From an uncultured Bacillota bacterium (GTDB lineage Bacteria > Sysuimicrobiota > Sysuimicrobiia > Sysuimicrobiales > Segetimicrobiaceae): a DNA stretch of 64,000 nucleotides. A program made the position numbers and the translations under genes. The stretch lies in contig CAWDRG010000022.1 in assembly GCA_963804645.1 (NCBI GenBank), positions 96,001 through 160,000 on the forward strand, read 5' to 3'. Every line of letters starts with the position of its first letter. Within the stretch, counting starts at the first letter, position 1. Positions 1 through 64,000 of the stretch are shown in pieces. The notes beneath the pieces were generated by a model. The model saw nothing but the letters and a program-made list of their open reading frames with translations. It ran no database searches and was not told the origin of the DNA.

Positions 1-201
1 GCCGCCCAACACCTGGTACGACACGCCCTCTTTGAGGCCGTCCACCTCAGGGGTGCGTTCCACCGCCTGGTCGAGGTACGGCTGGAGCTCGCGGTCGACC
101 TCGACCAAGTACCGGTCGATGTCGCCGTCCAGGCCGGCGGCCGGATGCGGCCGCACCGGCCCGCCCGTCTCGGCGGGATCCGTCGGCGGGACGGGCCCCA
201 C
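1..201 (-). CDS. Probable polyprenyl (isoprenyl diphosphate) synthase, N-terminal part; runs off the window
   Basis: Not in the ORF track. GTG at 201 with AGGAG upstream. Translates ...DIDRYLVEVDRELQPYLDQAVERTPEVDGLKEGVSYQVLGG, resembling the helix and Y...GG(KRxR) start of IspA/GGPPS-type enzymes. Confidence 0.55.
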   Translation of the reverse strand, partial: MGPVPPTDPAETGGPVRPHPAAGLDGDIDRYLVEVDRELQPYLDQAVERTPEVDGLKEGVSYQVLGG

Positions 202-202
202 C

Positions 203-548
203 CTATGGCTCCTGGTCGGTGCCGTCTGCCGCGGCCGACGCTGCGCCCTCGTCCCACCCGTGCTCGGTCGTCCGATACAACTCCACCGCCATCTGCACGC
301 CGAAGTAGGTCCCGGCGGCGATCCGCCCGGCGATCCTGGGCATCGGGCGCCGCGAGCCGGCGCAGGGTGGTCATCGCGCGGCGCAGCTCGGAGACGGCCG
401 TGCTCCGGGGCGACGCGTCCGCGACCCGTTCCATCACGAGGAGGGAGAGGTCCTCGATGCAGTCGACGATCCGGGCCGCCAGGTGCTCCACCTCGTCTCC
501 CACGGTCACGGCGGTCCGTCGCGCGCGATCCTCGGGGCGCTCGGTCAC
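203..548 (-). pseudogene. Small hypothetical protein with an apparent 1-nt frameshift near 345-347
   Basis: GTG at 548 with AGGAGG RBS (MTERPEDRARR...LRRLAAP). GC3-rich coding continues in another frame (MPRIAGRIAAGTYFGVQMAVELYR...QEP*) to TAG at 205-203, just before the next gene. Confidence 0.45.
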
Positions 549-567
549 TGCGGGTCCCCTCCTTCGG

Positions 568-2124
568 CTACCACCAAAACGATGTCACACCCCCGGCCGG
601 CGGAACGGTCACGTTCACGCCCAAGATCCGCAGCACCTGCGCCTGAATCGTGGGGTGCCACAGCGCTTCGGCGTGGTTGATCGGATTGGTCTGGTGCATC
701 GCGAACGGCAGCCGGTCCCGGAGGTCGGCCGTCAGCAGGTCCCCGCGCCCTTCCGTGAGCTCGTCGATGGTCGGCGGCAGCGTGATCGCCACGGGCGAGA
801 TCCCGGGCACCTCCGCCACCATCCTCCGGTGCAGGAACGGCGGCCAGTGCAGCTGCGGCAGGGCGCTGTCGAGCGTGTACACCCAGCTCAAGATCCGCGT
901 GAGGCGCACGCTCACCCCGCCGAAGGTAAAATACTCGATCCCCGGAAGCGGCTGCTCCCCCGCGGCCAGCGCGGTGAGGAACGGGCTTCCGACCGCCATC
1001 TCCTGATACGCGTCGCTCTGGGCGATCGGCAGGAGCCAGCCCAACGCGTCGGTGGCGAGGGTCCCGATCTGCCCCTCGAGCCACGTGACCGCGGAGGTCA
1101 CGTCGTCGGCGGCGTTCGCGAGGTCGCTGCCGGTGTGGGGCGAGTGCAGCGTGATCACCGCCTGGATCCGCCTCGCGAACCCCGCGTGGTCCCGCAGGAA
1201 CTTGCGCACGAGCAGCCCGCCGCGGCTGTGCGCCAGCAGCACGAACCGCGTCTCCTCACCAAAGTACCCCATCAGGGCCCGCAGCACCGACACGAGCTCA
1301 TCCGCCGGCCCGAGCGGCGGCGGAGACCCGGCCGGAGCGAGAAAGCCGTCCCCACCGTCGAACTGCGAGTAGGCTGCGGTGGCGAACCCGTTCGCGCTCA
1401 GGACCTCACGCCAGCTTGTCACCGGCTTCTTCGCGTCAAGGGAACAGCACGACCACACGCCGACCCCGGGATAGGTGGCCCACCCGACGGTCACGGGCGG
1501 GGGAAACGGCCCGGAGTAATCATAGTTCACGTCCGCGACGGGCGCGTTCGCGGGATCGGTCATGTCGCGGACGTCGCCGCCGGTCCCGTGGATCAACACG
1601 ATCACGGGCATCTCGTCGCTGCCGTCGCTGACCTCGACCCCCGGCTGGCCGGTGTCGGGATTCGGGATCTGCCCGGCAAACGTGTACGGGATCGTCTGGA
1701 AGTTCACCGACATCACGGCCTCCCGCGGGTCGACGTCGTCCTTTCGAGCCACGAACAGGTCCGTGACCACCCGTACCGAATCCCAGTCGGCGAGGGTCAC
1801 GGTCTGGCTGAGGACGAGCAGCTGCGCCTCGCCGGGCAGGTTGGCGCCGTCGTCGACGATGCGCTCCGCCCGGCCGTCGACCGTGCGCCGGTGCTTGAGG
1901 AAGGTGATCGTGCGGTGCGGGTGGGCGCTCGAGTAGGCGCGCAGCTCCGCGCGCAGCGGAGCCGGCAGGCACCCGTCGTCGACCGGCTCGTCGCGCGGGG
2001 TGCGGACCGTCACACGATCCGGGACCAGCTCGCTCGCGGGCCAGCGCGCGTGGGAGTGCGTGTGCGTCTCGCGGAATCGGCGCACGATCTCACGAGGGTC
2101 GAGCGCCAGCTCTTGTGCGTGCAT
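568..2124 (-). CDS. Alpha/beta hydrolase (lipase/PGAP1-like)
   Basis: VLIHGTGG oxyanion motif, AHSRGG nucleophile elbow, ITLHSPHTGS, C-terminal NHAEAL. Confidence 0.8.
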   Translation of the reverse strand: MHAQELALDPREIVRRFRETHTHSHARWPASELVPDRVTVRTPRDEPVDDGCLPAPLRAELRAYSSAHPHRTITFLKHRRTVDGRAERIVDDGANLPGEAQLLVLSQTVTLADWDSVRVVTDLFVARKDDVDPREAVMSVNFQTIPYTFAGQIPNPDTGQPGVEVSDGSDEMPVIVLIHGTGGDVRDMTDPANAPVADVNYDYSGPFPPPVTVGWATYPGVGVWSCCSLDAKKPVTSWREVLSANGFATAAYSQFDGGDGFLAPAGSPPPLGPADELVSVLRALMGYFGEETRFVLLAHSRGGLLVRKFLRDHAGFARRIQAVITLHSPHTGSDLANAADDVTSAVTWLEGQIGTLATDALGWLLPIAQSDAYQEMAVGSPFLTALAAGEQPLPGIEYFTFGGVSVRLTRILSWVYTLDSALPQLHWPPFLHRRMVAEVPGISPVAITLPPTIDELTEGRGDLLTADLRDRLPFAMHQTNPINHAEALWHPTIQAQVLRILGVNVTVPPAGGVTSFWW

Positions 2125-2267
2125 CGGCTCTCACTCCCGGACTCGGGGCTCGGACGCGCCCGCGCCGCCGCGCGGCGCACGGTGTGGCTCAAGTGTACCA
2201 GCGGCGTTGCGGGATTGTCGAGGGCCGCCGCGCGGCGGACGTCGGGACACGAGAGGAGGCCTCCCCG

Positions 2268-2858
2268 GTGACCGAACCGCGCGTGCGTGATCTGCCGTCC
2301 GGCCGGGCGATGAGCGAGCTGCTGCGCGCGGTCGTCGGCCGCTGGCACGAGCTCGATCCGCCGCTCGATTGGGACGCGGTGGAGCGGGCGCACCCCGCCG
2401 ACGGCCGGCTGCTCGCCGGCCTCATCGCGCGCGTGGGCCTGATCAACTGCTTCCAATGGCATCTGGAGGACGAATGCCGCGCGCACTACGAGCACCCGCC
2501 CGTCCTCGCTCGACTGAAGCACGCGATCGACGCGTCGAACCGTCGGCGGGTGTCGGCCATCGATGAGATCGACCGCCGGATCGCGGATGGGCTCGAGCCG
2601 CGCGGTCCCGCGTCCGCCCGGCTCGCGGTCGTCACCCCCGGCGCCCTGATCGACCAGCTGTCGATCCTGGAGCTCAAACGGTACCACGCCGACGTGCGCC
2701 GACGCGTGGATTCCGCGGCGGACGCCGGGGTGGTGTCCCTGCTCGGTGAACAGATCGACGATTTCTGCGAGGCGATCGACGACCTCTCCCGGGAGCTGGC
2801 CGCCGGGGGGCGGCGGCTGAAATTCTACCGGACCGTGAAACTGTATGGGTCGACGTAG
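2268..2858 (+). CDS. DUF4254-like protein
   Basis: NCFQWHLEDECR, IDASNRRR, TPGALIDQLSILELKRYH and LKFYRTVKLY motifs; GTG start after a GAGGAGG RBS. Confidence 0.75.
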   Translation: MTEPRVRDLPSGRAMSELLRAVVGRWHELDPPLDWDAVERAHPADGRLLAGLIARVGLINCFQWHLEDECRAHYEHPPVLARLKHAIDASNRRRVSAIDEIDRRIADGLEPRGPASARLAVVTPGALIDQLSILELKRYHADVRRRVDSAADAGVVSLLGEQIDDFCEAIDDLSRELAAGGRRLKFYRTVKLYGST

Positions 2859-3699
2859 CTCGGGGACCGCCGCGCCGCGCGCCGCGCCCGTCGTGTGGCG
2901 GACTGCCGTCTACCCGCGCGGCCCCGGGGCTCCCCGCCTCGGCCCGGACGAGCTGCATCTGTGGTCCGCGCGGCTCTGCCCGCCCGCGTCGGTTGAGCTG
3001 CGCCTGCGGCAGAGCCTGGACGACGACGAGCGGGCGCGCGCCGCACGCTTCATGATGGCGCGCGACCGGACGCGCTTCGTCGTGGCCCACGGGCTGCTGC
3101 GGCACGTGCTGGGACGGTATCTTCGGGTCGCTCCCGAGCTTATCCAATACCGCTATACGAACCGGGGCAAACCGTCGCTGGTGCTCCGGCGCGGCGCGCC
3201 GCGGCTCCAGTTCAATCTCTCACACTCCGAGGACCTCGCGCTACTCGCGGTCGTGCTGCGGCGCCGCATCGGCGTCGATGTCGAACACGTCCAGCCCGGA
3301 CGTGATACGGCGGGGATCAGCGCGCGCTTCTTTTCGCCCAGCGAAGCCGCCACGATGCGGGCGCTGGGGCCGGACGCCCAGGTGGAGGCGTTCTACAATG
3401 GCTGGACGCGCAAGGAAGCGTACATCAAGGCGCGGGGCGAGGGGTTGTCGCTGCCGCTCGACTCCTTCGACGTGTCCCTGACTCCCGGCGAGCCGGCCGC
3501 GCTCCTGCGTGCCGCGGGCGGATCCAGGGAAGTGCGGCGCTGGGAGCTCGTGGGGCTGACCCCGGCGCCGGGCTACGCCGCCGCCGTCGCCGTCGAAGCC
3601 GGCATCCGGCGCATCGTCGGCTGGACGCTTGCGCTCGCCCCGCACGAAACGTCCCGGAGCGGACGCGGAGACTCCGACGACGATCCCGCAGGAGCTTGA
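2845..3699 (+). CDS. Sfp-type 4'-phosphopantetheinyl transferase
   Basis: GKP, FNLSHS, IGVDVE and WTRKEAYIKARGEGL motifs. Confidence 0.92.
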   Translation: MGRRSSGTAAPRAAPVVWRTAVYPRGPGAPRLGPDELHLWSARLCPPASVELRLRQSLDDDERARAARFMMARDRTRFVVAHGLLRHVLGRYLRVAPELIQYRYTNRGKPSLVLRRGAPRLQFNLSHSEDLALLAVVLRRRIGVDVEHVQPGRDTAGISARFFSPSEAATMRALGPDAQVEAFYNGWTRKEAYIKARGEGLSLPLDSFDVSLTPGEPAALLRAAGGSREVRRWELVGLTPAPGYAAAVAVEAGIRRIVGWTLALAPHETSRSGRGDSDDDPAGA

Positions 3700-3748
3700 C
3701 CGGGCCGGATCACGGTGAGGCCGTCCCGGGGCGTCCCCGGACGCGGGT

Positions 3749-5596
3749 CTAAGCGACGGACGACGTGGTCAGGTACTCCGTGAGTGGTCGCTTGGAGACG
3801 ATGTAAGGGCCGATCGCGAGGACGTCGATCTCGGTCGCGGTGAAGCACGCGACGGCGTCCTCCGGCGTCTCCACGATGGGCTTGCCCGCCAAATTGAACG
3901 ACGTGTTCAAGATGAGCGGTACGCCGGTCATCTCGTGGAACGCCGTGACCACGCGCCAGTACCCGGGATTTTCGTCCCGGGCGAGCGTCTGCACCCGGGC
4001 CGACCCATCGACGTGTGCGATAGCCGGCACCAGCGGCAGCTTCTCCGGGTGAATGGGGGCGATCCGCAGCATATACGCGCTGCGCTCCGTCATCTCGAAC
4101 CACGCTGCGGCGTACTCCTCCAGTACGGTCGGCGCGAACGGCCGGAACGGCTCCCGGTGCTTGACCCGGAGGTTGAGGTAGTCCTTCATCCCCGGGCGCC
4201 GCGGGTCGCACAGAATGCTCCGGTTGCCGAGCGCCCGAGGGCCGAACTCCGCGTGATCGCTGAACCGGGCCACGATGTGTCCATTCGCAATGCACCGCGC
4301 GATCGGGACAGCCGGGTCGTCGGGACGCTGCACGTCGAACCCCCGGCCCGACACTGCCGCTTCGATCGCGTCGTCGGGGTACGGGGGGCCCAGAAACTCC
4401 GGCACCTCGCGGGCCGGCGGCGCCCACTTGGCCAGCTCGTAGGCGCCGAACAGCGCGCACCCCAGGCCGTGGCCGGGATCGCCGGGGTTGGGCGCGATGT
4501 AGACGCGGTCGGGGCGCACCTCGCGATACGCGATCCCGTTGGCCACGCTGTTCAGCGCCACCCCGCCGGCGTAGACCAGGTCGCGGCGTCCGGTGAGCGC
4601 CAGCGTGGCCCGCCACGCGTTCGTGACGATCGCGTCGACGAGCGCCTGCCCCGCGTACGCCACGTCCTCGTGCCGCTGGGTCATTTCCGCGCCGGGATCG
4701 CGCGCCGGCACGTACGCATCCAGCGCCACCTGAAACGCGTCGTTGCGCAGAAACTCGAACCCGCCGTCCTCCAGCAGCCGCAGGTGCGGCCGCAGCGTCG
4801 TCCACAGCTCCGGCTCGCCGAACGCGGCCAGCCCCATCGTCTTGCCCTCGTCCCCCTGGCGAAAGCCGACGTGGTGCGTGGTGGTGTCGAACAGCAGGCC
4901 CGAACTCATCTCCGGAAATAGAAACTCGCGCAGCACGCGGCTGCGCCCGTCCTGGTCCATCACGGAGATCGTGCCGCACAGCTGGCGGCCCCGCAGCCTC
5001 GGCAGCTTCTCGCCGCATGTGTCCAGCGTCAGCACCGCGGCCTCCTCAAACCCGGACGACCAAAACGCCTGGCGCTGATGGATCTCATGGTGTTCGAGGT
5101 TGCGCACCACCCGCGCGTTGGGAAACCACCGGCGGAGCACCGGCCCGAGGCGCATCCAGCCCGTGGCGAAATGGCTGTCGCTCGTCACCACCAGGTCGAT
5201 GTCGTTCGGCCCCACGCCCAAGCCGCGAAGCAGCCACTCCGTCCAGGGGACGATCTTCTCTTCGAAGATGCAGCTGTCGGGCAGCCGGCCGAACCCAAGG
5301 CGGAAGATGAAGTTGATGGACTCGTCGATGTCGGTCTTGGGGTGGCGGATCGCGTCGTCCTCGTCCGCCGAGAACATCATCATGTGCTTCACGTTCGTCC
5401 ACCGCTCGAGTTGGGACGCGCGGATGTTCCCGGCGGTGTCGATGTAGCCGAGGCTGGCGCCGTGCCCGGTGCAAGCGATCCCGAGGACGCGGGCCGCCTT
5501 CACCCGCGGGAACCGGCGGAACACCCGGTTGCGCCACGGTGAACTGGTGTACACCAGGAACTCCTTGAGGGTCCCGAGCGTCTGGAGGCTACCCAT
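3749..5596 (-). CDS. Carbamoyltransferase, NodU/CmcH family
   Basis: HHEIH, GKTMGLAAFG, AGGVALNSVAN, EFGPRALGNRSIL, HREPFRPFAP, HVDGSARVQT and LNTSFN motifs. Confidence 0.93.
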   Translation of the reverse strand: MGSLQTLGTLKEFLVYTSSPWRNRVFRRFPRVKAARVLGIACTGHGASLGYIDTAGNIRASQLERWTNVKHMMMFSADEDDAIRHPKTDIDESINFIFRLGFGRLPDSCIFEEKIVPWTEWLLRGLGVGPNDIDLVVTSDSHFATGWMRLGPVLRRWFPNARVVRNLEHHEIHQRQAFWSSGFEEAAVLTLDTCGEKLPRLRGRQLCGTISVMDQDGRSRVLREFLFPEMSSGLLFDTTTHHVGFRQGDEGKTMGLAAFGEPELWTTLRPHLRLLEDGGFEFLRNDAFQVALDAYVPARDPGAEMTQRHEDVAYAGQALVDAIVTNAWRATLALTGRRDLVYAGGVALNSVANGIAYREVRPDRVYIAPNPGDPGHGLGCALFGAYELAKWAPPAREVPEFLGPPYPDDAIEAAVSGRGFDVQRPDDPAVPIARCIANGHIVARFSDHAEFGPRALGNRSILCDPRRPGMKDYLNLRVKHREPFRPFAPTVLEEYAAAWFEMTERSAYMLRIAPIHPEKLPLVPAIAHVDGSARVQTLARDENPGYWRVVTAFHEMTGVPLILNTSFNLAGKPIVETPEDAVACFTATEIDVLAIGPYIVSKRPLTEYLTTSSVA

Positions 5597-7058
5597 TGGC
5601 CGTGCGGCTCGCGCGCTCGATCAAGTCGACGATGCTGGGCAGCACCTCTTCCCCCAGATCGAGCTCGAGCATCATCCGCTCGCGCCCCGAGACGTACAAG
5701 ATGCGCCGCCCCGGGGCCGCCCGCCGACTCTCGGCAATCAGCGCCCGCGCCGACGTGAACAGGCGGCCCCACAGCCGCACGAACCGCGTCTCGTCCCCGA
5801 CCGAGTACCGGCAGGCGACCAGCCAGATCCGGTGGTCCGGAAAATCCCGCAGCGAGGTCGCCCGCACCTCACGCACGACCGGCGCGCTCCGCGGGGCGAG
5901 CTCCCGCAGGGCCGCCTGAATCCGCTTCGGGGTGAAGCCGACCGCGGCGGAGTCCTCCGTCGCGTCCCCGCGGGGTATCCGCGGCAGCCGCTCCAAGAAC
6001 TCCGCGGCTTGCGCCGCGGCGCCGAGGCCGCCCTCGTGGACGCTCCGGAGCGCGGCGGGGTCGGTCGTGAGAAATCGGCGGGCCGCGGCGACCGCGGCCG
6101 CATCCGCGTCCGGGCTCGTCGTCGCGTGCGCAAACCGCTGCATCACCTCCGGCAGCGCGGTGAGGGAGAAGAACCCCGGGTAGTACAGGGTGACGACCGG
6201 CGTCCCCACGCTGAGGCTCTCCGCGACCTGCATGTAGCCGCATTTCGTGACGGCGCATCGGGCGAGCTGCAGCAGGCCGAACAGCACTCGATCGGACGTC
6301 GGGGCGATCGCGCGAATCCGGCGCCCCGTCCCGCCGACCAGCGCGTCGGCGCGGCGCTGGGCCGCCTCGGGGTCTGGGCTGACGACCACCGTCGCGACGT
6401 CCGGGTCGTCGAGTTGCTGCGCGAGCGACAGGCCCAACCGCTCGACGTTAGGGTCGTAGCCCAGCACCAGCAGGAGCCGCTCGGCGGTCACGCCGATCTC
6501 CCCGAGCAGCGCGCGCGCCTCCGGGATGGACGCGTCGATATAGGGCGGGACGTGAACCACGTAGCGGTACTTCGTCACGCCGTGGACCGCGCTCGGACCG
6601 CTCAGCACGATCCCGTCCACCATCGCCCCGTGCTTCTCACAGAACGTCTCGAGGTAGGCCGGATGATAGGCGTTGTCCAGGACCACGACCGGGATCTTCG
6701 TCTCCACGGCGCACAGGGTCATCTCCAGCATCGGGCCCGCCATCGGCGCTTCGCCGATCACCACGACGTCCGGCTGCAGCGCCCGCAGCTGCTCGAGAAA
6801 ACTGACCCGGTTCGCCTCCGCCCCCTCGTAGGCGGCCTGGCGGAACGTCAGCTCGATGAACCGCATCTCGCTCTTGGCCCGAGCCGTCTGCTCGTCGTGA
6901 AAGTTTTGGTGCCCGGTGCAGTAGAAGACGATCTCGTGCCCGCGCGCGCTCAACTCCAGCGCCACCCGGAGGCCGCGCTTGTAGACGCCGATCTGCAGCT
7001 GACCTTTGGACAGCTCTATGCAGTAGGTGCAGAACAGAAACCGCACGGTCGCCCCCAT
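5589..7058 (-). CDS. GT-B fold glycosyltransferase-like protein
   Basis: PDVVVIGE and AVTKCGYMQVAESLSVGTPVV (GT1/GT28-like donor-binding motif); overlaps the carbamoyltransferase start. Start codon uncertain. Confidence 0.55.
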   Translation of the reverse strand: MGATVRFLFCTYCIELSKGQLQIGVYKRGLRVALELSARGHEIVFYCTGHQNFHDEQTARAKSEMRFIELTFRQAAYEGAEANRVSFLEQLRALQPDVVVIGEAPMAGPMLEMTLCAVETKIPVVVLDNAYHPAYLETFCEKHGAMVDGIVLSGPSAVHGVTKYRYVVHVPPYIDASIPEARALLGEIGVTAERLLLVLGYDPNVERLGLSLAQQLDDPDVATVVVSPDPEAAQRRADALVGGTGRRIRAIAPTSDRVLFGLLQLARCAVTKCGYMQVAESLSVGTPVVTLYYPGFFSLTALPEVMQRFAHATTSPDADAAAVAAARRFLTTDPAALRSVHEGGLGAAAQAAEFLERLPRIPRGDATEDSAAVGFTPKRIQAALRELAPRSAPVVREVRATSLRDFPDHRIWLVACRYSVGDETRFVRLWGRLFTSARALIAESRRAAPGRRILYVSGRERMMLELDLGEEVLPSIVDLIERASRTANG

Positions 7059-7202
7059 CGGGTGCCGCTCGGGCGCGTCGGACGCGCGCACGGCATCCCG
7101 CGACGTCTCACTGCGAGGGGTGCATCGCGTCGTCACCGCCCGCCGCCGTCCAGCGGGGGCGGGTCGCACGCGACACGAGGATGCGTCGGCGGAACGGCCC
7201 CG

Positions 7203-7475
7203 CTAGCCGGGCTTCTCCTCCGATTCACGCGACAGCGTTTCGAGCGCGTCCGCCACCGTCCGGGACAGTGAGGCCAGCGCAAGCGCCAGTTCTCGGACGG
7301 CGGTCTTGACGTGCGCACGGGGTTCGGCCGGCAGCATGTTCACCGGCATCATCGCGAGACTAAACCCCGCGGCGAGGACGTCGCGCGCGAGGCATCCGGT
7401 GCCGTCGCCCAGCCTCGGCCGCGCGGCACCCGCATGTGGTGGTGACGTCTCGAGTCTCCCTTTCGCGGTCGTCAC
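7203..7475 (-). CDS. Small helical hypothetical protein
   Basis: GTG with GGAGG RBS; amphipathic helices; co-oriented with neighbours. Confidence 0.45.
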   Translation of the reverse strand: MTTAKGRLETSPPHAGAARPRLGDGTGCLARDVLAAGFSLAMMPVNMLPAEPRAHVKTAVRELALALASLSRTVADALETLSRESEEKPG

Positions 7476-7567
7476 CGAGTCGCCTCCCGGTTGGATCACG
7501 AGTCACCGCGCGTCGCGGCACAAGGCTAGCATAACATAAACGGTCCGGAGGAGCGCGGGCACCCGGA

Positions 7568-8410
7568 TCACGGCCCCTCCGGACAGGCCCACGGAAGGTG
7601 TCTGAGCTCGCGCTCCCACACCTTCCGCTGCTCCCGATAGAACGGCCCCTCCATCGAGCGGCACGCCTCACCGACGGCCAGCTCCTCGTACGCCGCCGGC
7701 AGCATCGCGCGAAGCACCAGAAACGCGTTCGGAGGCTCGGCGTACAACAGCGAGTACCCGAGCCGTTCCCCGAGCCGCTGCACGGCGAGCAGGCTTTGCC
7801 CGTCGTTGCCGAGTCCCGTCGCTTCACACAGGGGGTCATACGGCATCGTGACGCTGACCTCGAGCGGAATCGCGCAGCTGAATTCGACCACGACGACCCG
7901 CGGGGTGTAGGCGGCCCCGATGGCCTTCCAGATCCAGTGGTCCTGCCCGTCGATGTCGATCGAGAGGAGATCAAACGACCGCGGCACCCGGTACTTCGCG
8001 AACAACTCGGTGGCGTTCTCGGCCGTCACGAACTCGCGGTAGAGCGGCAGCGATGGATTCTCGTGATCGCAGTCGAGCATCACCCCCGCCCACCCCTGCT
8101 CGCGCAGCCACCGCGTATTGCACTCGTCGCCCGACTCGGTGCCGATCTCCACGTAGAATCGATTGGTGGTCCCGAAAAGGCCAAACAGACATTCGAGGAC
8201 GCCGTCCTCGCCGTTCTGCGAATAGTGCTTCGCCGCATGCCGGTTCAGCGTTTCCACGAAGTCCAGATCGTACCCGTTGAAACAGCGACCGTCTGCCTGG
8301 GCCTGCTGATCGTCCGCGCGGGGGGACCGAGGCCCGCCGAGGCGGTGTCCCGCCCAGGCCGAGACCGTGAGCGCGGTCCGGGCAAAGATTCGTTCCAGTG
8401 AGATCGGCAT
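7568..8410 (-). CDS. FkbM-like (Methyltransf_21-type) SAM-dependent methyltransferase
   Basis: YSQNGEDG, FYVEIG, DLLSIDIDGQD and PRVVVVE motifs. Confidence 0.75.
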   Translation of the reverse strand: MPISLERIFARTALTVSAWAGHRLGGPRSPRADDQQAQADGRCFNGYDLDFVETLNRHAAKHYSQNGEDGVLECLFGLFGTTNRFYVEIGTESGDECNTRWLREQGWAGVMLDCDHENPSLPLYREFVTAENATELFAKYRVPRSFDLLSIDIDGQDHWIWKAIGAAYTPRVVVVEFSCAIPLEVSVTMPYDPLCEATGLGNDGQSLLAVQRLGERLGYSLLYAEPPNAFLVLRAMLPAAYEELAVGEACRSMEGPFYREQRKVWERELRHLPWACPEGP

Positions 8411-8632
8411 CGGTCTCGTGTCTCCTTCCCGGCCGTAGCCCCCCTATTATATAGATAGTCTCTGCGTCGTCACACGACCTCCGATGTCGTGCCTGCAGCC
8501 GACCGCCCGGTCACCGAGGCGCACCCTGCGGCAGGCCCCGCCTTCGGCGTCGACGAAGACGTGGTGCGCCGATCGAGGACGCTGCGTGCGCCACTGCTGT
8601 ACATCGACGGAGCGGGACACCGAGGGAACCGG

Positions 8633-9988
8633 GTGATCCACGGATATCCTGAAAAGCCGAGCGTGCGGCCGGGAGACACGCTGATCCTGCATGTCTCGAC
8701 CACCGCGCGGTGGTTTCGCGCGGACTTCTACCGACAAGGCGCGCGGCTGACCCTGATCGGCAGTTCAGGCTGGTGGCGGGGCAGCGCGGCACCGGACGGC
8801 CCTCCCCATGAGGATTGGCGCTGGCCGGCGTATCGCTTCCGCATCCCGAGAGACTGGCGGTCCGGCGCCTACGTCGCCATGCTCACCGAAGGCGACCGCC
8901 GCAAGACGCCCGTCGAGTCGCCGGACACCGGCTCGGCCGACGCCCGCTCCATGAAAGCGCTGTTTGTCGTCGTCTCGAAAACCCCAGGCGTTACCGCGCC
9001 GATCCTCTACAAACTCCCGTTCACCACGTATCATGCGTACAACTACGCCGGGGGCGGCAGCCTCTATCAAAACCACCGCGTCTCGCTCATTCCGTTTGGC
9101 AGCAAGGTCACCGTGCGCCGGCCGGGCGGCGGCACCGGCGGTCCGCTGCCGCCGAGCCACCACGACTTCCTCGACGTCTACGACTCCAGCTCCCCCCGCC
9201 AATCGTTCGCGCACTGGGACGCCCCGTTCATCGGGTGGCTCGAGTCGAACGGATACGCGGTGGACTACTGCACCGACCTCGAGCTTCATGAGCACGCCGA
9301 CCACGTGCGCCCCTACCGCCTCCTGTTGAGCGCGGGACACGATGAGTACTGGAGCGAGGGCATGCGCGCCCACGCCAAAGCGTTCATCCGCTCCGGCGGC
9401 AACGCGGCCTTCTTCGGAGGCAACACGTGTTGGTGGCGCATCCACTTCGTCGACGGCAACACCGCATTTGTCTGCGACAAATTCAGGAACACCGACCTCT
9501 GGTGGGCGCCCAGCGGCGCCAACACCCCCGAAGACACGTTGACCGGCGTCAGCTACCGGCACGGCGGGGGCTGGTGGAACGGACCGCGCGATGCCGTCGG
9601 CTATACGGTCCATCAGCCGGCCCATTGGGTCTTCGAGGGCACCGGGCTCGAGCACGGCAGCACGTTCGGCGCCCCGGAGCACCTCATCGGGTACGAGTGC
9701 GACGGGGCCGCGCTGACCTTCGACGATCGCGGGGCGCCCGCGCTCGCCGGCGGCGGAAGCACGCCCAACACGTTCGCGGTCCTGGGCACGGGCACGCTCA
9801 GCACGTCGTGGCAGGACCGTCCGCCTCGAGAATGTTCGGGGCCACACGCCGCGACCATGGGCGTGCACGAAGACCGCGGCACGGTCTTCGCCGCGTCGAC
9901 GACGGACTGGACCCGCGTGCTGGCCCTCAGCCAGGAGGCGCACGTTGACCGCATTACCAAAAACGTGCTGGACCGCCTGTCTCGATGA
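8633..9988 (+). CDS. N,N-dimethylformamidase large-subunit-like protein (DUF6605 type)
   Basis: WRSGAY, TYHAYNYAGGGSLY, WLESNGY, GHDEYWS, FFGGNTCWW and GYECDG motifs. Confidence 0.85.
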   Translation: MIHGYPEKPSVRPGDTLILHVSTTARWFRADFYRQGARLTLIGSSGWWRGSAAPDGPPHEDWRWPAYRFRIPRDWRSGAYVAMLTEGDRRKTPVESPDTGSADARSMKALFVVVSKTPGVTAPILYKLPFTTYHAYNYAGGGSLYQNHRVSLIPFGSKVTVRRPGGGTGGPLPPSHHDFLDVYDSSSPRQSFAHWDAPFIGWLESNGYAVDYCTDLELHEHADHVRPYRLLLSAGHDEYWSEGMRAHAKAFIRSGGNAAFFGGNTCWWRIHFVDGNTAFVCDKFRNTDLWWAPSGANTPEDTLTGVSYRHGGGWWNGPRDAVGYTVHQPAHWVFEGTGLEHGSTFGAPEHLIGYECDGAALTFDDRGAPALAGGGSTPNTFAVLGTGTLSTSWQDRPPRECSGPHAATMGVHEDRGTVFAASTTDWTRVLALSQEAHVDRITKNVLDRLSR

Positions 9989-10051
9989 GCACGGTCCGCG
10001 ACGGCGCACACGTATGATCGACGCAGCGGACGGCTGCCGGAGGGGGACGGT

Positions 10052-11038
10052 GTGCGCGTCCTGATCACCGGCGGAGCCGGCTTCATCGGATCCCACCTGA
10101 CCGATGCGCTGCTGGAACGCGAGCACGAGGTCGTCGCCCTCGACGATCTCTCGACCGGCCGCCTGGCGAACCTCGAGCACCTGACCGCGCACCCGAGATT
10201 CCGCTGCGTGCAGGGCTCCGTCCTCGACGCGTCCGCGGTGTCGGCCCTCGTGGAGACCTGCGATGAGGTGTACCATCTCGCCGCCGCCGTCGGGGTCAAG
10301 TTCATACTCGCCCACCCCCTGCAGACGCTCGAGACGAACGTCAGGGGGACCGAAGTCGTGCTCGAGGCGGCGAGCCGAGCGGGCCGCAAGACGTTTCTCG
10401 CCTCCACCTCCGAAGTCTACGGCACGGGGGCCGCGCAGGGCACACAGCGGTTTCGGGAAACCGACCCCATCTGCCTCGGCCTCTCCCCGCGGTGGTGCTA
10501 CGCCACCTCCAAAGTCCTCGACGAGGCGCTCGCCCGCGCCTACGCCCACGAGACGCGCATGCCGGTCGTGATCGGGCGTCTGTTCAACACGGTCGGACCG
10601 CGGCAGCGGGGCGCGTACGGCATGGTCCTCCCACGGTTCGTCCAGCAAGCGCTCGCGGGAGACGCCATCACGGTCTATGGGGATGGGACGCACGTGCGGA
10701 GCTTCACCTGGGTCCACGACGTGGTGCGGGCGATGATGGCGCTCATGGCCCACCCGGACGCCGCCGGCGACGTCTACAACATCGGCAGTGAACAGGCGGT
10801 GACGATCGGGGCGCTGGCGGAGCGCGTACGCGCCCTCGCCGACAGCCGGTCCGAGATCACGCACACCGCGTACGCCGAGGCCTACGGGCCGGAGTTCGAA
10901 GAGCCCCGCTACCGCGTTCCCGACATCACCAAACTCTCCGAGCGCACCGGCTACCGTCCGACGAAGGGGCTCGATGACATTATCCGGGACGTCATCGCGT
11001 ATTTCCGGCGCGCGGGGACGCGGGAGGATGCCCGATGA
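10052..11038 (+). CDS. NAD-dependent nucleotide-sugar epimerase/dehydratase
   Basis: TGGAGFIGSHL, STSEVYG, YATSK and RLFNTVGPRQ motifs. Confidence 0.93.
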   Translation: MRVLITGGAGFIGSHLTDALLEREHEVVALDDLSTGRLANLEHLTAHPRFRCVQGSVLDASAVSALVETCDEVYHLAAAVGVKFILAHPLQTLETNVRGTEVVLEAASRAGRKTFLASTSEVYGTGAAQGTQRFRETDPICLGLSPRWCYATSKVLDEALARAYAHETRMPVVIGRLFNTVGPRQRGAYGMVLPRFVQQALAGDAITVYGDGTHVRSFTWVHDVVRAMMALMAHPDAAGDVYNIGSEQAVTIGALAERVRALADSRSEITHTAYAEAYGPEFEEPRYRVPDITKLSERTGYRPTKGLDDIIRDVIAYFRRAGTREDAR

Positions 11039-12372
11039 CGGCACGGGAGCTCACGGGGTCGACGGCGCGGGCGCTGGAACGCCGCATCACGGAACGGCGG
11101 GCGACCGTGGGCGTCATCGGACTCGGGTACGTCGGGTTGCCGCTGGCGGTCGGGTTCGCCCAGGCCGGCTTCCCGGTCGTGGGCTTCGAGACCGACCGGA
11201 CGCGCGCCGCGAGTCTCGCGCGCGGAGTCTCGTACGTGGAGGATGTGCCGGACGGCGCGTTGGGGCCGCTGGTCCTGCGCGGCCGCCTCACGAGCACACG
11301 CGAGTTCGGAGCGCTCGCCGCGACGGATGTCGCCGTCATTTGCGTGCAGACGCCGGTCACCGTAGCGCATGAGCCGGATCTGGCCTTTGTCGCCTCCGCC
11401 CTGCGAGCAGTCGCCCGCGGCCTGCACGCGGGACAGCTCGTCGTGCTGCAGAGCACCACCTATCCGGGAACCACCGAGGAAATCGCGCTCCCAGCGCTGA
11501 CACAGTCCGGGCTCCGCGTCGGCGAGGATTTCTTTCTGGCGTTCTCGCCCGAGCGGATCGACCCGGGTAACCGGCGCCACACGACGCGCACGATTCCGAG
11601 AGTGGTGGGCGGCATCACCCCGGTGTGCACGGCGCTGACGCAGCGGCTGTTCGAACAGCTCGAGACGCCGGTCTACCGGGTGTCGTCGGCACGCGCCGCG
11701 GAGATGACCAAGCTGCTCGAGAATGTGTTTCGCAGCGTGAACATCGCGCTCGTGAACGAATTCGCGCGCCTGTGCGAACCCCTGAGCATCGACATCTGGG
11801 AGGTGGTCGGCGCCGCCGCGACCAAGCCGTTCGGGTTCATGCCGTTCGATCCCGGCCCGGGCGTCGGGGGGCACTGCATCGCCGTGGACCCCTACCACCT
11901 CGCGTGGAAGGCCGCGGCGTGCGGGGTCCCCGCGCGGCTGACCGCGCTCGCGGCGGAGATCAACGAGGCCATGCCGTCCTACGTGGCCGACCGTGTGACC
12001 CAGGCGGTCGCGACCCACCGCCGCGCCCCCATCGCGGGCGCGCGCATTCTCGGGCTCGGCGCGAGCTACAAAGGCGACGTCGGAGACACGCGGGAATCTC
12101 CCGCGGTGAAGGTGCTGAGCCTGTTGAAGCAGCGCGGCGCGTTGATCGCCTACCACGATGCGCACGTCCCCCGCGTGTGGATCGACGGCACCGAGTACAC
12201 GTCCGTCGCCCTCACCCCGAGCGAGATTGGCGGCGCCGATTGTGTCGTCGTGTTGACGGCGCACGGAGACATCGACTACCGGCAGGTGGCCGAACACGCC
12301 CAGTTGGTGTTCGATACCCGGCATGCCGTGCCGCCCGGCGCGCCGTCGCACGGCACGATTCTGCGTCTGTAG
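11035..12372 (+). CDS. UDP-N-acetylhexosamine dehydrogenase (WecC/TviB family)
   Basis: GLGYVGLP, STTYPGTT, SPERIDPG and GPGVGGHCI motifs. Confidence 0.93.
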   Translation: MTARELTGSTARALERRITERRATVGVIGLGYVGLPLAVGFAQAGFPVVGFETDRTRAASLARGVSYVEDVPDGALGPLVLRGRLTSTREFGALAATDVAVICVQTPVTVAHEPDLAFVASALRAVARGLHAGQLVVLQSTTYPGTTEEIALPALTQSGLRVGEDFFLAFSPERIDPGNRRHTTRTIPRVVGGITPVCTALTQRLFEQLETPVYRVSSARAAEMTKLLENVFRSVNIALVNEFARLCEPLSIDIWEVVGAAATKPFGFMPFDPGPGVGGHCIAVDPYHLAWKAAACGVPARLTALAAEINEAMPSYVADRVTQAVATHRRAPIAGARILGLGASYKGDVGDTRESPAVKVLSLLKQRGALIAYHDAHVPRVWIDGTEYTSVALTPSEIGGADCVVVLTAHGDIDYRQVAEHAQLVFDTRHAVPPGAPSHGTILRL

Positions 12373-12524
12373 CGAGACCACGGGCATCCGCAGGGCGGCC
12401 GCCGAACGGGAATCGCCGGGACCGGGCGAGAAGGGCGCTGGTGCCGCACCGGCCGACGGCGACGCGCGCGGCGCACCCGCACGACGGAGCCGCCAACGAT
12501 CGTCCACACGGGGGGATCAGGACT

Positions 12525-13220
12525 GTGACGACAACCGCCGCCGCGCCCGGAGCCGAACTGCTCGCGGCGCGCGGGGTCACGAAGATCTACGACCGCGGGG
12601 CCGTCGAGGCGCTGCGGGGCGTCGATCTCGCACTGTACCGCGGCGAGATCGTCGCGATCATCGGGCCGAGCGGCAGCGGAAAGTCCACCCTGCTCCAACT
12701 GCTCGGCGGGCTTGATCGCCCGACCTCGGGGGAGATCCTGTACGAGGGGGTCCCGCTGGCCCATGGCCTCGACCCGGACCGGTTTCGCGCGACACGGGTG
12801 GGGTTCGTGTTCCAGACGTTCCATCTGCTGCCGACGCTGACCGCATCGCAGAACGTCCAGATCCCGATGTTCGAAGTCGAGCGGGCCGCGAGTCGGCGCC
12901 GCAGCAAAGCGGACGCACTCCTCCAGAGCGTCGGCCTGGCGCACCGGGCCAGCCATCTGCCATCGCAGCTCTCGGTGGGGGAGCGGCAGCGAGTCGCGAT
13001 CGCCCGCGCCCTGGCGAACGACCCGGTCGTCATTCTCGCGGACGAGCCGACCGGCAGCCTGGATTCGCGCGCCGCCGCGGACATCATGGGGCTGCTCGGG
13101 ACGATCAATCGCGACCGCGGGACCACCATCATGCTCATCACGCACGCCGCGGACGTCGCCGCCGCGGCGCACCGCGTGGTCCACATGCGGGACGGCCGCG
13201 TGGTGCCCGAGACACCATGA
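12525..13220 (+). CDS. ABC transporter ATP-binding protein (LolD/MacB-like)
   Basis: Walker A GPSGSGKS, signature LSVGERQR, ILADEPTG. Confidence 0.9.
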   Translation: MTTTAAAPGAELLAARGVTKIYDRGAVEALRGVDLALYRGEIVAIIGPSGSGKSTLLQLLGGLDRPTSGEILYEGVPLAHGLDPDRFRATRVGFVFQTFHLLPTLTASQNVQIPMFEVERAASRRRSKADALLQSVGLAHRASHLPSQLSVGERQRVAIARALANDPVVILADEPTGSLDSRAAADIMGLLGTINRDRGTTIMLITHAADVAAAAHRVVHMRDGRVVPETP

Positions 13221-13260
13221 CAACGGCAGCGACCGCGCCCCGGCGCCGGCGAGATCCACG

Positions 13261-14379
13261 ATGACGCAGTTCGCGTTGGTGCTCAGCGCGATCCGGGGGC
13301 GACCGCTCCGATCGCTGCTCACCGTCCTCGGCGTCGGGGTCGCCCTCGGCACCTTCCTGTGCTTCCAGAGCCTGGCGTGGGGCCTCGAAAAGAACTGGAT
13401 GGGCCTGTACCGCGATCGGGGCACCGATCTCATCGTCACCCAGGACACGTTTTTCGCAGGCGCGATCGCGCAGAGCGTCGGCGACGACATCCGGCGGCTG
13501 CCGGGCGTACGCAGCGTCACGCCGCTGATGTGGGGACTCTCGACCGTGGACGGACAACCGAGCATTCCGCTGACGGGCTGGGATCCAGACGCCTCCACCC
13601 TCGCGCACCTGACCGTGCGCGGGCGCCGCCCGGCCCCGAACGCGACGGAGGCGATTCTCGGGGCCTACGTCGCCCGCCGCTTGGGCAAGGACATCGGCGG
13701 AAGCGTGGAGATCGGCGGCACGCGCGTCGCGGTCGTCGGCGTCTTCACGGGCGAGAATGTCCTCGAGCTCGAAAGCGTCTACATTCCCCTCGGGTTGTTT
13801 CAGCAGCTGCGCGGCGCACCGGGAGTCGTCGGCGGGTTCTACGTCGACGTGGTGCGAGGAAACGACACGGCCGCCACCGAGGCGTCGATCGCCCAGGTCA
13901 CGCGGGCGATCGACGCGCGGTTTCCCCGACTGGTCACCTACCGCACCGACGATTTCGCGCGAAATAACGATATCGTGGGCCTGACACGCGCCACCGCGTG
14001 GGGCACGTCGGTGATCGCGTTCTGCGTGGCCGTCTTGGGCGTCCTCAACACCATGAGCATGGCCGTGCTCGAACGCACGCGCGAGATCGGCCTGTTGCGC
14101 GCCGTCGGGTGGCGCCGCCGCCGCGTGCTCGGGCTGCTCCTCTCGGAGTCGGTTCTGCTCACCACGGCGGGCGGTGGACTCGGGATCGCCCTGGCGGCGG
14201 TGGGGCTCCGTGTGCTCGCTCAGGTTCCGAGGATGCGCGTCCTCGCGATCACCGGGAGCCCGCCGGAACTGTACGTGGAGACACTCCTCATCGGTTTGGT
14301 GCTCGGCCTCCTCGGCGGGCTCCTCCCCGCCCACCGCGCGGCCCAGATTTCGCCCGCGGACGCGCTGCGTCACGAGTAG
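13261..14379 (+). CDS. ABC permease, MacB/FtsX family
   Basis: RSLLTVLGV, ERTREIGLLRAVGW and PADALRHE motifs. Confidence 0.9.
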   Translation: MTQFALVLSAIRGRPLRSLLTVLGVGVALGTFLCFQSLAWGLEKNWMGLYRDRGTDLIVTQDTFFAGAIAQSVGDDIRRLPGVRSVTPLMWGLSTVDGQPSIPLTGWDPDASTLAHLTVRGRRPAPNATEAILGAYVARRLGKDIGGSVEIGGTRVAVVGVFTGENVLELESVYIPLGLFQQLRGAPGVVGGFYVDVVRGNDTAATEASIAQVTRAIDARFPRLVTYRTDDFARNNDIVGLTRATAWGTSVIAFCVAVLGVLNTMSMAVLERTREIGLLRAVGWRRRRVLGLLLSESVLLTTAGGGLGIALAAVGLRVLAQVPRMRVLAITGSPPELYVETLLIGLVLGLLGGLLPAHRAAQISPADALRHE

Positions 14380-14450
14380 CCGCACGGCATCGTCCGCGCC
14401 GCCCTCGGCACGACGGCGGCGCGGACGACGACCGATGTCGGGGAGCTCCT

Positions 14451-15071
14451 CTAGTGCGTTTGCGGCGACGGCCCTGGCTGCGGGGTCTGCAGCGCCGGCT
14501 GGGCCTGCGGCTGAATGCGAATCGAGTTGATGATCGGCGTCAACGCCGCCGCATGCGCCGCCAGTGTCGCGGGATCATTCGCCGTCGTCCCCGTCAGCAC
14601 GTACACCTGGCCGAGATCGACGATGCAGACCTGCTTGCTCCATCGATTTTGGCCCGTCGGCGCCTTCCAGCTGTAGACGTGTGAATACGCCGGGAACCCT
14701 CCCACGCTCGTGGGCCCCTGGCTGACGGTGGTGTAGGTGATGTGGGCGAAATGCTGCGTCACCCACTCCGCCTCGTTCTCGCACGACTGCGGCGACATCC
14801 CCGAGAGCGCGGCGTGCACAACGACGTCGACGCTATCGGGCAGCCCACCGGTCGCCGTCGGCGCGGTCGCCGCGAGCGTGACGTTGCCGTCCGGCGACTT
14901 GACCGTCCACGCCGCAGGCACGCTGAGCGCGACCTGATTCTTCGTATCGTGCACCGTTCGGAGCGGCGGGGTCGCCGCCGCGGCGATCGCCGCGGACGCG
15001 AGCACCGTGCCCGCACCGACGAGGATCGCCACACGTATTCTCCGCATCATTTGCCGCATCATCACGATCAC
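14451..15071 (-). CDS. Secreted protein (possible PsbP/DcrB-like fold)
   Basis: Signal peptide followed by a VALSVPAAW...VYVLTGT pattern. Confidence 0.5.
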   Translation of the reverse strand: MIVMMRQMMRRIRVAILVGAGTVLASAAIAAAATPPLRTVHDTKNQVALSVPAAWTVKSPDGNVTLAATAPTATGGLPDSVDVVVHAALSGMSPQSCENEAEWVTQHFAHITYTTVSQGPTSVGGFPAYSHVYSWKAPTGQNRWSKQVCIVDLGQVYVLTGTTANDPATLAAHAAALTPIINSIRIQPQAQPALQTPQPGPSPQTH

Positions 15072-15339
15072 CTCGCCGAGAGTTTACCCAGAAGTCCGCA
15101 CGCGCCAATCCCTTCTTCGCCAGGGGCGAACGGAATTGAGTTCCCGGCTCAGTCGAGCCACTCAGGTGACTCGCGGGCGAGACCGTGTGGCTCCATGTGC
15201 GCCTGCGCGACATGCGGCGCATACCGCGGTGGTGCGGGTCACGACGCGTCGCCCCGCCGAGGGCGCGGACAAGAATCCCGATGCGTCGCCGCTGACACCG
15301 TCGTCCACGCGACCAACGGCGACAGCTTGGCCTACAGCG

Positions 15340-15597
15340 TTATGCCTCCGGATTCCTGATGGTTCGCAGCACCCGGTCCATGTCGATGAGAAAGTCGCCG
15401 AGGTCTCCCGAGACCTTCCCGTCCAGCGAATCGATGAGCTGGCGCACGGATTCCGGCCATGATTTGATCTTGAGGTAGAGATCCGTCGCCGCCTTCACAG
15501 CCCGCGCGTCGGGAGAGAGGTGGCTCTGTCCGCCATTCATCACTCGGTTCAGATCTGCGACCTGTCGCATGAGTGCACGCGCTCCCGACATATCCAT
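15340..15597 (-). CDS. Small hypothetical protein
   Basis: Compact ORF (MDMSGARALMRQVADL...); no recognised motif. Confidence 0.4.
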   Translation of the reverse strand: MDMSGARALMRQVADLNRVMNGGQSHLSPDARAVKAATDLYLKIKSWPESVRQLIDSLDGKVSGDLGDFLIDMDRVLRTIRNPEA

Positions 15598-16288
15598 CGT
15601 CGACACCCCCCCGTGATAGACACTCGCGGTGTCACCGGTGACCCGGCCAAGCGGTATGCGCCCACCCGTCATTCAGCCGTTCCGCGCACGTTCCCCCCCC
15701 AGATTTCCGGCAAACATTGACCGTCGAGTGCGCAATTCCTTCTCGGCCCGCGCCTCAGGGGAATGAGTGCCAACACCGCCGACCGTCCGCGGCAGACGGG
15801 TGCCGCCCCTGGCGGAGGCGCGGGGGCACACCGGTCCGGCATCCCCCACCTTCCAGACCCGGGGGGTCGGCCGAGACCAAATATCAGAATCCGTCACGAC
15901 GCAAGGGGTTTCGCTGGTGGAGTGTATGGGAAGGAAGAGTACCGCGGCACGATACGTCACGCGGTGCTGCCGGCGCTCGCGGCGCAGTTCGTGGGTGACC
16001 GATCCCATGCGGCGGGGGCCGTACTTACGGCCGATCCTGAGCGCGTGCTTCACGTACCGCGCGCTGCTGCTCGCGGCCCTCAACTGGAGCCATCTCGTGC
16101 TGGCGACCCTCGCCCGCGGGCGCTAGCCGCGCTCGCGCTCCGGCTCGCGATTACCCTGATGAATCGGAAGAGCGTCGGCTTCCGGTTCTACGTGAACGCC
16201 GGCGGCCGCCCGCCTGAGACGCTGACCGCGATCCCCGGACGAGGACGCCGCAACGACAGCGCGTCCTCGTCCGGCGTCGATCGCACGC

Positions 16289-16645
16289 CTAGCGGCGGAG
16301 GTACGTGTCAGTCTTGTCGATCCAATCCTGCCGCGGCGGGCTGAAAAAGTCCATTTCCACGGTATCCTCGACCATCTCGGCGCCGTGCGGGACGCCGCCC
16401 GGGATCAGCAGCACCTCGCCGGGGGACAGCATCAGCTCACCGTCCGGAAACGTAAACCGCATGAGGCCGGACAGGCAGTGGGTCAGCTGCTCGTTCTCGT
16501 GGTCGTGGACCGGCACCACGGTGCCGCGCTTGAATTCGAGCAAGCTGACCATGATCCGGTCCCCCCACAACAGCCGCCGTACCATGCCGGGATTCACCGC
16601 TTCCGGTTCGAGATCCGAGAGTCGACGGTGCACGGGACGTCGCAT
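16289..16645 (-). CDS. Cupin domain protein
   Basis: PVHDHENEQ, IPGGVPH and DFFSPPRQDW motifs. Confidence 0.9.
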   Translation of the reverse strand: MRRPVHRRLSDLEPEAVNPGMVRRLLWGDRIMVSLLEFKRGTVVPVHDHENEQLTHCLSGLMRFTFPDGELMLSPGEVLLIPGGVPHGAEMVEDTVEMDFFSPPRQDWIDKTDTYLRR

Positions 16646-16804
16646 GCGAGCCCTCCTTCGAACGTTGCGCGGTCGCCTGTCCGTGTGGAACGCGCCATCC
16701 GATCGCGTCGTCGATGTTCACTTCCGCGCGGGCGTCGGCGTTCCTCGCCCGCGCAGCACGGCGGGAGGGCTCGTCAGACGCCGACGCGTCTCGCCGGCCC
16801 CGGT

Positions 16805-17971
16805 CTAGCGCCGCAGGCGCTCATCGAACGGAAAATCCGTCAGCAGCCGGGACCCGGACTCGGTAATGACGACCGTGTCTTCCAGCTCGACGCCGCCCAC
16901 TGTGAGATCGTCAAAGGTATAGAGGGACGGTTCCAGGTTGATCACCATGCCGGGCTGCAGCGGCACGTCGACCCCGGGACCCAGAAGCGGCTCGCCGTGC
17001 AACCCAAACCCCAGTTGATGCCCGCTCGCCCATCCCTGCGCATACCTGCCGAGCCCGGCGTCGTGGACGACCCGGCGCACGGCGGCGTCGACCGCCGAGC
17101 AGAGGACGCCCGGTTTCGCGGTCTTCACCGCCTCCTGCAGGGCATCGTAGGCGGTGCGATAGAGCCTCCGCTGGGGAGCGGTCGGCTCGCCGACCACGAT
17201 GGTCCTGGCGAAATCACCCGTGTAGCCTCGGTGCACGCACCCGAAGTCGAGAATCACCATCTCGCCCGACTCAATCCGCCGGGTCGTCGCGACGCGCTCC
17301 CAGATGGCTGCGTTCGGGCCGGACGCGACGACGGGGATGAAGGGGTTCATTTCGGATCCGAGGGTCCGCATGCGATACTCCGCTGCCGCCGACACCTCGA
17401 TCTCCGTCCGGCCGGGCGCCGCCGCCTCGATCGCCGCGGCCGTTCCCTCCTGCGCGATCTTCAACGCGCGTTCGATCAAGACGACTTCCAGGGGGTGCTT
17501 GATCGCGGCGATGTCGACCCAGACGTCGCCGGCGTCGATCAGCTCCAACCCGGGCAGGCGATCGCGCAGACCCTGATACATGAACTGCGGCAGCAGATCG
17601 AACCCAACGCGTCCATGCGCCAGCGAATAGTCCGCGAGCATCACGGCAAGCGCCGCGGGCCACTCCGCGAGTCGCGGCAGGCGCCGCGTCTCGCGCACCC
17701 GGCTCCGGATCGCCGCGCGCCGCTCCTCGCCCGCGGTTGTAAACCCCAGCACCGCGTCGCGGCCGCGCGGGACCAACGCGGCGTACTCGATGTCGAGAAA
17801 CGGACGATAGCCCTTCGCGTAAAACTCGGTGACGTACCGCACCGCGTCGTGCTTCAGGAGCAGCAGCGCGTCGAGATCTCGGCGGATCAGCGCGTCCTGG
17901 ACCTTCTGAATCTTGGCGCGGTGGACGTCATCTCCACAGTAGAACAGCGGTTCCAGGTCTAAGGTCGTCAC
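16805..17971 (-). CDS. Xaa-Pro aminopeptidase family (M24)
   Basis: LDFG...GYTGDFART, GHQLG...HGEP, NLEP and GVELED motifs. Confidence 0.9.
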   Translation of the reverse strand: MTTLDLEPLFYCGDDVHRAKIQKVQDALIRRDLDALLLLKHDAVRYVTEFYAKGYRPFLDIEYAALVPRGRDAVLGFTTAGEERRAAIRSRVRETRRLPRLAEWPAALAVMLADYSLAHGRVGFDLLPQFMYQGLRDRLPGLELIDAGDVWVDIAAIKHPLEVVLIERALKIAQEGTAAAIEAAAPGRTEIEVSAAAEYRMRTLGSEMNPFIPVVASGPNAAIWERVATTRRIESGEMVILDFGCVHRGYTGDFARTIVVGEPTAPQRRLYRTAYDALQEAVKTAKPGVLCSAVDAAVRRVVHDAGLGRYAQGWASGHQLGFGLHGEPLLGPGVDVPLQPGMVINLEPSLYTFDDLTVGGVELEDTVVITESGSRLLTDFPFDERLRR

Positions 17972-18050
17972 CGCGCCCCCCCGTCGGCGCCGCTGGCGCG
18001 CCGTCCTCCAACGCTCCCACCGCGCCGCCGCGGCGGCGGCGCCGGTGACG

Positions 18051-18908
18051 CTACACGAATAAGGGGCGCATCGCCAGCCGCGCGATCTGGTCCTGCATCA
18101 GCGCCGGATCCGGCGGGGCCGTGAATCGACTCGCAGCATCCAACACCTTCGGCAGCAGCGCGATGTCGCCCACCGTATTCAGAAACACGCCGGGCCGACC
18201 AAGGACCCAGTGCACCGCGAGGTCGATGTCGTGCTGGTCCTCGAACGGTTGGTACCAGGTGGCACGCGTGCGCGGGTTCCCCCACCACGGGCTCCGCGCG
18301 ATCGCCTTGATCGTCTGCACCGCGACGTTCCGCTCGCGGCACGTCGCGACGACGCGGTCGAACATCGCGGCGTAGTGGGCGTCCTGCATCGCGATATAGC
18401 TGCACGGCAGCAACACCGAGTCGAACTCGAATCGTTCGAGGCTCCGCAGGTGCGTCGCCGCGATCTGTGTTCCGTGCCCCGTCACGCCGATGTACCGGAC
18501 CAGGCCCGCCGCGCGCGCCTCGACACACGCGTCCAGCGCGCCCCCGGGGCTGAGCGCGGTATCCCACTCGATCGGGTCGGCGAGGTTATGCAGCTGGATC
18601 AGGTCGACGTACGGGACGCCCATCCGTTCGAGCGAGAGGTGGATCTGGCGCTTGGCCGCGTCGTAGGTCCGCCCACCCGTCTTGGTGGCGAGGAAGACCC
18701 GGTCACGGTGCGTCTTCAGCCATGGAGCCAGCCGCAGTTCAGCGTCCCCATAGCTCGCGGCGACATCGATGTGATTCACCCCGTAGCGCAGGAGCAGATC
18801 GAGCGTGCGGTCCGCGTCGTCCTGACTGACACGGCCGAGCGCCGCAGCACCGAAGATCGTCCGGGTGCTCGCGTGTCCGGTACGGCCGAACGGGTGCGTC
18901 GCGATCAT
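18051..18908 (-). CDS. Aldo/keto reductase
   Basis: [32 protein letters not shown] and IGVTGH motifs. Confidence 0.9.
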
Positions 18909-19116
18909 GACCGGTCCTCCCCTACTCCGCGGTCTGGAGATGAGAGCCCGCGTGCCGCTCGAGCGTCACGAAACCACCCGTGCTAAGCACAGTCTACCGC
19001 ACGCGCAGGGACGCGCGCAAATACCGCGCACGTGGGCATCGGACGGATTCCGTCCGGTCCGCACGCCGCCGCGCGCGTCCACTACCACGGCAGCGGCGGC
19101 ACGGGGGGCAGGCGCG

Positions 19117-19323
19117 TAGTGCGTGCCTCCCGTGAAGACATGACGCACGTGCTTCGTCGCGGAGATGTCCTCGAGGGGGTGTCCCGCGAGCCGCACGATA
19201 TCCGCTGACGAACACCGTGAAGCCGGTGCGGAGCACGATCGAGCCCATCTCCTCGGCGACCGCCTGCAGCCGGTTGTGAAGACTCTCGAGGAAGACGCGG
19301 TCCTCCGACGATGCGTGCGTCAT
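19117..19323 (-). pseudogene. Fused fragments: hydantoinase B/oxoprolinase N-terminus joined out of frame to an amidohydrolase C-terminus
   Basis: LESLHNRLQAVAEEMGSIVLRTGFT, then in another frame ADIVRLAGHPLEDISATKHVRHVFTGG; junction near 19205. Confidence 0.7.
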
Positions 19324-19499
19324 GAGGGCTCCGGCGCCGGGCAGTCCTGCCAGGCCGCGCCCGCGTCGATCTCGCGCATCGTTCGCCGCTCGACGCAATC
19401 GCGCAGCGACGGCGGATACGTCATGAGACTGCGTTTCAGGGTAAATGTGCCCCCGATATCCACGCCCAGCCGATCACGTCCCACCATCCGGCCTGCCCC

Positions 19500-20381
19500 C
19501 TAGCGCGCCGACCCACCATGCGGCTTCGATTCTTTTCGTCCAACTGACTGGGTCTGGCCGACTGGCGCCGCAAGGGTACGCTCCAGCAGGCGAGCGTCTC
19601 CCAGACGCTCCGACCACCTCGCGAATGCGGCAGTGGGCCCGCGCCACCGAAGCTCGTCCGCGTCGTCGAACAGGTGCGCATCGGTTCTGAGCGTGGCCAG
19701 ACCTTTGAACAGCAGCGCCAGGTCGCGCCGATCTCCATCCAAAGCGGCAGGTGGAAAATTTTCAATGGTTCCGTACCGGTTGAGCAGCCGCGCCGCTCCG
19801 ACCGGACCGATTCTTGGTATCCCTGGATATCCGTCCGCGGTGTCACCGACAAGGGCGAGGAAGTCGGGGATCAGCGCGGGTACTACGCCGAACTTGGCGC
19901 GCACTCCTTCCGCGTCGAGGGTCTTCTGCCCCCTGCGGTCGACCTGCACGATCCTGTCGCCGCGCACGCACTGCGCCAGATCTTTGTCAGGAGACCAGAT
20001 GCAGATCTTCTCCACGCCACGGTTCCGGCACGCGATGTGCGCGGCGGAAGCGAGGCCGTCGTCGGCCTCGAGCTCGGTCATCGGCCACACGGCGACACCC
20101 ATGGCCGCGAGCGCTTCTTCGAGCGGATGAAACTGCGAGAGGAGAGCGGGTTCGACGCCTTCCCCGGTCTTGTAACCAGGCCACAGGTCATTGCGGAAGG
20201 ACTCAATGACGTGGTCGGTCGCAACACCGAGGTGGGTCGCTCCGGTCTCGATCATCTGCAACACCGTATGGAGTACGCCGTTCACGGCGCCGAGGGGTGG
20301 ATCACCGCTCTGGTGGAATCGGCGAAGACCGTAAAAGTGGCGAAACAACTCGTAGGTGCCGTCTACGAGGTGAACAATCAT
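19500..20381 (-). CDS. Stand-alone 5'-3' exonuclease/flap endonuclease (PolA N-terminal family)
   Basis: HLVDGTYELFR, FRNDLWPGYK, EADD, DKDL and LVGDTADGYPGIPRIG motifs. Confidence 0.92.
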   Translation of the reverse strand: MIVHLVDGTYELFRHFYGLRRFHQSGDPPLGAVNGVLHTVLQMIETGATHLGVATDHVIESFRNDLWPGYKTGEGVEPALLSQFHPLEEALAAMGVAVWPMTELEADDGLASAAHIACRNRGVEKICIWSPDKDLAQCVRGDRIVQVDRRGQKTLDAEGVRAKFGVVPALIPDFLALVGDTADGYPGIPRIGPVGAARLLNRYGTIENFPPAALDGDRRDLALLFKGLATLRTDAHLFDDADELRWRGPTAAFARWSERLGDARLLERTLAAPVGQTQSVGRKESKPHGGSAR

Positions 20382-20427
20382 GGCGCGGTGAAGTGGCGAG
20401 GCGCCTTGCGCGACACAGCGATTGCCC

Positions 20428-20715
20428 TTACCGCCGAACCGCAGGCGCAGCGCCGAATCTCTCGGCGGTGCGAGCCTTCGCCCTCGCGGCCTCCACTTGT
20501 CGATTCTTTGCCGGTGCGGTGGTGTCGAGCGAACGGAGAAACCGAGTCGAGGCGGCGGCGATGTCATCCACCGCAGCCAGGAACGCGCCTTCGTTGATCC
20601 GTGACGGTTTGGTAAATCCGCTGAATTTTCTCACGAACTGAAGTGACGCGTCTCGGATCTCCTCGACAGTGGCAGGGGGATCGTAATTGAAGAGGGTTCT
20701 GATGTTCCGGCACAT
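20428..20715 (-). CDS. DUF2277 family protein
   Basis: MCRNIRTLFNYDPPAT..EI..ASLQFVRKFSGFTKPS. Confidence 0.85.
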   Translation of the reverse strand: MCRNIRTLFNYDPPATVEEIRDASLQFVRKFSGFTKPSRINEGAFLAAVDDIAAASTRFLRSLDTTAPAKNRQVEAARAKARTAERFGAAPAVRR

Positions 20716-20989
20716 TCGACAAGCCCTCAACGGTGAGACATGCTCACATGGCGTGAGCGGCGCTGTGTTGCTTCGGGCAATTCTCGTCTGCATTCCTACT
20801 TTCCTCGGCAGGTGCCGAGCACGCCAACGCACGTGAAACTCCGGAAGGATTCGCGTCTTGGCTTATGCCTCTAGGTCCCTCATCCACGCTCATCGTCACG
20901 GGTTCCGTTCGTGGCTGAGTTTCCTCAAGGCGATCCTATCGCTGTGCGTACACTCGCTCAGGTTCACGACCAAGAGCTCCGTGAACGCG

Positions 20990-21150
20990 CCCGCGAGCAT
21001 CACGACCGCATCCCGCACTTGCGCTGGAAAATCGGGGCGTTGCTGGGATTCGGCGTCCGCGCCGATTACTTCGACTATGTGAACATGTTTGTCGCCGCCC
21101 CGCAGCTCCAGCAGCTCTTCCACCTCGGTCCGGCCCAGATCGGCCTGTTC
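20990..21150 (+). pseudogene. MFS transporter N-terminal fragment
   Basis: DRIPHLRWKIGALLGFG...DYFDYVNMFVAAPQL...LGPAQIGL resembles TM1-2 of sugar/aromatic-acid MFS; truncated. Confidence 0.45.
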
Positions 21151-21351
21151 GGGCCGAGCGCCGCTCCGCGCCTACGAGCGGCGGCCGGCAGACACCTTCG
21201 CGGCGCGCCGAAGCGTCAGCGTCGTGTCGTTCGAGAACGCGGCAATGCACGCAGGGCGTAATGACTTGATGACGAACACCCCATTCGACTTGACACCGAT
21301 CACAGGCGGACAGCCCACATTCGGAGTGCCCGCCGGGCACAGGAGGCTACC

Positions 21352-21828
21352 GTGGCTTTACAAATTTTCTTGCAGATCCCCGGCATAAAAGGAGAGAGTA
21401 CCGTAGCAGGGCATGAACAGTGGATTGAGCTGAACAGCGTCTCGTTCGGCGTCAGCACCGCGGTTGCAGCACCCACAGGACAGCTCGGCAAGCCACAGTT
21501 CGATGCAGTGACTGCAACGAAACCCTTGGACAGCACGTCGTTTCCCCTGTACAACTATGCTCTCACGGCCAAGGGCATCGACGGGGCACTGATTGAGATC
21601 GTAGGGCAGGCAGGCGACGTCCAAACGGTGTTGTACCGGGTCGACCTAACCAAAGGCAATATCGTCGCGGTGTCGTCTCAGATTCAGAACGCGCAAGCCC
21701 AGGGACAGGAGACGCTTCAGTTCTGGTGCAGCCAGATGCAGTGGTCGACGAACCGCGTCAGCGCAAGTGGAGCACCCGTCGTGGCTTTTCAAACCGGATG
21801 GGACGTGGTCAACAATAAAACGATCTGA
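21352..21828 (+). CDS. hcp: Type VI secretion tube protein Hcp family (orphan)
   Basis: IFLQIPGIKGES...HEQWIEL.SVSFGV, K.LDSTS..L, ETLQF and GWDVVNNK motifs; AGGAGG RBS. Confidence 0.85.
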   Translation: MALQIFLQIPGIKGESTVAGHEQWIELNSVSFGVSTAVAAPTGQLGKPQFDAVTATKPLDSTSFPLYNYALTAKGIDGALIEIVGQAGDVQTVLYRVDLTKGNIVAVSSQIQNAQAQGQETLQFWCSQMQWSTNRVSASGAPVVAFQTGWDVVNNKTI

Positions 21829-21954
21829 GCGAACGGCTACGCTGGCGTGTGTGCGCGCCCCGTAGGGTGCGGCCGGACGCGATCGGCTCCCGTTTTCCGA
21901 AACCCTGGCGCCCTTGAAGGTTTTCTCACGCGCGCGACAGGTTTAGGCCGACAA

Positions 21955-22800
21955 TTACACTCCGAAATCGCCACGCCTCCCCCGTCCTAAAGCGGTATCT
22001 GCCCGGACCAGCGGACCGTAGAGTCCGGGCCGCCGGCTGGCGAAATAGTCAAACAGTCCCCGGCTTTGCGCGATCAGGGACAGGTCCAAATCGCCGACAA
22101 GCAGCGTTTCGTCTGCCCCGGCTCGACACACCACACGGCCGAGGGGGTCGCAGATCCCGCTTCCGCCGAAGAACTGGACATTCTCTTCCGTTCCCACCCG
22201 GTTGGTAAGCACCACGAACGCGTGATTCTCCAGTGCTCGCGCTTTGAGATACGCCTCCTGGTAGGATTCGAACGGCGACATGTTCGCCGACGACACGAGT
22301 AGGATCTGGGCACCTTGCAGCGCAGTGATGCGAGCCGACTCGGGAAATTCGATGTCGAAGCAAATCATCAGCCCGACCCGGCAACCAGCGATAGTAACCA
22401 CCACATGCTCGCTGCCGGCGGAGAAATACCGATGTTCCGCACCGTAGAGATGGATCTTGCGGTAGCAAGCCTCGAACTCCCCAGTGGCCGAAATCAGGCA
22501 GACCGCGTTGTAGACGGTATCGCGCGCCCGATCGGCCTCGGGGAATCCTATGACGACGGCGATCCGATGGGCGCGCGCGTGCGCGGCCAAGATCTTCAGT
22601 GTGGACCCGTCGACGTGCTCGGCAATCTCGCGGGTGTGTTCGCGCGTAAAATACCCGGTCAAAAAGAGTTCAGGAAACACCAGCAGATCCGCCCGCGCCG
22701 CGGAAGCGTCTGCGATGACGCGCGCCGCGGTCGCCAAGTTCGCGGGCTTGTCCCCCAGGACCGGGCGAAGTTGTGCGAGTGCGACTCTCATCTGCGTCAT
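21955..22800 (-). CDS. Carbon-nitrogen hydrolase (nitrilase superfamily)
   Basis: E-K-C triad in FPELFLTGY, YRKIHL and ICFDIEFPE. Confidence 0.92.
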   Translation of the reverse strand: MTQMRVALAQLRPVLGDKPANLATAARVIADASAARADLLVFPELFLTGYFTREHTREIAEHVDGSTLKILAAHARAHRIAVVIGFPEADRARDTVYNAVCLISATGEFEACYRKIHLYGAEHRYFSAGSEHVVVTIAGCRVGLMICFDIEFPESARITALQGAQILLVSSANMSPFESYQEAYLKARALENHAFVVLTNRVGTEENVQFFGGSGICDPLGRVVCRAGADETLLVGDLDLSLIAQSRGLFDYFASRRPGLYGPLVRADTALGRGRRGDFGV

Positions 22801-23178
22801 GTCCTCCCGTTGGCGGCGATGTCGCAGTTGCGCGATTCAACGCGAGATCGCTTCCGTCCCGGTCTCCGAGCCCCGTCGTGCAACTTACCGTCGTAGCACG
22901 TTTCGTCCACCCTGCGTTGCCACTCCTCCCGGTCGTGAGGCGAACGTCACCCGCTGGACCGGCATGACTGCGCGGGCCTCGCCATTGCGAACCAGGCAGG
23001 CAATGAATGGGTCCATGGAAGCGGTCTGGGACAGCGACGCCGGCGAGGGGCGAGGCGTGTTGCCCATCGGGTCGGTGGCGTGACCGATGTCATCGTACGG
23101 CAACACCATCACAGGGCGATCACCAGCGTACCAGCGGGTGGCGCGGGCGCGGAGACCCAGACGCCACCCGCTGCACGG

Positions 23179-24189
23179 CTATGGCCAATTGACGACTGGC
23201 ACACCGGTCGGCACGACGCTCCCGCCCGCCGGCTCAATCGTGACTTCGATCGCATTCGGCAGTGTTTCAAACGCCGACCCTTCCGCGATGACACGTCCCT
23301 CGCCCTGCGCATCGATTCGGACCACCCCGAGTGATGTCCACACAGCGCCGTGTCGGACCCAGGCTTGATAGCTCCGCCCCTGCGGGGCGGGTGACAGGTA
23401 GGAAACGGTCAGGATTGCCATCGGCACCCCGGCCCGGCCGCGATAATATCCATGTGCCGCCCGCGGCGCGTTGGGCGTCGGCGCGAGCCGGATCACTTTG
23501 GTTTCGCTGGTCGTGGCGAGCGTCAGCGCCCGTTCGTCGAGGTTGCGCGTCGCGACCTCGTCGTGGTAAAGCACTCCGGCGGCGCCGAGGATGGCGACGA
23601 GCGCGCCCCCAATCGCGAGGGGCGCCAGTTTGTCTCGCAACCGCTGTAACCCGCCGCGGATTCGCGTCTTGGCCGTCCCGAGCGGAAGGCGCAGTTCCTC
23701 GGCGACCTGTTCGTGGGTTTGGTCTTCAAAGAATGCGAGTTTGAGGGCCTCGCGTTGCGCCGCGGGCAGCTCGTCGAAGGCCGACCGGACCGTCGACCGA
23801 ACGCTGTCCCGCCACGCGATCTCATCCGGCTCCGGACCCGCGTCCGGGACGCTCGCGAGCGTGAATCCATCGGGATCGTTGACCGCCTGAGGTCGCCGGC
23901 TGCGTCCGCGAAGCTCGTTCAGGACCCGATAGTGCGCGATCTGAAGCAGCCACGGGCGAAACGCACCCCGCCTGGGATCGAAGACCGAGGCCTTGCGCCA
24001 GACTGTCAGAAACACGTCTTGCACGACTTCCTCGGCGGCTGCCCGGTCGAGCGAGTGACTCGCGACCGCAAAGACCACGCGCGCGTAACGGCTGTAGAGC
24101 GGCCCGAGCGCCTCCTGGCGTCCCGCGGCCAACTCGCTCATCAACCGCTCGTCGGTGTGTTCCTGACGGGGTGATAGCTTTCTGAACAT
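23179..24189 (-). CDS. ECF sigma factor fused to a transmembrane helix and an RskA-like anti-sigma C-terminal domain
   Basis: AEEVVQDVFLTVW and LPLGTAKTRIR (regions 2 and 4), then a hydrophobic helix, YQAW and EVTIEPAGGSVVPTG. Confidence 0.85.
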   Translation of the reverse strand: MFRKLSPRQEHTDERLMSELAAGRQEALGPLYSRYARVVFAVASHSLDRAAAEEVVQDVFLTVWRKASVFDPRRGAFRPWLLQIAHYRVLNELRGRSRRPQAVNDPDGFTLASVPDAGPEPDEIAWRDSVRSTVRSAFDELPAAQREALKLAFFEDQTHEQVAEELRLPLGTAKTRIRGGLQRLRDKLAPLAIGGALVAILGAAGVLYHDEVATRNLDERALTLATTSETKVIRLAPTPNAPRAAHGYYRGRAGVPMAILTVSYLSPAPQGRSYQAWVRHGAVWTSLGVVRIDAQGEGRVIAEGSAFETLPNAIEVTIEPAGGSVVPTGVPVVNWP

Positions 24190-24242
24190 GCTGCCCTCCA
24201 CGCTACAGTTGTCGGCCATCATTCATCTTCCTTCACCGCGCG

Positions 24243-24788
24243 TCAGCGGACGATGACCGTCGCCTGCATAAACGGATGCACCGTGCAATTGTAGAGGTAG
24301 GTCCCGGCCTTCGTGAACGTGACGCTGACGCTGGTCCCCGGCTGCAGCTGCCCCGTATCCCAGGCTTTCGCCGCATCCGTGGCGGTATGTGGGACCGGGT
24401 CATCGTTCACCCACGTCACCGGCTGGCCGGCATCGACGGTCACGGTCGCCGGGCCGAACGTGAAGCTCTTAATGTGGATACGGACCCCTTGAATCGCGGC
24501 CGCCTGCGGTGACTGGGCGAGCGCGCCGGCTGGTCCTGTGGCGGTTGCCGTCCCTCCGTGACCTGAACCGGTCTCCCCGATGCCGATCACGTGGCGGCGA
24601 GGGACACCGCTGTCGAAGCCGGGTGCCGCCGTCGCCGTCAGAAGAGGATGCAGCTGCGAGAGCCCGACGAACGCCACCGTCACCAGGCTCGCCAGCGTCG
24701 GCAGGACCGGCCGCGTACCCCGCCGTCCCGCGCCCGTCGCCGGTTCACGTATGAATCTGCGAAGAACGCCACCCACGAGTGTCGTCAT
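24243..24788 (-). CDS. Cupredoxin (plastocyanin/amicyanin-like)
   Basis: Type-1 copper ligands in VTWVNDD.VPHT and YNCTVHPFM. Confidence 0.88.
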   Translation of the reverse strand: MTTLVGGVLRRFIREPATGAGRRGTRPVLPTLASLVTVAFVGLSQLHPLLTATAAPGFDSGVPRRHVIGIGETGSGHGGTATATGPAGALAQSPQAAAIQGVRIHIKSFTFGPATVTVDAGQPVTWVNDDPVPHTATDAAKAWDTGQLQPGTSVSVTFTKAGTYLYNCTVHPFMQATVIVR

Positions 24789-24893
24789 GATCGATCGTCC
24801 CCTCATCGTGTTGATTGCAACGGCTTGGCGCGGCGCCGGACGGACACCAGACAGAGGGCGCGTCCTCGCGCGGACCATACCGCAGCGGCACGT

Positions 24894-25592
24894 CTACGGC
24901 ATCGCCAGCGCTCGGATATCGGCGGTAAGATCGTCGGGGTCCAGGTTGCCCGGGAGGAACAGCACGAGCTTGCCGGTCCGGTCGATCATGTACACGATCG
25001 CGGTATGGCCCACTTCCGAGGTCGTGGGCGTCGCCGCGGCCACCGCCTCGGGATTGACAGCCTTGGCGTCACTCCCGACGTAGTAATGCGCCCAGACCGG
25101 GCGAAGCTGCGCGAACGTCCCGCGCAGGTACGTCAGCTCGTTCCGCACGTGGTGGACCGCGAGGAATCTCCGCACGGCTTCCCGGCTGTCGCCGGTTGGG
25201 TCCACGCTGACCGCCACGAACGCTACGCGGCTTGCCGCCGGCCCCAACCGGCCGTGCACCGTATGCATCGCGTCGGCAATCAGCGGACACACGTCTGGAC
25301 AGTGCGTATAGAGGAACGTCAACACCACGACCTTGCCGCGGAGATCGGCGAGCGACACGACGCGATCGTCCTGGTCCGGCAACCGGAACTCGTAGGCATT
25401 CACGGGCGGATTCAAGAGGGCGCCCGCGAGCGCCGGTGCCTCATGGGCCCGGATTGTGGCCGCAGTCGCGGCGACTGCCGCGGCAACAACCAGCGCGAGC
25501 GCGAGGCTCCGCCACCGCGCACGGGCGCCGGTCGGCGGCTCGTCGAATCGGGGCCCTGCAGCGTCGTCTGCACGATGAGACGTCATCGACAT
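24894..25592 (-). CDS. SCO1/SenC copper chaperone
   Basis: FLYTHCPDVCP (CxxxC), VSVDP and conserved His in VGHT. Confidence 0.9.
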   Translation of the reverse strand: MSMTSHRADDAAGPRFDEPPTGARARWRSLALALVVAAAVAATAATIRAHEAPALAGALLNPPVNAYEFRLPDQDDRVVSLADLRGKVVVLTFLYTHCPDVCPLIADAMHTVHGRLGPAASRVAFVAVSVDPTGDSREAVRRFLAVHHVRNELTYLRGTFAQLRPVWAHYYVGSDAKAVNPEAVAAATPTTSEVGHTAIVYMIDRTGKLVLFLPGNLDPDDLTADIRALAMP

Positions 25593-25707
25593 TCTCCTCT
25601 CGGTTCGAGCCGTGCCCGCCGACACACGCACATCCCGGTGGGGGCGCGGCGCAGGTCGGACGCGGGTGAGCCCCAACACCACAGGGCCCACCGGCGCCCG
25701 CGGACCG

Positions 25708-27090
25708 TCACGGCGTCACGATCACCTTCGCTTGCATGAACGGGTGGTCGTTGCAGCTGTACGCATAGGTCCCCGGCTTCGTCATGGTGACGGTGAAGCT
25801 GCCGCCGGGCACGACTTGATTGGTGTTCCACTGCGCACCCTGAGCCGTCGCGCTGTGAGGCACGGCATCGTCGTCGATCCACGTGACCGTATGCCCCGCC
25901 GCGACGGTCACGGTCGCCGGGCCGAACGCGAAGTTTCGCATGCGGATCTGCACATCTCCGGCCATCGGCGCGGGCGCGGGGCGAGGCGCCTCCGCGGCGA
26001 ACCCGGCCGCTGCCCCGGCGGCGGTGGGCGGCACGTAGTCGCCCAGCGCACCGTCACCCCGCTGCAGTGAGATCTTGCGGGGCTCGTTGCCGGTGGGGAG
26101 CACCGCCACGACCTGCGCCTTGGCCATGTCGACGACCGAGACGGTGTCGTCGCCTTCGTTCGTCACGAAAGCGAGCGCACCGTCCGAGGTGACGCTGACC
26201 CAGTGGGGAAAGTGACCGACCGCCACGTCCTTCACGACTTGCTGCGACGCGGCATCGACGATGGCGAGCTGCCCGGTCCCCTGCACCGTGACCAGCGCGT
26301 ACTTGTGATCTGGGGTAAACGCGATCTGGTGTGGGATCGGGCCTACGGGAATCTGGGCAATGATGGCGTGGCTCGCCGTGTCGAGGATTTGAACCATTGC
26401 ACTGTTCGCCGTGGTGAAGTAGAGCAGGCTGCCGTCGGGACTGACGGTCAGCCCGCGTGGCGCCTGATCGACCGGCACGCGCGCCGCAACACGTCCCGCT
26501 GGAACGTCCAGAACGATGATCGCGTCATCGTTCGGCTGGTCCTGCTGCCCCACGTACGCCGTGTGTCCGTCCGGCGAATACGCGACGCCGTGCGGCTTGG
26601 CGACCCGAAACTGTGCCATGACCCGGAACGTCGAGGTATCGAGGGCGTCGACTTTGTTCTCGTCGAAGATCGCAACGAGCAGCGTCTTGGTATCGGGGGA
26701 CAGGGCGATTCCTTCCGGCCCGCGCCCGAGCGTCAGCGTCTTGATCACCGTGTCGGTCGCGGTGTCGATCACGCTGAGCTGGGCCGCGTCTTCGCTCGTC
26801 ACATACACGCGCTGCCCGTTGGGCGTCACGAGCACGGCTTCCGGTCCGGCCGGAACCCTGATCCGCCGGAGCATTTGTCCCGTCGAGGTATCGACCACAC
26901 CGACTGCGTTCTCGGCATACAGGCCGACGTACGCCTTGGGGGCCCTCGTCTGAGCCGCCGTCGTCCGCGGCTGGGCCGCGAGACCCCACACGCCCGCCAG
27001 GGCCAACACCATTCCGGCCGCGAGCAGCCGCAGACCGTGTGGACGCGTGCGAAGGACGATGCGCTTGCAACACACCAACCCGTCGGTCAT
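25708..27090 (-). CDS. Secreted YVTN/YncE beta-propeller with C-terminal cupredoxin domain
   Basis: Repeated blades (YVTS, YFTT, FVTN..DDTVSVVD) and C-terminal YSCNDHPFM. Confidence 0.85.
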   Translation of the reverse strand: MTDGLVCCKRIVLRTRPHGLRLLAAGMVLALAGVWGLAAQPRTTAAQTRAPKAYVGLYAENAVGVVDTSTGQMLRRIRVPAGPEAVLVTPNGQRVYVTSEDAAQLSVIDTATDTVIKTLTLGRGPEGIALSPDTKTLLVAIFDENKVDALDTSTFRVMAQFRVAKPHGVAYSPDGHTAYVGQQDQPNDDAIIVLDVPAGRVAARVPVDQAPRGLTVSPDGSLLYFTTANSAMVQILDTASHAIIAQIPVGPIPHQIAFTPDHKYALVTVQGTGQLAIVDAASQQVVKDVAVGHFPHWVSVTSDGALAFVTNEGDDTVSVVDMAKAQVVAVLPTGNEPRKISLQRGDGALGDYVPPTAAGAAAGFAAEAPRPAPAPMAGDVQIRMRNFAFGPATVTVAAGHTVTWIDDDAVPHSATAQGAQWNTNQVVPGGSFTVTMTKPGTYAYSCNDHPFMQAKVIVTP

Positions 27091-27296
27091 GAGTAGTTCT
27101 CCTCTCGTCAGAGACTGGAGCGGGCGCACGGACGCGGTCCCGGGCCCACGTTCCATCCACCCTTCCCCGCTGATACACCACGTGTAGCGTTTTGGATTGA
27201 CCCGACGGCGACGGGCCGTCCCGTCCGTGACCTTGGTCGTGTGCCGTCCAAGGATCCGTGGACGCCTGCGGCACCCGAAGATCCGGCCCCGGCATG

Positions 27297-27328
27297 GGGC
27301 TGCCCGGACCCCGGGGTCCGGGCAGCCC
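27297..27328. terminator. Perfect 32-bp palindrome; probable terminator or stabilising hairpin
   Basis: GGGCTGCCCGGACCCC|GGGGTCCGGGCAGCCC, 14 nt past the stop of ORF 27343-27531; no U-tract. Confidence 0.55.
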
Positions 27329-27342
27329 GTCTCGGGCACCGG

Positions 27343-27531
27343 CTACTGCGCCTGCGTATTGGACGCAAACGGCGTCGCCTGCTGGTCGACCGTGTACGGC
27401 GAGGTCTGGTCGCTCTGGCCCACAGCCGGCTGATCGGTGCCCATATTGTCCTGAGCGAAGGCCGCGGACGCGCTCACGATGAGCGCGCCGCCCATCAGCA
27501 TGATCGCGAGAAACTTTCGCACGGGGATCAC
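27343..27531 (-). CDS. Small secreted protein (62 aa)
   Basis: AAGGAGGT RBS; signal peptide ending AFA; Q/T/D-rich mature part. Confidence 0.65.
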   Translation of the reverse strand: MIPVRKFLAIMLMGGALIVSASAAFAQDNMGTDQPAVGQSDQTSPYTVDQQATPFASNTQAQ

Positions 27532-27933
27532 CTCCTTTCATCGCAGATCAGAGGCACGAGGTCTCTGTCTCTTACGTGCTGAGATAAACTGATCCAGCGG
27601 AGACGGATTTCGGATAGGGCGAAGCGTGACCGTGTCGTTACCGCGCGCGCGATGCCGCACGGCGTCGACGGCTGGCCGTTGCTTGAGGTTCTAGCGATGC
27701 GCCCGGTGGCTCAAAGGCCAGGCGATGCTGTTCAAATCTCTACGTTACTTCAGTCGCTGCAACCCGTGAGGTGACCGCGTCCGCCGCATCTCAATGCCCC
27801 AGGACACGCGCCGACCGTAACAACATGGTGAACAATCCGTGGTGACGGGATCTCCGCGACGCGGCGCGGCCTACCCATGATGCAGGCCCGACGGTTCGTC
27901 CCGTACCGGGCGCACGGGCAGAAGGAGAAATCA

Positions 27934-28131
27934 ATGATGCGACAGCTATTCGCGGCAATGCTGCTGGGCGGCGCACTGCTGGGAGTCACCACGGCCCGCG
28001 CCGCGGCCGCGGACGGTGAACCGTGGGAACCTCCGCAGGTGATCGTGCCGCCGCCCATCGGGCAGATCCAGATCGCACCGCTGGTCCCATTCGATAGCCG
28101 CAGCGACACATTGCGAAAATCGAAAGTCTAG
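27934..28131 (+). CDS. Small secreted Pro-rich protein
   Basis: AAGGAG RBS; signal peptide MMRQLFAAMLLGGALLGVTTARA. Confidence 0.6.
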   Translation: MMRQLFAAMLLGGALLGVTTARAAAADGEPWEPPQVIVPPPIGQIQIAPLVPFDSRSDTLRKSKV

Positions 28132-28324
28132 CACGGCTCGGCATCGCTCGCGGCCTGACTGCACGCATTCTACCCGTGCAGAGCCCCGGCAGGATGGCGG
28201 CCGGACGCCGCCATCCCGCGGCGTTTCTTCGGCTCACATCCCCAGGGACCCAGAAGGCAAGTACGGCCGGACGGGCCTCACCGAACCGAAATGAACGTGC
28301 GCGCTACGACCCCGCCCAACATCG

Positions 28325-30709
28325 TTAGGCGAACGTCACCGTTTGAGCCTGCGTGGCTGTGCGGGCCGCGCCGTTGCGATCCAGGCTGGCAATGAGGGTG
28401 ATCACGTAAGCGCCAGCCTGGGTCGCGACGATGGTCCGGCTGCCGCTCAATGGAAGGCCCGAAGCCGCCGGCACGCTGCCCGTTGGCGGGCGAACCTCAA
28501 GGCTGACCGCAGTCCCCGGCGGGTTGCCGGCGCAGTTCCACGCCACGGTGCAGGAATGAGTCGATGACGACGGCGGGCTCGTGACAGCAAAGGAGGAAAT
28601 CACCGGCTGAACGATCTCGAGCCCGGTGCGGCGCGTGAAGTCGCTGCTAAATCCGTCCAATCGGCCGTTGTCGGTCAGCCGCGCGAGGACGGATCGCCAT
28701 TGCCGCAGCGGGCCGGTCGGGTTGCCCGGCGTGTCACCAAACCGAGACTCGAGGTCGGCCTGGGTGCTTTCATTCTGCTGCCCCCAGTGCAGGATACCTT
28801 TGATCGTAGGGTCGAGCGCGAGCTTGATCGCATAGTCGACGAACTGGCTGCTGCCCAGCTCATCCGCGAGACCTGCGCACTCGATCGCACAGGTCCGCGG
28901 GAAGGCTTCCTGCGCGATGGTGGCGCGTGACTGCCCGCAGAAACGCAGCGAAATGTATCCGGCAACCGAGAGGCCGGAGTCGACCTCCTGCTCGGTCTCG
29001 AACTGCAGCAGGCGGTTGACGAAGGCGAGCAAGTTGGGATCCGCGGCATCGAAGAACACTTCCATCGATCGCACATTCACGTCGCAACTAATGTCGGCGT
29101 AGTCGTGGCCGTCCATGACCGCGTAGCTGATGGCGGAGAAGGTTTGCGGCGACTGCTGGAATTGGAAGACCTGGGCGGCGATCGTCCTCCACAAGATGAG
29201 TCCGGCGGCCCGCTCCAACCGATTCGAGGATCCCAGAAGCATGGCGCGCAAGGTGTTCAGCGCCTGACCGACGGTGGATCCGTCGCGTCTCAAGGAATTG
29301 AGGAACGCGGTCAGGAGTCCCCGGATCCCATGCAAGAACGCCGAGAGCAACCCGAGGCCGAGGCGTTCGGAGATCGCACCCAGAGACCCGCTGGTTGGAA
29401 CATTCTTGTGGCTCAGGAAGTCGTCAATCTCCGTATAGATGCCGTTGACGATCCCGTCCATGAAGTTGGCATCGGCGCACGCGGCGTCAAAGACGTTGAA
29501 CGAGGTAATGCCAGCGTCATTTGGCGAGAAGGCGACACCATTGCCGGCGGCCGAAAACCGCGGGGCGTTCAGCAGGGGGTCGTTCGCCATAAGGATGTTG
29601 CCGACCCGCTCGGGCCGCCCCGCGGGATTCCCCGGACCGGGCCAGGTGACGGGGGGCATGGGCGACGACGGCACCGCCGACAGCGGCACCGTCCAATGCC
29701 GCGTGATGCCACAGACGTGCGTGGTGCCGTTCGTGCTCGGAATCGGATTCACCGCGATCTGCAGAAACCGTTGAGGAATCGATCCTCCAAACGGCTTCAC
29801 AAACAGCGCGGAATTCGGGTCGGCGATCAGGTGCTGCACGTTCTCCCACTCGTCGAGCAGGAGTTCCTGACGCAACCCGTACTGCGGCGTGACCTGGAGG
29901 ACGGCGGAATAGATGATGCCGAAGCGCCCGACCTGGACCATGGCCGCGCGCAAGACGTCATCATCATAGATGACGCCGAAGTTGCCTGGGCCACCGTACC
30001 TGGCGGCGCCGTAGAACGCGCGCAGTTTCCCCTCATCGGTCAAGGGCGCCCGATTGATATGGCCCCGTTCGATCCAATAGTGCTGGCCGCCGTCGACGAC
30101 CAGGTGCAGGGCGACGAGGGCATCCGCGAGCGGAGGGCGATCGAAATCGCCGCCGTGGGTTCCGGTGGAGAGCGCGCCTACGACGGTCTGGCCCCCGGCA
30201 CCACCGAGGGTGGAAAATCCCCACGATCCTTCAAAGGAGCTGTTGCTGAATCGCGATTTCATGAGGGCGCATAGGCTGTCGCTGTTCGCACCGTCGCCGA
30301 CGTCCAACTCCGCGTAGAGCTGATAGATCCGTTTTCCCGCCTCAACGTGGACATAGTACGCAGGTGCTGCCGTGGCCGCGGCGGATGTCGATGACGCCTG
30401 CAGCTCATCCAAGAACGTCTCCGACAAACACGCAGGCACGACGCAGTACAGGGTCCGTCCCATGGCTGAAATCCGGTTGTTCACATCATGGGTTTCAATG
30501 AAGGTATGATCGCTGATGGCGGCCTGGGAAAGAGCCCAGTGACTGCCCGCGGCATGGAGACGCTGCCCGGCCGGTCTTGTCGAACAGATGACGATCAGGT
30601 CTTCCAGCCCCTGTGGAAACAGGATCTCAGGCGCGTGCGGAATGAGCGGTGTCCCTGGCTTGTCGTGCTTGCGCGTCCAGGGCGCGAGCCGTAACTCAGG
30701 GATACCCAT
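28325..30709 (-). CDS. FAD-binding oxidoreductase (VAO/ALO-like) with C-terminal beta-rich domain
   Basis: AAGSHWALS, VHVEAG, GQTVVGALSTGTHG, GRFGII, ISLRF and LHWGQ motifs. Confidence 0.8.
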   Translation of the reverse strand: MGIPELRLAPWTRKHDKPGTPLIPHAPEILFPQGLEDLIVICSTRPAGQRLHAAGSHWALSQAAISDHTFIETHDVNNRISAMGRTLYCVVPACLSETFLDELQASSTSAAATAAPAYYVHVEAGKRIYQLYAELDVGDGANSDSLCALMKSRFSNSSFEGSWGFSTLGGAGGQTVVGALSTGTHGGDFDRPPLADALVALHLVVDGGQHYWIERGHINRAPLTDEGKLRAFYGAARYGGPGNFGVIYDDDVLRAAMVQVGRFGIIYSAVLQVTPQYGLRQELLLDEWENVQHLIADPNSALFVKPFGGSIPQRFLQIAVNPIPSTNGTTHVCGITRHWTVPLSAVPSSPMPPVTWPGPGNPAGRPERVGNILMANDPLLNAPRFSAAGNGVAFSPNDAGITSFNVFDAACADANFMDGIVNGIYTEIDDFLSHKNVPTSGSLGAISERLGLGLLSAFLHGIRGLLTAFLNSLRRDGSTVGQALNTLRAMLLGSSNRLERAAGLILWRTIAAQVFQFQQSPQTFSAISYAVMDGHDYADISCDVNVRSMEVFFDAADPNLLAFVNRLLQFETEQEVDSGLSVAGYISLRFCGQSRATIAQEAFPRTCAIECAGLADELGSSQFVDYAIKLALDPTIKGILHWGQQNESTQADLESRFGDTPGNPTGPLRQWRSVLARLTDNGRLDGFSSDFTRRTGLEIVQPVISSFAVTSPPSSSTHSCTVAWNCAGNPPGTAVSLEVRPPTGSVPAASGLPLSGSRTIVATQAGAYVITLIASLDRNGAARTATQAQTVTFA

Positions 30710-31049
30710 CGTGGCCTCCAACGGCATGGCACTAAAGGAACACCGTATCGTGCTGAGGGTACACCGATCACGACGGGACCGCCAACCACGCAGGTTCCGT
30801 CGCAAGTCCGCCCGATAGGCTCATTCTAGCGTTCGAGGAGGCTTGTGCGATTTCCGCTGACGGCAAGACTTCGGCAAGGCCATTGAGTAGGAACCGGAGT
30901 ATGGTGGATGGAACTACTCCGCGTTCTCTGGCTCAGCACAACCGCAGAGATGGAGCGCCCGACCGACTGCGCCAGATAGGAGCGGGTCCTCGCCTACCAT
31001 CTCGCGCTGGCCCGGGGCCGCGACCCGGACCGCACCCGCTTTCCGGAGC

Positions 31050-31690
31050 GGTTGGTCGCCGAAAATCCAGAGTACGTCCGTCTCATCGAAGTCGCACACT
31101 GGCATCAGCTCGACCGCGGTCACGCCCAGTTGCCGCAGATACGGGATCTTGTCGGTGATGGCGGAGAACGTCCCGGGGTGCGCAACCCCGGATGACGGGG
31201 ACTTGGAAAACCCGCGCATGTGCAGTTCGTAGATGATCGTGTCCTCCATCGGGCGACCGAGGGGCAGATCACCTTCCCAGTCGTACCCGGCCGGAGCGAT
31301 CACGGCAGACCGCATCGATGTGGCGAGGTTATCGCCTGCGACGCACGCACTGGCACGCTGCCACAGGCTGTTCGTATTGCCTTCGGCATAGGGGTCGATG
31401 AACACCTTCTCCCGGTCGAAGCGCTGCGCGTCTTTCGGTTTCTGGGGGCCGTCAACACGGTAGGCGTAGTGGGTCTCCGGAGGCAGACCGCGGATAAAGA
31501 CATGCCAGAAATGAAACGTCTTGTTGACCTGCGGATCGAAGGCAACCGTCTGAAACGGCCCGGCATCGTCGTGCCGCTCAAACAACAAGAGTTTGACGCC
31601 CGTGGCATTCTCCGAAAATAGAGAGAAATTGACGCCCTCCCTGTCCGGCGTCGCGCCCTGAGGAAGCGCCGTTCCGGGCTCGACATCATA
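31050..31690 (-). pseudogene. glgX: Truncated glycogen debranching enzyme (isoamylase), N-terminal part only
   Basis: GVNFSLFSENA, IDPYA, YDWEGD.P, IIYELHMRGF and LGVTAVELMPV; similarity ends about 200 aa in, so the catalytic barrel is missing. Confidence 0.85.
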
Positions 31691-31838
31691 GATCGCACGC
31701 GTTGACGCAGGCCCCGTGCTACTCCTACGCGGATCCGGGCGTCCGCACTCCTCCACGTCTCTTATTGCAACGGTCGGCGTGCGGTTCAACGTGGGCGCGC
31801 GCACCATCGGCAAGCCGACACGGCCTAAATTCTGTCGA

Positions 31839-31866
31839 TGGCGGAGGTGGCGCGAATCTAACCTGG
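31839..31866 (-). repeat. Degenerate copy of the tmRNA 3' end (att-like), most distal
   Basis: TGGCGGAGGTGGCGCGAATCTAACCTGG, 22/28 identical to 55264-55291. Confidence 0.7.
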
Positions 31867-31965
31867 GGTCGGCGGCCCCTTCTTCCCGAGCTGCCGGTTT
31901 CGAGGACCGTCTGTCCCTACGATGGTACGCCGATTCGTCGCCCGCCCGTCGCAGCCGAGGCCTGT

Positions 31966-32361
31966 TCAGGGAAGAGCCCGTTTGACATCCGTATGGACAA
32001 AATCCTTGCCCTTGAACAATAGTGGCTCCCCCGTGGCCTTTGCCAGTGCATAAGCGAAGCAGTCGCCAAAGTTCAATTTCGCCGGGTGCCCGCTGCCTCG
32101 GCCAAAATCACGATAGGCGTCACGCGCGATCCGAGCCTGGGCCTCCGTAATCGGGGTAACGATAATCTGTGCCTCCTGCAACAACTCGTCGAAGCCCCGG
32201 CTGGCTACCGGATCCCGACCACCGTCGACGACCACCGCGGCCTCCACGAAACTTACCGCCGACAGGCGTCGGCTTTCCACCACTTGAATCGCTTCCGCAT
32301 ATAGAGCGGCATCGGGTTCGTCCCGAAGGATCGCCAGCAGCGCCGAGGTGTCAATGATCAT
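31966..32361 (-). CDS. vapC: VapC PIN-domain toxin
   Basis: [24 protein letters not shown] and LLFKGKDF motifs. Confidence 0.93.
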
Positions 32362-32612
32362 CGCGGGAGGCCGTGCTCGTCATAAAGCAGTTCCGCGTGA
32401 TCGGCAGATCGATAGGGTTCCTTGAGGTGTTTGGCCGTCCGTTTGCCAATCGCCAGCAATCGGTCAGTAAGACTGTCTTGTTTCGCGCGTCGAACATGCT
32501 CCAGCCGCTCACGTATTGCCTCAGTCACAGCCGCGGTCATGCTCTCACCGGTAAGGGCGGCGAGTCTCTTGGCCAACCGGTGTGCCTCTTCGTTTTTGAT
32601 GTTGAGGCCCAT
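32358..32612 (-). CDS. vapB: VapB antitoxin (Rv0623-like)
   Basis: [27 protein letters not shown] and [13 protein letters not shown] overlap with vapC. Confidence 0.9.
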
Positions 32613-32613
32613 A

Positions 32614-32650
32614 TTCTACCTCTTCTACCTTTCGTTTCTACCATTCTATC
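32614..32650 (-). promoter_or_regulatory. Probable autoregulatory operator (direct repeats)
   Basis: TTCTACC at 32614, 32623 and 32636, plus TTCTATC at 32644, directly upstream of vapB. Confidence 0.55.
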
Positions 32651-32811
32651 CAAGGACAACATGCAGGTCAAGCCGAAAGGTCGCGAGGATGCCCGGAGAG
32701 TGCCTGCCGGGCATAATGGCCATCCTTCTCCCGGGACCACGGCCGTCAATGGCCGCGCGGCGGGCCGTGGGCTTTACCCACACGATTGCCGGAAGACCCA
32801 CCTAATTAATT

Positions 32812-34271
32812 GCCTCTACCGGCTTTCGAGTGGGTACAGGTCCAGCCCTCCGCAGTGAAAGTAGATGGCCGTCTTGAAATTGTCGACGTTCCGGAAGCCG
32901 CGTGCGGTCTTCTTGACCCACTGGATCGTGGCGTTGACGGCCTCGAGCCCGGCATTCGTGATGCGGTGGCGATGGTAGGTCAGCACGTTCGGTAGGTGCC
33001 TGCGGATCAGCCACGCGACCTGCGCCATAGGCTTGAGCCGGCTGTGCGTGGCGCGCCAGAACCAGCGCGCGAAGAACGTCTCCGCGGACCGGCGGTAACT
33101 GTACTCCCAGAAATGTCGGAAGCGCTCCTTGAGTGCCCAGGCGCGTCCCACTTTCAGGTCATCGCCGAGCAAGAGCCGGAAGGTGCGCCGCTGTTCGGGC
33201 TTGAGCTCGCTCGGCCGGCGTAGCCAAAGGTATTTCGTCCCCGTCAACCGACGATCGGAGGAGCGGGACAACTCCCGGGGTTCGGTCCGCCGCACCTTGT
33301 CCACGGCCGTGTGGAGATGCTTCACGACATGGAACTTATCAAACACAATCTTGTCCACCCCGTCGGGCACGTGACTGGTGACCGAGTGTATGTAGGGCTC
33401 CCACATGTCCATCGCGACGGCGGCGATGCTCTCGCGCTGGGCCGGCGTGCAGGTGGGCCAGAAGGCGTCGAGGCTTTCCGCTTTGCGATCCTCGTTGACG
33501 AACAGCACCCGGTGGCGTTGCAGGTCCGCCACCACGGTCAAGTACCGGTGGCCTTTGGTGATTGCCTTCTCGTCCACGCCGACGTACGGGATCGGTTCCG
33601 CTGTCCGGCGCGCCAGCCCGCGCTTCACCGCCCGGCTCTTAATCCCCCACGCTTCATCCCAGGTGATCCGGAGTAGGGCCGCCGCGCCGGTGACCGAGCA
33701 TTCCCGCAGAAAGTCGATCGCCAACCGCTCAAACAACTGCGTGAACTGGCTGCCCGGCTCGGCCCACGGGATGGTGATCTGCTTGATCCCGTGCTGAGCG
33801 CACTGCACCCGCGGGACATCGGCTTCAATCCACGTGCGCAGCTGGAGCGTGTCCAGATGCCGCCACCGCCGCGGACGGCGATCATAGCCCGGCGACGGCG
33901 TCTGACATTCCGGACACGGAAACGGGCCCGGGCCCGCCTCGACTTTCACCGTCACTTGCTCGCCGGGGATATCCACCTCCACCCCGACCACCTTCCACGG
34001 TGGCGTGAGCCCCAGGATCGTAGCGTATAACTCGACATCGCGCACCAGACCAGCCTCCTCACGAAGCGTTCCCGCCCCGCGGGTCAGATTGCGCCTGCCG
34101 ACCATAGTGGCAGGGGTGCACCCGCCCCCGACGGCGGTCAAGAAGCGCGCAGCGCGCCGAAGGCCATGTTCTTGACGGCCGGCGGGGGTAGGTGTCTGGC
34201 TTTGAGCTGGTCGGCAGGCGTTGGTTTCTACTGGTCTACGCTATTTCACCCACACAACTTCCCGAAGAGCC
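32812..34271 (-). mobile_element. ISL3 family insertion sequence
   Basis: 8-bp TSD AATTAATT (32804-32811 and 34272-34279); imperfect terminal IRs G(C/G)CTCT...GTGGGT, 16/24 matching. Confidence 0.9.
32816..34045 (-). CDS. ISL3 transposase
   Basis: CPEC zinc finger, RWRHLD, GVDE, AMDMW.PY, FDKFHV and TNAGLEAVN motifs. Confidence 0.95.
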   Translation of the reverse strand: MRDVELYATILGLTPPWKVVGVEVDIPGEQVTVKVEAGPGPFPCPECQTPSPGYDRRPRRWRHLDTLQLRTWIEADVPRVQCAQHGIKQITIPWAEPGSQFTQLFERLAIDFLRECSVTGAAALLRITWDEAWGIKSRAVKRGLARRTAEPIPYVGVDEKAITKGHRYLTVVADLQRHRVLFVNEDRKAESLDAFWPTCTPAQRESIAAVAMDMWEPYIHSVTSHVPDGVDKIVFDKFHVVKHLHTAVDKVRRTEPRELSRSSDRRLTGTKYLWLRRPSELKPEQRRTFRLLLGDDLKVGRAWALKERFRHFWEYSYRRSAETFFARWFWRATHSRLKPMAQVAWLIRRHLPNVLTYHRHRITNAGLEAVNATIQWVKKTARGFRNVDNFKTAIYFHCGGLDLYPLESR

Positions 34272-34312
34272 AATTAATTAGGTCGTGTTTCTGTTGTTTG
34301 ATGGGTCCCAAT

Positions 34313-35023
34313 CTACGTCTTGGGCACCACGAGCGGTGTAACGAACGCTTCCCGGACCCAGACGTTCGGCCCGGTGGCCAGAACGGACCGGACCACCTGG
34401 GCGACATCATCGGGACGGAGCGCCCAGTCACGGCGCGCCATGTTGTCCGAGAACTCCGTCCGGACCGACCCGGGTTCAACTACGCTTACCTTCACGCCGC
34501 TCTGTCGGACCTCCAGACCCACCGCCTCAGTGAACCCAATCACGCCAAACTTCGAGGCTGAGTAGGCGGCGCTTTCCGCCATTCCCAGGCGGCCCGCTCC
34601 CGAGGCGATGTTGATAATGTGCCCGTGACGCTGCGCGATCATCACCGGCAACGCGGCCCTGGTAAAAAGAAACACCCCGGTCAGGTTGACGTTCATCAGA
34701 CGCCGCCACGCATCGACCGGCATGGTATGGGTCGGTCCATGCCATCCGATCCCCGCGTTGTTAACCACGGCATCTAGCCGGCCTCCCCACTCTTGCGCGT
34801 GGGCGACCGCCGCCGCAGCGGTCGCCTCATCGGCCACGTCGCCGGCAACCCCCGCCGCCCGGTTCTCGCCGATTTCCTGGGCGACCCGGGCGAGATCGGT
34901 CTCCGTCCGCGAGACCAGGATGATCCGGGCTCCCGCAGACGCGAGTTCTATGCTCACCGCGCGCCCGATGCCTCGTCCCGCGCCGGTCACGATGATAACC
35001 TGATCAAGAAGCTCCTGACCCAT
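34313..35023 (-). CDS. Short-chain dehydrogenase/reductase
   Basis: TGAGRGIG, NNAG and YSASK motifs. Confidence 0.93.
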   Translation of the reverse strand: MGQELLDQVIIVTGAGRGIGRAVSIELASAGARIILVSRTETDLARVAQEIGENRAAGVAGDVADEATAAAAVAHAQEWGGRLDAVVNNAGIGWHGPTHTMPVDAWRRLMNVNLTGVFLFTRAALPVMIAQRHGHIINIASGAGRLGMAESAAYSASKFGVIGFTEAVGLEVRQSGVKVSVVEPGSVRTEFSDNMARRDWALRPDDVAQVVRSVLATGPNVWVREAFVTPLVVPKT

Positions 35024-35604
35024 CTCCGCACCTCCCGCCGCGCTCATGCGATATATGGTTCAACCTGCTGTGTCGAGGATCGTACCAGCATGCGCTGTAG
35101 CAACAACTCCCAGCAACAACCGGGCCACCAAGCATATTGCAACGCGTCTCATCATCGTTGATCACGTCTGGAATACGGCCTAGGAACTAAGTTTCGGCTC
35201 TACCGGGTTTCCCGTGGGTAAAAGTCGGCCGCTTCCTAATGGATGGAGGATCGCTCTCAGAAGCATTCGGCCTGCCGGTCATATTAGCCCTTTCCCGAGA
35301 CCAAGGCCGTCAACGGCTGCGCAGCGGGCCACAGGCTTTGCCGTTAAACGCCGCGGAAGCGGAAGAGTTGCTTTGCAAATGACCGGCAGGCGTCTTGTTT
35401 TCGTACCCATGTTCGCCTTTGCCCACACGATTGCCGGACGATCCGAAAAGGAAAGGGAGTCGCGGGTGGCAAGAGGTGCGCTGCCATGCGTAGTGTTTCT
35501 CAAAGCTTCGAGGCGAACCGGAAAGCATGTGTGATGTGATGATGCCCCACGGTGCCAAAAATCGTGCAAACGAGTGAACAACCTTGCAGATAAAACCTGA
35601 GGCG

Positions 35605-35740
35605 TGGTGGACCCGATCTCAAAGAATTCGAACCGTTGCGGAAGTCCCCATCCAGTGGCCCTGCTCGACACCGGTGCAGTACCAGTGTACCAGCAAATCG
35701 CCCCGACGGCGCTTCATCTGCGGCAACTTGGCCTCGCGCG
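35605..35740 (+). pseudogene. Putative detached C-terminal tail of a recombinase, frameshifted near 35655
   Basis: WWTRSQRIRTVAEVPIQ then VALLDTGAVPVYQQIAPTALHLRQLGL; in frame with GSNSLRWW at 39538 once the element ends are joined. Confidence 0.5.
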
Positions 35741-35939
35741 CGCAACTGAGCCCTACCCCTGCCTCGACAGTCGGTCTCGCCGGGTGTGCCACAGTGCGCT
35801 GAAGGACGTCACGTACGAGCGAAGGAGAGAAGAGGCGGTTACGAAGTAGGTCGACGATCGCCCGTTCCATGAACGCCCGACGCACCACCGACCCTCATTC
35901 GTCTTCAGCCCGTCCCCGAAATGGAATGCCGCCGGGCAG

Positions 35940-37442
35940 TTAGCACGAACGGGTATCCGGAGGTACCCGTCCCTGCGCGTTCTGCGCACCTCGCAGACAG
36001 CTCATTAGTGAGTCAAGCGTGCGGAGATGTTCGAGGTCATGAAGCACCAGCCCTATGAGCTGCGTCCGACCCTCCGCAGACAAGCGCCCACTGGTCATTT
36101 CTGTAAACTTGGCGATGAGGTCACCGTCCGTGAACTTCGCGTCGGGAGGGCCCCACATGTCGCCGTATGCAAAGTCCGTCCGGAGCACAAAGCTTCGCTG
36201 CCGGCTTCGAAGCTCGATTTCACATGGCGCCTTTTTGAATACATCCGCAATCGAGGACCCCGTCCACGGACGATAGTGCACTTCCGTCCCAGGTGGATTT
36301 CCTTCTACCCGAACCTTGGCCATCAAACGCTGAATTTCCGGGTCTCGACTCAGTGACAGGTCCACCCACTTGGGGCCTGGAATAATGCCTCTAAGTGCCA
36401 GCGCAACGGCAAATACCCCGCTCATATGGACGGCTTCTTGCGTGTCGGGCGGACCACCCTCGTTCGGGCGGTCCAGTCCGGCAGGCCCGGAAAACCGCAG
36501 CACAATCTCATCGATTTGCGTCACAGAGAGGTGTTCGGCATTTCGGAGCCTGGACAACAGCCACAGGTGTGGTCGATACAGATTGCATACCGGCTCTGGT
36601 TTATACGAGAGCCAGCGCATGCACTCCCACGTGTGCCCGAGATCTTCTAGCAGATACTTGGGTTCAAATCGGTGGGTATTCCACAGCGCCGGTAACCCAT
36701 TGGGATCGTCCAATACGCTTGTATCTCCCGTATACCCGCGGGCCGCGAGGAACGCCGCCGATACGCCGACCTGAGCTGTCCATCCCATTGGAGAATACTT
36801 GACCATGGAAAACGGACGAGTGCGTAACCATTTAAGCAGACTGGGGCCGGGGCTAAGGTATGTTGCCAGTCCCACCGCCTGTGTCATGCGTCCTACGTCA
36901 AGTCGCAACAATCTTCCAACCCCAACGGCCACGCCGAGCGCCCCATATCCATACCCAAACACTGGCCCGATCGCATACCGCGTCTTCAACCCGTCATGTC
37001 CCTCAAGCAAGGGGGCCATCGCCATCGTGAGACGCGCCGCGATCTCGTAACCGATCAAGACAGCCTCGACCACGGATCGACCACTGGCCTTGACGTACTC
37101 CCCCGCCGCGAGAATGCCTGCGAGCACGCTTGGAACATGGTGTGCAACGTTCAAAAATACGGCGTCTCCGTCTAGCGCGTTGGCAAGTTCCGCATTGGCA
37201 AACGCTGCGCGGTCGACAGCGGTTTGAGACGTCATCCCAACCACGGTCGCCTGCGGGGCTCCGGACATATCCTCTACGAATCCTGCAGCCAACCGCCCCT
37301 TTTCCGTCGCCCACCCACCGACCATGCACCCCAGGGTATCGAGAATGAGTCGTTTGACCTCGTAAACCAAGGCGTCCGATAGTCCAAGTTCCTGCTCAAG
37401 TGATCTGGCAGCAATCGTCTGTATTAGGTTCACCATATGCAC
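35940..37442 (-). CDS. MmgE/PrpD family protein
   Basis: LILDTLGC, AAFANAELANALD.D, GYEIAARL, LAARGYTG and YKPEP.C motifs. Confidence 0.9.
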   Translation of the reverse strand: MHMVNLIQTIAARSLEQELGLSDALVYEVKRLILDTLGCMVGGWATEKGRLAAGFVEDMSGAPQATVVGMTSQTAVDRAAFANAELANALDGDAVFLNVAHHVPSVLAGILAAGEYVKASGRSVVEAVLIGYEIAARLTMAMAPLLEGHDGLKTRYAIGPVFGYGYGALGVAVGVGRLLRLDVGRMTQAVGLATYLSPGPSLLKWLRTRPFSMVKYSPMGWTAQVGVSAAFLAARGYTGDTSVLDDPNGLPALWNTHRFEPKYLLEDLGHTWECMRWLSYKPEPVCNLYRPHLWLLSRLRNAEHLSVTQIDEIVLRFSGPAGLDRPNEGGPPDTQEAVHMSGVFAVALALRGIIPGPKWVDLSLSRDPEIQRLMAKVRVEGNPPGTEVHYRPWTGSSIADVFKKAPCEIELRSRQRSFVLRTDFAYGDMWGPPDAKFTDGDLIAKFTEMTSGRLSAEGRTQLIGLVLHDLEHLRTLDSLMSCLRGAQNAQGRVPPDTRSC

Positions 37443-37501
37443 ACCTCGTGGTTCGATAAGCCCGGCGTCACGGGCTCCGACGATAGAGTGCAGATCTTAG
37501 C

Positions 37502-37615
37502 TTATCGCGCACGCGGATCAAGGGAGTCACGAAGTGCGTCCCCGAACGAGGCGACCACGACAACTATCAGGGGTAGAAAGATTCCCGGCATCGTCGAAAT
37601 CCACCGTACGCTATC
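37502..37615 (-). pseudogene. C-terminal fragment of a DppC/OppC-type ABC permease
   Basis: WISTMPGIF...FGDALRDSLDPR with no upstream remainder. Confidence 0.7.
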
Positions 37616-37893
37616 CAAGGAGTTGCGGCCCTGACTAATTGTGACTCCCAGTGAAGGGGTCGATGAAGCGGATTTGCGGGGATGAGCTCGTAGTCGACCG
37701 CGGCGGACGATCAGAAAGGCGACCAGGTTCAGGATCGTCTGCTCGGATAGGATTGGCCGGTCGAGATTCGGATTCTCCCACGTAGTAGACAGCGACGCGA
37801 ACATGCTGCAATGCGCTTGTCCTCCCGGCTGGTCACGGTGCGTCCTCGTCTCGCGGCTAACTCGTCCGCACCTCCACGCTCGTCGACCGGGTT

Positions 37894-38781
37894 CTATGCT
37901 CGCTCTGCGCTCGGGGTACCGGTCCGAGGCCGGCGGACCAGAGCGCCGCCCGCAGGCCACAGCGCGTCGCGCAGTTCGGGGCGCTGCCATTGGGTCAGCA
38001 CCCCAGCCTTGGCGCCATTGCGCCGCTGCGAGTCCACCCGGTCATCCTGGGCGCGCAGGTCGCGGATGCGGTCCAGGCCAATCTCTACGAGAAACAGGCC
38101 CGGCTGCGTGGTCTCAAAGATAATCTCCTCGGGGGCGGCGACCATTGCCAGTCCCCGTTGCTCCCGTCCAAAAAGGTTCTGGGTCGTTGCCACGATGGCC
38201 AGGTTTTCGATTGCGCGCGCCCAGATGAGACAGCGCCACGAGGCCCACAGCTGCTGCTTATCGGTCCCCGCCGGTAGGAAAATCATTTCAGCGCCCCGCA
38301 GCGCCAAGGCGCGGCTGACTTCCGGCATATACACCTCGCTGCACATGGCGAGGCCGATCGTCCCGTACTCGGTATCGAACACCGGGAATTCGTCCGCGGC
38401 GACGTAGTCGAAATCCCAATCGGTCCCGCCACGGTAGATCCAGGGTCCGGGCGGATAGGTCCGCCGGTATCGCCCCGGCGACCCGCCGGTCGGGCGCGCC
38501 AACAAGAGCACGTTGTACGCCCGTCGCGTGCCGTCGTTAAACGGCTCGAGCGTTCCGAACACGACATACACGCCGTAGCGCGCGGCGGCCTCTGTCATCT
38601 GCGGTATCGGATCAAACAGCGTCGGCACCCGCCACGGCCCGGGGTAGGTCTCCGGAAACAAGACAACCTGGGCGCCCTGTTGCGCCGCTGTCTCGATGTG
38701 CCGCACAGCGGCCGCCACGTTGCGTTCGTCGTTCGGTGGCCGGTGCGCTAGTGGCTGTACTATCGCAAGCGTGCAATTCAT
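37894..38781 (-). CDS. Carbon-nitrogen hydrolase family protein
   Basis: LFPETYPG, YRRT (Arg at the usual Lys position), MCSEVYMPE and ARAIEN motifs. Confidence 0.85.
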   Translation of the reverse strand: MNCTLAIVQPLAHRPPNDERNVAAAVRHIETAAQQGAQVVLFPETYPGPWRVPTLFDPIPQMTEAAARYGVYVVFGTLEPFNDGTRRAYNVLLLARPTGGSPGRYRRTYPPGPWIYRGGTDWDFDYVAADEFPVFDTEYGTIGLAMCSEVYMPEVSRALALRGAEMIFLPAGTDKQQLWASWRCLIWARAIENLAIVATTQNLFGREQRGLAMVAAPEEIIFETTQPGLFLVEIGLDRIRDLRAQDDRVDSQRRNGAKAGVLTQWQRPELRDALWPAGGALVRRPRTGTPSAERA

Positions 38782-39555
38782 CCCGTCACTCCACGCAAAG
38801 CAGCTTGGCTACCCAACGCCTTGGCTTCTGTATCTGGGCCGAGCCTGGGGTTCCGGACGAACGTCAGCGGCACCCCCATGTTCCCGCAGTCGATTCCGCA
38901 CCACGCACTGAGTGGTGATGGTCGCGGTCCGCGTACCGGTCGGGGTCGTTGACAGCTCCCCGTGCGGGAGACGCGTCTGGGCCACGGAACGCCGCCCCCA
39001 GCGGTCGTAGGGCACGGGTTCGTCCTGGGGGTGGGGATTCCTCCCGGCCGGACGCCTTCCGTCAGTACGCCGCCTCCAGGGCCCGTGTGGCGGCTCTGGA
39101 GTTCCGCTTGATCGCGCGGACCCACTCGTAGATCGCGTTGCGGAATCTCCACCGAGGCTCATGGAGCTCCATGTCCACCGCCAACCCATGCGTTCGGCGT
39201 CGCGGTCTGCATGGCGGCGCGCTGGATGCTCTGCAGCCCGTATCAAGAAGCGAGGATGGCCGAATGACCGGCGCGGGCATGGACAGAAGTGAAGCGCCAG
39301 TGCTGCCAGTCCGCTGACGCGTTGCGCATGTCCCCGGGGATGGGATCCAGCGCGGAAGCCACCTCCCCAACGCACGGTCATCCCAAGAACCGTGGAAGGC
39401 ACCGGTCGAGGTCTGAGCACGCCGGTTCTATCATGAACCCGTGGGAATGCCGGCCGACACGCTTTCACAGGTCGCGTTGTCCGTCAATATCCTGACGCCC
39501 ATTGGGCACGCCGGGCCAAGACGAAGTGCGGGGAGGCGGTTCGAATTCTTTGCGC

Positions 39556-39583
39556 TGGTGGAGGCGGCGGGAATCGAACCCGC
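39556..39583 (-). repeat. Copy of the tmRNA 3' end (att)
   Basis: 28/28 identical to 55264-55291. Confidence 0.95.
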
Positions 39584-39589
39584 GGCCAG

Positions 39590-39626
39590 TTGACATCATG
39601 ATGCCGATCACGATAGCATCATGATG
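39590..39626 (+). promoter_or_regulatory. Sigma70-type promoter with two palindromic operators; probably leaderless
   Basis: TTGACA (39590)-N18-TAGCAT (39614); CATCATGATG at 39594 and 39617; GTG start at 39626 without an RBS. Confidence 0.7.
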
Positions 39627-39871
39627 TGCGAACGACACTTACGCTAGACGATGACGTTGCGGTCAGGGTCAAGGCCGAGGCCCGAAAGTCAGGCCGTTCT
39701 TTCAAGGAGGTCGTGAACAGTCTCCTCCGTCTCGGGCTGACAAAGAAGCATGAGAGCGGCACGATCGACCGTTTCGTCGTGCGAACCCGGCCACTCGGCC
39801 GCAGACCGGGACTCAACTACGACAAGATCAGTGAACTGATCGAGCATGTCGAAGGACCTCTCCATCGATGA
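39626..39871 (+). CDS. vapB: RHH antitoxin (VapB-like)
   Basis: MRTTLTLDDDV...GRSFKEVVN.LLR.GL. Confidence 0.88.
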   Translation: MRTTLTLDDDVAVRVKAEARKSGRSFKEVVNSLLRLGLTKKHESGTIDRFVVRTRPLGRRPGLNYDKISELIEHVEGPLHR

Positions 39872-40299
39872 TTCTGATCGATGCCAACGTCCTCTTGTAC
39901 GCGTATAACCCGTCTGCGCAACAACACGGACGCGCGCGGGACTGGCTGCAGGACACGCTGAGCAAGCCTGAGCCTACGGGCCTCGCCTGGATCACGATCC
40001 TGGCGTTCCTTCGGTTGACAACAAACCCGCGAGTTTTTGAGACCCCGTTCCTTCCAGAGGAAGCTATTCCACTCGTTTCATCGTGGCTTGCGAGAACGAA
40101 CGTCATCGTATTGCAGCCAGGTGAGCATCACTGGCAGATTTTTGCCAATCTCCTCACGGCTACGCGCGCGCGCGGCGCGCTCGTGATGGATGCGCATCTC
40201 GCCGCACTTGCAATAGAGCACGGCGCCAGCCTCGGAACGACAGACAACGATTTTGCGCGGTTTCCAGGTCTTCGTGTGATCAACCCGCTAGAAGAGTAG
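39868..40299 (+). CDS. vapC: VapC PIN toxin (mycobacterial type)
   Basis: MILIDANVLLYA, FLRLTTNPR, DAHLAALAIEHG and D.DFARFPGL motifs. Confidence 0.93.
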   Translation: MILIDANVLLYAYNPSAQQHGRARDWLQDTLSKPEPTGLAWITILAFLRLTTNPRVFETPFLPEEAIPLVSSWLARTNVIVLQPGEHHWQIFANLLTATRARGALVMDAHLAALAIEHGASLGTTDNDFARFPGLRVINPLEE

Positions 40300-40332
40300 C
40301 CCGTCCGCGGTAGGATGGTAAACTTGACTTCT

Positions 40333-40360
40333 TGGTGGAGGCGGCGGGAATCGAACCCGC
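40333..40360 (-). repeat. Copy of the tmRNA 3' end (att)
   Basis: 28/28 identical to 55264-55291. Confidence 0.95.
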
Positions 40361-40441
40361 CGTCTTTCTGGACCGCCGTATCCGAGGCGTTTTCAGGAGA
40401 GAGCCGGTTTGCCGCACACGATGAGCAGTCGCGCGCACCGA

Positions 40442-40981
40442 TCATACGCCCGGCGCCTTGTCTTTGGGGAACTCCTCGCGGCGCCAGACGAACCCGAGGT
40501 AGTCCAAGTTCTGTGCTTCGACGCCAAGTTGTCGCAACATCGCCATCACCTGCGCGCGGTGGTGCGTTTCGTGTAGGAGCATCTGAGTCGCGAGGTCAGC
40601 CTTGGTCATGGTCCACACGATGACCATGTCGCCTTCCTCGATGCGGCGAGTCACGGTCCGGGTCCAGTCAGAGATTCCAGCCAGCGTCGCCCGTGTTTCT
40701 CTAGCCTGCGTCGTCCAAAATCTCTCGAGATCGGCAAACGTCGGCAAATTCGTCTCACTAACGGGGAAGGTTGCGGGCAGCGGCGGAGCCGGCACCGGTT
40801 CTTCGCGCAACCGCTTTCCGTAGACCAGTTCTGCCCTGACGATCTCAAGCAACGTGGCGCGTAGCGTGCCGAGCCCGAACGGAAACCGCTGCGTATACTG
40901 CGCCTGGCTAAGTGGGCGGACCCAATTGAAGAGCCGTTGGCGGGCTTGCGTCAACACGTCGTACACACGAGGGTATTCCAC
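40442..40981 (-). CDS. DinB/YfiT family protein
   Basis: GTLRATL and HETHHRAQVMAMLRQLG motifs; GGAGG RBS before GTG. Confidence 0.85.
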   Translation of the reverse strand: MEYPRVYDVLTQARQRLFNWVRPLSQAQYTQRFPFGLGTLRATLLEIVRAELVYGKRLREEPVPAPPLPATFPVSETNLPTFADLERFWTTQARETRATLAGISDWTRTVTRRIEEGDMVIVWTMTKADLATQMLLHETHHRAQVMAMLRQLGVEAQNLDYLGFVWRREEFPKDKAPGV

Positions 40982-41197
40982 GGCGTCACCTCCGTAGCCC
41001 GATACTTCTTTCACCTGCGCGGCCTCGGAAACCTATGACGCCCCTGCGTTTGAGACGTCCCACAAGGGCGAGAGCGCGCTTGCGATTCATTCCTTTTAGC
41101 AACATGCGCGCCGCGTCGGGATCGTACCAAGGATAACGCCCCCATTCTTCGAACAAACGAACCACGATTCGTTCGACATCCGCGAGGAGAACAGAGC

Positions 41198-41938
41198 ATG
41201 AAATGGCCGCTGTGGCTGAAACGGGCGACCATGGCCCTTGTGTGTGGAGGCGGGGTGTTTCTAGGGGCAGGCGCGGCACAGGCCATCCCGGTGACCTTGA
41301 CCGGAACCGCGTGGCTTAACCAACCCGCCTCAGTGTCCATGAATGCGTCGCTTCCCACTCCCGCCTTCCCGCCGGATCTGACGTTTACGGTGACAACGAG
41401 CAACGATCTCTTCTTCAGCTCGTGCTTGACTCTTTCGCCCAGTGGGGTATGTACGGCGCCGACGAATGCGTATACCGTCGGCACTTGGTTGAACACCCCG
41501 CCCGTCGTCGGTACGCAGGTCCTCGGGAGCTTTGCTAGCCCCAGCGGGTTGGGCGTCGCGAACGCCCTGGCCAATACCGTGGACAACTCGTACTGGGACT
41601 TTCAGGGGATCGTAAACGTGACGAGCGGCGAGGTGTTCACGGTGACCCACGACGACGGCGCGACCTTCCTCGTCAATGGCGTTGCTATCCCAGGCATCAG
41701 CCCGAACCCGACGGGACCAATCCAGGACATCATCACGTATACTGGCCCGACCCTCGCCAACGCGTTGTTCGAGATGGTCTACAGTGAGTGCTGCACCGCT
41801 CCGGCGGTATTCGAAACCGACTTCCCTACCTGTGGGTGTATCATCACTCCAGTTCCTGAACCCGGCAGTCTGGCGTTGCTCGGCACCGGCGCCTTTGGGC
41901 TCATCGCATTCGCCCGGAGACGTTTCCGAGTACTGTAG
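41198..41938 (+). CDS. PEP-CTERM sorting domain protein
   Basis: Signal peptide; THDDG motif; C-terminal VPEPGSLALLGTG, TM helix and RRR tail. Confidence 0.9.
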   Translation: MKWPLWLKRATMALVCGGGVFLGAGAAQAIPVTLTGTAWLNQPASVSMNASLPTPAFPPDLTFTVTTSNDLFFSSCLTLSPSGVCTAPTNAYTVGTWLNTPPVVGTQVLGSFASPSGLGVANALANTVDNSYWDFQGIVNVTSGEVFTVTHDDGATFLVNGVAIPGISPNPTGPIQDIITYTGPTLANALFEMVYSECCTAPAVFETDFPTCGCIITPVPEPGSLALLGTGAFGLIAFARRRFRVL

Positions 41939-42057
41939 TCGCCAGAAGTGGTCGCTGAGATGGGTCGCCGCACGTGACGTTCTTCTCCCCGGCGATCAGC
42001 GGCGAGGACTATTCTGTTACCCGTCAGTATACGCTCCAATCGTATTGCTCTTCGTCG

Positions 42058-42411
42058 TCAGTTACTGTCGGTCTCCTTTTGATGTGAACCGGACGCGGCC
42101 TCCTCGAGGTCTTCAAACTGCGTGATCTCGTAGTCTCCCTCAGGGAACTCCGCGATGATTCGCAATCGACCATGCATGGCTTCCACATAACTGCGAAGGG
42201 TGCTGATATAGGCGTCGGTGCGATGTTCTAACTTCGAGATTTCACCTTGCGAGGTATTCATATCCTTTGCGAGTGTTTGCTGCGAGAGTGTACGCGCACG
42301 CCGCAACTCTTGAAGAGGCATGGCGGCGAGAATAGCCTCTGCACGCTCCTTTGCGCGAACCTGGCGATCTAGCGGCATTTTCCCACGTAGACGAGCGAAC
42401 TTTTTAGCCAT
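42058..42411 (-). CDS. higA: XRE-HTH antitoxin (HigA-like)
   Basis: LQELRRARTLSQ..LA...SQ.EISKLE.RTD..ISTLRSYVEAM.GRL. Confidence 0.88.
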   Translation of the reverse strand: MAKKFARLRGKMPLDRQVRAKERAEAILAAMPLQELRRARTLSQQTLAKDMNTSQGEISKLEHRTDAYISTLRSYVEAMHGRLRIIAEFPEGDYEITQFEDLEEAASGSHQKETDSN

Positions 42412-42781
42412 GTCGCTGCTCCTCTCGGCCTATCTCCGCTAAGTGTTCATCATAAAGACGATCGGCGACTGGGATATACGAGCTGTAAAACTCTTCATCT
42501 GTAAACCCCTTCTTGTCGGCCCCGATAAACAAGATCGCAGTCCGACGTGGATCGAAAGCGTACAGGATTCGAATGGGATGTCCCCGGCTCTGAACGATGC
42601 GCTCGCGCATGTTCCGATGCCGGGAGCTTTTGACAGTATCCGCGTGAGGCCGCATCAATGCCGGACCACGAGCCTCAAGCAAGTGTACAAACACGTCAAT
42701 GTCCTCTTGAGTCTCGGCATCTAAAGTGGTCCACCACTCTTCAAACTGGTCTGTGTATTCGACCTCCCACGGACCGACCAT
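42404..42781 (-). CDS. higB: RelE/HigB-like toxin (gp49 type)
   Basis: WEVEYTDQFEEWW, GP.L.RPHADT and RILYAFDPRRTAIL.IG.DK motifs; toxin-first gene order. Confidence 0.9.
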   Translation of the reverse strand: MVGPWEVEYTDQFEEWWTTLDAETQEDIDVFVHLLEARGPALMRPHADTVKSSRHRNMRERIVQSRGHPIRILYAFDPRRTAILFIGADKKGFTDEEFYSSYIPVADRLYDEHLAEIGREEQRHG

Positions 42782-42787
42782 GGCTGA

Positions 42788-42819
42788 AGTATAGGGGGGG
42801 GAGGGAATTATTCTGTCAA
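42788..42819 (-). promoter_or_regulatory. higBA promoter: TTGACA-N20-TATACT with a C8 tract in the spacer
   Basis: + strand AGTATA 42788-42793, G8 run 42794-42801, TGTCAA 42814-42819; ATG 6 nt after the -10 box. Confidence 0.6.
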
Positions 42820-43012
42820 GCCTATGTCGCGGTGGTGCGAGGCGGGACCAAGGAGCCCCCACCCTAGCCCTTGTGGAATAAGGCTTAGCGATGCCTCGCG
42901 GTACGTGGGCGTGGGGGGGACCGCACGAACGCGGGAAGCACCGCACAGTGCGGGCACCGGCATCAACGTTCAGCCCACCGCAGCGTCGTGCAGTCGGATG
43001 CAGCCGAGTACG

Positions 43013-43040
43013 TGGTGGAGGCGGCGCTAATCGAACCCGC
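43013..43040 (-). repeat. Copy of the tmRNA 3' end (att)
   Basis: 26/28 identical to 55264-55291. Confidence 0.9.
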
Positions 43041-43129
43041 GGCCTGTGCTCCTCTTCGACACTTTGCCAGCGGATCTCGATGCGGACCCGCGTCGGGCCA
43101 ATATTGTACGTGGCAAGCGGGCGCTGATG

Positions 43130-43152
43130 AGTATATACTAAGTGTGTATACA
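43130..43152 (+). promoter_or_regulatory. Paired palindromes; probable vapBC promoter/operator now separated from its genes by IS256
   Basis: AGTATATACT (43130-43139) and TGTATACA (43145-43152), lying just upstream of the vapB RBS once the IS is removed. Confidence 0.55.
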
Positions 43153-43173
43153 ATGTCATTGGTGTCGGAGGAA

Positions 43174-44542
43174 GAGCTCTAGTCAAGAGATGTGGAAATT
43201 GCATCAAGCGGCGCCCTTCCTTTTCTTCGCTGACTCGAGCGCTTCCACGCCATTGACGAACTGAACGCCCTCGAGCACCTTGGCCACCAAGTGCGGTGCG
43301 TCGATTCGTCGCCACCGCTGCTCTGCACGGCGGATAAGTTGGAAGACGAGGTACAATCCAGTCTGCGCCTTACGCATGCGGCGTGTCGCGCGCGTGCGCA
43401 GTCGCACCGGATCAAAGACCGACTCGATCGGATTGGACGTCCGAAGACTCTTCCAGTGCTCCCGCGGGAACTCATAGTACGTGAGCAGCTCGGCCTGATG
43501 ATCCCGGAGGGAAGCCACCGCACGCGGGTAATCTCGCTCGAAGCGGAGCGCGAATTTCGTGATCCGGGCTTCGGCCTCGTCCCGCGTGGGCGCGGTGTAG
43601 ACGTCCCGCACGAGCGTGCGGGCCTCCGGCTGCAGGCGCTGCGGTAGCTTATCGAGCACGTTGAGCATCTTGTGACACCAGCAGAGTTGATGCCGCGCCG
43701 TCGGATACACCTCCCCGACCGCCGCCCAGAGTCCCAGGCCGCCATCCCCAATGAACACGCGCACGGTTTTGAGGCCACGCCGGCGCAGATCCCGCAACAC
43801 ATCGCGCCAGCTCTCGCGAGACTCGCGATAGCCTTCGACCATTGCCAGGAGCTCTTTCTGGCCGTCCTCCGTCACGCCGATGATGATCAGCACGGCCGTC
43901 TTCTCGTCGGCCGGCCCGGCTTTCAAGTAGAGCCCGTCGGCCCAACAATAAACGTAGCGCGCGTCGAGGCGTCGGTGGGTCCACGTCTCATAGTCCGCCT
44001 GCCAGCTGGCTTTCAAGCGGACGATCGACGTCGGACTCAGGGGCGCGGCCTCTCCCAGAACCGTGCGGAGGGCCGGCTCAAAGTCGCCGGTGGCCAGTCC
44101 TTGCAGATAGAGCTCGGGTAACAGGGCGCGGACGGCGTCGCTCGAGCGCTGATACCGCGGCAGCACGTGGGAGTGAAACGCTTCCGTGGTGTCGCTGACC
44201 CGTGGGGGCCGAACCTCGAGCGTCCCGCAACCCACCGCGATCTTGCGCGGCTTCCCGGCGCCATTCCGGTACCCGCGCCGCCGTGCCCCGCCGCGCTCAT
44301 AGCGAGCCCGGCCGAGGAATTCCTCCACTTCTTGCTCTAACGCGCCCGCCAGCATGCGCTGCGCGCCCTCACGCGCGAGGACGTCCAACGTCGCGCGTAC
44401 TTCCTCCTTGTCCAACCCCCCTTGTGGCTGATATCCTGGCATTGGCGTACTCCTTTCCCCTCCCCAGCAAGGGAGGTTCCGATGTGGGTGGATCTCGGAA
44501 AGGGTACGCCACTTGAATTTCCACACCCTTTGACATTAGCTC
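43174..44542 (-). mobile_element. IS256 family insertion sequence
   Basis: 27-bp imperfect IRs (GAGCT...GTCAA...TGTGGAAATT); 8-bp TSD CGGAGGAA (43166-43173 and 44543-44550). Confidence 0.93.
43204..44442 (-). CDS. IS256 transposase
   Basis: GYRNG, LYLQGL.TGD, WADG.Y.K, IGDG, C..HK and RTSNPIES motifs. Confidence 0.95.
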   Translation of the reverse strand: MPGYQPQGGLDKEEVRATLDVLAREGAQRMLAGALEQEVEEFLGRARYERGGARRRGYRNGAGKPRKIAVGCGTLEVRPPRVSDTTEAFHSHVLPRYQRSSDAVRALLPELYLQGLATGDFEPALRTVLGEAAPLSPTSIVRLKASWQADYETWTHRRLDARYVYCWADGLYLKAGPADEKTAVLIIIGVTEDGQKELLAMVEGYRESRESWRDVLRDLRRRGLKTVRVFIGDGGLGLWAAVGEVYPTARHQLCWCHKMLNVLDKLPQRLQPEARTLVRDVYTAPTRDEAEARITKFALRFERDYPRAVASLRDHQAELLTYYEFPREHWKSLRTSNPIESVFDPVRLRTRATRRMRKAQTGLYLVFQLIRRAEQRWRRIDAPHLVAKVLEGVQFVNGVEALESAKKRKGAA

Positions 44543-44558
44543 CGGAGGAAATCCTGGA

Positions 44559-44789
44559 ATGGCCAAGACACGGGTATTCCAGAGTGGAAATTCGCAGGCC
44601 GTACGTCTCCCAAAGCAATTCCAGTTTGACGTAGATGAAGTCGAGATCTTCCGGCGAGGCGATGAAGTTGTTCTCCGGAAGGTTCCTGACAATCTGACCG
44701 GGGCGTTCACCCTGCTCACAGGTCTGTCCAGAGACTTCATGGCCGGTGGCCGGAGTCAGCCATCTACTCAGAAGCGCCGCGGTCTCTGA
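44559..44789 (+). CDS. vapB: VapB antitoxin (AbrB/MazE fold)
   Basis: VFQSGNSQAVRLPK.F.F. Confidence 0.93.
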   Translation: MAKTRVFQSGNSQAVRLPKQFQFDVDEVEIFRRGDEVVLRKVPDNLTGAFTLLTGLSRDFMAGGRSQPSTQKRRGL

Positions 44790-45193
44790 TGCGATACCTA
44801 ATCGATACGGATACATGCATCGCAGTCGCCAGACAAAGGCCGATGCACGTTCTCGAGCGGCTCCGGCGACTGAGGCCGGGAGATGTCGGGATGTCGGTCG
44901 TGACATACTTGGAGCTGTGCTATGGCGCGCTAAAAAGTCAGGCCCCGAGCGCGAACTTCGAAAAACTAGCGACACTGGCGGGCTTGATTCCGCCGCTCCC
45001 GTTGGAGGCCAATACTGCATCGCACTACGCGCGTATCCGAGTAAAGCTCGAACGCAGCGGACGGCGTATTGGAGGATATGACATGCTTATTGCTGCCCAC
45101 GCGTTAACCTTACATTTGATCGTGATAACAAACAACGTCGCCGAGTTCTCACGAATTCAAGGACTTCGGTTGGAGAATTGGCTGGCACAGTAG
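44789..45193 (+). CDS. vapC: VapC PIN toxin
   Basis: YLIDTDTCI, EL.YGA.KS, IGGYDMLIAAHA and TNN..EFSRI.GL..ENW motifs. Confidence 0.93.
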   Translation: MRYLIDTDTCIAVARQRPMHVLERLRRLRPGDVGMSVVTYLELCYGALKSQAPSANFEKLATLAGLIPPLPLEANTASHYARIRVKLERSGRRIGGYDMLIAAHALTLHLIVITNNVAEFSRIQGLRLENWLAQ

Positions 45194-45218
45194 ATAAGTC
45201 AGTTCGAACTCGTTGCGT

Positions 45219-45244
45219 TGGTGGAGGCGGCGGGAATCGAAACC
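45219..45244 (-). repeat. Copy of the tmRNA 3' end (att), interrupted by IS256
   Basis: 27/28 identical after removing the IS and one TSD copy; sequence resumes at 46630. Confidence 0.9.
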
Positions 45245-46621
45245 GAGGTACCCTCAAAGGGTGTGTAAATGCTGAAGGCGGTGTATCCTCCTGAGAGAGA
45301 GACCAACAACCAGGCCTTGTCAGAGGCCCAGGGAGGAAACACACCGCCATGGACAAGCAGAACACGGATCACGACACGTCGTCAAGTCCCAGCTGGGACA
45401 AGTTGGAGGCCTGGGCTCGGATGCAGATCCAGACGTGGTTCCAGGATCTCCTCGAGGCGGAAGTCACGGAGCTGCTCGGGCGCCGCAAGGCGCAACGCCG
45501 ACCGGCCGTGGACGCGCCGGCGGGCTATCGCAACGGCTATGGCAAGCCGCGGCGGCTGACGCTGAGCGCCGGGACGATTACGGTGCGACGTCCGCGCACC
45601 CGCGGGCTGGAGGACCGGTTCGAGAGTCGGCTCTTGCCGTTGTTCGTCCGCCGGACGCGCGAAGTGAACGCCCTGCTGCCGGAGTTGTATCTGCATGGCC
45701 TGGCCCAGGGGGATTTGGCGCTGGCGCTGCGCGGGCTCCTGGGCGAGGCCGCGCCGCTGTCCGCGAGCACGGTGGCCCGGCTCACAGAGAAGTGGCAGGG
45801 GGAGTACGAGGCGTGGAACCAGCGCCGGGTGGACGAGCTGGAAGTGGTCTACCTCTGGGTCGATGGGGTCTATGTCAAGGCCGGTCTGGAGAAGGACAAG
45901 GCCGCGCTCCTGGTCGCGCTGGCGGGCTTGAGTGATGGCCGCAAGGTGCTCCTCGCCGTCGCGAGCGGGCCCCGGGAATCCACGGAGGCCTGGGGCACGT
46001 TCCTGCGGGCGCTGCGCGCGCGGGGGCTCTGCGCGCCGAAGCTGGTGATCGGGGATGGCCATCTGGGGATCTGGGGCGCGCTGCGCGACGTGTATCCGGA
46101 GGCGGCGGAGCAGCGGTGTTGGAATCACCGCATCGTCAACGTGCTGGACACGCTCCCCAAGCGCGCGCAACCGCAGGCCAAGCCCCTCCTGACCGCGATC
46201 GCGTACGCGGAGACGCGGGAGGAGGCCGAGCGGCGGAAGGCCGCCTTCCAGCGCTGGGCCACCGGCCGGGGGCACGAGGACGCCGTGCGCGTACTGGATC
46301 GCGACTGGGACCGGTTCGTCACCTTCTACCAGTTCCCCCGGGAGCACTGGTCACATCTGCGGACGTCGAACCCGGTGGAGTCACCCTTTGCGGCCTTGCG
46401 GTTGCGCACGGATGCCGCGAAACGCTTCAAGAAGGTTGCCAACGCGCGCGCGATCATCTGGAAGCTGTTGCTGGTCGCGGAGCGCCGCTTCCGACGGCTC
46501 ACCGCCCCGGAGCGTGCCACTGAGGTCTACCTAGGCGTGAAGTTCGTGAATGGCGTGAAAGTCACGACCAACGGTCAGGAGGTCGCCGCCTGAAGATTTA
46601 CACACCTATTGACGGAACCTC
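45245..46621 (+). mobile_element. IS256 family insertion sequence
   Basis: 26-bp IRs GAGGT.CC.TCAA..GGTGTGTAAAT; 8-bp TSD TCGAAACC (45237-45244 and 46622-46629). Confidence 0.93.
45349..46593 (+). CDS. IS256 transposase
   Basis: GYRNGYG, LYLHGL, WVDGVY.K, IGDG, QRCWNH and RTSNPVES motifs. Confidence 0.95.
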   Translation: MDKQNTDHDTSSSPSWDKLEAWARMQIQTWFQDLLEAEVTELLGRRKAQRRPAVDAPAGYRNGYGKPRRLTLSAGTITVRRPRTRGLEDRFESRLLPLFVRRTREVNALLPELYLHGLAQGDLALALRGLLGEAAPLSASTVARLTEKWQGEYEAWNQRRVDELEVVYLWVDGVYVKAGLEKDKAALLVALAGLSDGRKVLLAVASGPRESTEAWGTFLRALRARGLCAPKLVIGDGHLGIWGALRDVYPEAAEQRCWNHRIVNVLDTLPKRAQPQAKPLLTAIAYAETREEAERRKAAFQRWATGRGHEDAVRVLDRDWDRFVTFYQFPREHWSHLRTSNPVESPFAALRLRTDAAKRFKKVANARAIIWKLLLVAERRFRRLTAPERATEVYLGVKFVNGVKVTTNGQEVAA

Positions 46622-46798
46622 TCGAAACCGCGACCCCTGCTCTATCGCCTATCCCTGTCTACCTGCGCATGCGTCTGTAGAGCTTGCTGCGCAATGCGTT
46701 CACCCTCTTCTTCGACCACTGTTCATTCGTCCAATTCCGGCTATGGCTGGCAAGTGGTGTGACAATAGCGTGACAGCCACATCAGATCCTCCGGCCAC

Positions 46799-47040
46799 CT
46801 AGTGTCGCTGTGATCGCCCCAAACGGTATCCGACGGCTTGAATGGCCCCCGGTGAGGGGATGAGCGATGGAATCGGCGCGGATACCTCCCGACGCGCATC
46901 CGCGACGGTCGCATGGGCCTCCTGCCACGGAGCGAGTGCGTTCCGCATCCTCTGCACCACGTCGACGAACTCGGACGCGATTGACACGTTGACAGTGCCT
47001 GCTCCCTTCAACTCGCCGAGCAACCGGCCAAGATTCTAAG
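46799..47040 (-). pseudogene. C-terminal remnant of a gene typical of small integrative/satellite elements
   Basis: LLGELKGAGTVNVSIASEFVDVVQRMRNALAPWQEAHATVADA; next to GTGACA direct repeats (46759, 46770) and an att copy. Confidence 0.4.
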
Positions 47041-47261
47041 GAAGGACAGAACGGGCTCTTCTGGGGCTCGGGCTGCAGAAGACCGGGGTGATCTTCCGAG
47101 ACAAGGTGCTCAGGAGTATACTGAGGGTGAGTCGAAAAGCTAAAGTGAAAATTCCGGCTCAGGAGGGTGGTTTCGGTAGAAGCTGGTGAGGGTCAGGACC
47201 GCAGCGCAGCAATCTCCGTGCAGCGGGTCACAGGGTTCATGCTCGGAGGGGAGGCACCGAT

Positions 47262-48641
47262 ATGCGACGCCGGATGACTGCACTCGTGCTGCTCAGCGCG
47301 TTTGCGTTTGTCGTGCAGGGATGGGGCGGACTCGCTCCGATTCGGGCCGCCGGCCAGCAAACCGTCCACCTCACCGCCTGGACGATCGGGCCGGATGAAC
47401 CGTCCTACTACCGCAAGGACAACCTCCTGAGCGCCGCTGACGCGCTCAACAAGCAGCTGGCTGCCGAAGGCTCGGGGATCCGGGTCACTCTGGATGCGAC
47501 CTTCGCCACCGGAGGCGGACAGACGTGGGGCGCGTACAAACAGCGGTTCGTGCTGGCTGCGCAGTCGGGGAAGGCTCCCGACATTGTGGCGACCGGGAAC
47601 GAGGACATCGCGGCCTGGGCTGCTGCTGGCTACGTGATCCCCTTGGACACGTATGTGAAGCAGTACAAGCAGTTCGCGGACGTCATCCCATCACTCTGGA
47701 ATGCCACCAAGTTCGATGGGAGAATCTACGCGATTCCGCAAGATGTCGAGGCGAGACCCCTGTACTTTAGCATGCCGTTCCTGGCGAAGCTCGGATGGTC
47801 GCAGGACAAGATCGCGGGTCTGCCCAAGGCGATTGAGGCCGGCCAGTTCACGCTCACCGACATGTTGCAGACGGCCAAGGAGGCGCAGGACAAGGGGCTC
47901 GTGTTGAAGGGATACGGGTGGTGGATCCGTCCGATCAACGGGCCGGATTATTACATGTACTACGAAGCGTTCGGCGGCAAGATGACGGATGCAAGTGGCA
48001 AGTTGCTGCTCGACACCAAGGCGCTCCGTGGTGACTATTCGTTCTTCCACGACGCCGTGTTCACATATAGCGTGACGCCCAAGGATATCATCGGGACCGA
48101 TTGGAACAGCTGGCACGGGGCCGTAGTCGGAAAGCAGGTGCTGTTCACGCAGTGCGGGACATGGTGCTGGGCCCAGTGGATCCAGCAGTACAAAATGCCG
48201 GCCGATGAGGTGTGGAAGACGTACGGGTTCGCGCTCGTGCCCTCGGGCACCAAGGGCGGACGTCCCGTGACCCTGAGTCATCCGATCGTGTACATGATCA
48301 GCAAGTCGTCGCCACACGCGGACCTCGCGGCGCGCCTCCTGGCGCTCGCCACGACCCCGCAACTTAACGCCCGACACGCCGTGACGAGCGGCCATCTCGC
48401 GGTGCTCACTGATGAGGCACAGGTACCGGCGTACGCGCAGGACACGTTCGCGAAAGATACGATCTACATGCTGCGGTACACGACGTTCTTGCCGAACGAC
48501 GCACTCTTCGGCACCTATGACCAGGCAATCTGGGAGGGCCTCTCGGCCGTGGTTTCCGGCAAGATGACGGCGGACCAGGCCGTACAGACAGTCACGCAAC
48601 AGTTGCAGACGAACCTGAGCGACCACGTCGTTATCCGGTGA
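47262..48641 (+). CDS. Carbohydrate ABC transporter solute-binding protein
   Basis: Signal peptide; SGKAPDI, G...PLD and YAIPQD motifs (family 1 SBP). Confidence 0.9.
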   Translation: MRRRMTALVLLSAFAFVVQGWGGLAPIRAAGQQTVHLTAWTIGPDEPSYYRKDNLLSAADALNKQLAAEGSGIRVTLDATFATGGGQTWGAYKQRFVLAAQSGKAPDIVATGNEDIAAWAAAGYVIPLDTYVKQYKQFADVIPSLWNATKFDGRIYAIPQDVEARPLYFSMPFLAKLGWSQDKIAGLPKAIEAGQFTLTDMLQTAKEAQDKGLVLKGYGWWIRPINGPDYYMYYEAFGGKMTDASGKLLLDTKALRGDYSFFHDAVFTYSVTPKDIIGTDWNSWHGAVVGKQVLFTQCGTWCWAQWIQQYKMPADEVWKTYGFALVPSGTKGGRPVTLSHPIVYMISKSSPHADLAARLLALATTPQLNARHAVTSGHLAVLTDEAQVPAYAQDTFAKDTIYMLRYTTFLPNDALFGTYDQAIWEGLSAVVSGKMTADQAVQTVTQQLQTNLSDHVVIR

Positions 48642-49615
48642 AGCCGTCCCCGGAGAGCCTCTCCGGGAGGCCGGTCACCACGCAGGGTGCCGCCCGGCGT
48701 CGATGGACAGCGGGCGGCTATCCTACGTTGTTTCTGGCCCCCGCCGGGCTTGTCGTGCTGGCGCTGTTTCTCGCGCCAGCATTGCTGACGATCGTCATCA
48801 GCCTGACGAACTTGAGCGTGGCGACCGGGCTGACCCATTACCGTTGGATCGGGCTGGCCAACTACTCGCAGATCGCCCACAGCCCGTGGTTGAGCCTCAT
48901 TCTCTGGAACACCCTGATCTATGTGGCCTGCACCCTCGTTCTGTTCAACGTCGGGCTCGCGCTGGTGCTCGCGCTGCTGACCGCGCATCTGTCGGAGCGA
49001 GCGGCCGGAGTGTTCCGCGTCCTGTGGATGCTGCCGCGCATCACGCCCTCGGTCGTGTACGCGCTGATGTGGCGGTGGGCCGCCGCCCAGGCTCCGTACG
49101 GCACGCTGAGCCAACTCCTAGGGCTTTTCGGCATCCCCGGAAGGAACTGGATGAACGCGCACCCGTGGGCGTTCGTAATCGGCTTGAACGGGCTTGTCGG
49201 TGCGTCGTTCGGCATGATCATCTTCTCGTCCGCGATCACGGCCATCCCGCGCGATCAGTACCTTGCTGCCCAGGTCGATGGAGCATCGGCCTGGCAGCAG
49301 GTGTGGCGGATCACCTTGCCGCGGCTGCGATGGCCGGTTTTGTTCGTAACAGCGTACCAGACGCTATCGCTGTTGACGTCGTTCGAGTACATCCTGCTGA
49401 CAACCAACGGGGGCCCCGGGTTCTACACGACCGAGGTGTGGTCGCTGTACGCGTTCCATCTGGCGCTGTCCAACTACTTCGGGAACACGCAGTTCGGGCT
49501 CGGCGCCGCCCTCGCCGCGATTCTCGTGGTCCTCGGCGTCGGTGCCTCGGTCTGCTACCTCCGGCTCTTCCGGTTCAGCGAGCTCGTGGCGCCGCCACGG
49601 ATCGAGGTCAACTGA
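48638..49615 (+). CDS. Carbohydrate ABC permease
   Basis: WIGLANY, EAA-like loop AAQVDGAS.WQ..W.ITLP, LTTNGGPG. Confidence 0.92.
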   Translation: MKPSPESLSGRPVTTQGAARRRWTAGGYPTLFLAPAGLVVLALFLAPALLTIVISLTNLSVATGLTHYRWIGLANYSQIAHSPWLSLILWNTLIYVACTLVLFNVGLALVLALLTAHLSERAAGVFRVLWMLPRITPSVVYALMWRWAAAQAPYGTLSQLLGLFGIPGRNWMNAHPWAFVIGLNGLVGASFGMIIFSSAITAIPRDQYLAAQVDGASAWQQVWRITLPRLRWPVLFVTAYQTLSLLTSFEYILLTTNGGPGFYTTEVWSLYAFHLALSNYFGNTQFGLGAALAAILVVLGVGASVCYLRLFRFSELVAPPRIEVN

Positions 49616-49616
49616 G

Positions 49617-50444
49617 ATGCCGGTGGCGGCCCTCCGGTGGCGCTGGACGATGGGGGCCGCCCTGCTGGTACTGTCGGCCCCCATCGTCCTAACCTACGGA
49701 TGGTTGGTGATGGCGTCGTTCAGCGTCAGTACAACGGGCATTGTTCCGCACGGGTTCACGTGGGACAACTGGCGGTTCTTGTGGAGCACGCTGCCGAACG
49801 AGGCGAACGCGTGGGTAGCGGCCACAAACTCGCTGCTCTTTGCCGTGTCGCTGGCGCTCGCGGAGGTGCTCATCGGCTCGATGGCGGCGTACGCGCTCTC
49901 CCGCCTGAACTTCCGCGGACGCGGGGCGTTTCTTGCCTCCACCATGGTTCTGCATTCGTTCCCCAGCGTGACGCTCCTCATCGCGATCTTCCTGATTCTC
50001 CGCGTTCTCGGGCTCTACGACCAGCTCGGCGGCGTCATCCTGGTGAAGCTGGCCCTCGACCTGCCCCTCGGAATCTGGATCATGAAGGGGTTTTACGACG
50101 CGGTTCCCTGGGACATCGAGATGGCCGCGATGATGGACGGGTACTCTCGGCTACAGATCTGGTGGCGGGTAATGCTTCCGCTCATCTCGCCGGGGCTGTT
50201 CGCGTTCGGCATCTTCGCCTTCCTGAGCGGATGGAACGAGTTTCTGCTGCCGTACGTGCTGCTGCCGAGTCAGAACTCTCAAACGCTGTCGGTGTTGATG
50301 GCCAGCCTGTCCGGGGAGGAGCAGTACGCGGACTACGGGTTGGTGACGGCGCTCAGCGTATTCTACATCCTGCCCGCGGTCGTGTTCTTTGCGCTGACGC
50401 AGAAGTACCTTCTGCGAATTTTCACGGGGGGAGTGAAGGGGTAG
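49617..50444 (+). CDS. Carbohydrate ABC permease
   Basis: AAYALSR, EMAAMMDG, WNEF and GGVKG motifs. Confidence 0.92.
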   Translation: MPVAALRWRWTMGAALLVLSAPIVLTYGWLVMASFSVSTTGIVPHGFTWDNWRFLWSTLPNEANAWVAATNSLLFAVSLALAEVLIGSMAAYALSRLNFRGRGAFLASTMVLHSFPSVTLLIAIFLILRVLGLYDQLGGVILVKLALDLPLGIWIMKGFYDAVPWDIEMAAMMDGYSRLQIWWRVMLPLISPGLFAFGIFAFLSGWNEFLLPYVLLPSQNSQTLSVLMASLSGEEQYADYGLVTALSVFYILPAVVFFALTQKYLLRIFTGGVKG

Positions 50445-50445
50445 C

Positions 50446-51519
50446 GTGGAATTGACGTTGGAGCACGTCTCCAAAGAGTTCGGCCGCGTCAGAGCGGTCG
50501 ATGACGTCTCCCTGACAGTCCGCGACGGTGAGCTCGTGGCGTTGCTGGGCCCTTCAGGCTGTGGCAAGTCAACCACGCTCTTCCTCGTGGCCGGGCTGTA
50601 CCGGCCGTCGGCGGGACGTATTTTGTTCGGACAGCGCGTGGTCAACGACGTGAGTCCACAATCCCGCGGCGTGGGCTTGGTCTTCCAGAGCTACGCACTG
50701 TACCCGCACTTAACCACCTTCGAGAATATCGCGTTCCCGCTGCGCGTGAAGCGGGCGTCCCGCGCGGAGGTGACCCGACGGGTGCACGAGGTCGCCGAGC
50801 TGACCGGCATCACCGAGTGCCTGCCGAGACCGCCGGCCCAGTTGTCTGGCGGACAACAGCAGCGCGTGGCACTTTGCCGGGCGCTCGTGAAGGCGCCCGC
50901 GATCCTGCTGCTGGACGAACCGCTCTCCAACCTCGACGCTCGGCTCCGCGAAGCCACGCGGGCGGAGATCAAACGGCTGCAACGGGAACTGGGGATCACG
51001 ACGCTTTTCGTTTCCCACGACCAGGCCGAGGCGCTAGGGATCGCCGATCGGGTCGGGATCATGGACCACGGTAAACTCGTGGTGCTGATGACACCGATGG
51101 ATTTGTATCAACGGCCGCCGTCGCGCTTCGTCGCGGAGTTTATCGGCACGCCGCCGATGAACTTCATGCCGGTTCAAGTGGCGGAGAATGGTATCCTGTT
51201 CGATGGCGCGTCGCTTCGACAGCTGCCGCGCCCCATCGCTCAGGGCGCGTACATGCTCGGCGTGCGGCCCGAGCATCTCCACGTAGCGGCCGACGGCACT
51301 CTACCCGCCCGGATCGTGCTCGTCGAAACCCTGGGCCGAGACCTGCTGATCCACGCGAACTGCGGGGGCGTGCGCCTGCGGATCCTCGCCGACCCGGAGA
51401 CGCACGTCGGGCCCGACGATCACGTCCGCCTACGGCTCGACTGGGATCGCGCGCACCTGTTCGAAGCGGACAGCGGACGGGTCGTGCCGTTCGCCGGGAA
51501 AGAAGGGAGCGTGCTATGA
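50446..51519 (+). CDS. ABC ATP-binding protein (MalK-like)
   Basis: GPSGCGKS, VFQSYALYPH, LSGGQQQR and DEPLSNLDA motifs. Confidence 0.95.
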   Translation: MELTLEHVSKEFGRVRAVDDVSLTVRDGELVALLGPSGCGKSTTLFLVAGLYRPSAGRILFGQRVVNDVSPQSRGVGLVFQSYALYPHLTTFENIAFPLRVKRASRAEVTRRVHEVAELTGITECLPRPPAQLSGGQQQRVALCRALVKAPAILLLDEPLSNLDARLREATRAEIKRLQRELGITTLFVSHDQAEALGIADRVGIMDHGKLVVLMTPMDLYQRPPSRFVAEFIGTPPMNFMPVQVAENGILFDGASLRQLPRPIAQGAYMLGVRPEHLHVAADGTLPARIVLVETLGRDLLIHANCGGVRLRILADPETHVGPDDHVRLRLDWDRAHLFEADSGRVVPFAGKEGSVL

Positions 51520-52865
51520 CCGCACGGCGCAACGCGGTGGTCCTGCTCGTCGACAGCCTACGCTACGACTTCGTTGGATTCAACGGCAACGCGCGGATTC
51601 GAACACCGTGCCTCGATGCGTTCGCGCGGCGGGCGGCCGTCTTCGATCAGGCCGTGGTGGGTTCCTACCCGTGTCTGCCGTGCCGGCGGGAGATGTGGAC
51701 GGGCCGCTACGAGTTCCCGTTTCGGGGCTGGGGACCGCTTGAGCGCAGCGACGTGATCTTCTCGGAGTTGGCCCGCGGCGCAGGGTATACGACGATGTTT
51801 ATCACCGACAACTATCTGCTCTGCTACCAAGATGGAGACTACCAGCGCGGCTTCTGCTGGGATCTCATCCGGGGACAGGAGCACGACGCCTGGGTGACCG
51901 ATCCGACGCTGCCGATCGTGCTGCCGTGCCGGCCGGAGAAGCTCCGCGACCCCTACGGCCGAGTCGCCCAGTACTTGCGGAACACCGCTTCGTGGCGCAC
52001 CGAGGAGGACCATTTCGGCCCTCAGGTCATGCGCCGTGCGTCCGAATGGCTTGAGCGCAACCGGACGCTCGACGGATTTCTCCTGTGGGTGGATTGCTTC
52101 GACCCGCACGAACCCTGGGACCCGCCCTATCAGTACCACCAACTCTACAACCCGGGCTATCAGGGCGAGCGTGTTTTCTACCCAGCGTACGGCCGTGCTG
52201 ATTCGCTGTCGGATGAGGAGCTGGCCGAGTGTCGAGCGCTCTACGCGGGTGAAGTCACGATGGTCGACCGATGGATCGGGCGCGTGCTGGAGAAACTCGA
52301 GGACCTCGGCCTGCTGCGGAACACCCTGGTGGCGATCATCACCGATCACGGCTATATGTTCGGCGAGCACGGGCTCCTGGGGAAACCCTGGGCCGCACTC
52401 GCCGAGTCGAACCTCTATCGTGAAGTGGCGCACCTCCCGTGGGTCATGTTTCATCCCGAGGGGGCGGGCGCCGGTCGCCGCTTCGACGCGCTTGTGCAGC
52501 CGGTCGATCTATTCGCGACCCTCCTCGCGTGGTTGGATGTGCCGGTCCCCGGTCCCGTCCATTCGCGCAGCCTGCTGCCGCTGTTGGAGGGCCGTGCCCC
52601 GCGCATTCGTGACCACGCGTTCTGGGGGCGCTTCGGAGAGGCGATACACATTACCGATGGGAGCTGGGAGGCCTTCTTCTGGCCGGAGGGGGCACCGTAC
52701 CGGGACCGGCTCTATCACCTCGCCGTCGATCCGGCCGAGACCAGCGACCTCTCGGACTCGCATCCCGATGCGCTTCGGCGCTTGCGCGACAGCGCCCAGG
52801 CGTGGCTACGTGAGATCGGCGGGCCGGACCTCCGACGGCGAGCGTTTGTGCGTGATCATGTGTAG
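51516..52865 (+). CDS. Cys-type (formylglycine-dependent) sulfatase
   Basis: VDSLRYD, CLPCR (CxPxR), DPHEPWDPP and TDHG motifs. Confidence 0.9.
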   Translation: MTARRNAVVLLVDSLRYDFVGFNGNARIRTPCLDAFARRAAVFDQAVVGSYPCLPCRREMWTGRYEFPFRGWGPLERSDVIFSELARGAGYTTMFITDNYLLCYQDGDYQRGFCWDLIRGQEHDAWVTDPTLPIVLPCRPEKLRDPYGRVAQYLRNTASWRTEEDHFGPQVMRRASEWLERNRTLDGFLLWVDCFDPHEPWDPPYQYHQLYNPGYQGERVFYPAYGRADSLSDEELAECRALYAGEVTMVDRWIGRVLEKLEDLGLLRNTLVAIITDHGYMFGEHGLLGKPWAALAESNLYREVAHLPWVMFHPEGAGAGRRFDALVQPVDLFATLLAWLDVPVPGPVHSRSLLPLLEGRAPRIRDHAFWGRFGEAIHITDGSWEAFFWPEGAPYRDRLYHLAVDPAETSDLSDSHPDALRRLRDSAQAWLREIGGPDLRRRAFVRDHV

Positions 52866-52936
52866 AGGAGACCCGACGACCATTGGGACGCCGTTCTCGA
52901 TGTGCGGCGCGGGCCCTGCGATCGGTGAGGGCGGCG

Positions 52937-53842
52937 ATGTCGAACCAGGATCTATCTGAAGTCCACGCCCACCTGTGCGCCGCCGCGGACGCTCTGTTGA
53001 AGGCGGCCGTGCGCATGGATTGGGGCGCGCGTAGGATCGAGGACGACCCGGTTATCGAGGCGACGATCACGACGCTCCGGGCCATCGTTGGCATGCATCA
53101 CGCTGATCCTCGCGCCTTCGAACAGCTCGCGATCCTGCTGCACAATGTCGGACGCCTCAACGCAGCGGCCCGTCTGTACGCCGAAGTCAACCGCCTTGAT
53201 CCGCCGTATCCTCCCGACGACCGGCAACGTCAGGCCATCGAGGATCTCTGCCCGCGTCTGCTGACCACCCGGCCCGAGTGGTTCAGGTTATCCGATTGCG
53301 CGGCGATTCACCATCCGGTGGATCCGGTCATCGGGTTCCATTTCTTTTGGGAGGATGACTGGGACTATCCCGACGATGACGAACCGTGCGACCACGAGGT
53401 CGTCTGGGTTCGGTACCGGCCGCCGGCGCTTGTGCCCGTCGAAGTAATGACGTATTTTCATGGACGCATCCTGACCGGGTCCATGTCCGCTACGCCGGCG
53501 CGTCCGGCGGTCTGCGTGCAGTGGGGCAAGCACGGCTCGCTGCCCGCCGGATGGGAGCACGCGGATGAGCTGCGCGCGGCGTTGCGTTGCGACTTCGACG
53601 CATCCCAGCAGGGAGGACGCGTGCCGGATCATCCGCGAAAGCGCGCCTGGCCGCGTCAGTTCCCCGGTGGATGGCCGGAGTATACGCGGTTCGACCGCGA
53701 GGTCGACCCGCTTCCGTTAATTCGAACGCGGAAGTGGTGTGCCAGCGCTCGCTGGGCGAACGCGGCGCTGCACGATCTCTTTGTCCCTTACAATTTCCAT
53801 GCAAAGCGAGAGTGGCCAGACGACGGCCTGGTCAACCTCTGA
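52937..53842 (+). CDS. Hypothetical protein (TPR-like N-terminus, acidic/His-rich C-terminal domain)
   Basis: FWEDDWDYPDDDEPCDHE, YFHG and WGKHG motifs; last gene of the ABC/sulfatase operon. Confidence 0.6.
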   Translation: MSNQDLSEVHAHLCAAADALLKAAVRMDWGARRIEDDPVIEATITTLRAIVGMHHADPRAFEQLAILLHNVGRLNAAARLYAEVNRLDPPYPPDDRQRQAIEDLCPRLLTTRPEWFRLSDCAAIHHPVDPVIGFHFFWEDDWDYPDDDEPCDHEVVWVRYRPPALVPVEVMTYFHGRILTGSMSATPARPAVCVQWGKHGSLPAGWEHADELRAALRCDFDASQQGGRVPDHPRKRAWPRQFPGGWPEYTRFDREVDPLPLIRTRKWCASARWANAALHDLFVPYNFHAKREWPDDGLVNL

Positions 53843-53929
53843 TCCCACCCGAAGGGCTCGCTAGCGGAGCGGGCAGCGGTGTGATGAGCGCAATCTCTTT
53901 CCGTGAGCCGCGATGATTCCGCGACACCC

Positions 53930-54142
53930 GAACCCGCAGATAGGCATACTCCCGAATGTCCCATCCATACATCTTGTCGTACAGGGTGTAGAACCGAGAT
54001 TGTGGCTTCTTCTCACCTTGGCGTGGAGCTGCCGCTGAAGGGTCCGAATCCGCTCCGGGATTCCTAAGCTCCTCGCCAATCCTCCATCATTTCGCTCCGT
54101 TGAACGGCATCTCAGAACTGAGGTCTCTTCCCTCCGCCGGCT
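53930..54142 (-). pseudogene. Group II intron remnant (RNA segment plus frameshifted start of the RT/maturase ORF)
   Basis: GCCGGCGGAGGGAAGAGACCTCAGTTC, then PERIRTLQRQLHAK and in another frame KPQSRFYTLYDKMY.WDI..YAY.RVR. Confidence 0.75.
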
Positions 54143-54170
54143 TTGTGGAGGCGGCGGGAATCGAACCCGC
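54143..54170 (-). repeat. Copy of the tmRNA 3' end (att)
   Basis: 27/28 identical to 55264-55291. Confidence 0.93.
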
Positions 54171-54229
54171 ACCCCCAAGCTTCGTCCCAAGACACTTGGA
54201 AATCCCAAGAATAGACCGATCCACATGGT

Positions 54230-54268
54230 ATACATTTTTGTATCAAACTAACTACATTATTGTATAAT
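54230..54268 (+). promoter_or_regulatory. Promoter with tandem TACA-N4-TGTA operators
   Basis: ATACATTTTTGTAT (54230) and TACATTATTGTA (54253), the second overlapping TATAAT (54263); ATG 6 nt downstream. Confidence 0.65.
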
Positions 54269-54274
54269 ATGCCC

Positions 54275-54598
54275 ATGGACGATAAACTCTTCGGTTCCTC
54301 AATCAGGACCGATACGCTAGTCACTATCGGTCGCCTTCAACGGACTTACTCGTCTGAGATTGCCCGTCTGCTTGGCCGGCGAGTTGTCGAGATTCAGCGG
54401 GCCGTGGCGTCCCTCGAACTCGCAGGGGTGATCGTAACCAACCGCCTGGGCAACACACGGATTGTGGAACTCAATCCGACCTTTCCCGTAAGAGATGAAT
54501 TGTACGCGTTGCTATTACGCATGAGCGAGTTACCGATATACGTAGATCGTTGGTCAAAGATCCGGCGTCGCCCACGCGCCATGGGCAAGCCGTCATGA
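54275..54598 (+). CDS. Winged-HTH protein (putative antitoxin/regulator)
   Basis: LFGS.IRT, Y.SEIARLLG..V..IQRAV.SLE.AGVI and G.TR...LNP.FP...EL motifs. Confidence 0.75.
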   Translation: MDDKLFGSSIRTDTLVTIGRLQRTYSSEIARLLGRRVVEIQRAVASLELAGVIVTNRLGNTRIVELNPTFPVRDELYALLLRMSELPIYVDRWSKIRRRPRAMGKPS

Positions 54599-55161
54599 AA
54601 TTCTCCGGTATGTCGCTCGTCGAGGTGGCCGCACTCGTCGCTGCACATTTGAAGACTTATGGAATTGAGGTTGTCGTTGTCGGCGGCAGCGCCATCACGT
54701 GTCATGTTCCTGCGGTGTATACCTCGATGGATATTGACTTTGCCGTCACGTCGGGCATCGATCGACGCAGGATCACCCGTGCGTTGCACGAACTCGGCTT
54801 TGAGTTACGCGGGCGAGTCTTTGTCCATCCTGACACCATGTATCCACTGGACTTTGTGGCAGATCGACCATATGTCGAGCAGGACCCCATCTATGACTTT
54901 GCGGCGATTCATACGCCCACAGGTACCGTCCAAGTCCTCCGCCTCGAAGACGCCATCGCCGATCGCATCGCCGCATTCCTTCACTGGAGTGATTCCGAAT
55001 CGCTCGAGGTGGCGGTACGCGCTGCAATCGCTGCACGAGATCGGCTGACGTGGCCACGCGTGAGCGCTGCGTTACGAAGACTGGATACAACGTCGCCAGA
55101 CACTGAGCAGCGCATGACCTTAGCACACGTGCGATTGAGGCGCGCGATCGCGGACGCATAG
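54595..55161 (+). CDS. Minimal nucleotidyltransferase-like protein
   Basis: VVVGGSA...Y.S.DIDF (GS...DxD motif); ATGA-coupled to the HTH gene. Confidence 0.75.
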   Translation: MKFSGMSLVEVAALVAAHLKTYGIEVVVVGGSAITCHVPAVYTSMDIDFAVTSGIDRRRITRALHELGFELRGRVFVHPDTMYPLDFVADRPYVEQDPIYDFAAIHTPTGTVQVLRLEDAIADRIAAFLHWSDSESLEVAVRAAIAARDRLTWPRVSAALRRLDTTSPDTEQRMTLAHVRLRRAIADA

Positions 55162-55263
55162 CAACAGGCCCAACGATCGCTCTCGTCGAACGTGGCGCGC
55201 GTCGAAATACCTCGTCTAAGAGAGCAACACCCCGATTCGGGTCACGCTGGCGCTTATCGGGCA

Positions 55264-55614
55264 TGGTGGAGGCGGCGGGAATCGAACCCGCGTCCTGAAG
55301 CCGCGAGGGCAGGGCATCTACGCGCGTATCCTGCGGTTTGGTGTCGCGGGACCGGACTCCCGCAGGCCGGATTCCAATCCCGCCAGCTCTCTAGGTCTTA
55401 GCCGGCCCTCCCGGAGCGAGGAGAACCGGAGCATCCGGCTGGTGACGCTCGATCCCCGCCCGCCGGCGCTGCGGGGGGAGCGACGCTACTTAATTAAGCA
55501 GCGTATGCGAGCTGATTGTCGGCGTGTATGCGCCGTCCAGTTGTTTAACGAGGACCTGGACCACCTCGGCGCGCCACCCTGCTTCTGCCTGCTCAGTCGA
55601 AGCCGTTCGCCCCC
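55264..55614 (-). ncRNA. ssrA: tmRNA
   Basis: 5' GGGGGCG pairs with 3' CGCCUCC-ACCA (G3.U wobble); T arm GCGGG-UUCGAUU-CCCGC; tag ORF 55523-55494 encodes ADNQLAYAA*; smpB lies nearby. Confidence 0.97.
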
Positions 55615-55658
55615 ATCGATTGATGTACCGGAGCCTCATACAGGCCCCGGCCAACCTC

Positions 55659-55667
55659 ATTATACCA
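55659..55667 (-). promoter_or_regulatory. Extended -10 promoter of ssrA
   Basis: TGGTATAAT (TGn-TATAAT) about 45 nt upstream of the mature 5' end. Confidence 0.65.
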
Positions 55668-55855
55668 CGCGCCGCACATCCGCCATCCCCTCCGGTCCGT
55701 ACGCGTCGAGCGCGGTGCGCGATCCGGCCGGAGCGAGGGACCGAGTTGTTCCAGCGTGAAGTACTCAGGGATTCCACCGGCACGCGAGGCCGCGCCCGAT
55801 CGCGGAGCCAGTACGGCCGGCGAGGGCGCAACCGACCACATTGGGGGGGCAGCCG

Positions 55856-57277
55856 ATGAACACGACCGATCTGTGCTTTACACCGGCGACCGAGCTCAAG
55901 CAACTCATTGCCGCGCGCAAGCTTTCCCCCGTCGAGCTCGTGGACGCCATCTTGACGCGCATCGAGCAGCTGAACCCCATCCTCAACGCGTACCTGACCG
56001 TGACGCCGGATCTCGCGCGGGCCCGGGCCCGCGAGTCCGAGGCCCGGGCCCGCGCCGGCACTCTCCGCGGCCCGCTCGACGGCATCCCCTATTCGGTCAA
56101 GGACCTCGAGCTGACGGCGGGCGTCCGCACGACCTTTGGGTCGAAGTGGTTCGAGCACAACGTGCCTGACACGGACGGGGCGGTCGCGGCGCGCCTGAAG
56201 AGGGCCGACGGGGTGCTTCTCGGCAAGACGAACACTCCGCACTACGGCCACAAAGATATGGCCGACAATCTGATCGGTCCGCCGTGCTGGAATCCCTGGA
56301 AACTCGATCGCACCTCGGGGGGATCGTCGGGCGGGGCGTGCGCCGCGGTGGCCTCGGGGCTCGGGCCCCTCGCGCACGGATCCGACGGCGCGGGCTCGAT
56401 CCGGATCCCGGCGGCCCTGTGCGGCGTCTTCGGTCTGAAGCCCTCGCTCGGGCGCATCCCGTACTACCCGAGCCCGGACCTGTGGGCCGGACGCTCTCAC
56501 AACGGCCCGATCACGCGCACGGTCCGCGACGCAGCGCTGATGCTGGGCGTCATGGCGGGCCCGGACCCCCGAGACCCCCTCACCATCGATGCGCCGCCGG
56601 AGGACTACGTGGCCGCCTGCGACGGTGAGATCAAAGGCCTCCGCGTCGCGTGGAGCGGTGATCTCGGATTCGGGGCCTGCGACCCCGAGGTGCGGCGGAT
56701 CGCGGAAGCCGCCGCGCGCCGCTTCACCGACCTCGGCTGCACGGTCGAGGCGCCAACCGTCACCTGGCCGAACCCGCGCGAGTTCCACAAGATCATCTGG
56801 GAGGTCAGCGTCGGCACTCGCAACCTCGAGCACGCGCTCGAACGCCCCGACTGGATCGAGCCGAGCCTCGCCCAGATGGTCATCAACGCCGGCCGCGTGA
56901 GCGCGATTGACTTTCAGAAGGCCCTGCTCGCGCGGACCGAGTTCACGAACGCGGTGACCCGGTTCTTCGAGGATTACGACCTACTGCTGACGCCGCAGAT
57001 GCCGATCGGGGCCTGGTCGGGCGCACCCGGCGCCAACCAAGGCCCGCGCGACATCGACGGCCGGCCGGGGACGATGTTCGACCGGCTCTGCTTCACCTAC
57101 CCATTCAACCTGACGGGGCAGCCGGCCGCGTCGGTCCCGTGCGGGTTCACGTCCGAGGGGCTCCCGGTCGGCCTGCAGGTCGTCGGCCGCTGGCACGCCG
57201 ACGCGCTCGTGCTGCGCGCGTCCGCGGCGTTTGAGGCCGCCCAGCCGTGGGCGGACCGCCGCCCGCCGGTGGGTTAG
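55856..57277 (+). CDS. Amidase signature family protein
   Basis: GIPYSVKD, GKTNTP, GGSSGG, GSDGAGSIRIPA and GLPVGLQ motifs. Confidence 0.93.
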   Translation: MNTTDLCFTPATELKQLIAARKLSPVELVDAILTRIEQLNPILNAYLTVTPDLARARARESEARARAGTLRGPLDGIPYSVKDLELTAGVRTTFGSKWFEHNVPDTDGAVAARLKRADGVLLGKTNTPHYGHKDMADNLIGPPCWNPWKLDRTSGGSSGGACAAVASGLGPLAHGSDGAGSIRIPAALCGVFGLKPSLGRIPYYPSPDLWAGRSHNGPITRTVRDAALMLGVMAGPDPRDPLTIDAPPEDYVAACDGEIKGLRVAWSGDLGFGACDPEVRRIAEAAARRFTDLGCTVEAPTVTWPNPREFHKIIWEVSVGTRNLEHALERPDWIEPSLAQMVINAGRVSAIDFQKALLARTEFTNAVTRFFEDYDLLLTPQMPIGAWSGAPGANQGPRDIDGRPGTMFDRLCFTYPFNLTGQPAASVPCGFTSEGLPVGLQVVGRWHADALVLRASAAFEAAQPWADRRPPVG

Positions 57278-57933
57278 GCGAGCGGCGCGCCCCCGAGGAT
57301 GAGGACGTGCACGTCCCCGGGGCCGTGGACCCCGGTCACGTGCTGGAGGTCGATGTCGGCGGTCCCGCTGGGTCCCGAGATGAGGGTCACCGTGTGCTCC
57401 ACCGGCGACGCCGACAGCGCCGTGAACAGGTCGTCGAGACTCGGCAGCACCGCCTCCGCCCGCAGCACCGCCACGTGAAGCGGCGGGACCAGTGACAGGC
57501 TGCGCGGCTGCGACGGGCGCGAGACTTCGACGAGCGTCGCGGTCTCGGCGACGGCGTAGGTGGGGACCGTCACCCCTGCGTCAATCTGCGGGAGCACCGC
57601 ATGCACCGCCTCGAGCGAACGCGGCGGCTCGACCAGCGCCATGCCGGCGGCTTCGATCGCCCGGGCGAGCCCGATCTCCGCAAGCAGCGGGTCCGTCGAG
57701 AGCACGACGCGCTTGACTCCCGCGGCGGCCAGCACGCCCACCACGGCCGCCGCGCCGGCTGCGTCGGCCGCCTGCGCGCACGCCGCGTGGGGACGCCGCC
57801 ACCGCTGCGCGAACTGCGCGAGCGCGGGGCCGCGGTCGCGCGCGGGCGACGGCGCCAGAAAATTCGGGGCCACTCCCGGCGGCTGCGCGCCGGTCGCGGC
57901 GCTGACCCGCGCAAGGAACGCGTCACGCGTCAC
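57274..57933 (-). CDS. lutC: LutC/YkgG family (LUD domain)
   Basis: AETATL, RSLSLVPPLH and ISGPSGTADI....V.GVHGP motifs. Confidence 0.85.
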   Translation of the reverse strand: MTRDAFLARVSAATGAQPPGVAPNFLAPSPARDRGPALAQFAQRWRRPHAACAQAADAAGAAAVVGVLAAAGVKRVVLSTDPLLAEIGLARAIEAAGMALVEPPRSLEAVHAVLPQIDAGVTVPTYAVAETATLVEVSRPSQPRSLSLVPPLHVAVLRAEAVLPSLDDLFTALSASPVEHTVTLISGPSGTADIDLQHVTGVHGPGDVHVLILGGAPLA

Positions 57934-59377
57934 GGCTGCCCGTCCCCGCGTCCGGCCGGCCCGACGCGCCGCCGCCATCGAGGAATGACGCGCGCGGCGG
58001 CGCCGGAAAGTCCCGCCGGCGCGTCCAGCTCCCCAGCGGCCCCGGGAGCCGCGGAATCCGATCGCCGCGCACGAACGGCCGGAGCGCCGCACGCAGCGCG
58101 CGGCCGGCCCACGCCCAGCGCGTGGGGGTCGCGGCGGCCCACGCGTATCCCTGCATCGCGAGCCGCTCGAACGGGGTCACCCCCTCCCCTGCCGCGGCGG
58201 CGCGCCGCCGCATCACGAGGAGCAGCTTCGGCAGATCGATCTTGACCGGACAGACCTCCTGGCAGTATCCGCACAGCGAGCTCGCGAAGGGCAGCGTCCC
58301 GGCGCGCTCCAGCCCCTGGTACAGCGGGGTCAGCACGGCGCCGATCGGCCCCGAGTAGATGCTGCCGTAGGCGTGGCCGCCGGCGCGCTCGTACACCGGG
58401 CAGACGTTGAGGCACGCGGCGCACCGAATGCACTGCAGCGATTCGCGCACCTCCCTATCGGCCAGGATCCGGCTGCGGCCGTTGTCCAGCACGACGACGT
58501 GCAGCTCGTCGGGCCCGTCGGCCTCTCCGGCACGCCGGGGCCCGGTGATCATCGACACGTACTCCGCCATCCGCCCCCCGGTCGCGCTGAGCGGCAGCAC
58601 GCGCAGCATCACCGCGAGCGCAGCAAGGTTCGGGACGAGCTTCTCCATCCCCATCACCGCGACGTGGATGCGCGGCAGCGTCGTGACCATGCGGGCGTTG
58701 CCCTCGTTTTCGAAGACGACGAGCGTGCCCGTCTCGGCGACGCCGAAGTTGACCCCGCTGATGCCCATCTCGGCGCGCAGGAATCGCTCCCGCAGATAGG
58801 TCCGCGCCGCTCGGGTCAGCTGCTCCGGCACCGTCGTCGGCGCCGCGCCGATCTTCGCGGCGAACAGAGCCCCGATCTCGGCGCGGCTCCGATGAATCGC
58901 CGGGGCGACGAAGTGAATCGGGGCCTCCTCCCCCAACTGGACGATGAACTCGCCGAGGTCGGTCTCCGTCACCTCGATCCCATCGCGCTCGAGCGACGGG
59001 TTGAGCTCGATCTCGTCCGTGGTCGACGACTTGCTCTTGATGATCCGCCGCACGCCGCGCCGCCGCGCGAGGTCGCCGATGATGCGGCGCGCCTCGGCGC
59101 CGTCGCCCGCCCAGTGCACCTGGCCCCCGGCCGCACGCACGTTCCGGTCGAAGTGGTCGAGGTAGGTGTCGAGGTGCGCCAGCGTGTGCGCCTTGATCGT
59201 CCGCGCCTGCTCGCGCCACTCCTCCCACCCGGCAAAGTCCTTGAGCACCTCCGCGCGCCGGGCGCGGAAGACGTGCACGGCGTGGCCGACGTTGTGTTGA
59301 AACGCCGGGTCGTCGAGGACCCGCCGTGCGTGGTCGAGAAACTCAATCGGCCCGTCGGAGGCGTGGTCGGCCGTCAT
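57923..59377 (-). CDS. lutB: LutB/YkgF iron-sulfur lactate utilisation protein
   Basis: KSKS, ETDLGE, NEGN, CIRCAACLNVCPVY and CGYCQEVCPV motifs. Confidence 0.93.
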   Translation of the reverse strand: MTADHASDGPIEFLDHARRVLDDPAFQHNVGHAVHVFRARRAEVLKDFAGWEEWREQARTIKAHTLAHLDTYLDHFDRNVRAAGGQVHWAGDGAEARRIIGDLARRRGVRRIIKSKSSTTDEIELNPSLERDGIEVTETDLGEFIVQLGEEAPIHFVAPAIHRSRAEIGALFAAKIGAAPTTVPEQLTRAARTYLRERFLRAEMGISGVNFGVAETGTLVVFENEGNARMVTTLPRIHVAVMGMEKLVPNLAALAVMLRVLPLSATGGRMAEYVSMITGPRRAGEADGPDELHVVVLDNGRSRILADREVRESLQCIRCAACLNVCPVYERAGGHAYGSIYSGPIGAVLTPLYQGLERAGTLPFASSLCGYCQEVCPVKIDLPKLLLVMRRRAAAAGEGVTPFERLAMQGYAWAAATPTRWAWAGRALRAALRPFVRGDRIPRLPGPLGSWTRRRDFPAPPRASFLDGGGASGRPDAGTGSRDA

Positions 59378-60108
59378 GGACGGGTCTCGTCCCGGGCCAG
59401 GATCTCGGCCAGGTGCAGCGGGCGGACGCCGGCGCCCGCCCGAGACAGCCCGCCGCCGAGGTGCATCAGGCACGATACGTCCGTCCCGGTGACCACCGCG
59501 GCCCCGGTCTCCCGCACCGCGTCGACCTTGGACCGCAGCATCGCGCCGGACAGCGGCTCCATCTTGACCGCGAACGCCCCGCCGAAGCCGCAGCACTCGT
59601 CGGCCGCCGGCAGCGCGACGTACTCGAGACCGCGCACGGCGCGCAGCAGCCGCAGCGGCGCCTCATACAGGCCGAGTTCGCGATACCCGTGACAGGACAC
59701 GAGATACGTGACGCGGCCGGGAAAGGTCGCGCCGACGTCGGTCAGTCCGAGGCGCGCGACCAGAAACTCCGACAGTTCGTACGTGCGCGCGCCCACCGCG
59801 CGCGCGAGCTCCACGCCGGCCGGGTCCCCCTCAAACAACACCGGGTAAAAGTGCCGGACCATCCCGGCGCACGATCCCGACGGGGTCACGATCGCGTCCG
59901 CGTCCGCGAACGTCTCGAGGTGATGCCGCGCGATCCGCCGCGCCTCGTCCCAGAACCCGTCGTTGAACGGCAGTTGGCCGCAGCACGTCTGCGCCGGGGG
60001 CACGTCGACCTCCGCGCCGACCCGCTCCAGCACGCGCACCGCCGCCCGCGCAACATCGGGGAACAGTTGATCCACGAGGCAGGTTGTGAAGAGCGCGACG
60101 CGCGTCAT
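59374..60108 (-). CDS. lutA: LutA/YkgE CCG-domain protein
   Basis: LFTTCLVD, QTCCGQ, SGSC, CCGFGG.F and SCLMH motifs. Confidence 0.92.
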   Translation of the reverse strand: MTRVALFTTCLVDQLFPDVARAAVRVLERVGAEVDVPPAQTCCGQLPFNDGFWDEARRIARHHLETFADADAIVTPSGSCAGMVRHFYPVLFEGDPAGVELARAVGARTYELSEFLVARLGLTDVGATFPGRVTYLVSCHGYRELGLYEAPLRLLRAVRGLEYVALPAADECCGFGGAFAVKMEPLSGAMLRSKVDAVRETGAAVVTGTDVSCLMHLGGGLSRAGAGVRPLHLAEILARDETRP

Positions 60109-60348
60109 GGTGGGTACGGCTCAGCTTCTCGCCCGGTCCGAGCCGCACCTGCGCCGGCGGACCCGTTTCGGCCGCCGACGGCACGGGGGAAAATTATCGC
60201 CGCTGAGGAGGAAGCGCGAAAGAGGCCACGCACCATGCTTGCGCTGTTCGTGCTCGCGGGCGTGATCTTGTGGGCAACCGATCGTCTGATCGTCAGGTGA
60301 GCGCCCAGGGGCGGGCGGTGCACGCGCGTGAGACGGAAGGGCCCGCGG

Positions 60349-60861
60349 CTACGACTCGGACCGCGGGGCGCGGCGGGCGGGCCGGGGCGTCCGCGCGCCG
60401 AGCGCGCGGGCTATCCTCCGCTCCGCGTCGCGCTCCGCGATCCGCTCCCGCTTGTCGAACTCGCGGCGGCCCCGCGCCACGCCCAGCTCGACCTTGGCCA
60501 CCCCGTTGCGAAAATACAGCTTGAGCGGCACGAGCGTGTAGCCCTTCTGGTCGGCGCGGTCGGCGAGGCGCAGGATCTCCCGGCGGTGCAGCAGGAGCTT
60601 GCGCGTGCGCAGCGGGTCGTGATTATTGATGTTCCCCTGCTCGTACGGACTGATGTGGAGGTGGTACAGCCACGCCTCCCCGTCCTGCACCCTGGCGTAG
60701 GCGTCTTGGAGGTTCGCCCGCCCGGCGCGCAGCGATTTCACCTCGGTCCCGGTCAGGGCCAGGCCGGCTTCGTGGGATTCCTCGATCCAGTATTCGTGGC
60801 GCGCCCGGCGGTTCGTGATCACCGGGCGAGCCCCGTCGGCGTCGGCCGCGCGCTTGGCCAC
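60349..60861 (-). CDS. smpB: SsrA-binding protein
   Basis: NRRARHEY, L.GTEVKSLR, R.RKLLLH..EI and DKRE motifs. Confidence 0.97.
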   Translation of the reverse strand: MAKRAADADGARPVITNRRARHEYWIEESHEAGLALTGTEVKSLRAGRANLQDAYARVQDGEAWLYHLHISPYEQGNINNHDPLRTRKLLLHRREILRLADRADQKGYTLVPLKLYFRNGVAKVELGVARGRREFDKRERIAERDAERRIARALGARTPRPARRAPRSES

Positions 60862-60865
60862 GGTG

Positions 60866-61252
60866 CTACCCCGCGCGCACGAACGTGCCGAGCCCGTCGG
60901 CGAGGCGCGTGCCGTCCGGCAGCTCCAGCGCCGCTTCGGCCGAGAACACCCGGCCGCGCTCCTCCACGACCGCGGCCGTCACGATCAGCCGGGCGCCGAT
61001 CGGCGCCTCGCGCCGGAACCGCACCTCGAGCCGGGCGGTGAGCGTCTCCTGGCCCCGCATGTGGAACAGGTTGGCCATCGCGTCGTCGAGCGCGGCCGCC
61101 ACGATCCCGCCGTGGAGCACGCCCTCGTAGCCCTGGTACTGGGGACCCGGCGTGAACTCCGCGCGGACCCGGCCGCCGTCCTGCACAAACCGCAGGCGGA
61201 GCCCGATGGGATTCTCCGGACCGCACGCGAAGCACTGGTGGGCGTCACGCAC
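60866..61252 (-). CDS. PaaI/hotdog thioesterase
   Basis: CFACG..NP.GL and QGY.G.LHGG...A.LDD motifs. Confidence 0.88.
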   Translation of the reverse strand: MRDAHQCFACGPENPIGLRLRFVQDGGRVRAEFTPGPQYQGYEGVLHGGIVAAALDDAMANLFHMRGQETLTARLEVRFRREAPIGARLIVTAAVVEERGRVFSAEAALELPDGTRLADGLGTFVRAG

Positions 61253-63200
61253 CGGCCTGCTCCTCCACGCCTTCGAGCTCCCCGTACAGCGCCTCGAGCG
61301 CCGCGCAGACTTCCTCGTAGCGCTCCACCGTGCGGCGCGCCCGGTCGGCGTCTCGATACAACTCGGGATCGCCCATCAGCCGGCTGAGATCCGTCTGCTC
61401 CGTCTCCAGCGCGGCGATCCTGGCGACGAGCTCGGAGGCGTTCGGGGCCGCGCCGCGCGACCCGGCGGCGCGCGTCTCGCCGCGCGCGCGGTCGCTGGGC
61501 GGTGTCGGCCGCACGGCCGCGGGCGGCGCGGCCGGACGCGGGACCGGGCGGCGCTCCCGCACGTCCGGCTGGGACGCGGCCTCGCGCGCCGCGAGCGCTG
61601 CGCGGTAGGCGTGGTACGGCCCGGCGGCCTCCACGACCGTCCCGCCGCCGAGCACCAAGAGACGCGAGGCCACGTGGTCGAGCAGGTAGCGGTCGTGGGA
61701 GACGAGCAGCATCGCACCGGGAAACGCGCGCAGGGCGCCTTCGAGCGCCTCGAGCGAAGGCAGATCGAGATGCGTCGTCGGCTCGTCGAGCAGCAGCACG
61801 TCGGGCCGATCCAGCACCAGCTTCGCGAGCGCGACCCGGCGCCGCTCGCCTCCGCTCAACTGGCCGATCCGCTTATACGCCGTCTCCCCGGAGAACAGAA
61901 ACCGCCCCAGCAGCGTGCGCACCTGTTCGGGTGAGAGCGGCCGGCTCCCGAGCACCTCGTCGAGCACCGTGCGATCGAGATCGAGGGCCTCCTCGGCGTG
62001 CTGCGCGAAGTAGCCCAGCCGCACGCCCGGACCCAGCTCCACGGTCCCCGACGTCGCGGGCTCGAGCCCGGCCGCGATCCGGAGGATCGTCGTCTTGCCC
62101 GTGCCGTTCGGGCCGATCATCCCGACTTTCTCGCCCCGACGGATCTCGAACGAGACCTGGCGCAGCACCTCGCGCTCGTCGAAGCGCTTCGTCAGGTTCC
62201 GAGCGCGCAGGACGAGCTGAGGGCCCCGCCGCGGCGCGTCGAGACGAAACGACAGCGTGCGGGCGTGCTTCGGGGCCGCGATCGGCTGGATCTTGGCCAG
62301 CCGCTTCTCGCGAGACTTGGCCTGCCGTGCGTTCTGACCACCGCTGGCGTGATTGCGCCGGATGTAGTCCTTGAGCCCCTCGACCTCTTCCTGCTGGCGC
62401 TCGAACAGCTCCTGCTGCCGGGCCCGGCGCGCCACCCGCTCGGCCGCATAGTAGGAGTAATTGCCGGGGTAGTCTTCGATCCGGCCGTCCTCCAGCTCGA
62501 GCGTGCGCGTGGTCACCGCGTCGAGCAGGTACCGGTCGTGACTGACCAGCAGCAGCGCCCCGCGGGACTGCGCGAGAAATCCCTGGAGCCATTCGAGCGC
62601 GTCGAGATCGAGATGGTTGGTCGGCTCGTCGAGCAGCAGCATGTCGGGCCCCGACAGCAGGAGGCGCGCCAGCGCCGCGCGGGACCGCTGGCCGCCGCTC
62701 ATCGACGCGAGCGGCTGCTCGAACTGCTCCTCTTCGAACCCGAGTCCGGCGAGGGTGCGGCGGATCTCCGCCTCGTACGTGAAGCCGCCGGTCGTCTCAA
62801 ACCGGTCCCGGAGGCGGCCGTACTCTTCGAGCGCGCTGGCGAGCTTCGCGTCGTCGCCGTGCACCTCCGGAGACGCCATCAGCGCCTCGGCGTCCGCGAG
62901 ACGCTGCTCCACCTGCCGGAGCCCCGCGAACGCCGCGGCCGCCTCTTCCCACAGCGTGTGCCCGTCGCTCACGTCCGGGATCTGCGCAAGGTAGCCCGCG
63001 CGTGCCCCGGGACGGAGGCTCACGGCGCCCCCATCCGCGTGGTCGAGGCCGGCGAGCAGCCGCAGCACGGTCGTCTTCCCCACGCCGTTGCGGCCGACGA
63101 GCCCGAGTTTCTCGCCCGGCTCGACGCCAAACGAAACGCCGGCGAGCACCGTGGTGTCGCCGTACGCCCTCGTCAGATTGGAGACGCTGAGTACTGGCAT
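61245..63200 (-). CDS. ABC-F family ATPase
   Basis: Two ABC domains (GRNGVGKT/DEPTNHL and GPNGTGKT/DEPTTHL), GNYS linker, no TM segments. Confidence 0.93.
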   Translation of the reverse strand: MPVLSVSNLTRAYGDTTVLAGVSFGVEPGEKLGLVGRNGVGKTTVLRLLAGLDHADGGAVSLRPGARAGYLAQIPDVSDGHTLWEEAAAAFAGLRQVEQRLADAEALMASPEVHGDDAKLASALEEYGRLRDRFETTGGFTYEAEIRRTLAGLGFEEEQFEQPLASMSGGQRSRAALARLLLSGPDMLLLDEPTNHLDLDALEWLQGFLAQSRGALLLVSHDRYLLDAVTTRTLELEDGRIEDYPGNYSYYAAERVARRARQQELFERQQEEVEGLKDYIRRNHASGGQNARQAKSREKRLAKIQPIAAPKHARTLSFRLDAPRRGPQLVLRARNLTKRFDEREVLRQVSFEIRRGEKVGMIGPNGTGKTTILRIAAGLEPATSGTVELGPGVRLGYFAQHAEEALDLDRTVLDEVLGSRPLSPEQVRTLLGRFLFSGETAYKRIGQLSGGERRRVALAKLVLDRPDVLLLDEPTTHLDLPSLEALEGALRAFPGAMLLVSHDRYLLDHVASRLLVLGGGTVVEAAGPYHAYRAALAAREAASQPDVRERRPVPRPAAPPAAVRPTPPSDRARGETRAAGSRGAAPNASELVARIAALETEQTDLSRLMGDPELYRDADRARRTVERYEEVCAALEALYGELEGVEEQAGA

Positions 63201-63290
63201 CGCCGAGTTCGATCCCATCCCGCGCGCCGTGCGCGCGACCCGCCAGAATGTACTAAGTTGCCGGACGTCGTGTCAAGCGCGGCAGCGCGC

Positions 63291-63815
63291 TCAGGCCTGA
63301 TGCTCCCGCCCCCACTCGAGCGGCCGGTTCTGCAGCAGTTCGACGGCGTGGGGCAGGATGGGCAGCAGCACGTCCATCCACTCCCGCACGGCCTTCGGAC
63401 TCCCCGGCAGGTTCACGATCAGCGTGTGGCCCCGGATGCCCGCGACGGCGCGCGAGAGCGCGGCCAGCGGCGAGCGCGCCGCGGTCGCCACGCGGGCCGC
63501 CTCGGGAATCCCCGGGACCTGCCGCTCGACGACGCGGAGCGTCGCCTCGGGCGTCACGTCGCGGCCCGCGACACCGCTGCCGCCGGTCGTCAGCACCAGG
63601 TCCACGCCGAGCGTGTCCGCCATGTCCGCGAGCGTCCGCGCGATCGTGTCGAGATCGTCCGGTACGGTGACGTGCACGACGATCTCGGCGCCCCGCGCGC
63701 CGAGCGTGTCCACGAGGTACTGGCCGCTGTCGTTCGCCCCGGCGCCCCGGCTGACGCGGTCGCTCGCGGTCAGGACGCCGCACCGCATGCCGCGCATCCG
63801 CCGCCCCTCGCTCAT
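63291..63815 (-). CDS. mog: MogA/MoaB molybdopterin adenylyltransferase
   Basis: TTGGSG...RDVTPEA, LSRA and NLPGSP motifs. Confidence 0.9.
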
Positions 63816-64000
63816 CGCGCGGCCCTCGCCCTGCGGCGCGCTTCTCCCGCGCGCACGTAGGTCCCAGACGCCCCCCCGGACTTCCGGACGAGCCGGATGT
63901 TCCGAATCACCATGCCGCGCTCGACCGCCTTCAGCATGTCATACACGGTGAGCGCGGCCACCGCCACCGCGACGAGCGCCTCCATCTCGGCCCCGGTGCG
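63812..64000 (-). CDS. moaC: MoaC, C-terminal part; the gene starts beyond the window
   Basis: TGAEMEAL...[11 protein letters not shown]...KSGG.SG; stop overlaps the mog start. Confidence 0.9.

Follow-up and report, generated by a model that had tools for sequence, protein, structure and literature searches.

A tmRNA gene followed by six displaced copies of its own 3' end in an uncultured peat Bacillota bacterium: a probable tandem array of decayed integrative islands

Downstream of the tmRNA gene (ssrA) of an uncultured peat bacterium, six displaced copies of the last 28 nt of the gene are found, all on the same strand (+). We read the locus as a tandem array of decayed, CIME-like islands, i.e., at least six integrative segments that have all lost their integrases, and we give this reading a probability of about 0.6. 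The window (the whole stretch of 64,000 nucleotides that was analysed) belongs to a 22-contig assembly of 5.3 Mb, with 96.8% completeness and 4.2% estimated contamination. A single tmRNA gene was called by ARAGORN and Rfam (152.7 bits, model positions 1-374 of 374), and the 28-mer was searched across the window with at most 3 mismatches. Besides ssrA itself, this returned sites at 39556 (0 mismatches), 40333 (0), 43013 (2), 45219 (2) and 54143 (1), and a match at the same threshold was obtained in 0 of 100 shuffled sequences; the copy at 31839 has 6 mismatches. The gene, its end copies and the copies of its trailer are as follows.

55264..55614 (-): ssrA (tmRNA gene) with tag ADNQLAYAA; attB identity block in the last 28 nt (55264-55291)
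54143..54170 (+): ssrA-end copy, 27/28; the adjoining group II intron fragment, to the left, has replaced the first 2 nt
45219..45246 (+): ssrA-end copy interrupted by IS256 element B; 27/28 once restored from 45219-45245 and base 46631
43013..43040 (+): ssrA-end copy, 26/28
40333..40360 (+): ssrA-end copy, 28/28; bridged by a contig of run X1
39556..39583 (+): ssrA-end copy, 28/28
31839..31866 (+): decayed ssrA-end copy, 22/28
45197..45218 (+): second, diverged trailer copy (14/17 motif positions), flanked by the VapC stop codon and copy 45219
39503..39555 (+): native ssrA trailer copy, motif GGTTCGAATTCTTTGCG, left of copy 39556

With up to 6 mismatches, the 28-mer has 23 sites on both strands of the whole 5.3-Mb assembly, 7 of them being the ssrA array and 16 tRNA-type T arms; since such sites are few and those outside the array are of tRNA type, copy 31839 is not a chance match. 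In all copies, the identity block extends from the 5' strand of the T stem through CCA (T arm, 3' acceptor strand and CCA), and at each of them the likeness to ssrA ends after 28-29 nt; a crossover region would mark the start of the block. The locus shows the islander-type signature as regards the intact target gene with displaced 3' fragments in direct orientation downstream, but not the integrase gene that this definition places beside the regenerated target. The six same-orientation copies noticed by the first-pass annotation are borne out by the mismatch search, the shuffles and the genome-wide scan, and its 27/28 score for the IS-split copy 45219 is recovered in a metagenome contig devoid of the IS. 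Its statement that decay is greatest in the outermost copy holds for 31839, but the gradient is not monotonic, the two perfect copies lying 15-16 kb from ssrA. Finally, the native ssrA trailer occurs in two to three copies in the array (left of 39556, 45219 and 31839), of which the stretch 39503..39555 together with copy 39556 is 82% identical over 85 nt to the ssrA 3' end of a relative (G009) plus the directly following sequence.

The identity of the 28-mer is best understood from related genomes. A tyrosine integrase (PF00589) adjoins ssrA in five of the eight relatives' loci that were fetched, and in three of these five (G015, G019 and G046) it terminates within the 28-mer as ...VEAAGIEPAS, the 28-mer itself encoding its last 11 codons; the integrases of G006 and G016 are broken and their frames stop short of the 28-mer. 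Because the integrases of relatives adjoin ssrA and three of them end in the 28-mer, we regard the latter as an ordinary attB/att identity block. A roughly 90-nt arm is common to all 11 aligned integrase-type distal junctions. Same-strand copies of the 28-mer, two to three on one contig, were found in 10 of the 93 other genomes of the order, and relatives carry other islands between the same 28-nt repeats. Decay is visible there too: one genome (G003) retains only about 100 nt of an integrase remnant between kdpD and ssrA, with an endpoint like that of copy 54143. In another genome (G086), ssrA-end copies are separated by gene-less units of 257-290 bp.

In the array itself, none of the 91 ORFs between 28.3 and 55.3 kb matches PF00589, and neither any of the 11 PF00589 matches of the genome nor a Resolvase-domain gene lies on the contig of the window. 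Across the 96.8%-complete assembly, the ssrA-type integrase family is represented by fragments only (open frames of 122, 83 and 155 aa). What the segments S1 to S6 contain, along with the marks of their decay, is listed below.

54260..55161 (+): S1 cargo, wHTH and AbiEii-like nucleotidyltransferase pair, 89 nt from the copy
53927..54142 (-): group II intron fragment of 216 nt, 80% to two intact copies on contigs C15 and C10, cut exactly at copy 54143
47262..53842 (+): S2 cargo, sugar-type ABC importer (SBP, two permeases, ATPase), sulfatase and unknown 319-aa ORF
46632..46670 (+): S2 distal arm ("type b"), resembling the distal flanks of the G013 and G046 islands
45237..46621 (+): IS256-family element B, transposase 45349-46593, 9-bp target duplication TCGAAACCG; missing from a contig of run X3
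44559..45193 (+): S3 cargo, AbrB-type VapB and VapC (tRNA-fMet endonuclease type), 25 nt from the copy
43166..44542 (-): IS256-family element A, transposase 43204-44526, 8-bp target duplication CGGAGGAA; missing from contigs of runs X2 and X5
42978..43012 (+): ssrA-type integrase 3'-end remnant (P' arm), about 35 nt left of copy 43013, aligning with the ssrA junctions of 9 relatives
42058..42760 (-): S4 HTH antitoxin (42058-42411) and Gp49/HigB-like toxin (42404 to about 42760), about 260 nt from the copy
40442..41938: S4 cargo, DinB-family protein (40442-41014, -) and PEP-CTERM protein (41198-41938, +)
39626..40299 (+): S5 cargo, RHH antitoxin and VapC, 43 and 34 nt from the flanking copies
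34313..38781 (-): S6 cargo, SDR, MmgE/PrpD, OppC-like permease fragment (37502-37990) and CN-hydrolase
32812..34277 (-): ISL3-family element, 100% identical to two further genomic copies (C8, C2)
31966..32612 (-): S6 VapC (PIN) and Rv0623-like VapB, nearest copy about 100 nt off
30914..31813 (-): glgX truncated to about the first 214 of 688 profile positions, immediately beyond the last copy

All segments have a G+C content of 0.55-0.64, against 0.70-0.72 in the flanks, and have att sites on both sides and no recombination or transfer genes, as expected of CIMEs. Their att arms are the "type b" arm in S2, the integrase-side remnant in S4 and a weak arm in S1, with none in S5, S3 and S6. For the comparison at the population level, metagenome contigs from peat runs were used. 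Both IS256 copies are precisely missing from some of these contigs, and a strain variant joins 42007 to 46986 and is devoid of two toxin-antitoxin (TA) pairs and two repeats, with breakpoints located away from the repeats. The integrase remnant, the cut intron, the IS elements, the gene fragments and these off-repeat breakpoints support a reading by erosion; taken with the integrases of relatives, they give good support to the pile of eroded islands that the first-pass annotation envisaged as one alternative. Its observation that the array contains no intact integrase agrees with the PF00589 search. The genome-wide search for an ssrA-specific integrase that it had called for also ended with fragments.

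According to our preferred reading, elements would have integrated successively at the attachment site which the ssrA 3' end provides, each carrying the 28-nt block that restores the split gene, so that every integration would leave one displaced copy. Deletions, IS insertion and the hit of a group II intron would then have eliminated the integrases and left CIME-like segments flanked by att sites but devoid of recombination genes, and the array would now be immobile unless a helper integrase arrives. No orthologous segment gained or lost at the repeats was seen in any relative compared, so that we infer this history of serial integration from the anatomy of the locus, along with the order of events and the shrinkage of three segments to a bare TA operon. 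The habit itself extends across the genome: 18 of the 52 tRNA/tmRNA genes (ssrA and 17 tRNA genes) have copies of their own 3' end downstream, and in the 12 tRNA-type arrays that were fetched, 0 of 147 ORFs match PF00589.

The five TA-like pairs, said by the first-pass annotation to lie within about 250 bp of a copy, were all recognised, at 25-260 nt, the S1 pair on weak scores (PADLOC E-values of 8e-8 and 8e-5). TA operons are over-represented among the surviving content of the array, and their persistence would be due to counter-selection against their loss and to their frequent location at the ends of islands or beside the integrase, the latter being the case of a MNT/HEPN pair in G016. As for the displaced 28-mers, no host-level selection accounts for their retention. 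Three segments are made of TA genes only. S5 (39584-40332, 749 bp) is an RHH-VapC operon alone between two perfect 28/28 repeats, with spacers of 6 nt and 34 nt, its promoter/operator beginning 6 nt past copy 39556; the operon has its own -35/-10 boxes and operator, which are conserved in 8 homologues. S3 (about 801 bp without the IS) has VapB and VapC as its sole cargo, and its compactness is not due to the IS, since an IS-free allele exists. In S1 (54171-55263, 1093 bp), the TA pair is likewise the sole cargo. Random erosion does not easily account for S5, where a TA operon stands alone between perfect repeats, farther out than three imperfect ones, and S3 and S1, which are as bare as S5, count equally against plain erosion. 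Nor are the native trailer copies produced by a simple serial integration of circles bearing only the 28-nt block.

These features lend some credit, well short of an even chance, to another explanation, in which S5, S3, S1 and perhaps other single-gene segments behind tRNA genes are minimal, att-flanked selfish units that never had an integrase of their own, but move by accretion with, or through the action of, a neighbouring integrase-bearing island, the TA module punishing loss after the helper leaves. The compactness of S5 between its perfect repeats would fit, as would S3, whose VapBC has no DNA relative among the 93 other genomes of the order, yet ends in its own diverged ssrA trailer, as if taken from behind the ssrA of another lineage. 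Bare units also occur behind tRNA-Arg(CCT) (859 bp, with an unknown ORF and a PIN protein only), tRNA-Met (4 kb, with two TA pairs and a broken IS) and tRNA-Thr (1.17 kb, with a single aldo-keto reductase gene), to which the gene-less units of G086 can be added. Similar cargo is found behind other genes: in G031, a homologue of the S4 HigBA pair follows tRNA-Glu at a distance of 22 nt and is itself followed, after 1.44 kb, by a decayed tRNA-end copy, and the S2 cargo has a counterpart of 89% nucleotide identity 1 kb behind tRNA-Asn in G002. Movement of this type has been proposed for the integrase-less ssrA islands of Dehalococcoides (PMC3146451). On the other hand, the roughly 90-nt distal arm is missing from S5, S3, S4 and S6, which would leave a lambda-like integrase without arm sites on these segments, and the assembly has no intact integrase of the ssrA-type family. 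In addition, all eight homologues of the S5 operon that were fetched have unrelated flanks without the 28-mer, and all seven fetched homologues of the S6 VapBC are without a tRNA gene or tRNA-end motif within about 1.2 kb, so that these two operons also move or persist without tDNA ends. The homologue of the S1 pair in G001 (67% nucleotide identity) is inverted and outside the array. In this weaker form, the second alternative of the first-pass annotation, with mobilisation in trans, may hold for S5, S3 and S1, as small integrase-less units that end in the tmRNA-end repeat and are moved by an integrase of other origin. Doubtful, and a step further, is the generalisation that bare TA operons, as well as certain single genes, standing between tRNA/tmRNA 3'-end copies form a class of minimal mobile units, made of an addiction module and a core attachment site only, which integrase-bearing islands would bring by accretion or in trans and leave behind, thereby building cassette-like arrays behind many tRNA genes, with the trailer copies as scars of composite transfer.

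Chromosomal integron arrays are also composed of many short units with one recurring site, and their TA cassettes are thought to stabilise the array. An integron-like cassette array was the other alternative of the first-pass annotation. In its strict form, with a resident dedicated recombinase and promoterless cassettes captured via folded attC-like sites derived from the tmRNA end, it has on its side only such an overall look, i.e., short gene units and one repeated site with TA pairs among them. We consider it highly improbable. The best genome-wide match to IntI (TIGR02249) reaches 37 bits against a cut-off of 265 and is on another contig, the contig of the window being without a recombinase; the repeats duplicate a gene end directly instead of forming imperfect palindromes, and the folding of the six sites with their flanks is not better than that of shuffled sequences (z from -1.45 to +1.73). 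The segments have genes on both strands, extend to 7.5 kb and possess their own promoters. Unlike chromosomal integrons, the ssrA array thus has no IntI, attI, attC, common orientation or promoterless cassettes, and an integron identity was rejected on the IntI score, the fold test, the strands and the promoters. As for an assembly artefact chaining the repeats of several metagenome strains into one contig, the 22-contig uncultured assembly with its estimated contamination and the strain variants of the same peat samples might suggest it, but there is very little chance of it, since contigs assembled independently from other runs show the same neighbours across copies 40333, 43013 and 45219, the 28-nt repeat is below the word length of such assemblers and three identical 1.47-kb IS copies were resolved within contigs.

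A tandem array of decayed islands has several known parallels. In McMurdie et al. 2011 (PMC3146451), the ssrA-GIs of Dehalococcoides are described as islands in tandem downstream of a single tmRNA gene, each delimited by ssrA itself or by a short direct repeat of the ssrA end; integration modules are missing from about half of them, which were suggested to be cis-mobilizable. The likeness to our locus and its relatives includes the tandem islands, the direct repeats of the ssrA end, the many segments devoid of an integration module and an integrase gene whose 3' end overlaps attL; CRISPR modules are part of their cargo, as in the relative G046. There, however, the recombinase is a large serine recombinase (DsiB) in a six-gene module with a 20-bp repeat, unlike the tyrosine integrases of the relatives studied here and their 28-nt repeat over the whole T arm. 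Our segments also differ in being as small as 0.75 kb and, for several of them, TA-only. As summarised in the same source (PMC3146451), the CIME concept combines cis-mobilizable elements with accretion-mobilisation at tDNA or gene 3' ends. The segments resemble CIMEs in their functional-looking att flanks, in having no recombination or transfer genes and in standing in tandem with integrase-bearing elements in relatives, but the genome has no helper and the smallest segments have no conserved arms, and mobility is here putative. The original work on CIMEs was streptococcal.

In Prochlorococcus, a tRNA or tmRNA gene takes successive integrations of tycheposons, older elements being pushed outward, and partial tRNA copies and fragmented integrases are found through the island, according to the accessible text (bioRxiv 10.1101/2020.12.28.424599). 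Our array differs in phylum, element family and cargo, and TA-only segments are not among the features which that text describes for tycheposons. Another parallel is a ParE/RelE pair of Photorhabdus between Tn3 res-I sites, without mobility genes, for which a related genome has one site and no TA pair (PMC13617665); there as here, a bare TA operon stands between two copies of a recombination site, these being the resolvase res sites of a transposon there versus the end of a tmRNA gene here. The ssrA footprint is of a known kind, and is unusual mainly for its three TA-only segments.

The locus illustrates, clearly and in a datable way, the gathering of mobile DNA behind a tmRNA gene of an uncultured soil lineage and its subsequent fossilisation, and it defines the integrase family responsible along with its att arms. 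TA operons as the residue of decayed islands bear on the clustering of chromosomal TA systems near tRNA genes. If the TA-only segments could be mobilised by themselves, no smaller att-dependent hitch-hikers would be known, and these segments would be a means of horizontal spread for TA systems, the mode of movement of which has been poorly understood so far.

The single tmRNA gene (ssrA) occupies window positions 55264–55614 on the minus strand, covers the full Rfam model with a score of 152.7 bits and encodes the tag ADNQLAYAA. Its last 28 nt (the 28-mer), composed of the T arm, the 3′ acceptor strand and CCA, recur six times in one orientation, as claimed in the first-pass annotation; the match search that recovered these copies returned zero matches in shuffled sequence. 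In each copy, identity to ssrA runs for 28–29 nt and then stops. Across the whole 5.3-Mb assembly, 23 sites match the 28-mer with ≤6 mismatches, seven being the ssrA array and 16 tRNA-type T arms. As for the surroundings, smpB (60349–60858) lies 4.7 kb upstream of ssrA, with an amidase and lutABC-like genes in between, and is much nearer to ssrA in several relatives.

Copies of the 28-mer (named by start) and the segments between them (S1 nearest to ssrA)
31839, same strand as ssrA: copy, 22/28
31867–39555: S6; VapBC, ISL3 element, SDR, PrpD-family gene, OppC-like fragment, CN-hydrolase
39556, same strand as ssrA: copy, 28/28
39584–40332: S5; RHH-VapC operon, nothing else
40333, same strand as ssrA: copy, 28/28
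40361–43012: S4; DinB-family gene, PEP-CTERM protein, HigBA-like pair
43013, same strand as ssrA: copy, 26/28
43041–45218: S3; IS256-family element (IS256-A), AbrB-type VapB-VapC pair
45219, same strand as ssrA: copy, 26/28 as assembled, 27/28 without the IS256-family element splitting it (IS256-B)
45247–54142: S2; second IS256-family element, sugar-type ABC importer, sulfatase, ORF without assignment
54143, same strand as ssrA: copy, 27/28
54171–55263: S1; wHTH + AbiEii-like pair only (weak scores)

The reported absence of a recognisable integrase also stands: none of the 91 ORFs of the array region matches PF00589, and the genome's 11 matches to PF00589 and four to the Resolvase domain all lie on contigs other than that of the window. 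All segments have a G+C content of 0.55–0.64, against 0.70 and 0.72 in the flanks; it is also lowered (0.646) at 20.6–31.8 kb, yet without a recognisable ssrA-end copy. S5 is a toxin–antitoxin (TA) operon with spacers of only 6 nt and 34 nt and a perfect repeat on each side, devoid of the arm (the conserved att flank associated with integrases in relatives). S3 and S1 are almost equally bare; insertion sequences are not the cause of the small size of S3, since an IS-free allele exists.

The 28-mer is found at ≤2 mismatches in 72 of the 94 genomes of the order, a count that takes in one unpublished genome (G078), of which our specific claims are independent. Two to three same-strand copies on one contig occur in 10 of the 93 other genomes and, as none exceeds three, the stack in the window is the largest seen. 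According to gene calls based on an ORF filter and Pfam, a tyrosine integrase directly abuts ssrA in five of eight fetched multi-copy loci (G019, G015, G006, G016, G046): in G015, G019 and G046, its frame enters the 28-mer and terminates in ...VEAAGIEPAS, and in G006 and G016 the integrase copies are broken and stop short of the 28-mer. The simplest case is the 4.3-kb island of G015, with a 427-aa integrase, a metal ATPase and a perfect copy on each side; a related-locus search with this integrase recovered its own record and no other. In G003, G012 (twice) and G013, no integrase ORF was found, but its last 35–100 nt remain beside ssrA; the integrase is probably likewise gone, with its 3′ remnant kept, in G002 and G008, on contigs that reach 2.7 kb and <100 nt beyond ssrA, respectively. 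At 11 distal junctions from relatives and metagenomes, the sequence immediately inside the distal copy is a shared, conserved arm of about 90 nt, and nine ssrA-side junctions have the integrase 3′ end region in common. Judging from these sequences, the abutting integrases and shared arms identify the 28-mer as the identity block of one defined integrase family with defined arms.

Two further arrangements were seen in relatives. The 14-kb ssrA island of G046 (L026, C1:2883025–2897303), with its integrase at the ssrA end, has as cargo the full set of type I-E CRISPR-Cas genes (Cas3, Cse1, Cse2, Cas7, Cas5, Cas6e, Cas1). In G086, ssrA-end copies lie 257–290 bp apart (L031: 151, 441, 698; L032: 8279, 8569), with a terminator-like hairpin before each copy and no gene in the intervals, i.e., “empty” units of about attP size.

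The motif GGTTCGAATTCTTTGCG stands left of copies 39556 and 45219, with a decayed version left of 31839. In G015, G016 and G012 it lies outside the distal copy, and in G009, G055 and G037 directly behind a single ssrA, with ordinary chromosomal genes beyond. Scanning metagenomes for the motif plus the 28-mer gave 22 loci (L074–L095), of which 13 lead on to ssrA bodies belonging to several types (a sorting made partly by eye) and nine are island junctions; the exact 46-nt trailer plus 28-mer had no match in metagenome contigs. Since it is found immediately behind single ssrA genes of many body types, the motif is, on this comparative basis, the native ssrA trailer. On the same grounds, two other readings of GGTTCGAATTC were discarded, namely an integrase core site repeating the T arm in inverted form, and the end of a conserved ORF. 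A trailer of about 17–50 nt is kept directly behind ssrA in lineages whose tmRNA bodies differ considerably (window 39503–39555; L037, L038, L039), and a similar motif occurs outside a tRNA-Ala island in G016 (L040:6362). A 14/15-nt similarity with the ssrA body, ahead of the TA promoter in G005, was rejected, its gapped alignment being no better than shuffles.

Several marks of decay are visible in the array. To the left of copy 43013, some 35 nt can be aligned with the 3′ end of the relatives' integrase; an OppC-like gene is present as a fragment and, just outside the last copy, glgX keeps about its first third. A group II intron fragment of 216 nt (53927–54142), 80% identical to the matching part of the intron, borders copy 54143 on the left, the homology stopping exactly at the copy, whose first two, mismatched bases are supplied by the intron fragment; the genome has at least two identical intact introns (C15, ~191.4 kb; C10, ~189.8 kb, L099) with an RT/maturase ORF of 435 aa. 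Among the matches listed, two genomic copies elsewhere are 100% identical to the ISL3 element. The organism is present in peat metagenomes, where contigs of runs X2 and X5 lack IS256-A (8-bp duplication) and a contig of run X3 lacks IS256-B (9-bp duplication). This last contig restores copy 45219 to 27/28, the value first assigned to it, followed by an arm resembling those of the G013 and G046 islands. In contigs of X1 and X3, position 42007 is followed, after five additional letters, by 46986, leaving out 4978 bp (about 2.2 kb if both IS elements are discounted); the variant lacks HigBA, copy 43013, S3 and copy 45219, has its breakpoints away from the repeats and represents either the older arrangement or a deletion in a co-existing strain. 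A further joint in an X1 contig links 39506 to 39580. No joint between two 28-mers was found in the population contigs (Logan contigs of public runs, depth ~3–6), which says nothing about excision, as contigs drop rare variants. The genome search for an ssrA-specific integrase proposed at first pass recovered no intact gene, the family surviving in the assembly as fragments only.

The cargo has diverse relatives. A 14.5-kb DNA search scored three candidates per genome, absent matches there meaning little, and S3 and S2 were then searched separately. The S2 operon matches, at 89% identity, a stretch 1 kb behind tRNA-Asn in the congeneric G002, not callable as an island (no tRNA-Asn end copy within 20 kb), and, at 74%, stretches away from tRNA genes in G001 and G003. 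For the S3 VapBC, no match at the DNA level was found among the other 93 genomes. Homologues of the S5 operon occur in many genomes at 66–69% identity; in all eight fetched, homology extends from the conserved −35 box and operator to the toxin stop codon or earlier, and the flanks are unrelated and without the 28-mer. No tRNA end was found near the seven fetched S6-VapBC homologues, and in G031 tRNA-Glu is followed after 22 nt by a HigBA homologue. The S1 pair is 67% identical to an inverted pair just outside the distal copy in G001. There (L019), a 5′-3′ exonuclease gene adjoins the S1-type pair, the two being 34 kb apart in the window (19500–20567 vs. 54231–55053), both inverted relative to ssrA.

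Arrays also exist at other tRNA genes of the genome: of the 52 tRNA/tmRNA genes, 18 (ssrA included) show one or more downstream copies of their own 3′ end (last 24 nt, ≤3 mismatches, within 60 kb), two of them being neighbouring tRNA-Arg genes that partly match each other. Examples, among others, are C6:87595 (tRNA-Thr), C9:482398 (tRNA-Lys), C15:176605 (tRNA-Met) and C19:54595 (tRNA-Arg) (loci L053–L064). The tRNA-Thr gene has five copies delimiting segments of 1.2–3.6 kb, one of which is a single aldo-keto reductase gene, and an 859-bp segment behind tRNA-Arg(CCT) holds an unassigned ORF and a PIN protein, nothing else. TA pairs sit at the tRNA end in several arrays, and none of the 147 ORFs from 12 fetched arrays is a tyrosine integrase.

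Altogether, the remnants, the insertion sequences and the integrases of relatives favor the first of the two initial proposals, a pile of eroded islands at ssrA, and we consider the array to be a decayed, CIME-like tandem array (att-flanked, without recombination genes) in which TA operons persist, with a probability of about 0.6. This reading does not explain S5, a bare operon between perfect repeats, nor the near-bare S3 and S1, nor the extra native trailer copies; a limited literature search found no earlier description of TA-only att-flanked segments at a tmRNA gene. The trailer copies would be accounted for by composite transfer, in which an island with an integrase would carry along an adjacent segment that once lay right behind an ssrA, both would enter another ssrA, and the segment would remain after departure of the helper; such accretion seems rather unlikely, and the lack, in the small segments, of the arm that is retained at every integrase-linked junction counts against functional mobility. 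Of the second proposal, the integron label does not hold, as IntI, attC-like folding and cassette layout all fail.

The anatomy of the decayed array resembles that of the Dehalococcoides ssrA islands, for which repeated integration at ssrA and later integrase loss have been described (PMC3146451), and that of the Prochlorococcus tRNA/tmRNA islands, described as having a like history (bioRxiv 10.1101/2020.12.28.424599). This match with the known picture suggests that the array would have arisen by repeated integration at ssrA and subsequent loss of the integrases.

Follow-up and report, generated by a model that had tools for sequence, protein, structure and literature searches.

The window, by which we mean the whole 64-kb stretch of DNA that was analysed, carried a live tmRNA gene on the minus strand at 55264-55614 (ARAGORN; Rfam RF00023, 152.7 bits), with the tag ADNQLAYAA. 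The 26-nt end of this gene occurred six times in the window, compared to none expected from shuffles, and five displaced tmRNA 3' fragments were located downstream of the live gene. The leftmost (39556-39584) adjoined the right arm of the segment described below. Others lay on the plus strand at 40333-40360, at the boundary of a later small island with an RHH-PIN pair, at 43013-43041 (two mismatches), and at 54143-54170 (one mismatch). The family was represented at 45202-45245 (plus strand) by another P arm of independent origin, the 14-mer with two differences; it was joined to another tmRNA 3' fragment, and its recombinase gene was reduced to ...SSNSLRWW. The remaining islands of the array were bounded by 28-29-nt tmRNA repeats. 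Pfam identified transposase genes nearby, of the ISL3 type at 32816-34141 and of the Mutator family at 43204-44526 and 45349-46593. The live tmRNA gene is the target of the entire island array, and later islands at this gene have displaced the attR described below by 15.7 kb.

A repeat search of the segment at 35605-39584 returned a perfect inverted repeat with 16-nt arms at 35620-35635 and 39537-39552 (100% complementary), the sole perfect pair of at least 15 nt within 35500-39700. Across the 64 kb, the 14-mer core of the arm was matched without mismatch at only two places, one per strand. TGGTGGA was directly repeated at 35605-35611 and 39556-39562, outside the arms, and the 29 nt from 39556 onward matched the live tmRNA gene at its 3' terminus. 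We read the left junction (35605-35634, plus strand) as attL, in which the host flank meets the core and an element-derived P' arm (35612-35634) whose geometry recurs at 11 other sites, and the right junction (39538-39584, plus strand) as attR, composed of a P arm (39538-39555), the core, and a B' arm provided by the displaced 29-nt tmRNA fragment. TCGAAC began at +17 from the central GA in the P' arm and at +12 in the B' arm. The crossover would fall at the GA of TGGTGGA, which is antisense to the alanine-type acceptor end ...UCCACCA. The first-pass annotation had placed both arms and the shared TGGTGGA at these positions, where we found them, with the repeat measuring 16 nt. It had also given the reciprocal product as an intact tmRNA end; this product does join the tmRNA 3' end (the 29-nt fragment) to the left flank, but not a whole tmRNA gene.

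Relics of a large serine recombinase (LSR) gene were found at both junctions. On the right, 39427-39561 (plus strand) retained the last ~45 codons, ending in GSNSLRWW and interrupted by an in-frame stop at ~39493; this relic matched residues 502-562 of an intact LSR from another genome (locus L009) by tblastn (E 4e-7), and its frame translated as ...GGGSNSLRWW, then RRRESNPR. On the left, 35605-35744 (plus strand) retained the recombinase tail from the linker to the start of a helix-turn-helix (HTH), with a frameshift near 35650, and ended before the HTH helices. Its frame translated as WWTRSQRIRTVAEVPIQ and, past the frameshift, as ...VALLDTGAVPVYQQIAPTALHLRQLGL (tblastn). When compared to the long form of L040 by tblastn, 35605-35652 was 87.5% identical and 35646-35744 was 60.6% identical, and 35605-35744 was the single match to the tail in its own genome. 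Translation and tblastn bore out both frame readings of the first-pass annotation, as well as its view that the recombinase body had been deleted. The rest of the element body (35635-39426) held cargo only and no recombinase: MmgE/PrpD (35940-37442) and CN_hydrolase (37894-38781), both on the minus strand and assigned by Pfam, and two ORFs without a Pfam family. Its GC content was 58-66%, versus ~70-72% in the flanking core. The segment has the properties of a CIME, in that attL and attR are kept, the recombinase is absent inside, and it lies in an array bounded by target-gene fragments. The same genome had a third arm next to tRNA-Ala(CGC), where the LSR was in the same frame but frameshifted, and a search of this genome for an intact family member found none. 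The system is dead in this genome, and both gene halves in the window are pseudogene relics. In contigs of public runs, one related strain lacked 35492-39450, with end points ~110 nt off the att cores; neither the predicted empty site nor the circle joint was present in such contigs. Among 10 tmRNA flanks in relatives, none had the left flank of the window, and all 10 differed from one another.

A scan for the arm pattern in 185,579 species genomes yielded 38 loci from many phyla. A complete tmRNA gene adjoined the arm in 20 of the 38 and tRNA-Ala(CGC) in one; nine had a tmRNA 3' fragment alone, five were un-recombined P-P' junctions, and one was unclear. Two were rejected as chance matches located inside a fumarate-reductase-type flavoprotein gene. 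In the 20 loci with a complete tmRNA, the recombinase gene converged on ssrA and ran through att with its 3' end, reading ...SNSLRWW into ssrA antisense (RRRESNP...). In six of these loci (L009, L014, L019, L026, L020, and L033) the ORF was full-length, with 546-560 residues as far as WW, and the frame ended GSNSLRWW at the crossover. The L009 protein contained PF00239 (2e-28), PF07508 (1.4e-24), and PF13408 (3.4e-6), and L033 had the same trio of Resolvase, Recombinase, and Zn_ribbon_recom, an order of which the window keeps the last ~45 codons alone. L009 matched phrog_95 'integrase' at 3e-83, and CcrB weakly. A MerR-like ORF (~175-200 aa), which is not a resolvase, was located upstream of all six intact LSRs; Pfam, applied to the L009 copy, gave MerR_1 (E 3.4e-4), and homologues of this copy were present at all six. 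It was followed by a small ORF (73-97 aa) of two sequence types, one in L009, L014, L019, and L026 and the other in L020 and L033. The tail half was found on the same contig and strand in G002, 21-24 kb upstream, and on other contigs in G005 and G037; the attL of these islands with an intact LSR carries the tail. In G001 the other half was ~70 kb from the intact LSR, its tail cut after ~22 residues. A tyrosine integrase gene lay beside attL at L043. Recombinase genes running into ssrA, with their other half at the far island end, were what the first-pass annotation had predicted, and these loci bear it out, with the truncated half in G001. The observation of a split serine-integrase site is confirmed, and the relatives support assigning it to an LSR family. 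This family is widespread and barely described.

Counted from the centre, TCGAAC started at +17 in 11 P' arms and at +12 in 26 tmRNA or tRNA arms, which puts the motif of the tmRNA side 5 bp further inward than that of the element side; it was also at +17 in 50 of 50 P arms, where the search pattern itself imposes this position. A 5-bp shift of the zinc-ribbon motif between attB- and attP-type half-sites is described for LI integrase (PMC3783163). Natural P-P' junctions (L006, L037, L038, L040, L080, and others) formed inverted repeats about the central GA, with TCGAAC at +17 in either direction. In most loci they were identical to the tmRNA side over TGGTGGA only, giving a shared core of 6-7 bp, and the variant L035 shared 11 bp. 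The host-side B arm varied between loci.

That the 3.95-kb segment is instead a transposon or insertion sequence, with terminal inverted repeats and TGGTGGA as a 7-bp target duplication, is almost certainly wrong: a perfect inverted repeat with a direct repeat outside does flank it and transposases (ISL3, Mutator-family) are common nearby, but Pfam found no transposase within it, the inverted repeats start 8 bp (left) and 3 bp (right) inward of the direct repeat and not at the ends, and in 21 other species the arm adjoins a tmRNA or tRNA-Ala 3' end with a serine recombinase reading in. An ordinary tyrosine-integrase island at ssrA, in which the inverted repeat would be incidental, is very improbable. 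The 28-29-nt tmRNA repeats of the other array islands resemble those of tyrosine-integrase islands, and the gene beside attL at L043 would fit. However, the two ends here share just 7 bp and no tmRNA fragment of at least 20 bp, each end carries the relic of one half of an LSR gene, and the 5-bp motif shift is a hallmark of LSRs.

Beyond the crossover, un-recombined junctions and far island ends encoded a conserved linker and a three-helix HTH of ~70 aa in total. In line with the first-pass annotation, the LSR frame ran uninterrupted through the un-recombined sites into this tail, and did so at every P-P' junction having a whole tail. It had no stops in 10 of 10 tails, versus 0-4 in other frames. 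In a profile search, the tail matched 1448 cluster representatives at E<=1e-3, of which 602 also passed E<=1e-10. The dN/dS of the tail was 0.09-0.37 in nine of 12 pairs, and 0.73-0.77 in one trio. AlphaFold2 predicted tail helices at residues 34-47, 52-59, and 63-79 with pLDDT >90. The best Foldseek rows were DNA-binding HTH domains, none below E 0.28, and Pfam HTH_23 matched at E 5.5e-5, below its cut-off. In a model of the complex, the tail linker was placed on the C-terminal strands of the LSR and on the Zn-ribbon end and coiled-coil start, with a score of 0.69 versus 0.00 for the best of three controls. Of 157 solved complexes, 116 attained this mark, as did two of 215 mismatched pairs. 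The partner pLDDT was at least 75 and the run-to-run contact agreement at least 73%. In the AlphaFold2 model of one whole long form, pLDDT was <50 over residues 371-415, the docked linker included. The known directionality factors have their binding sites close to the base of the coiled coil (PMC11722253).

No intact long form was present among five genome and 12 metagenome P-P' junctions, the latter including several duplicates; the upstream recombinase was truncated or frameshifted in all. The longest long forms in databases had 553, 456, 444, and 406 aa, all without the N-terminus, and none of the best 150 tail matches exceeded 330 aa. The library for this search held one protein per 50% cluster, and a long form could therefore hide behind a short one. 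Gene callers gave proteins of 68-130 aa in most of these best 150 matches, and the tail HTH is of a general regulator type, both of which would suit a separate small HTH regulator gene, its frame continuity across attP being a by-product of the palindromic site. We consider such a gene improbable. Conservation begins exactly at the crossover (WW-TRTQRIRT), the preceding N-termini differ in every attL-type protein (nine of the 15 proteins examined), and there is no conserved start codon within the element. The frame continuity with the LSR and the pairing of the tail linker with LSR strands in the complex model also argue against it.

Together, these results make it highly probable that 35605-39584 is a recombinase-less remnant of an LSR element at the tmRNA 3' end, whose attP splits the recombinase gene. 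By the translated junctions, attP lies inside this gene, with the P arm encoding GSNSLRWW, the last residues that both forms share, and the P' arm TRTQRIRT, then the linker and HTH, so that integration splits the gene. The frames are those of an att-split gene, the free-type frame crossing P-P' into the tail and the attR frame entering tmRNA antisense. An integrated copy would thereby produce a short form, its end read from tmRNA antisense (RRRESNPRP...), and the long, HTH-bearing form could come only from an intact attP, in the free circle or at the inner junction of a tandem array. Since a new host could make the long form only, the long form would be the integrating enzyme. Since the donor chromosome could make the short form only, the short form would be the one to excise, if the element's own enzyme does so. 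Given the purifying selection on the tail, we infer that it has a part in the reaction on the integration side or in the control of that reaction. Its role may be to bias directionality by docking near the coiled-coil base, a tentative proposal from the complex model to which we give appreciably less than an even chance; alternatively, it may serve as plain extra DNA binding or in autoregulation. The candidate excision factor is the MerR-like gene that is conserved immediately upstream of the intact recombinases. Taken further, the tail swap could be a self-resetting control of directionality, with each reaction rewriting the enzyme for the opposite one, which we regard as rather unlikely. Integration would delete the tail and turn the gene into the short form, whose coiled coil, freed from the tail linker, would thus be set for excision, and the short form would excise, alone or with its MerR-like neighbour.

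The split may also be real yet neutral, with the 550-residue body performing both reactions and the HTH tail being dispensable or regulating element genes only; we place this only somewhat below an even chance. The short form retains all three canonical LSR domains, G001 has an intact LSR beside a broken tail, the att-encoded peptide and linker were of low confidence in AlphaFold2, and the MerR-like gene could provide directionality in the usual way. However, the tail was under purifying selection in most pairs, it is kept across the 602 clusters of the stricter profile search, and the complex model, unlike its controls, sets the tail linker at the coiled-coil base.

Serine integrases are prized as simple, one-directional enzymes, and how their direction is reset in nature is an active question. 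We know of no case in which this reset is not achieved by a separate factor acting at the coiled-coil base. A standard reference (Islander, 2015) reportedly stated that serine integrases targeting tmRNA or tRNA genes were not known; the present family shows that they can target tmRNA and tRNA-Ala genes. It is also a natural example of an enzyme whose own C-terminus is changed by integration, in many phyla and with a conserved HTH across the crossover. Almost all bacteria have the target, the alanine-type acceptor end and T-arm of tmRNA. The conservation of its core across bacteria would make such enzymes candidates for integrating DNA where no landing site has been engineered. If the self-resetting reading were true, many phyla would have in this family a natural integration system that works without a landing pad. 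The window alone is of modest importance, as a dead relic that helps to explain how, and when, the five-step array of islands at ssrA arose.

Among known systems, CIMEs and tandem accretion arrays resemble this locus in having a recombinase-less segment with attL and attR among islands bounded by target-gene fragments; unlike them, the sites here are of the serine-recombinase type and no family helper recombinase is left in the genome. LI/A118, phiC31, Bxb1, and SPbeta SprA share the order of Resolvase, Recombinase, and Zn-ribbon with coiled coil. As in canonical phage serine integrases, attP is a ~50-bp inverted repeat around a central dinucleotide, and the distal half-site motif of attB is shifted 5 bp inward relative to that of attP. 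In those phages, however, attP lies outside int, the protein is unchanged by integration, and directionality requires a separate factor, whereas here attP is inside the gene. Genes split by their own att are found in the SSV1-type integrases of archaeal viruses and the repressor of the mycobacteriophages BPs and Brujita, where, as here, attP is in a reading frame and the free and integrated products differ. SSV1 and BPs are tyrosine-recombinase systems; the SSV1 integrase is broken apart and the BPs repressor loses a degradation tag, whereas the present serine integrase would keep its catalytic and core DNA-binding domains and lose the C-terminal HTH only. In engineered integrase-RDF fusions, a C-terminal addition at the coiled-coil base can reverse the preferred direction (PMC11722253). 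Unlike such man-made fusions, the addition in the present family is a natural HTH that integration itself would remove.

The closest precedent is DsiB, a serine recombinase specific for ssrA that is carried by genomic islands of Dehalococcoides (McMurdie et al. 2011, PMC3146451). By that description, DsiB is likewise a CcrB-like LSR with tandem islands stacked downstream of ssrA, and its gene converges on ssrA with a 3' end that 'always overlaps' att and no in-island stop (PMC3146451). The DsiB sites are given there as a 20-bp repeat with a T-loop insertion point (PMC3146451). In the present family the core is 6-7 bp, 7 bp in the window, centred on the GA of the acceptor/CCA end. The DsiB module is described with a second small serine recombinase, DsiA, whereas the upstream gene here is MerR-like (by Pfam on the L009 copy). 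The passages on DsiB describe no far-side tail domain (PMC3146451), and the present family has one. With its defined long and short forms, this family makes the idea raised for DsiB in 2011 directly testable.

Two half-sites delimited the element (35605-39584), attL at 35605-35634 and attR at 39538-39584, with a shared core, TGGTGGA. The arms at 35620-35635 and 39537-39552 were 100% complementary over 16 nt and constituted the sole perfect inverted pair of at least 15 nt within 35500-39700; the arm 14-mer had exactly two perfect matches in the window, one per strand. Since TGGTGGA was located 3 nt after the right arm and 8 nt before the left arm, the centre of symmetry fell on its last two bases, GA. 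From 39556 onward the sequence matched the tmRNA 3' end over 29 nt. The first-pass annotation had proposed the attP of a large serine recombinase (LSR), split inside a reading frame at a tmRNA end, so that integration would swap the protein C-terminus. Its observation of split arms was confirmed by the arm positions, the 14-mer matches, the placement of TGGTGGA and the 29-nt tmRNA match; the reading frames at both junctions were as it had given them, and its structural reading was supported. The copy in the window is a fossil. Only about 45 codons of the recombinase were left, and the part of the frame beyond the crossover (the tail) was represented by 35605-35652 and a frameshifted stretch at 35646-35744, being lost ahead of its helix-turn-helix (HTH). 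The segment 35612-39555 still lay between complete attL and attR half-sites and could in principle be excised in trans by a related enzyme; no enzyme able to do so was found in the own genome.

The live tmRNA gene was located at 55264-55614 on the minus strand (ARAGORN; Rfam RF00023, 152.7 bits), and Rfam gave no other match in the window. The last 26 nt of the tmRNA, in plus-strand reading, occurred six times in the window (0 expected from shuffles), at 39556, 40333, 43013, 45219 and 54143 and in the gene itself. These repeated 3' ends indicated that a series of islands lies left of the gene, with a displaced tmRNA 3' end bounding each one. In the outer regions of the window GC content was about 70-72%, falling to 55-68% from roughly 15 to 55 kb. 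The stretch 39584-55263 was made up of four further segments with tmRNA 3' fragments as their boundaries, and their cargo (39.6-55.2 kb) comprised an RHH-PIN pair (39626-40299), DinB with a PEP-CTERM protein, a Gp49-like gene, two Mutator-family transposases (43204-44526 and 45349-46593), a sugar ABC transporter with a sulfatase (47262-52865) and an AbiEii-like ORF. No recombinase domain or integrase was found among the larger ORFs scanned in these islands. Because attR carries the leftmost tmRNA fragment, no recognisable insertion in the array is older than this element; islands that came afterwards entered at the live tmRNA gene and shifted attR 15.7 kb away from it. A second arm of the same family, hereafter SNSLRWW, was found at 45202-45225, likewise joined to a tmRNA fragment; this second element arrived later, and all of it except nine codons is lost.

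Two other sequences in the array were observed. Left of the tmRNA fragment at 43013, the stretch 42985-43012 (...cgtgcagtcggatg...) resembled the sequence just downstream of the live tmRNA at three loci of other genomes (L070, L071 and L075), and may represent the terminus of some other common island family or an ancient native flank. A conserved element, about 190 nt long (35258-35454), separated attL from a short-chain dehydrogenase gene; three relatives carried copies of it, 73-81% identical, on unrelated contigs, and two of these shared a genome. RNAalifold folded five sequences into one long nested hairpin in which 2 of the 54 pairs showed compensatory changes, and no Rfam match was obtained at E<=1; the element is a candidate structured RNA or mobile-element end.

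The empty site was sought by comparing the left flank with 30 relatives and the tmRNA plus right flank with 20, and by reading 10 tmRNA downstream flanks. None of the 10 flanks read was the window's left flank, and all of them differed from one another. Eight public metagenome runs contained part of the stretch, as contigs rather than raw reads, and four were compared; neither a circle joint nor an empty site at the att cores was present in the contigs of these four runs, absence from contigs being no proof. In a related strain (runs X1 and X3; about 94% identity on the left side), 35491 was joined to 39451 with 9 other letters between, and one contig continued from 39506 to 39580. These joins indicated a strain without nearly the whole segment, and also without the P arm (the half-site encoding the recombinase end), the core and the tmRNA fragment. 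The end points were about 110 nt from the att cores.

Elsewhere in the own genome, the family had left further traces. A degenerate arm pattern matched three sites, two of them in the window. The third, on contig 15 (C15:441399-442441, read as L003 and L004), adjoined the 3' end of a tRNA-Ala(CGC), and immediately upstream of this arm was a twice-frameshifted LSR, with a frame ending GGSNSFRWW, that corresponded to residues 202-553 of a full-length relative; this relic also retained a scrap of a MerR-like upstream gene. The alanine-type acceptor end, antisense TGGTGGAG, is common to tmRNA and tRNA-Ala, which accounts for the two targets. Further relics of the same recombinase family were located at C15:452872-453311, C15:361649-361855 and C17:319293-319460. 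The own genome contained fragments only, with no intact SNSLRWW-family copy, and no second tail copy was found in it. Two intact serine recombinases were also present, distant from the SNSLRWW family (33% identity).

We then scanned one genome per species (185,579 species) with the arm pattern and obtained 38 loci. By record titles these were MAGs of Acidobacteriota, Myxococcota, Actinomycetota, Krumholzibacteriota, Latescibacterota, Dormiibacterota, Methylomirabilota, Tectomicrobia, Spirochaetes, Desulfomonilaceae and others. The arm adjoined a complete tmRNA gene at 20 loci, a complete tRNA-Ala(CGC) at 1, a tmRNA 3' fragment only (displaced sites, as in the window) at 9, and the P' arm, the half-site encoding the start of the tail (un-recombined type), at 5; one neighbour was unassigned. 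The remaining two (L021 and L022) were chance matches inside a fumarate-reductase-type flavoprotein gene and were dropped, as was G000:C1:105126 in the own genome, an unrelated LuxR-type response regulator. Six loci had a full-length frame up to WW (546-560 residues), and a seventh ORF of the family ran off its contig. Resolvase, Recombinase and Zn_ribbon_recom domains were detected at L009 and L033; L009 matched PHROG 95 'integrase' at 3e-83, and its best NCBIfam match, CcrB, was far below cut-off. The shortened frames at the remaining loci beside live tmRNA genes indicated that decay is common in the family. In G014, from another genus of the window organism's family, the P arm and recombinase end were found at a live tmRNA.

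The arm pattern had 0 matches in IMG/VR viral contigs, giving no sign that these elements are phages, and in a plasmid collection the best matches to a long form (recombinase, linker and HTH tail) were 26-34% identical, none covering the tail. The only intact island read through, in G002 (L091/L092, C2:25913-50108; about 24 kb; attL near C2:25913, attR near C2:50085), encoded a NACHT protein, an AAA_21/AAA_15 ATPase, an Eco57I/MmeI-type methylase, DEAD-box helicases with an MZB domain, and IstB. This cargo is defence-like; phage genes and conjugation genes were absent from it. In Polyangiaceae (L044/L046, G002:C2:~25800-26000 and ~28880-29000; L029:540-660) we also observed a repeat unit, about 90-110 nt long and containing a hairpin, that separated a 21-nt tmRNA-end fragment from the next att core or live tmRNA; this unit may be the scar of a different element crossing over in the T-loop.

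The geometry of the sites was examined across these loci. Eleven P' arms had TCGAAC starting at +17 from the central GA, and 26 tmRNA or tRNA arms had it at +12; in the P arm the search pattern itself imposes +17. For LI integrase, PMC3783163 places the zinc-ribbon motif at half-site positions 16-24 in attP and 11-19 in attB, and describes this 5-bp shift as setting the coiled-coil trajectory. The shift of TCGAAC is the same, in exact agreement, and the sites behave like serine-integrase sites. Because the element provides TGGTG left of the crossover, the tmRNA retains its CCA end, and ARAGORN found whole tmRNA genes at 20 of 20 tmRNA junctions. The host-side flank (B arm) was unconserved from locus to locus, so it must be chiefly the tmRNA half that is recognised.

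At un-recombined junctions the frame remained open past WW into TRTQRIRT (P' arm), a linker and an HTH, ending a few residues past the third helix. Beyond the P' arm the recombinase frame had 0 stops in 10 of 10 tails (0-4 in the other two frames). Nine of 12 tail pairs had dN/dS of 0.09-0.37, and a trio of decayed copies had 0.73-0.77. The tail was found on the attL side, in the same orientation, at the far end of islands with an intact recombinase (G002, G005 and G037): G002 had two copies that shared the contig and strand of the recombinase and lay 21 and 24 kb upstream of it, and in G005 and G037 the tails were on contigs other than the recombinase's. The tail of G001 was about 70 kb away and truncated. 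A profile of nine tails, searched against 1.84 billion proteins, matched 1448 cluster representatives at E<=1e-3, of which 602 reached E<=1e-10; the best 150 matches were mostly small ORFs starting in unrelated flank just before WW, the attL type. AlphaFold2 (78 sequences) predicted three helices (34-47, 52-59 and 63-79) with pLDDT above 90, the att-encoded peptide and linker being of low confidence. The best Foldseek matches were DNA-binding HTH domains (ParB/Spo0J, KorB, NarL, sigma region 4, IstA, Sin), none below E 0.28, and Pfam HTH_23 matched below its cut-off. At L043 (G005:C86), an older island's tyrosine integrase gene was located directly before attL and ran stop-free into the LSR tail, so that gene callers report a tyrosine-integrase-HTH chimera of 330 aa (P0130).

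A circle entering a new cell can produce the long form only, which makes the long form the one that integrates. A chromosomal copy beside tmRNA can produce only the short form, its end read from tmRNA antisense, and it is the short form that excises, if the element excises itself. Both assignments follow from gene structure alone. Selection on the tail indicates that it matters in the circle state, in a way that we can only infer, and the tail swap may serve as the directionality switch that the first-pass annotation proposed. When the C-terminal half of the recombinase was modelled together with the tail, the complex scored 0.69 and the best of three controls 0.00; 116 of 157 solved complexes attained that mark, as did 2 of 215 mismatched pairs. 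Partner pLDDT did not fall below 75, and the runs shared at least 73% of contacts. The contacts were made by the linker (tail residues 17-29), not the HTH, and the modelled linker packed on two recombinase C-terminal strands and on both the zinc-ribbon end and the coiled-coil start. Known directionality factors are described in PMC11722253 as binding near the coiled-coil base. AlphaFold2 on the whole long form (23 rows) gave a mean pLDDT of 71, with the linker below 50 in this shallow alignment, and neither confirms nor contradicts the docking, which is for that reason a lead and not a result. A MerR-like gene (about 175-200 aa) was directly upstream of 6 of 6 intact recombinase genes and is the obvious candidate for a conventional excision (directionality) factor; the L009 copy (L009:1034-1627) matched MerR_1 HTH weakly (E 3.4e-4). 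It was followed by a small ORF of 73-97 aa, of which the L009 copy (L009:1646-1936) had no family match, and which fell into two sequence types (L009/L014/L019/L026 and L020/L033) without match to each other.

An intact long form was not found by two word-index searches and one exhaustive profile search of protein collections, the longest long forms there having 553, 456, 444 and 406 residues, all with the N-terminus missing. At all P-P' junctions (5 in genomes and 12 in metagenomes, including several duplicates) the recombinase upstream was truncated or frameshifted. At L040 the order was an attL-type site, a P-P' junction and a further tail, and at L037 a second integration module was present 8.5 kb after the junction; these layouts indicated that P-P' junctions are inner seams of tandem arrays. 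Decay of the distal, older array member may be why no intact long form was seen. Assemblies seldom recover free circles. One full-length but distant serine recombinase (P0183, 687 aa) had two C-terminal HTH repeats of the tail's type, neither split by a site, matched the tail profile at E 2.4e-6, and is possibly an ancestor-like unsplit form.

In full-text literature outside subscription journals, no description of the SNSLRWW family or its HTH tail was found. The details seen across the family are new, its hosts are broadly distributed, and the picture lends itself to direct tests. A statement in the Islander paper (PMC4383910) holds that serine integrases were not known to target tRNA genes. 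The closest precedent for the split LSR family is DsiB, the CcrB-like serine recombinase of the Dehalococcoides ssrA islands (McMurdie et al. 2011, PMC3146451). In that paper the insertion is placed in the T-loop with a 20-bp repeat, a small second serine recombinase is reported for the module, and no tail was found. The 3' end of dsiB is described there as always lying over the att site, and its authors speculated that the gene may be complete on the circle only.
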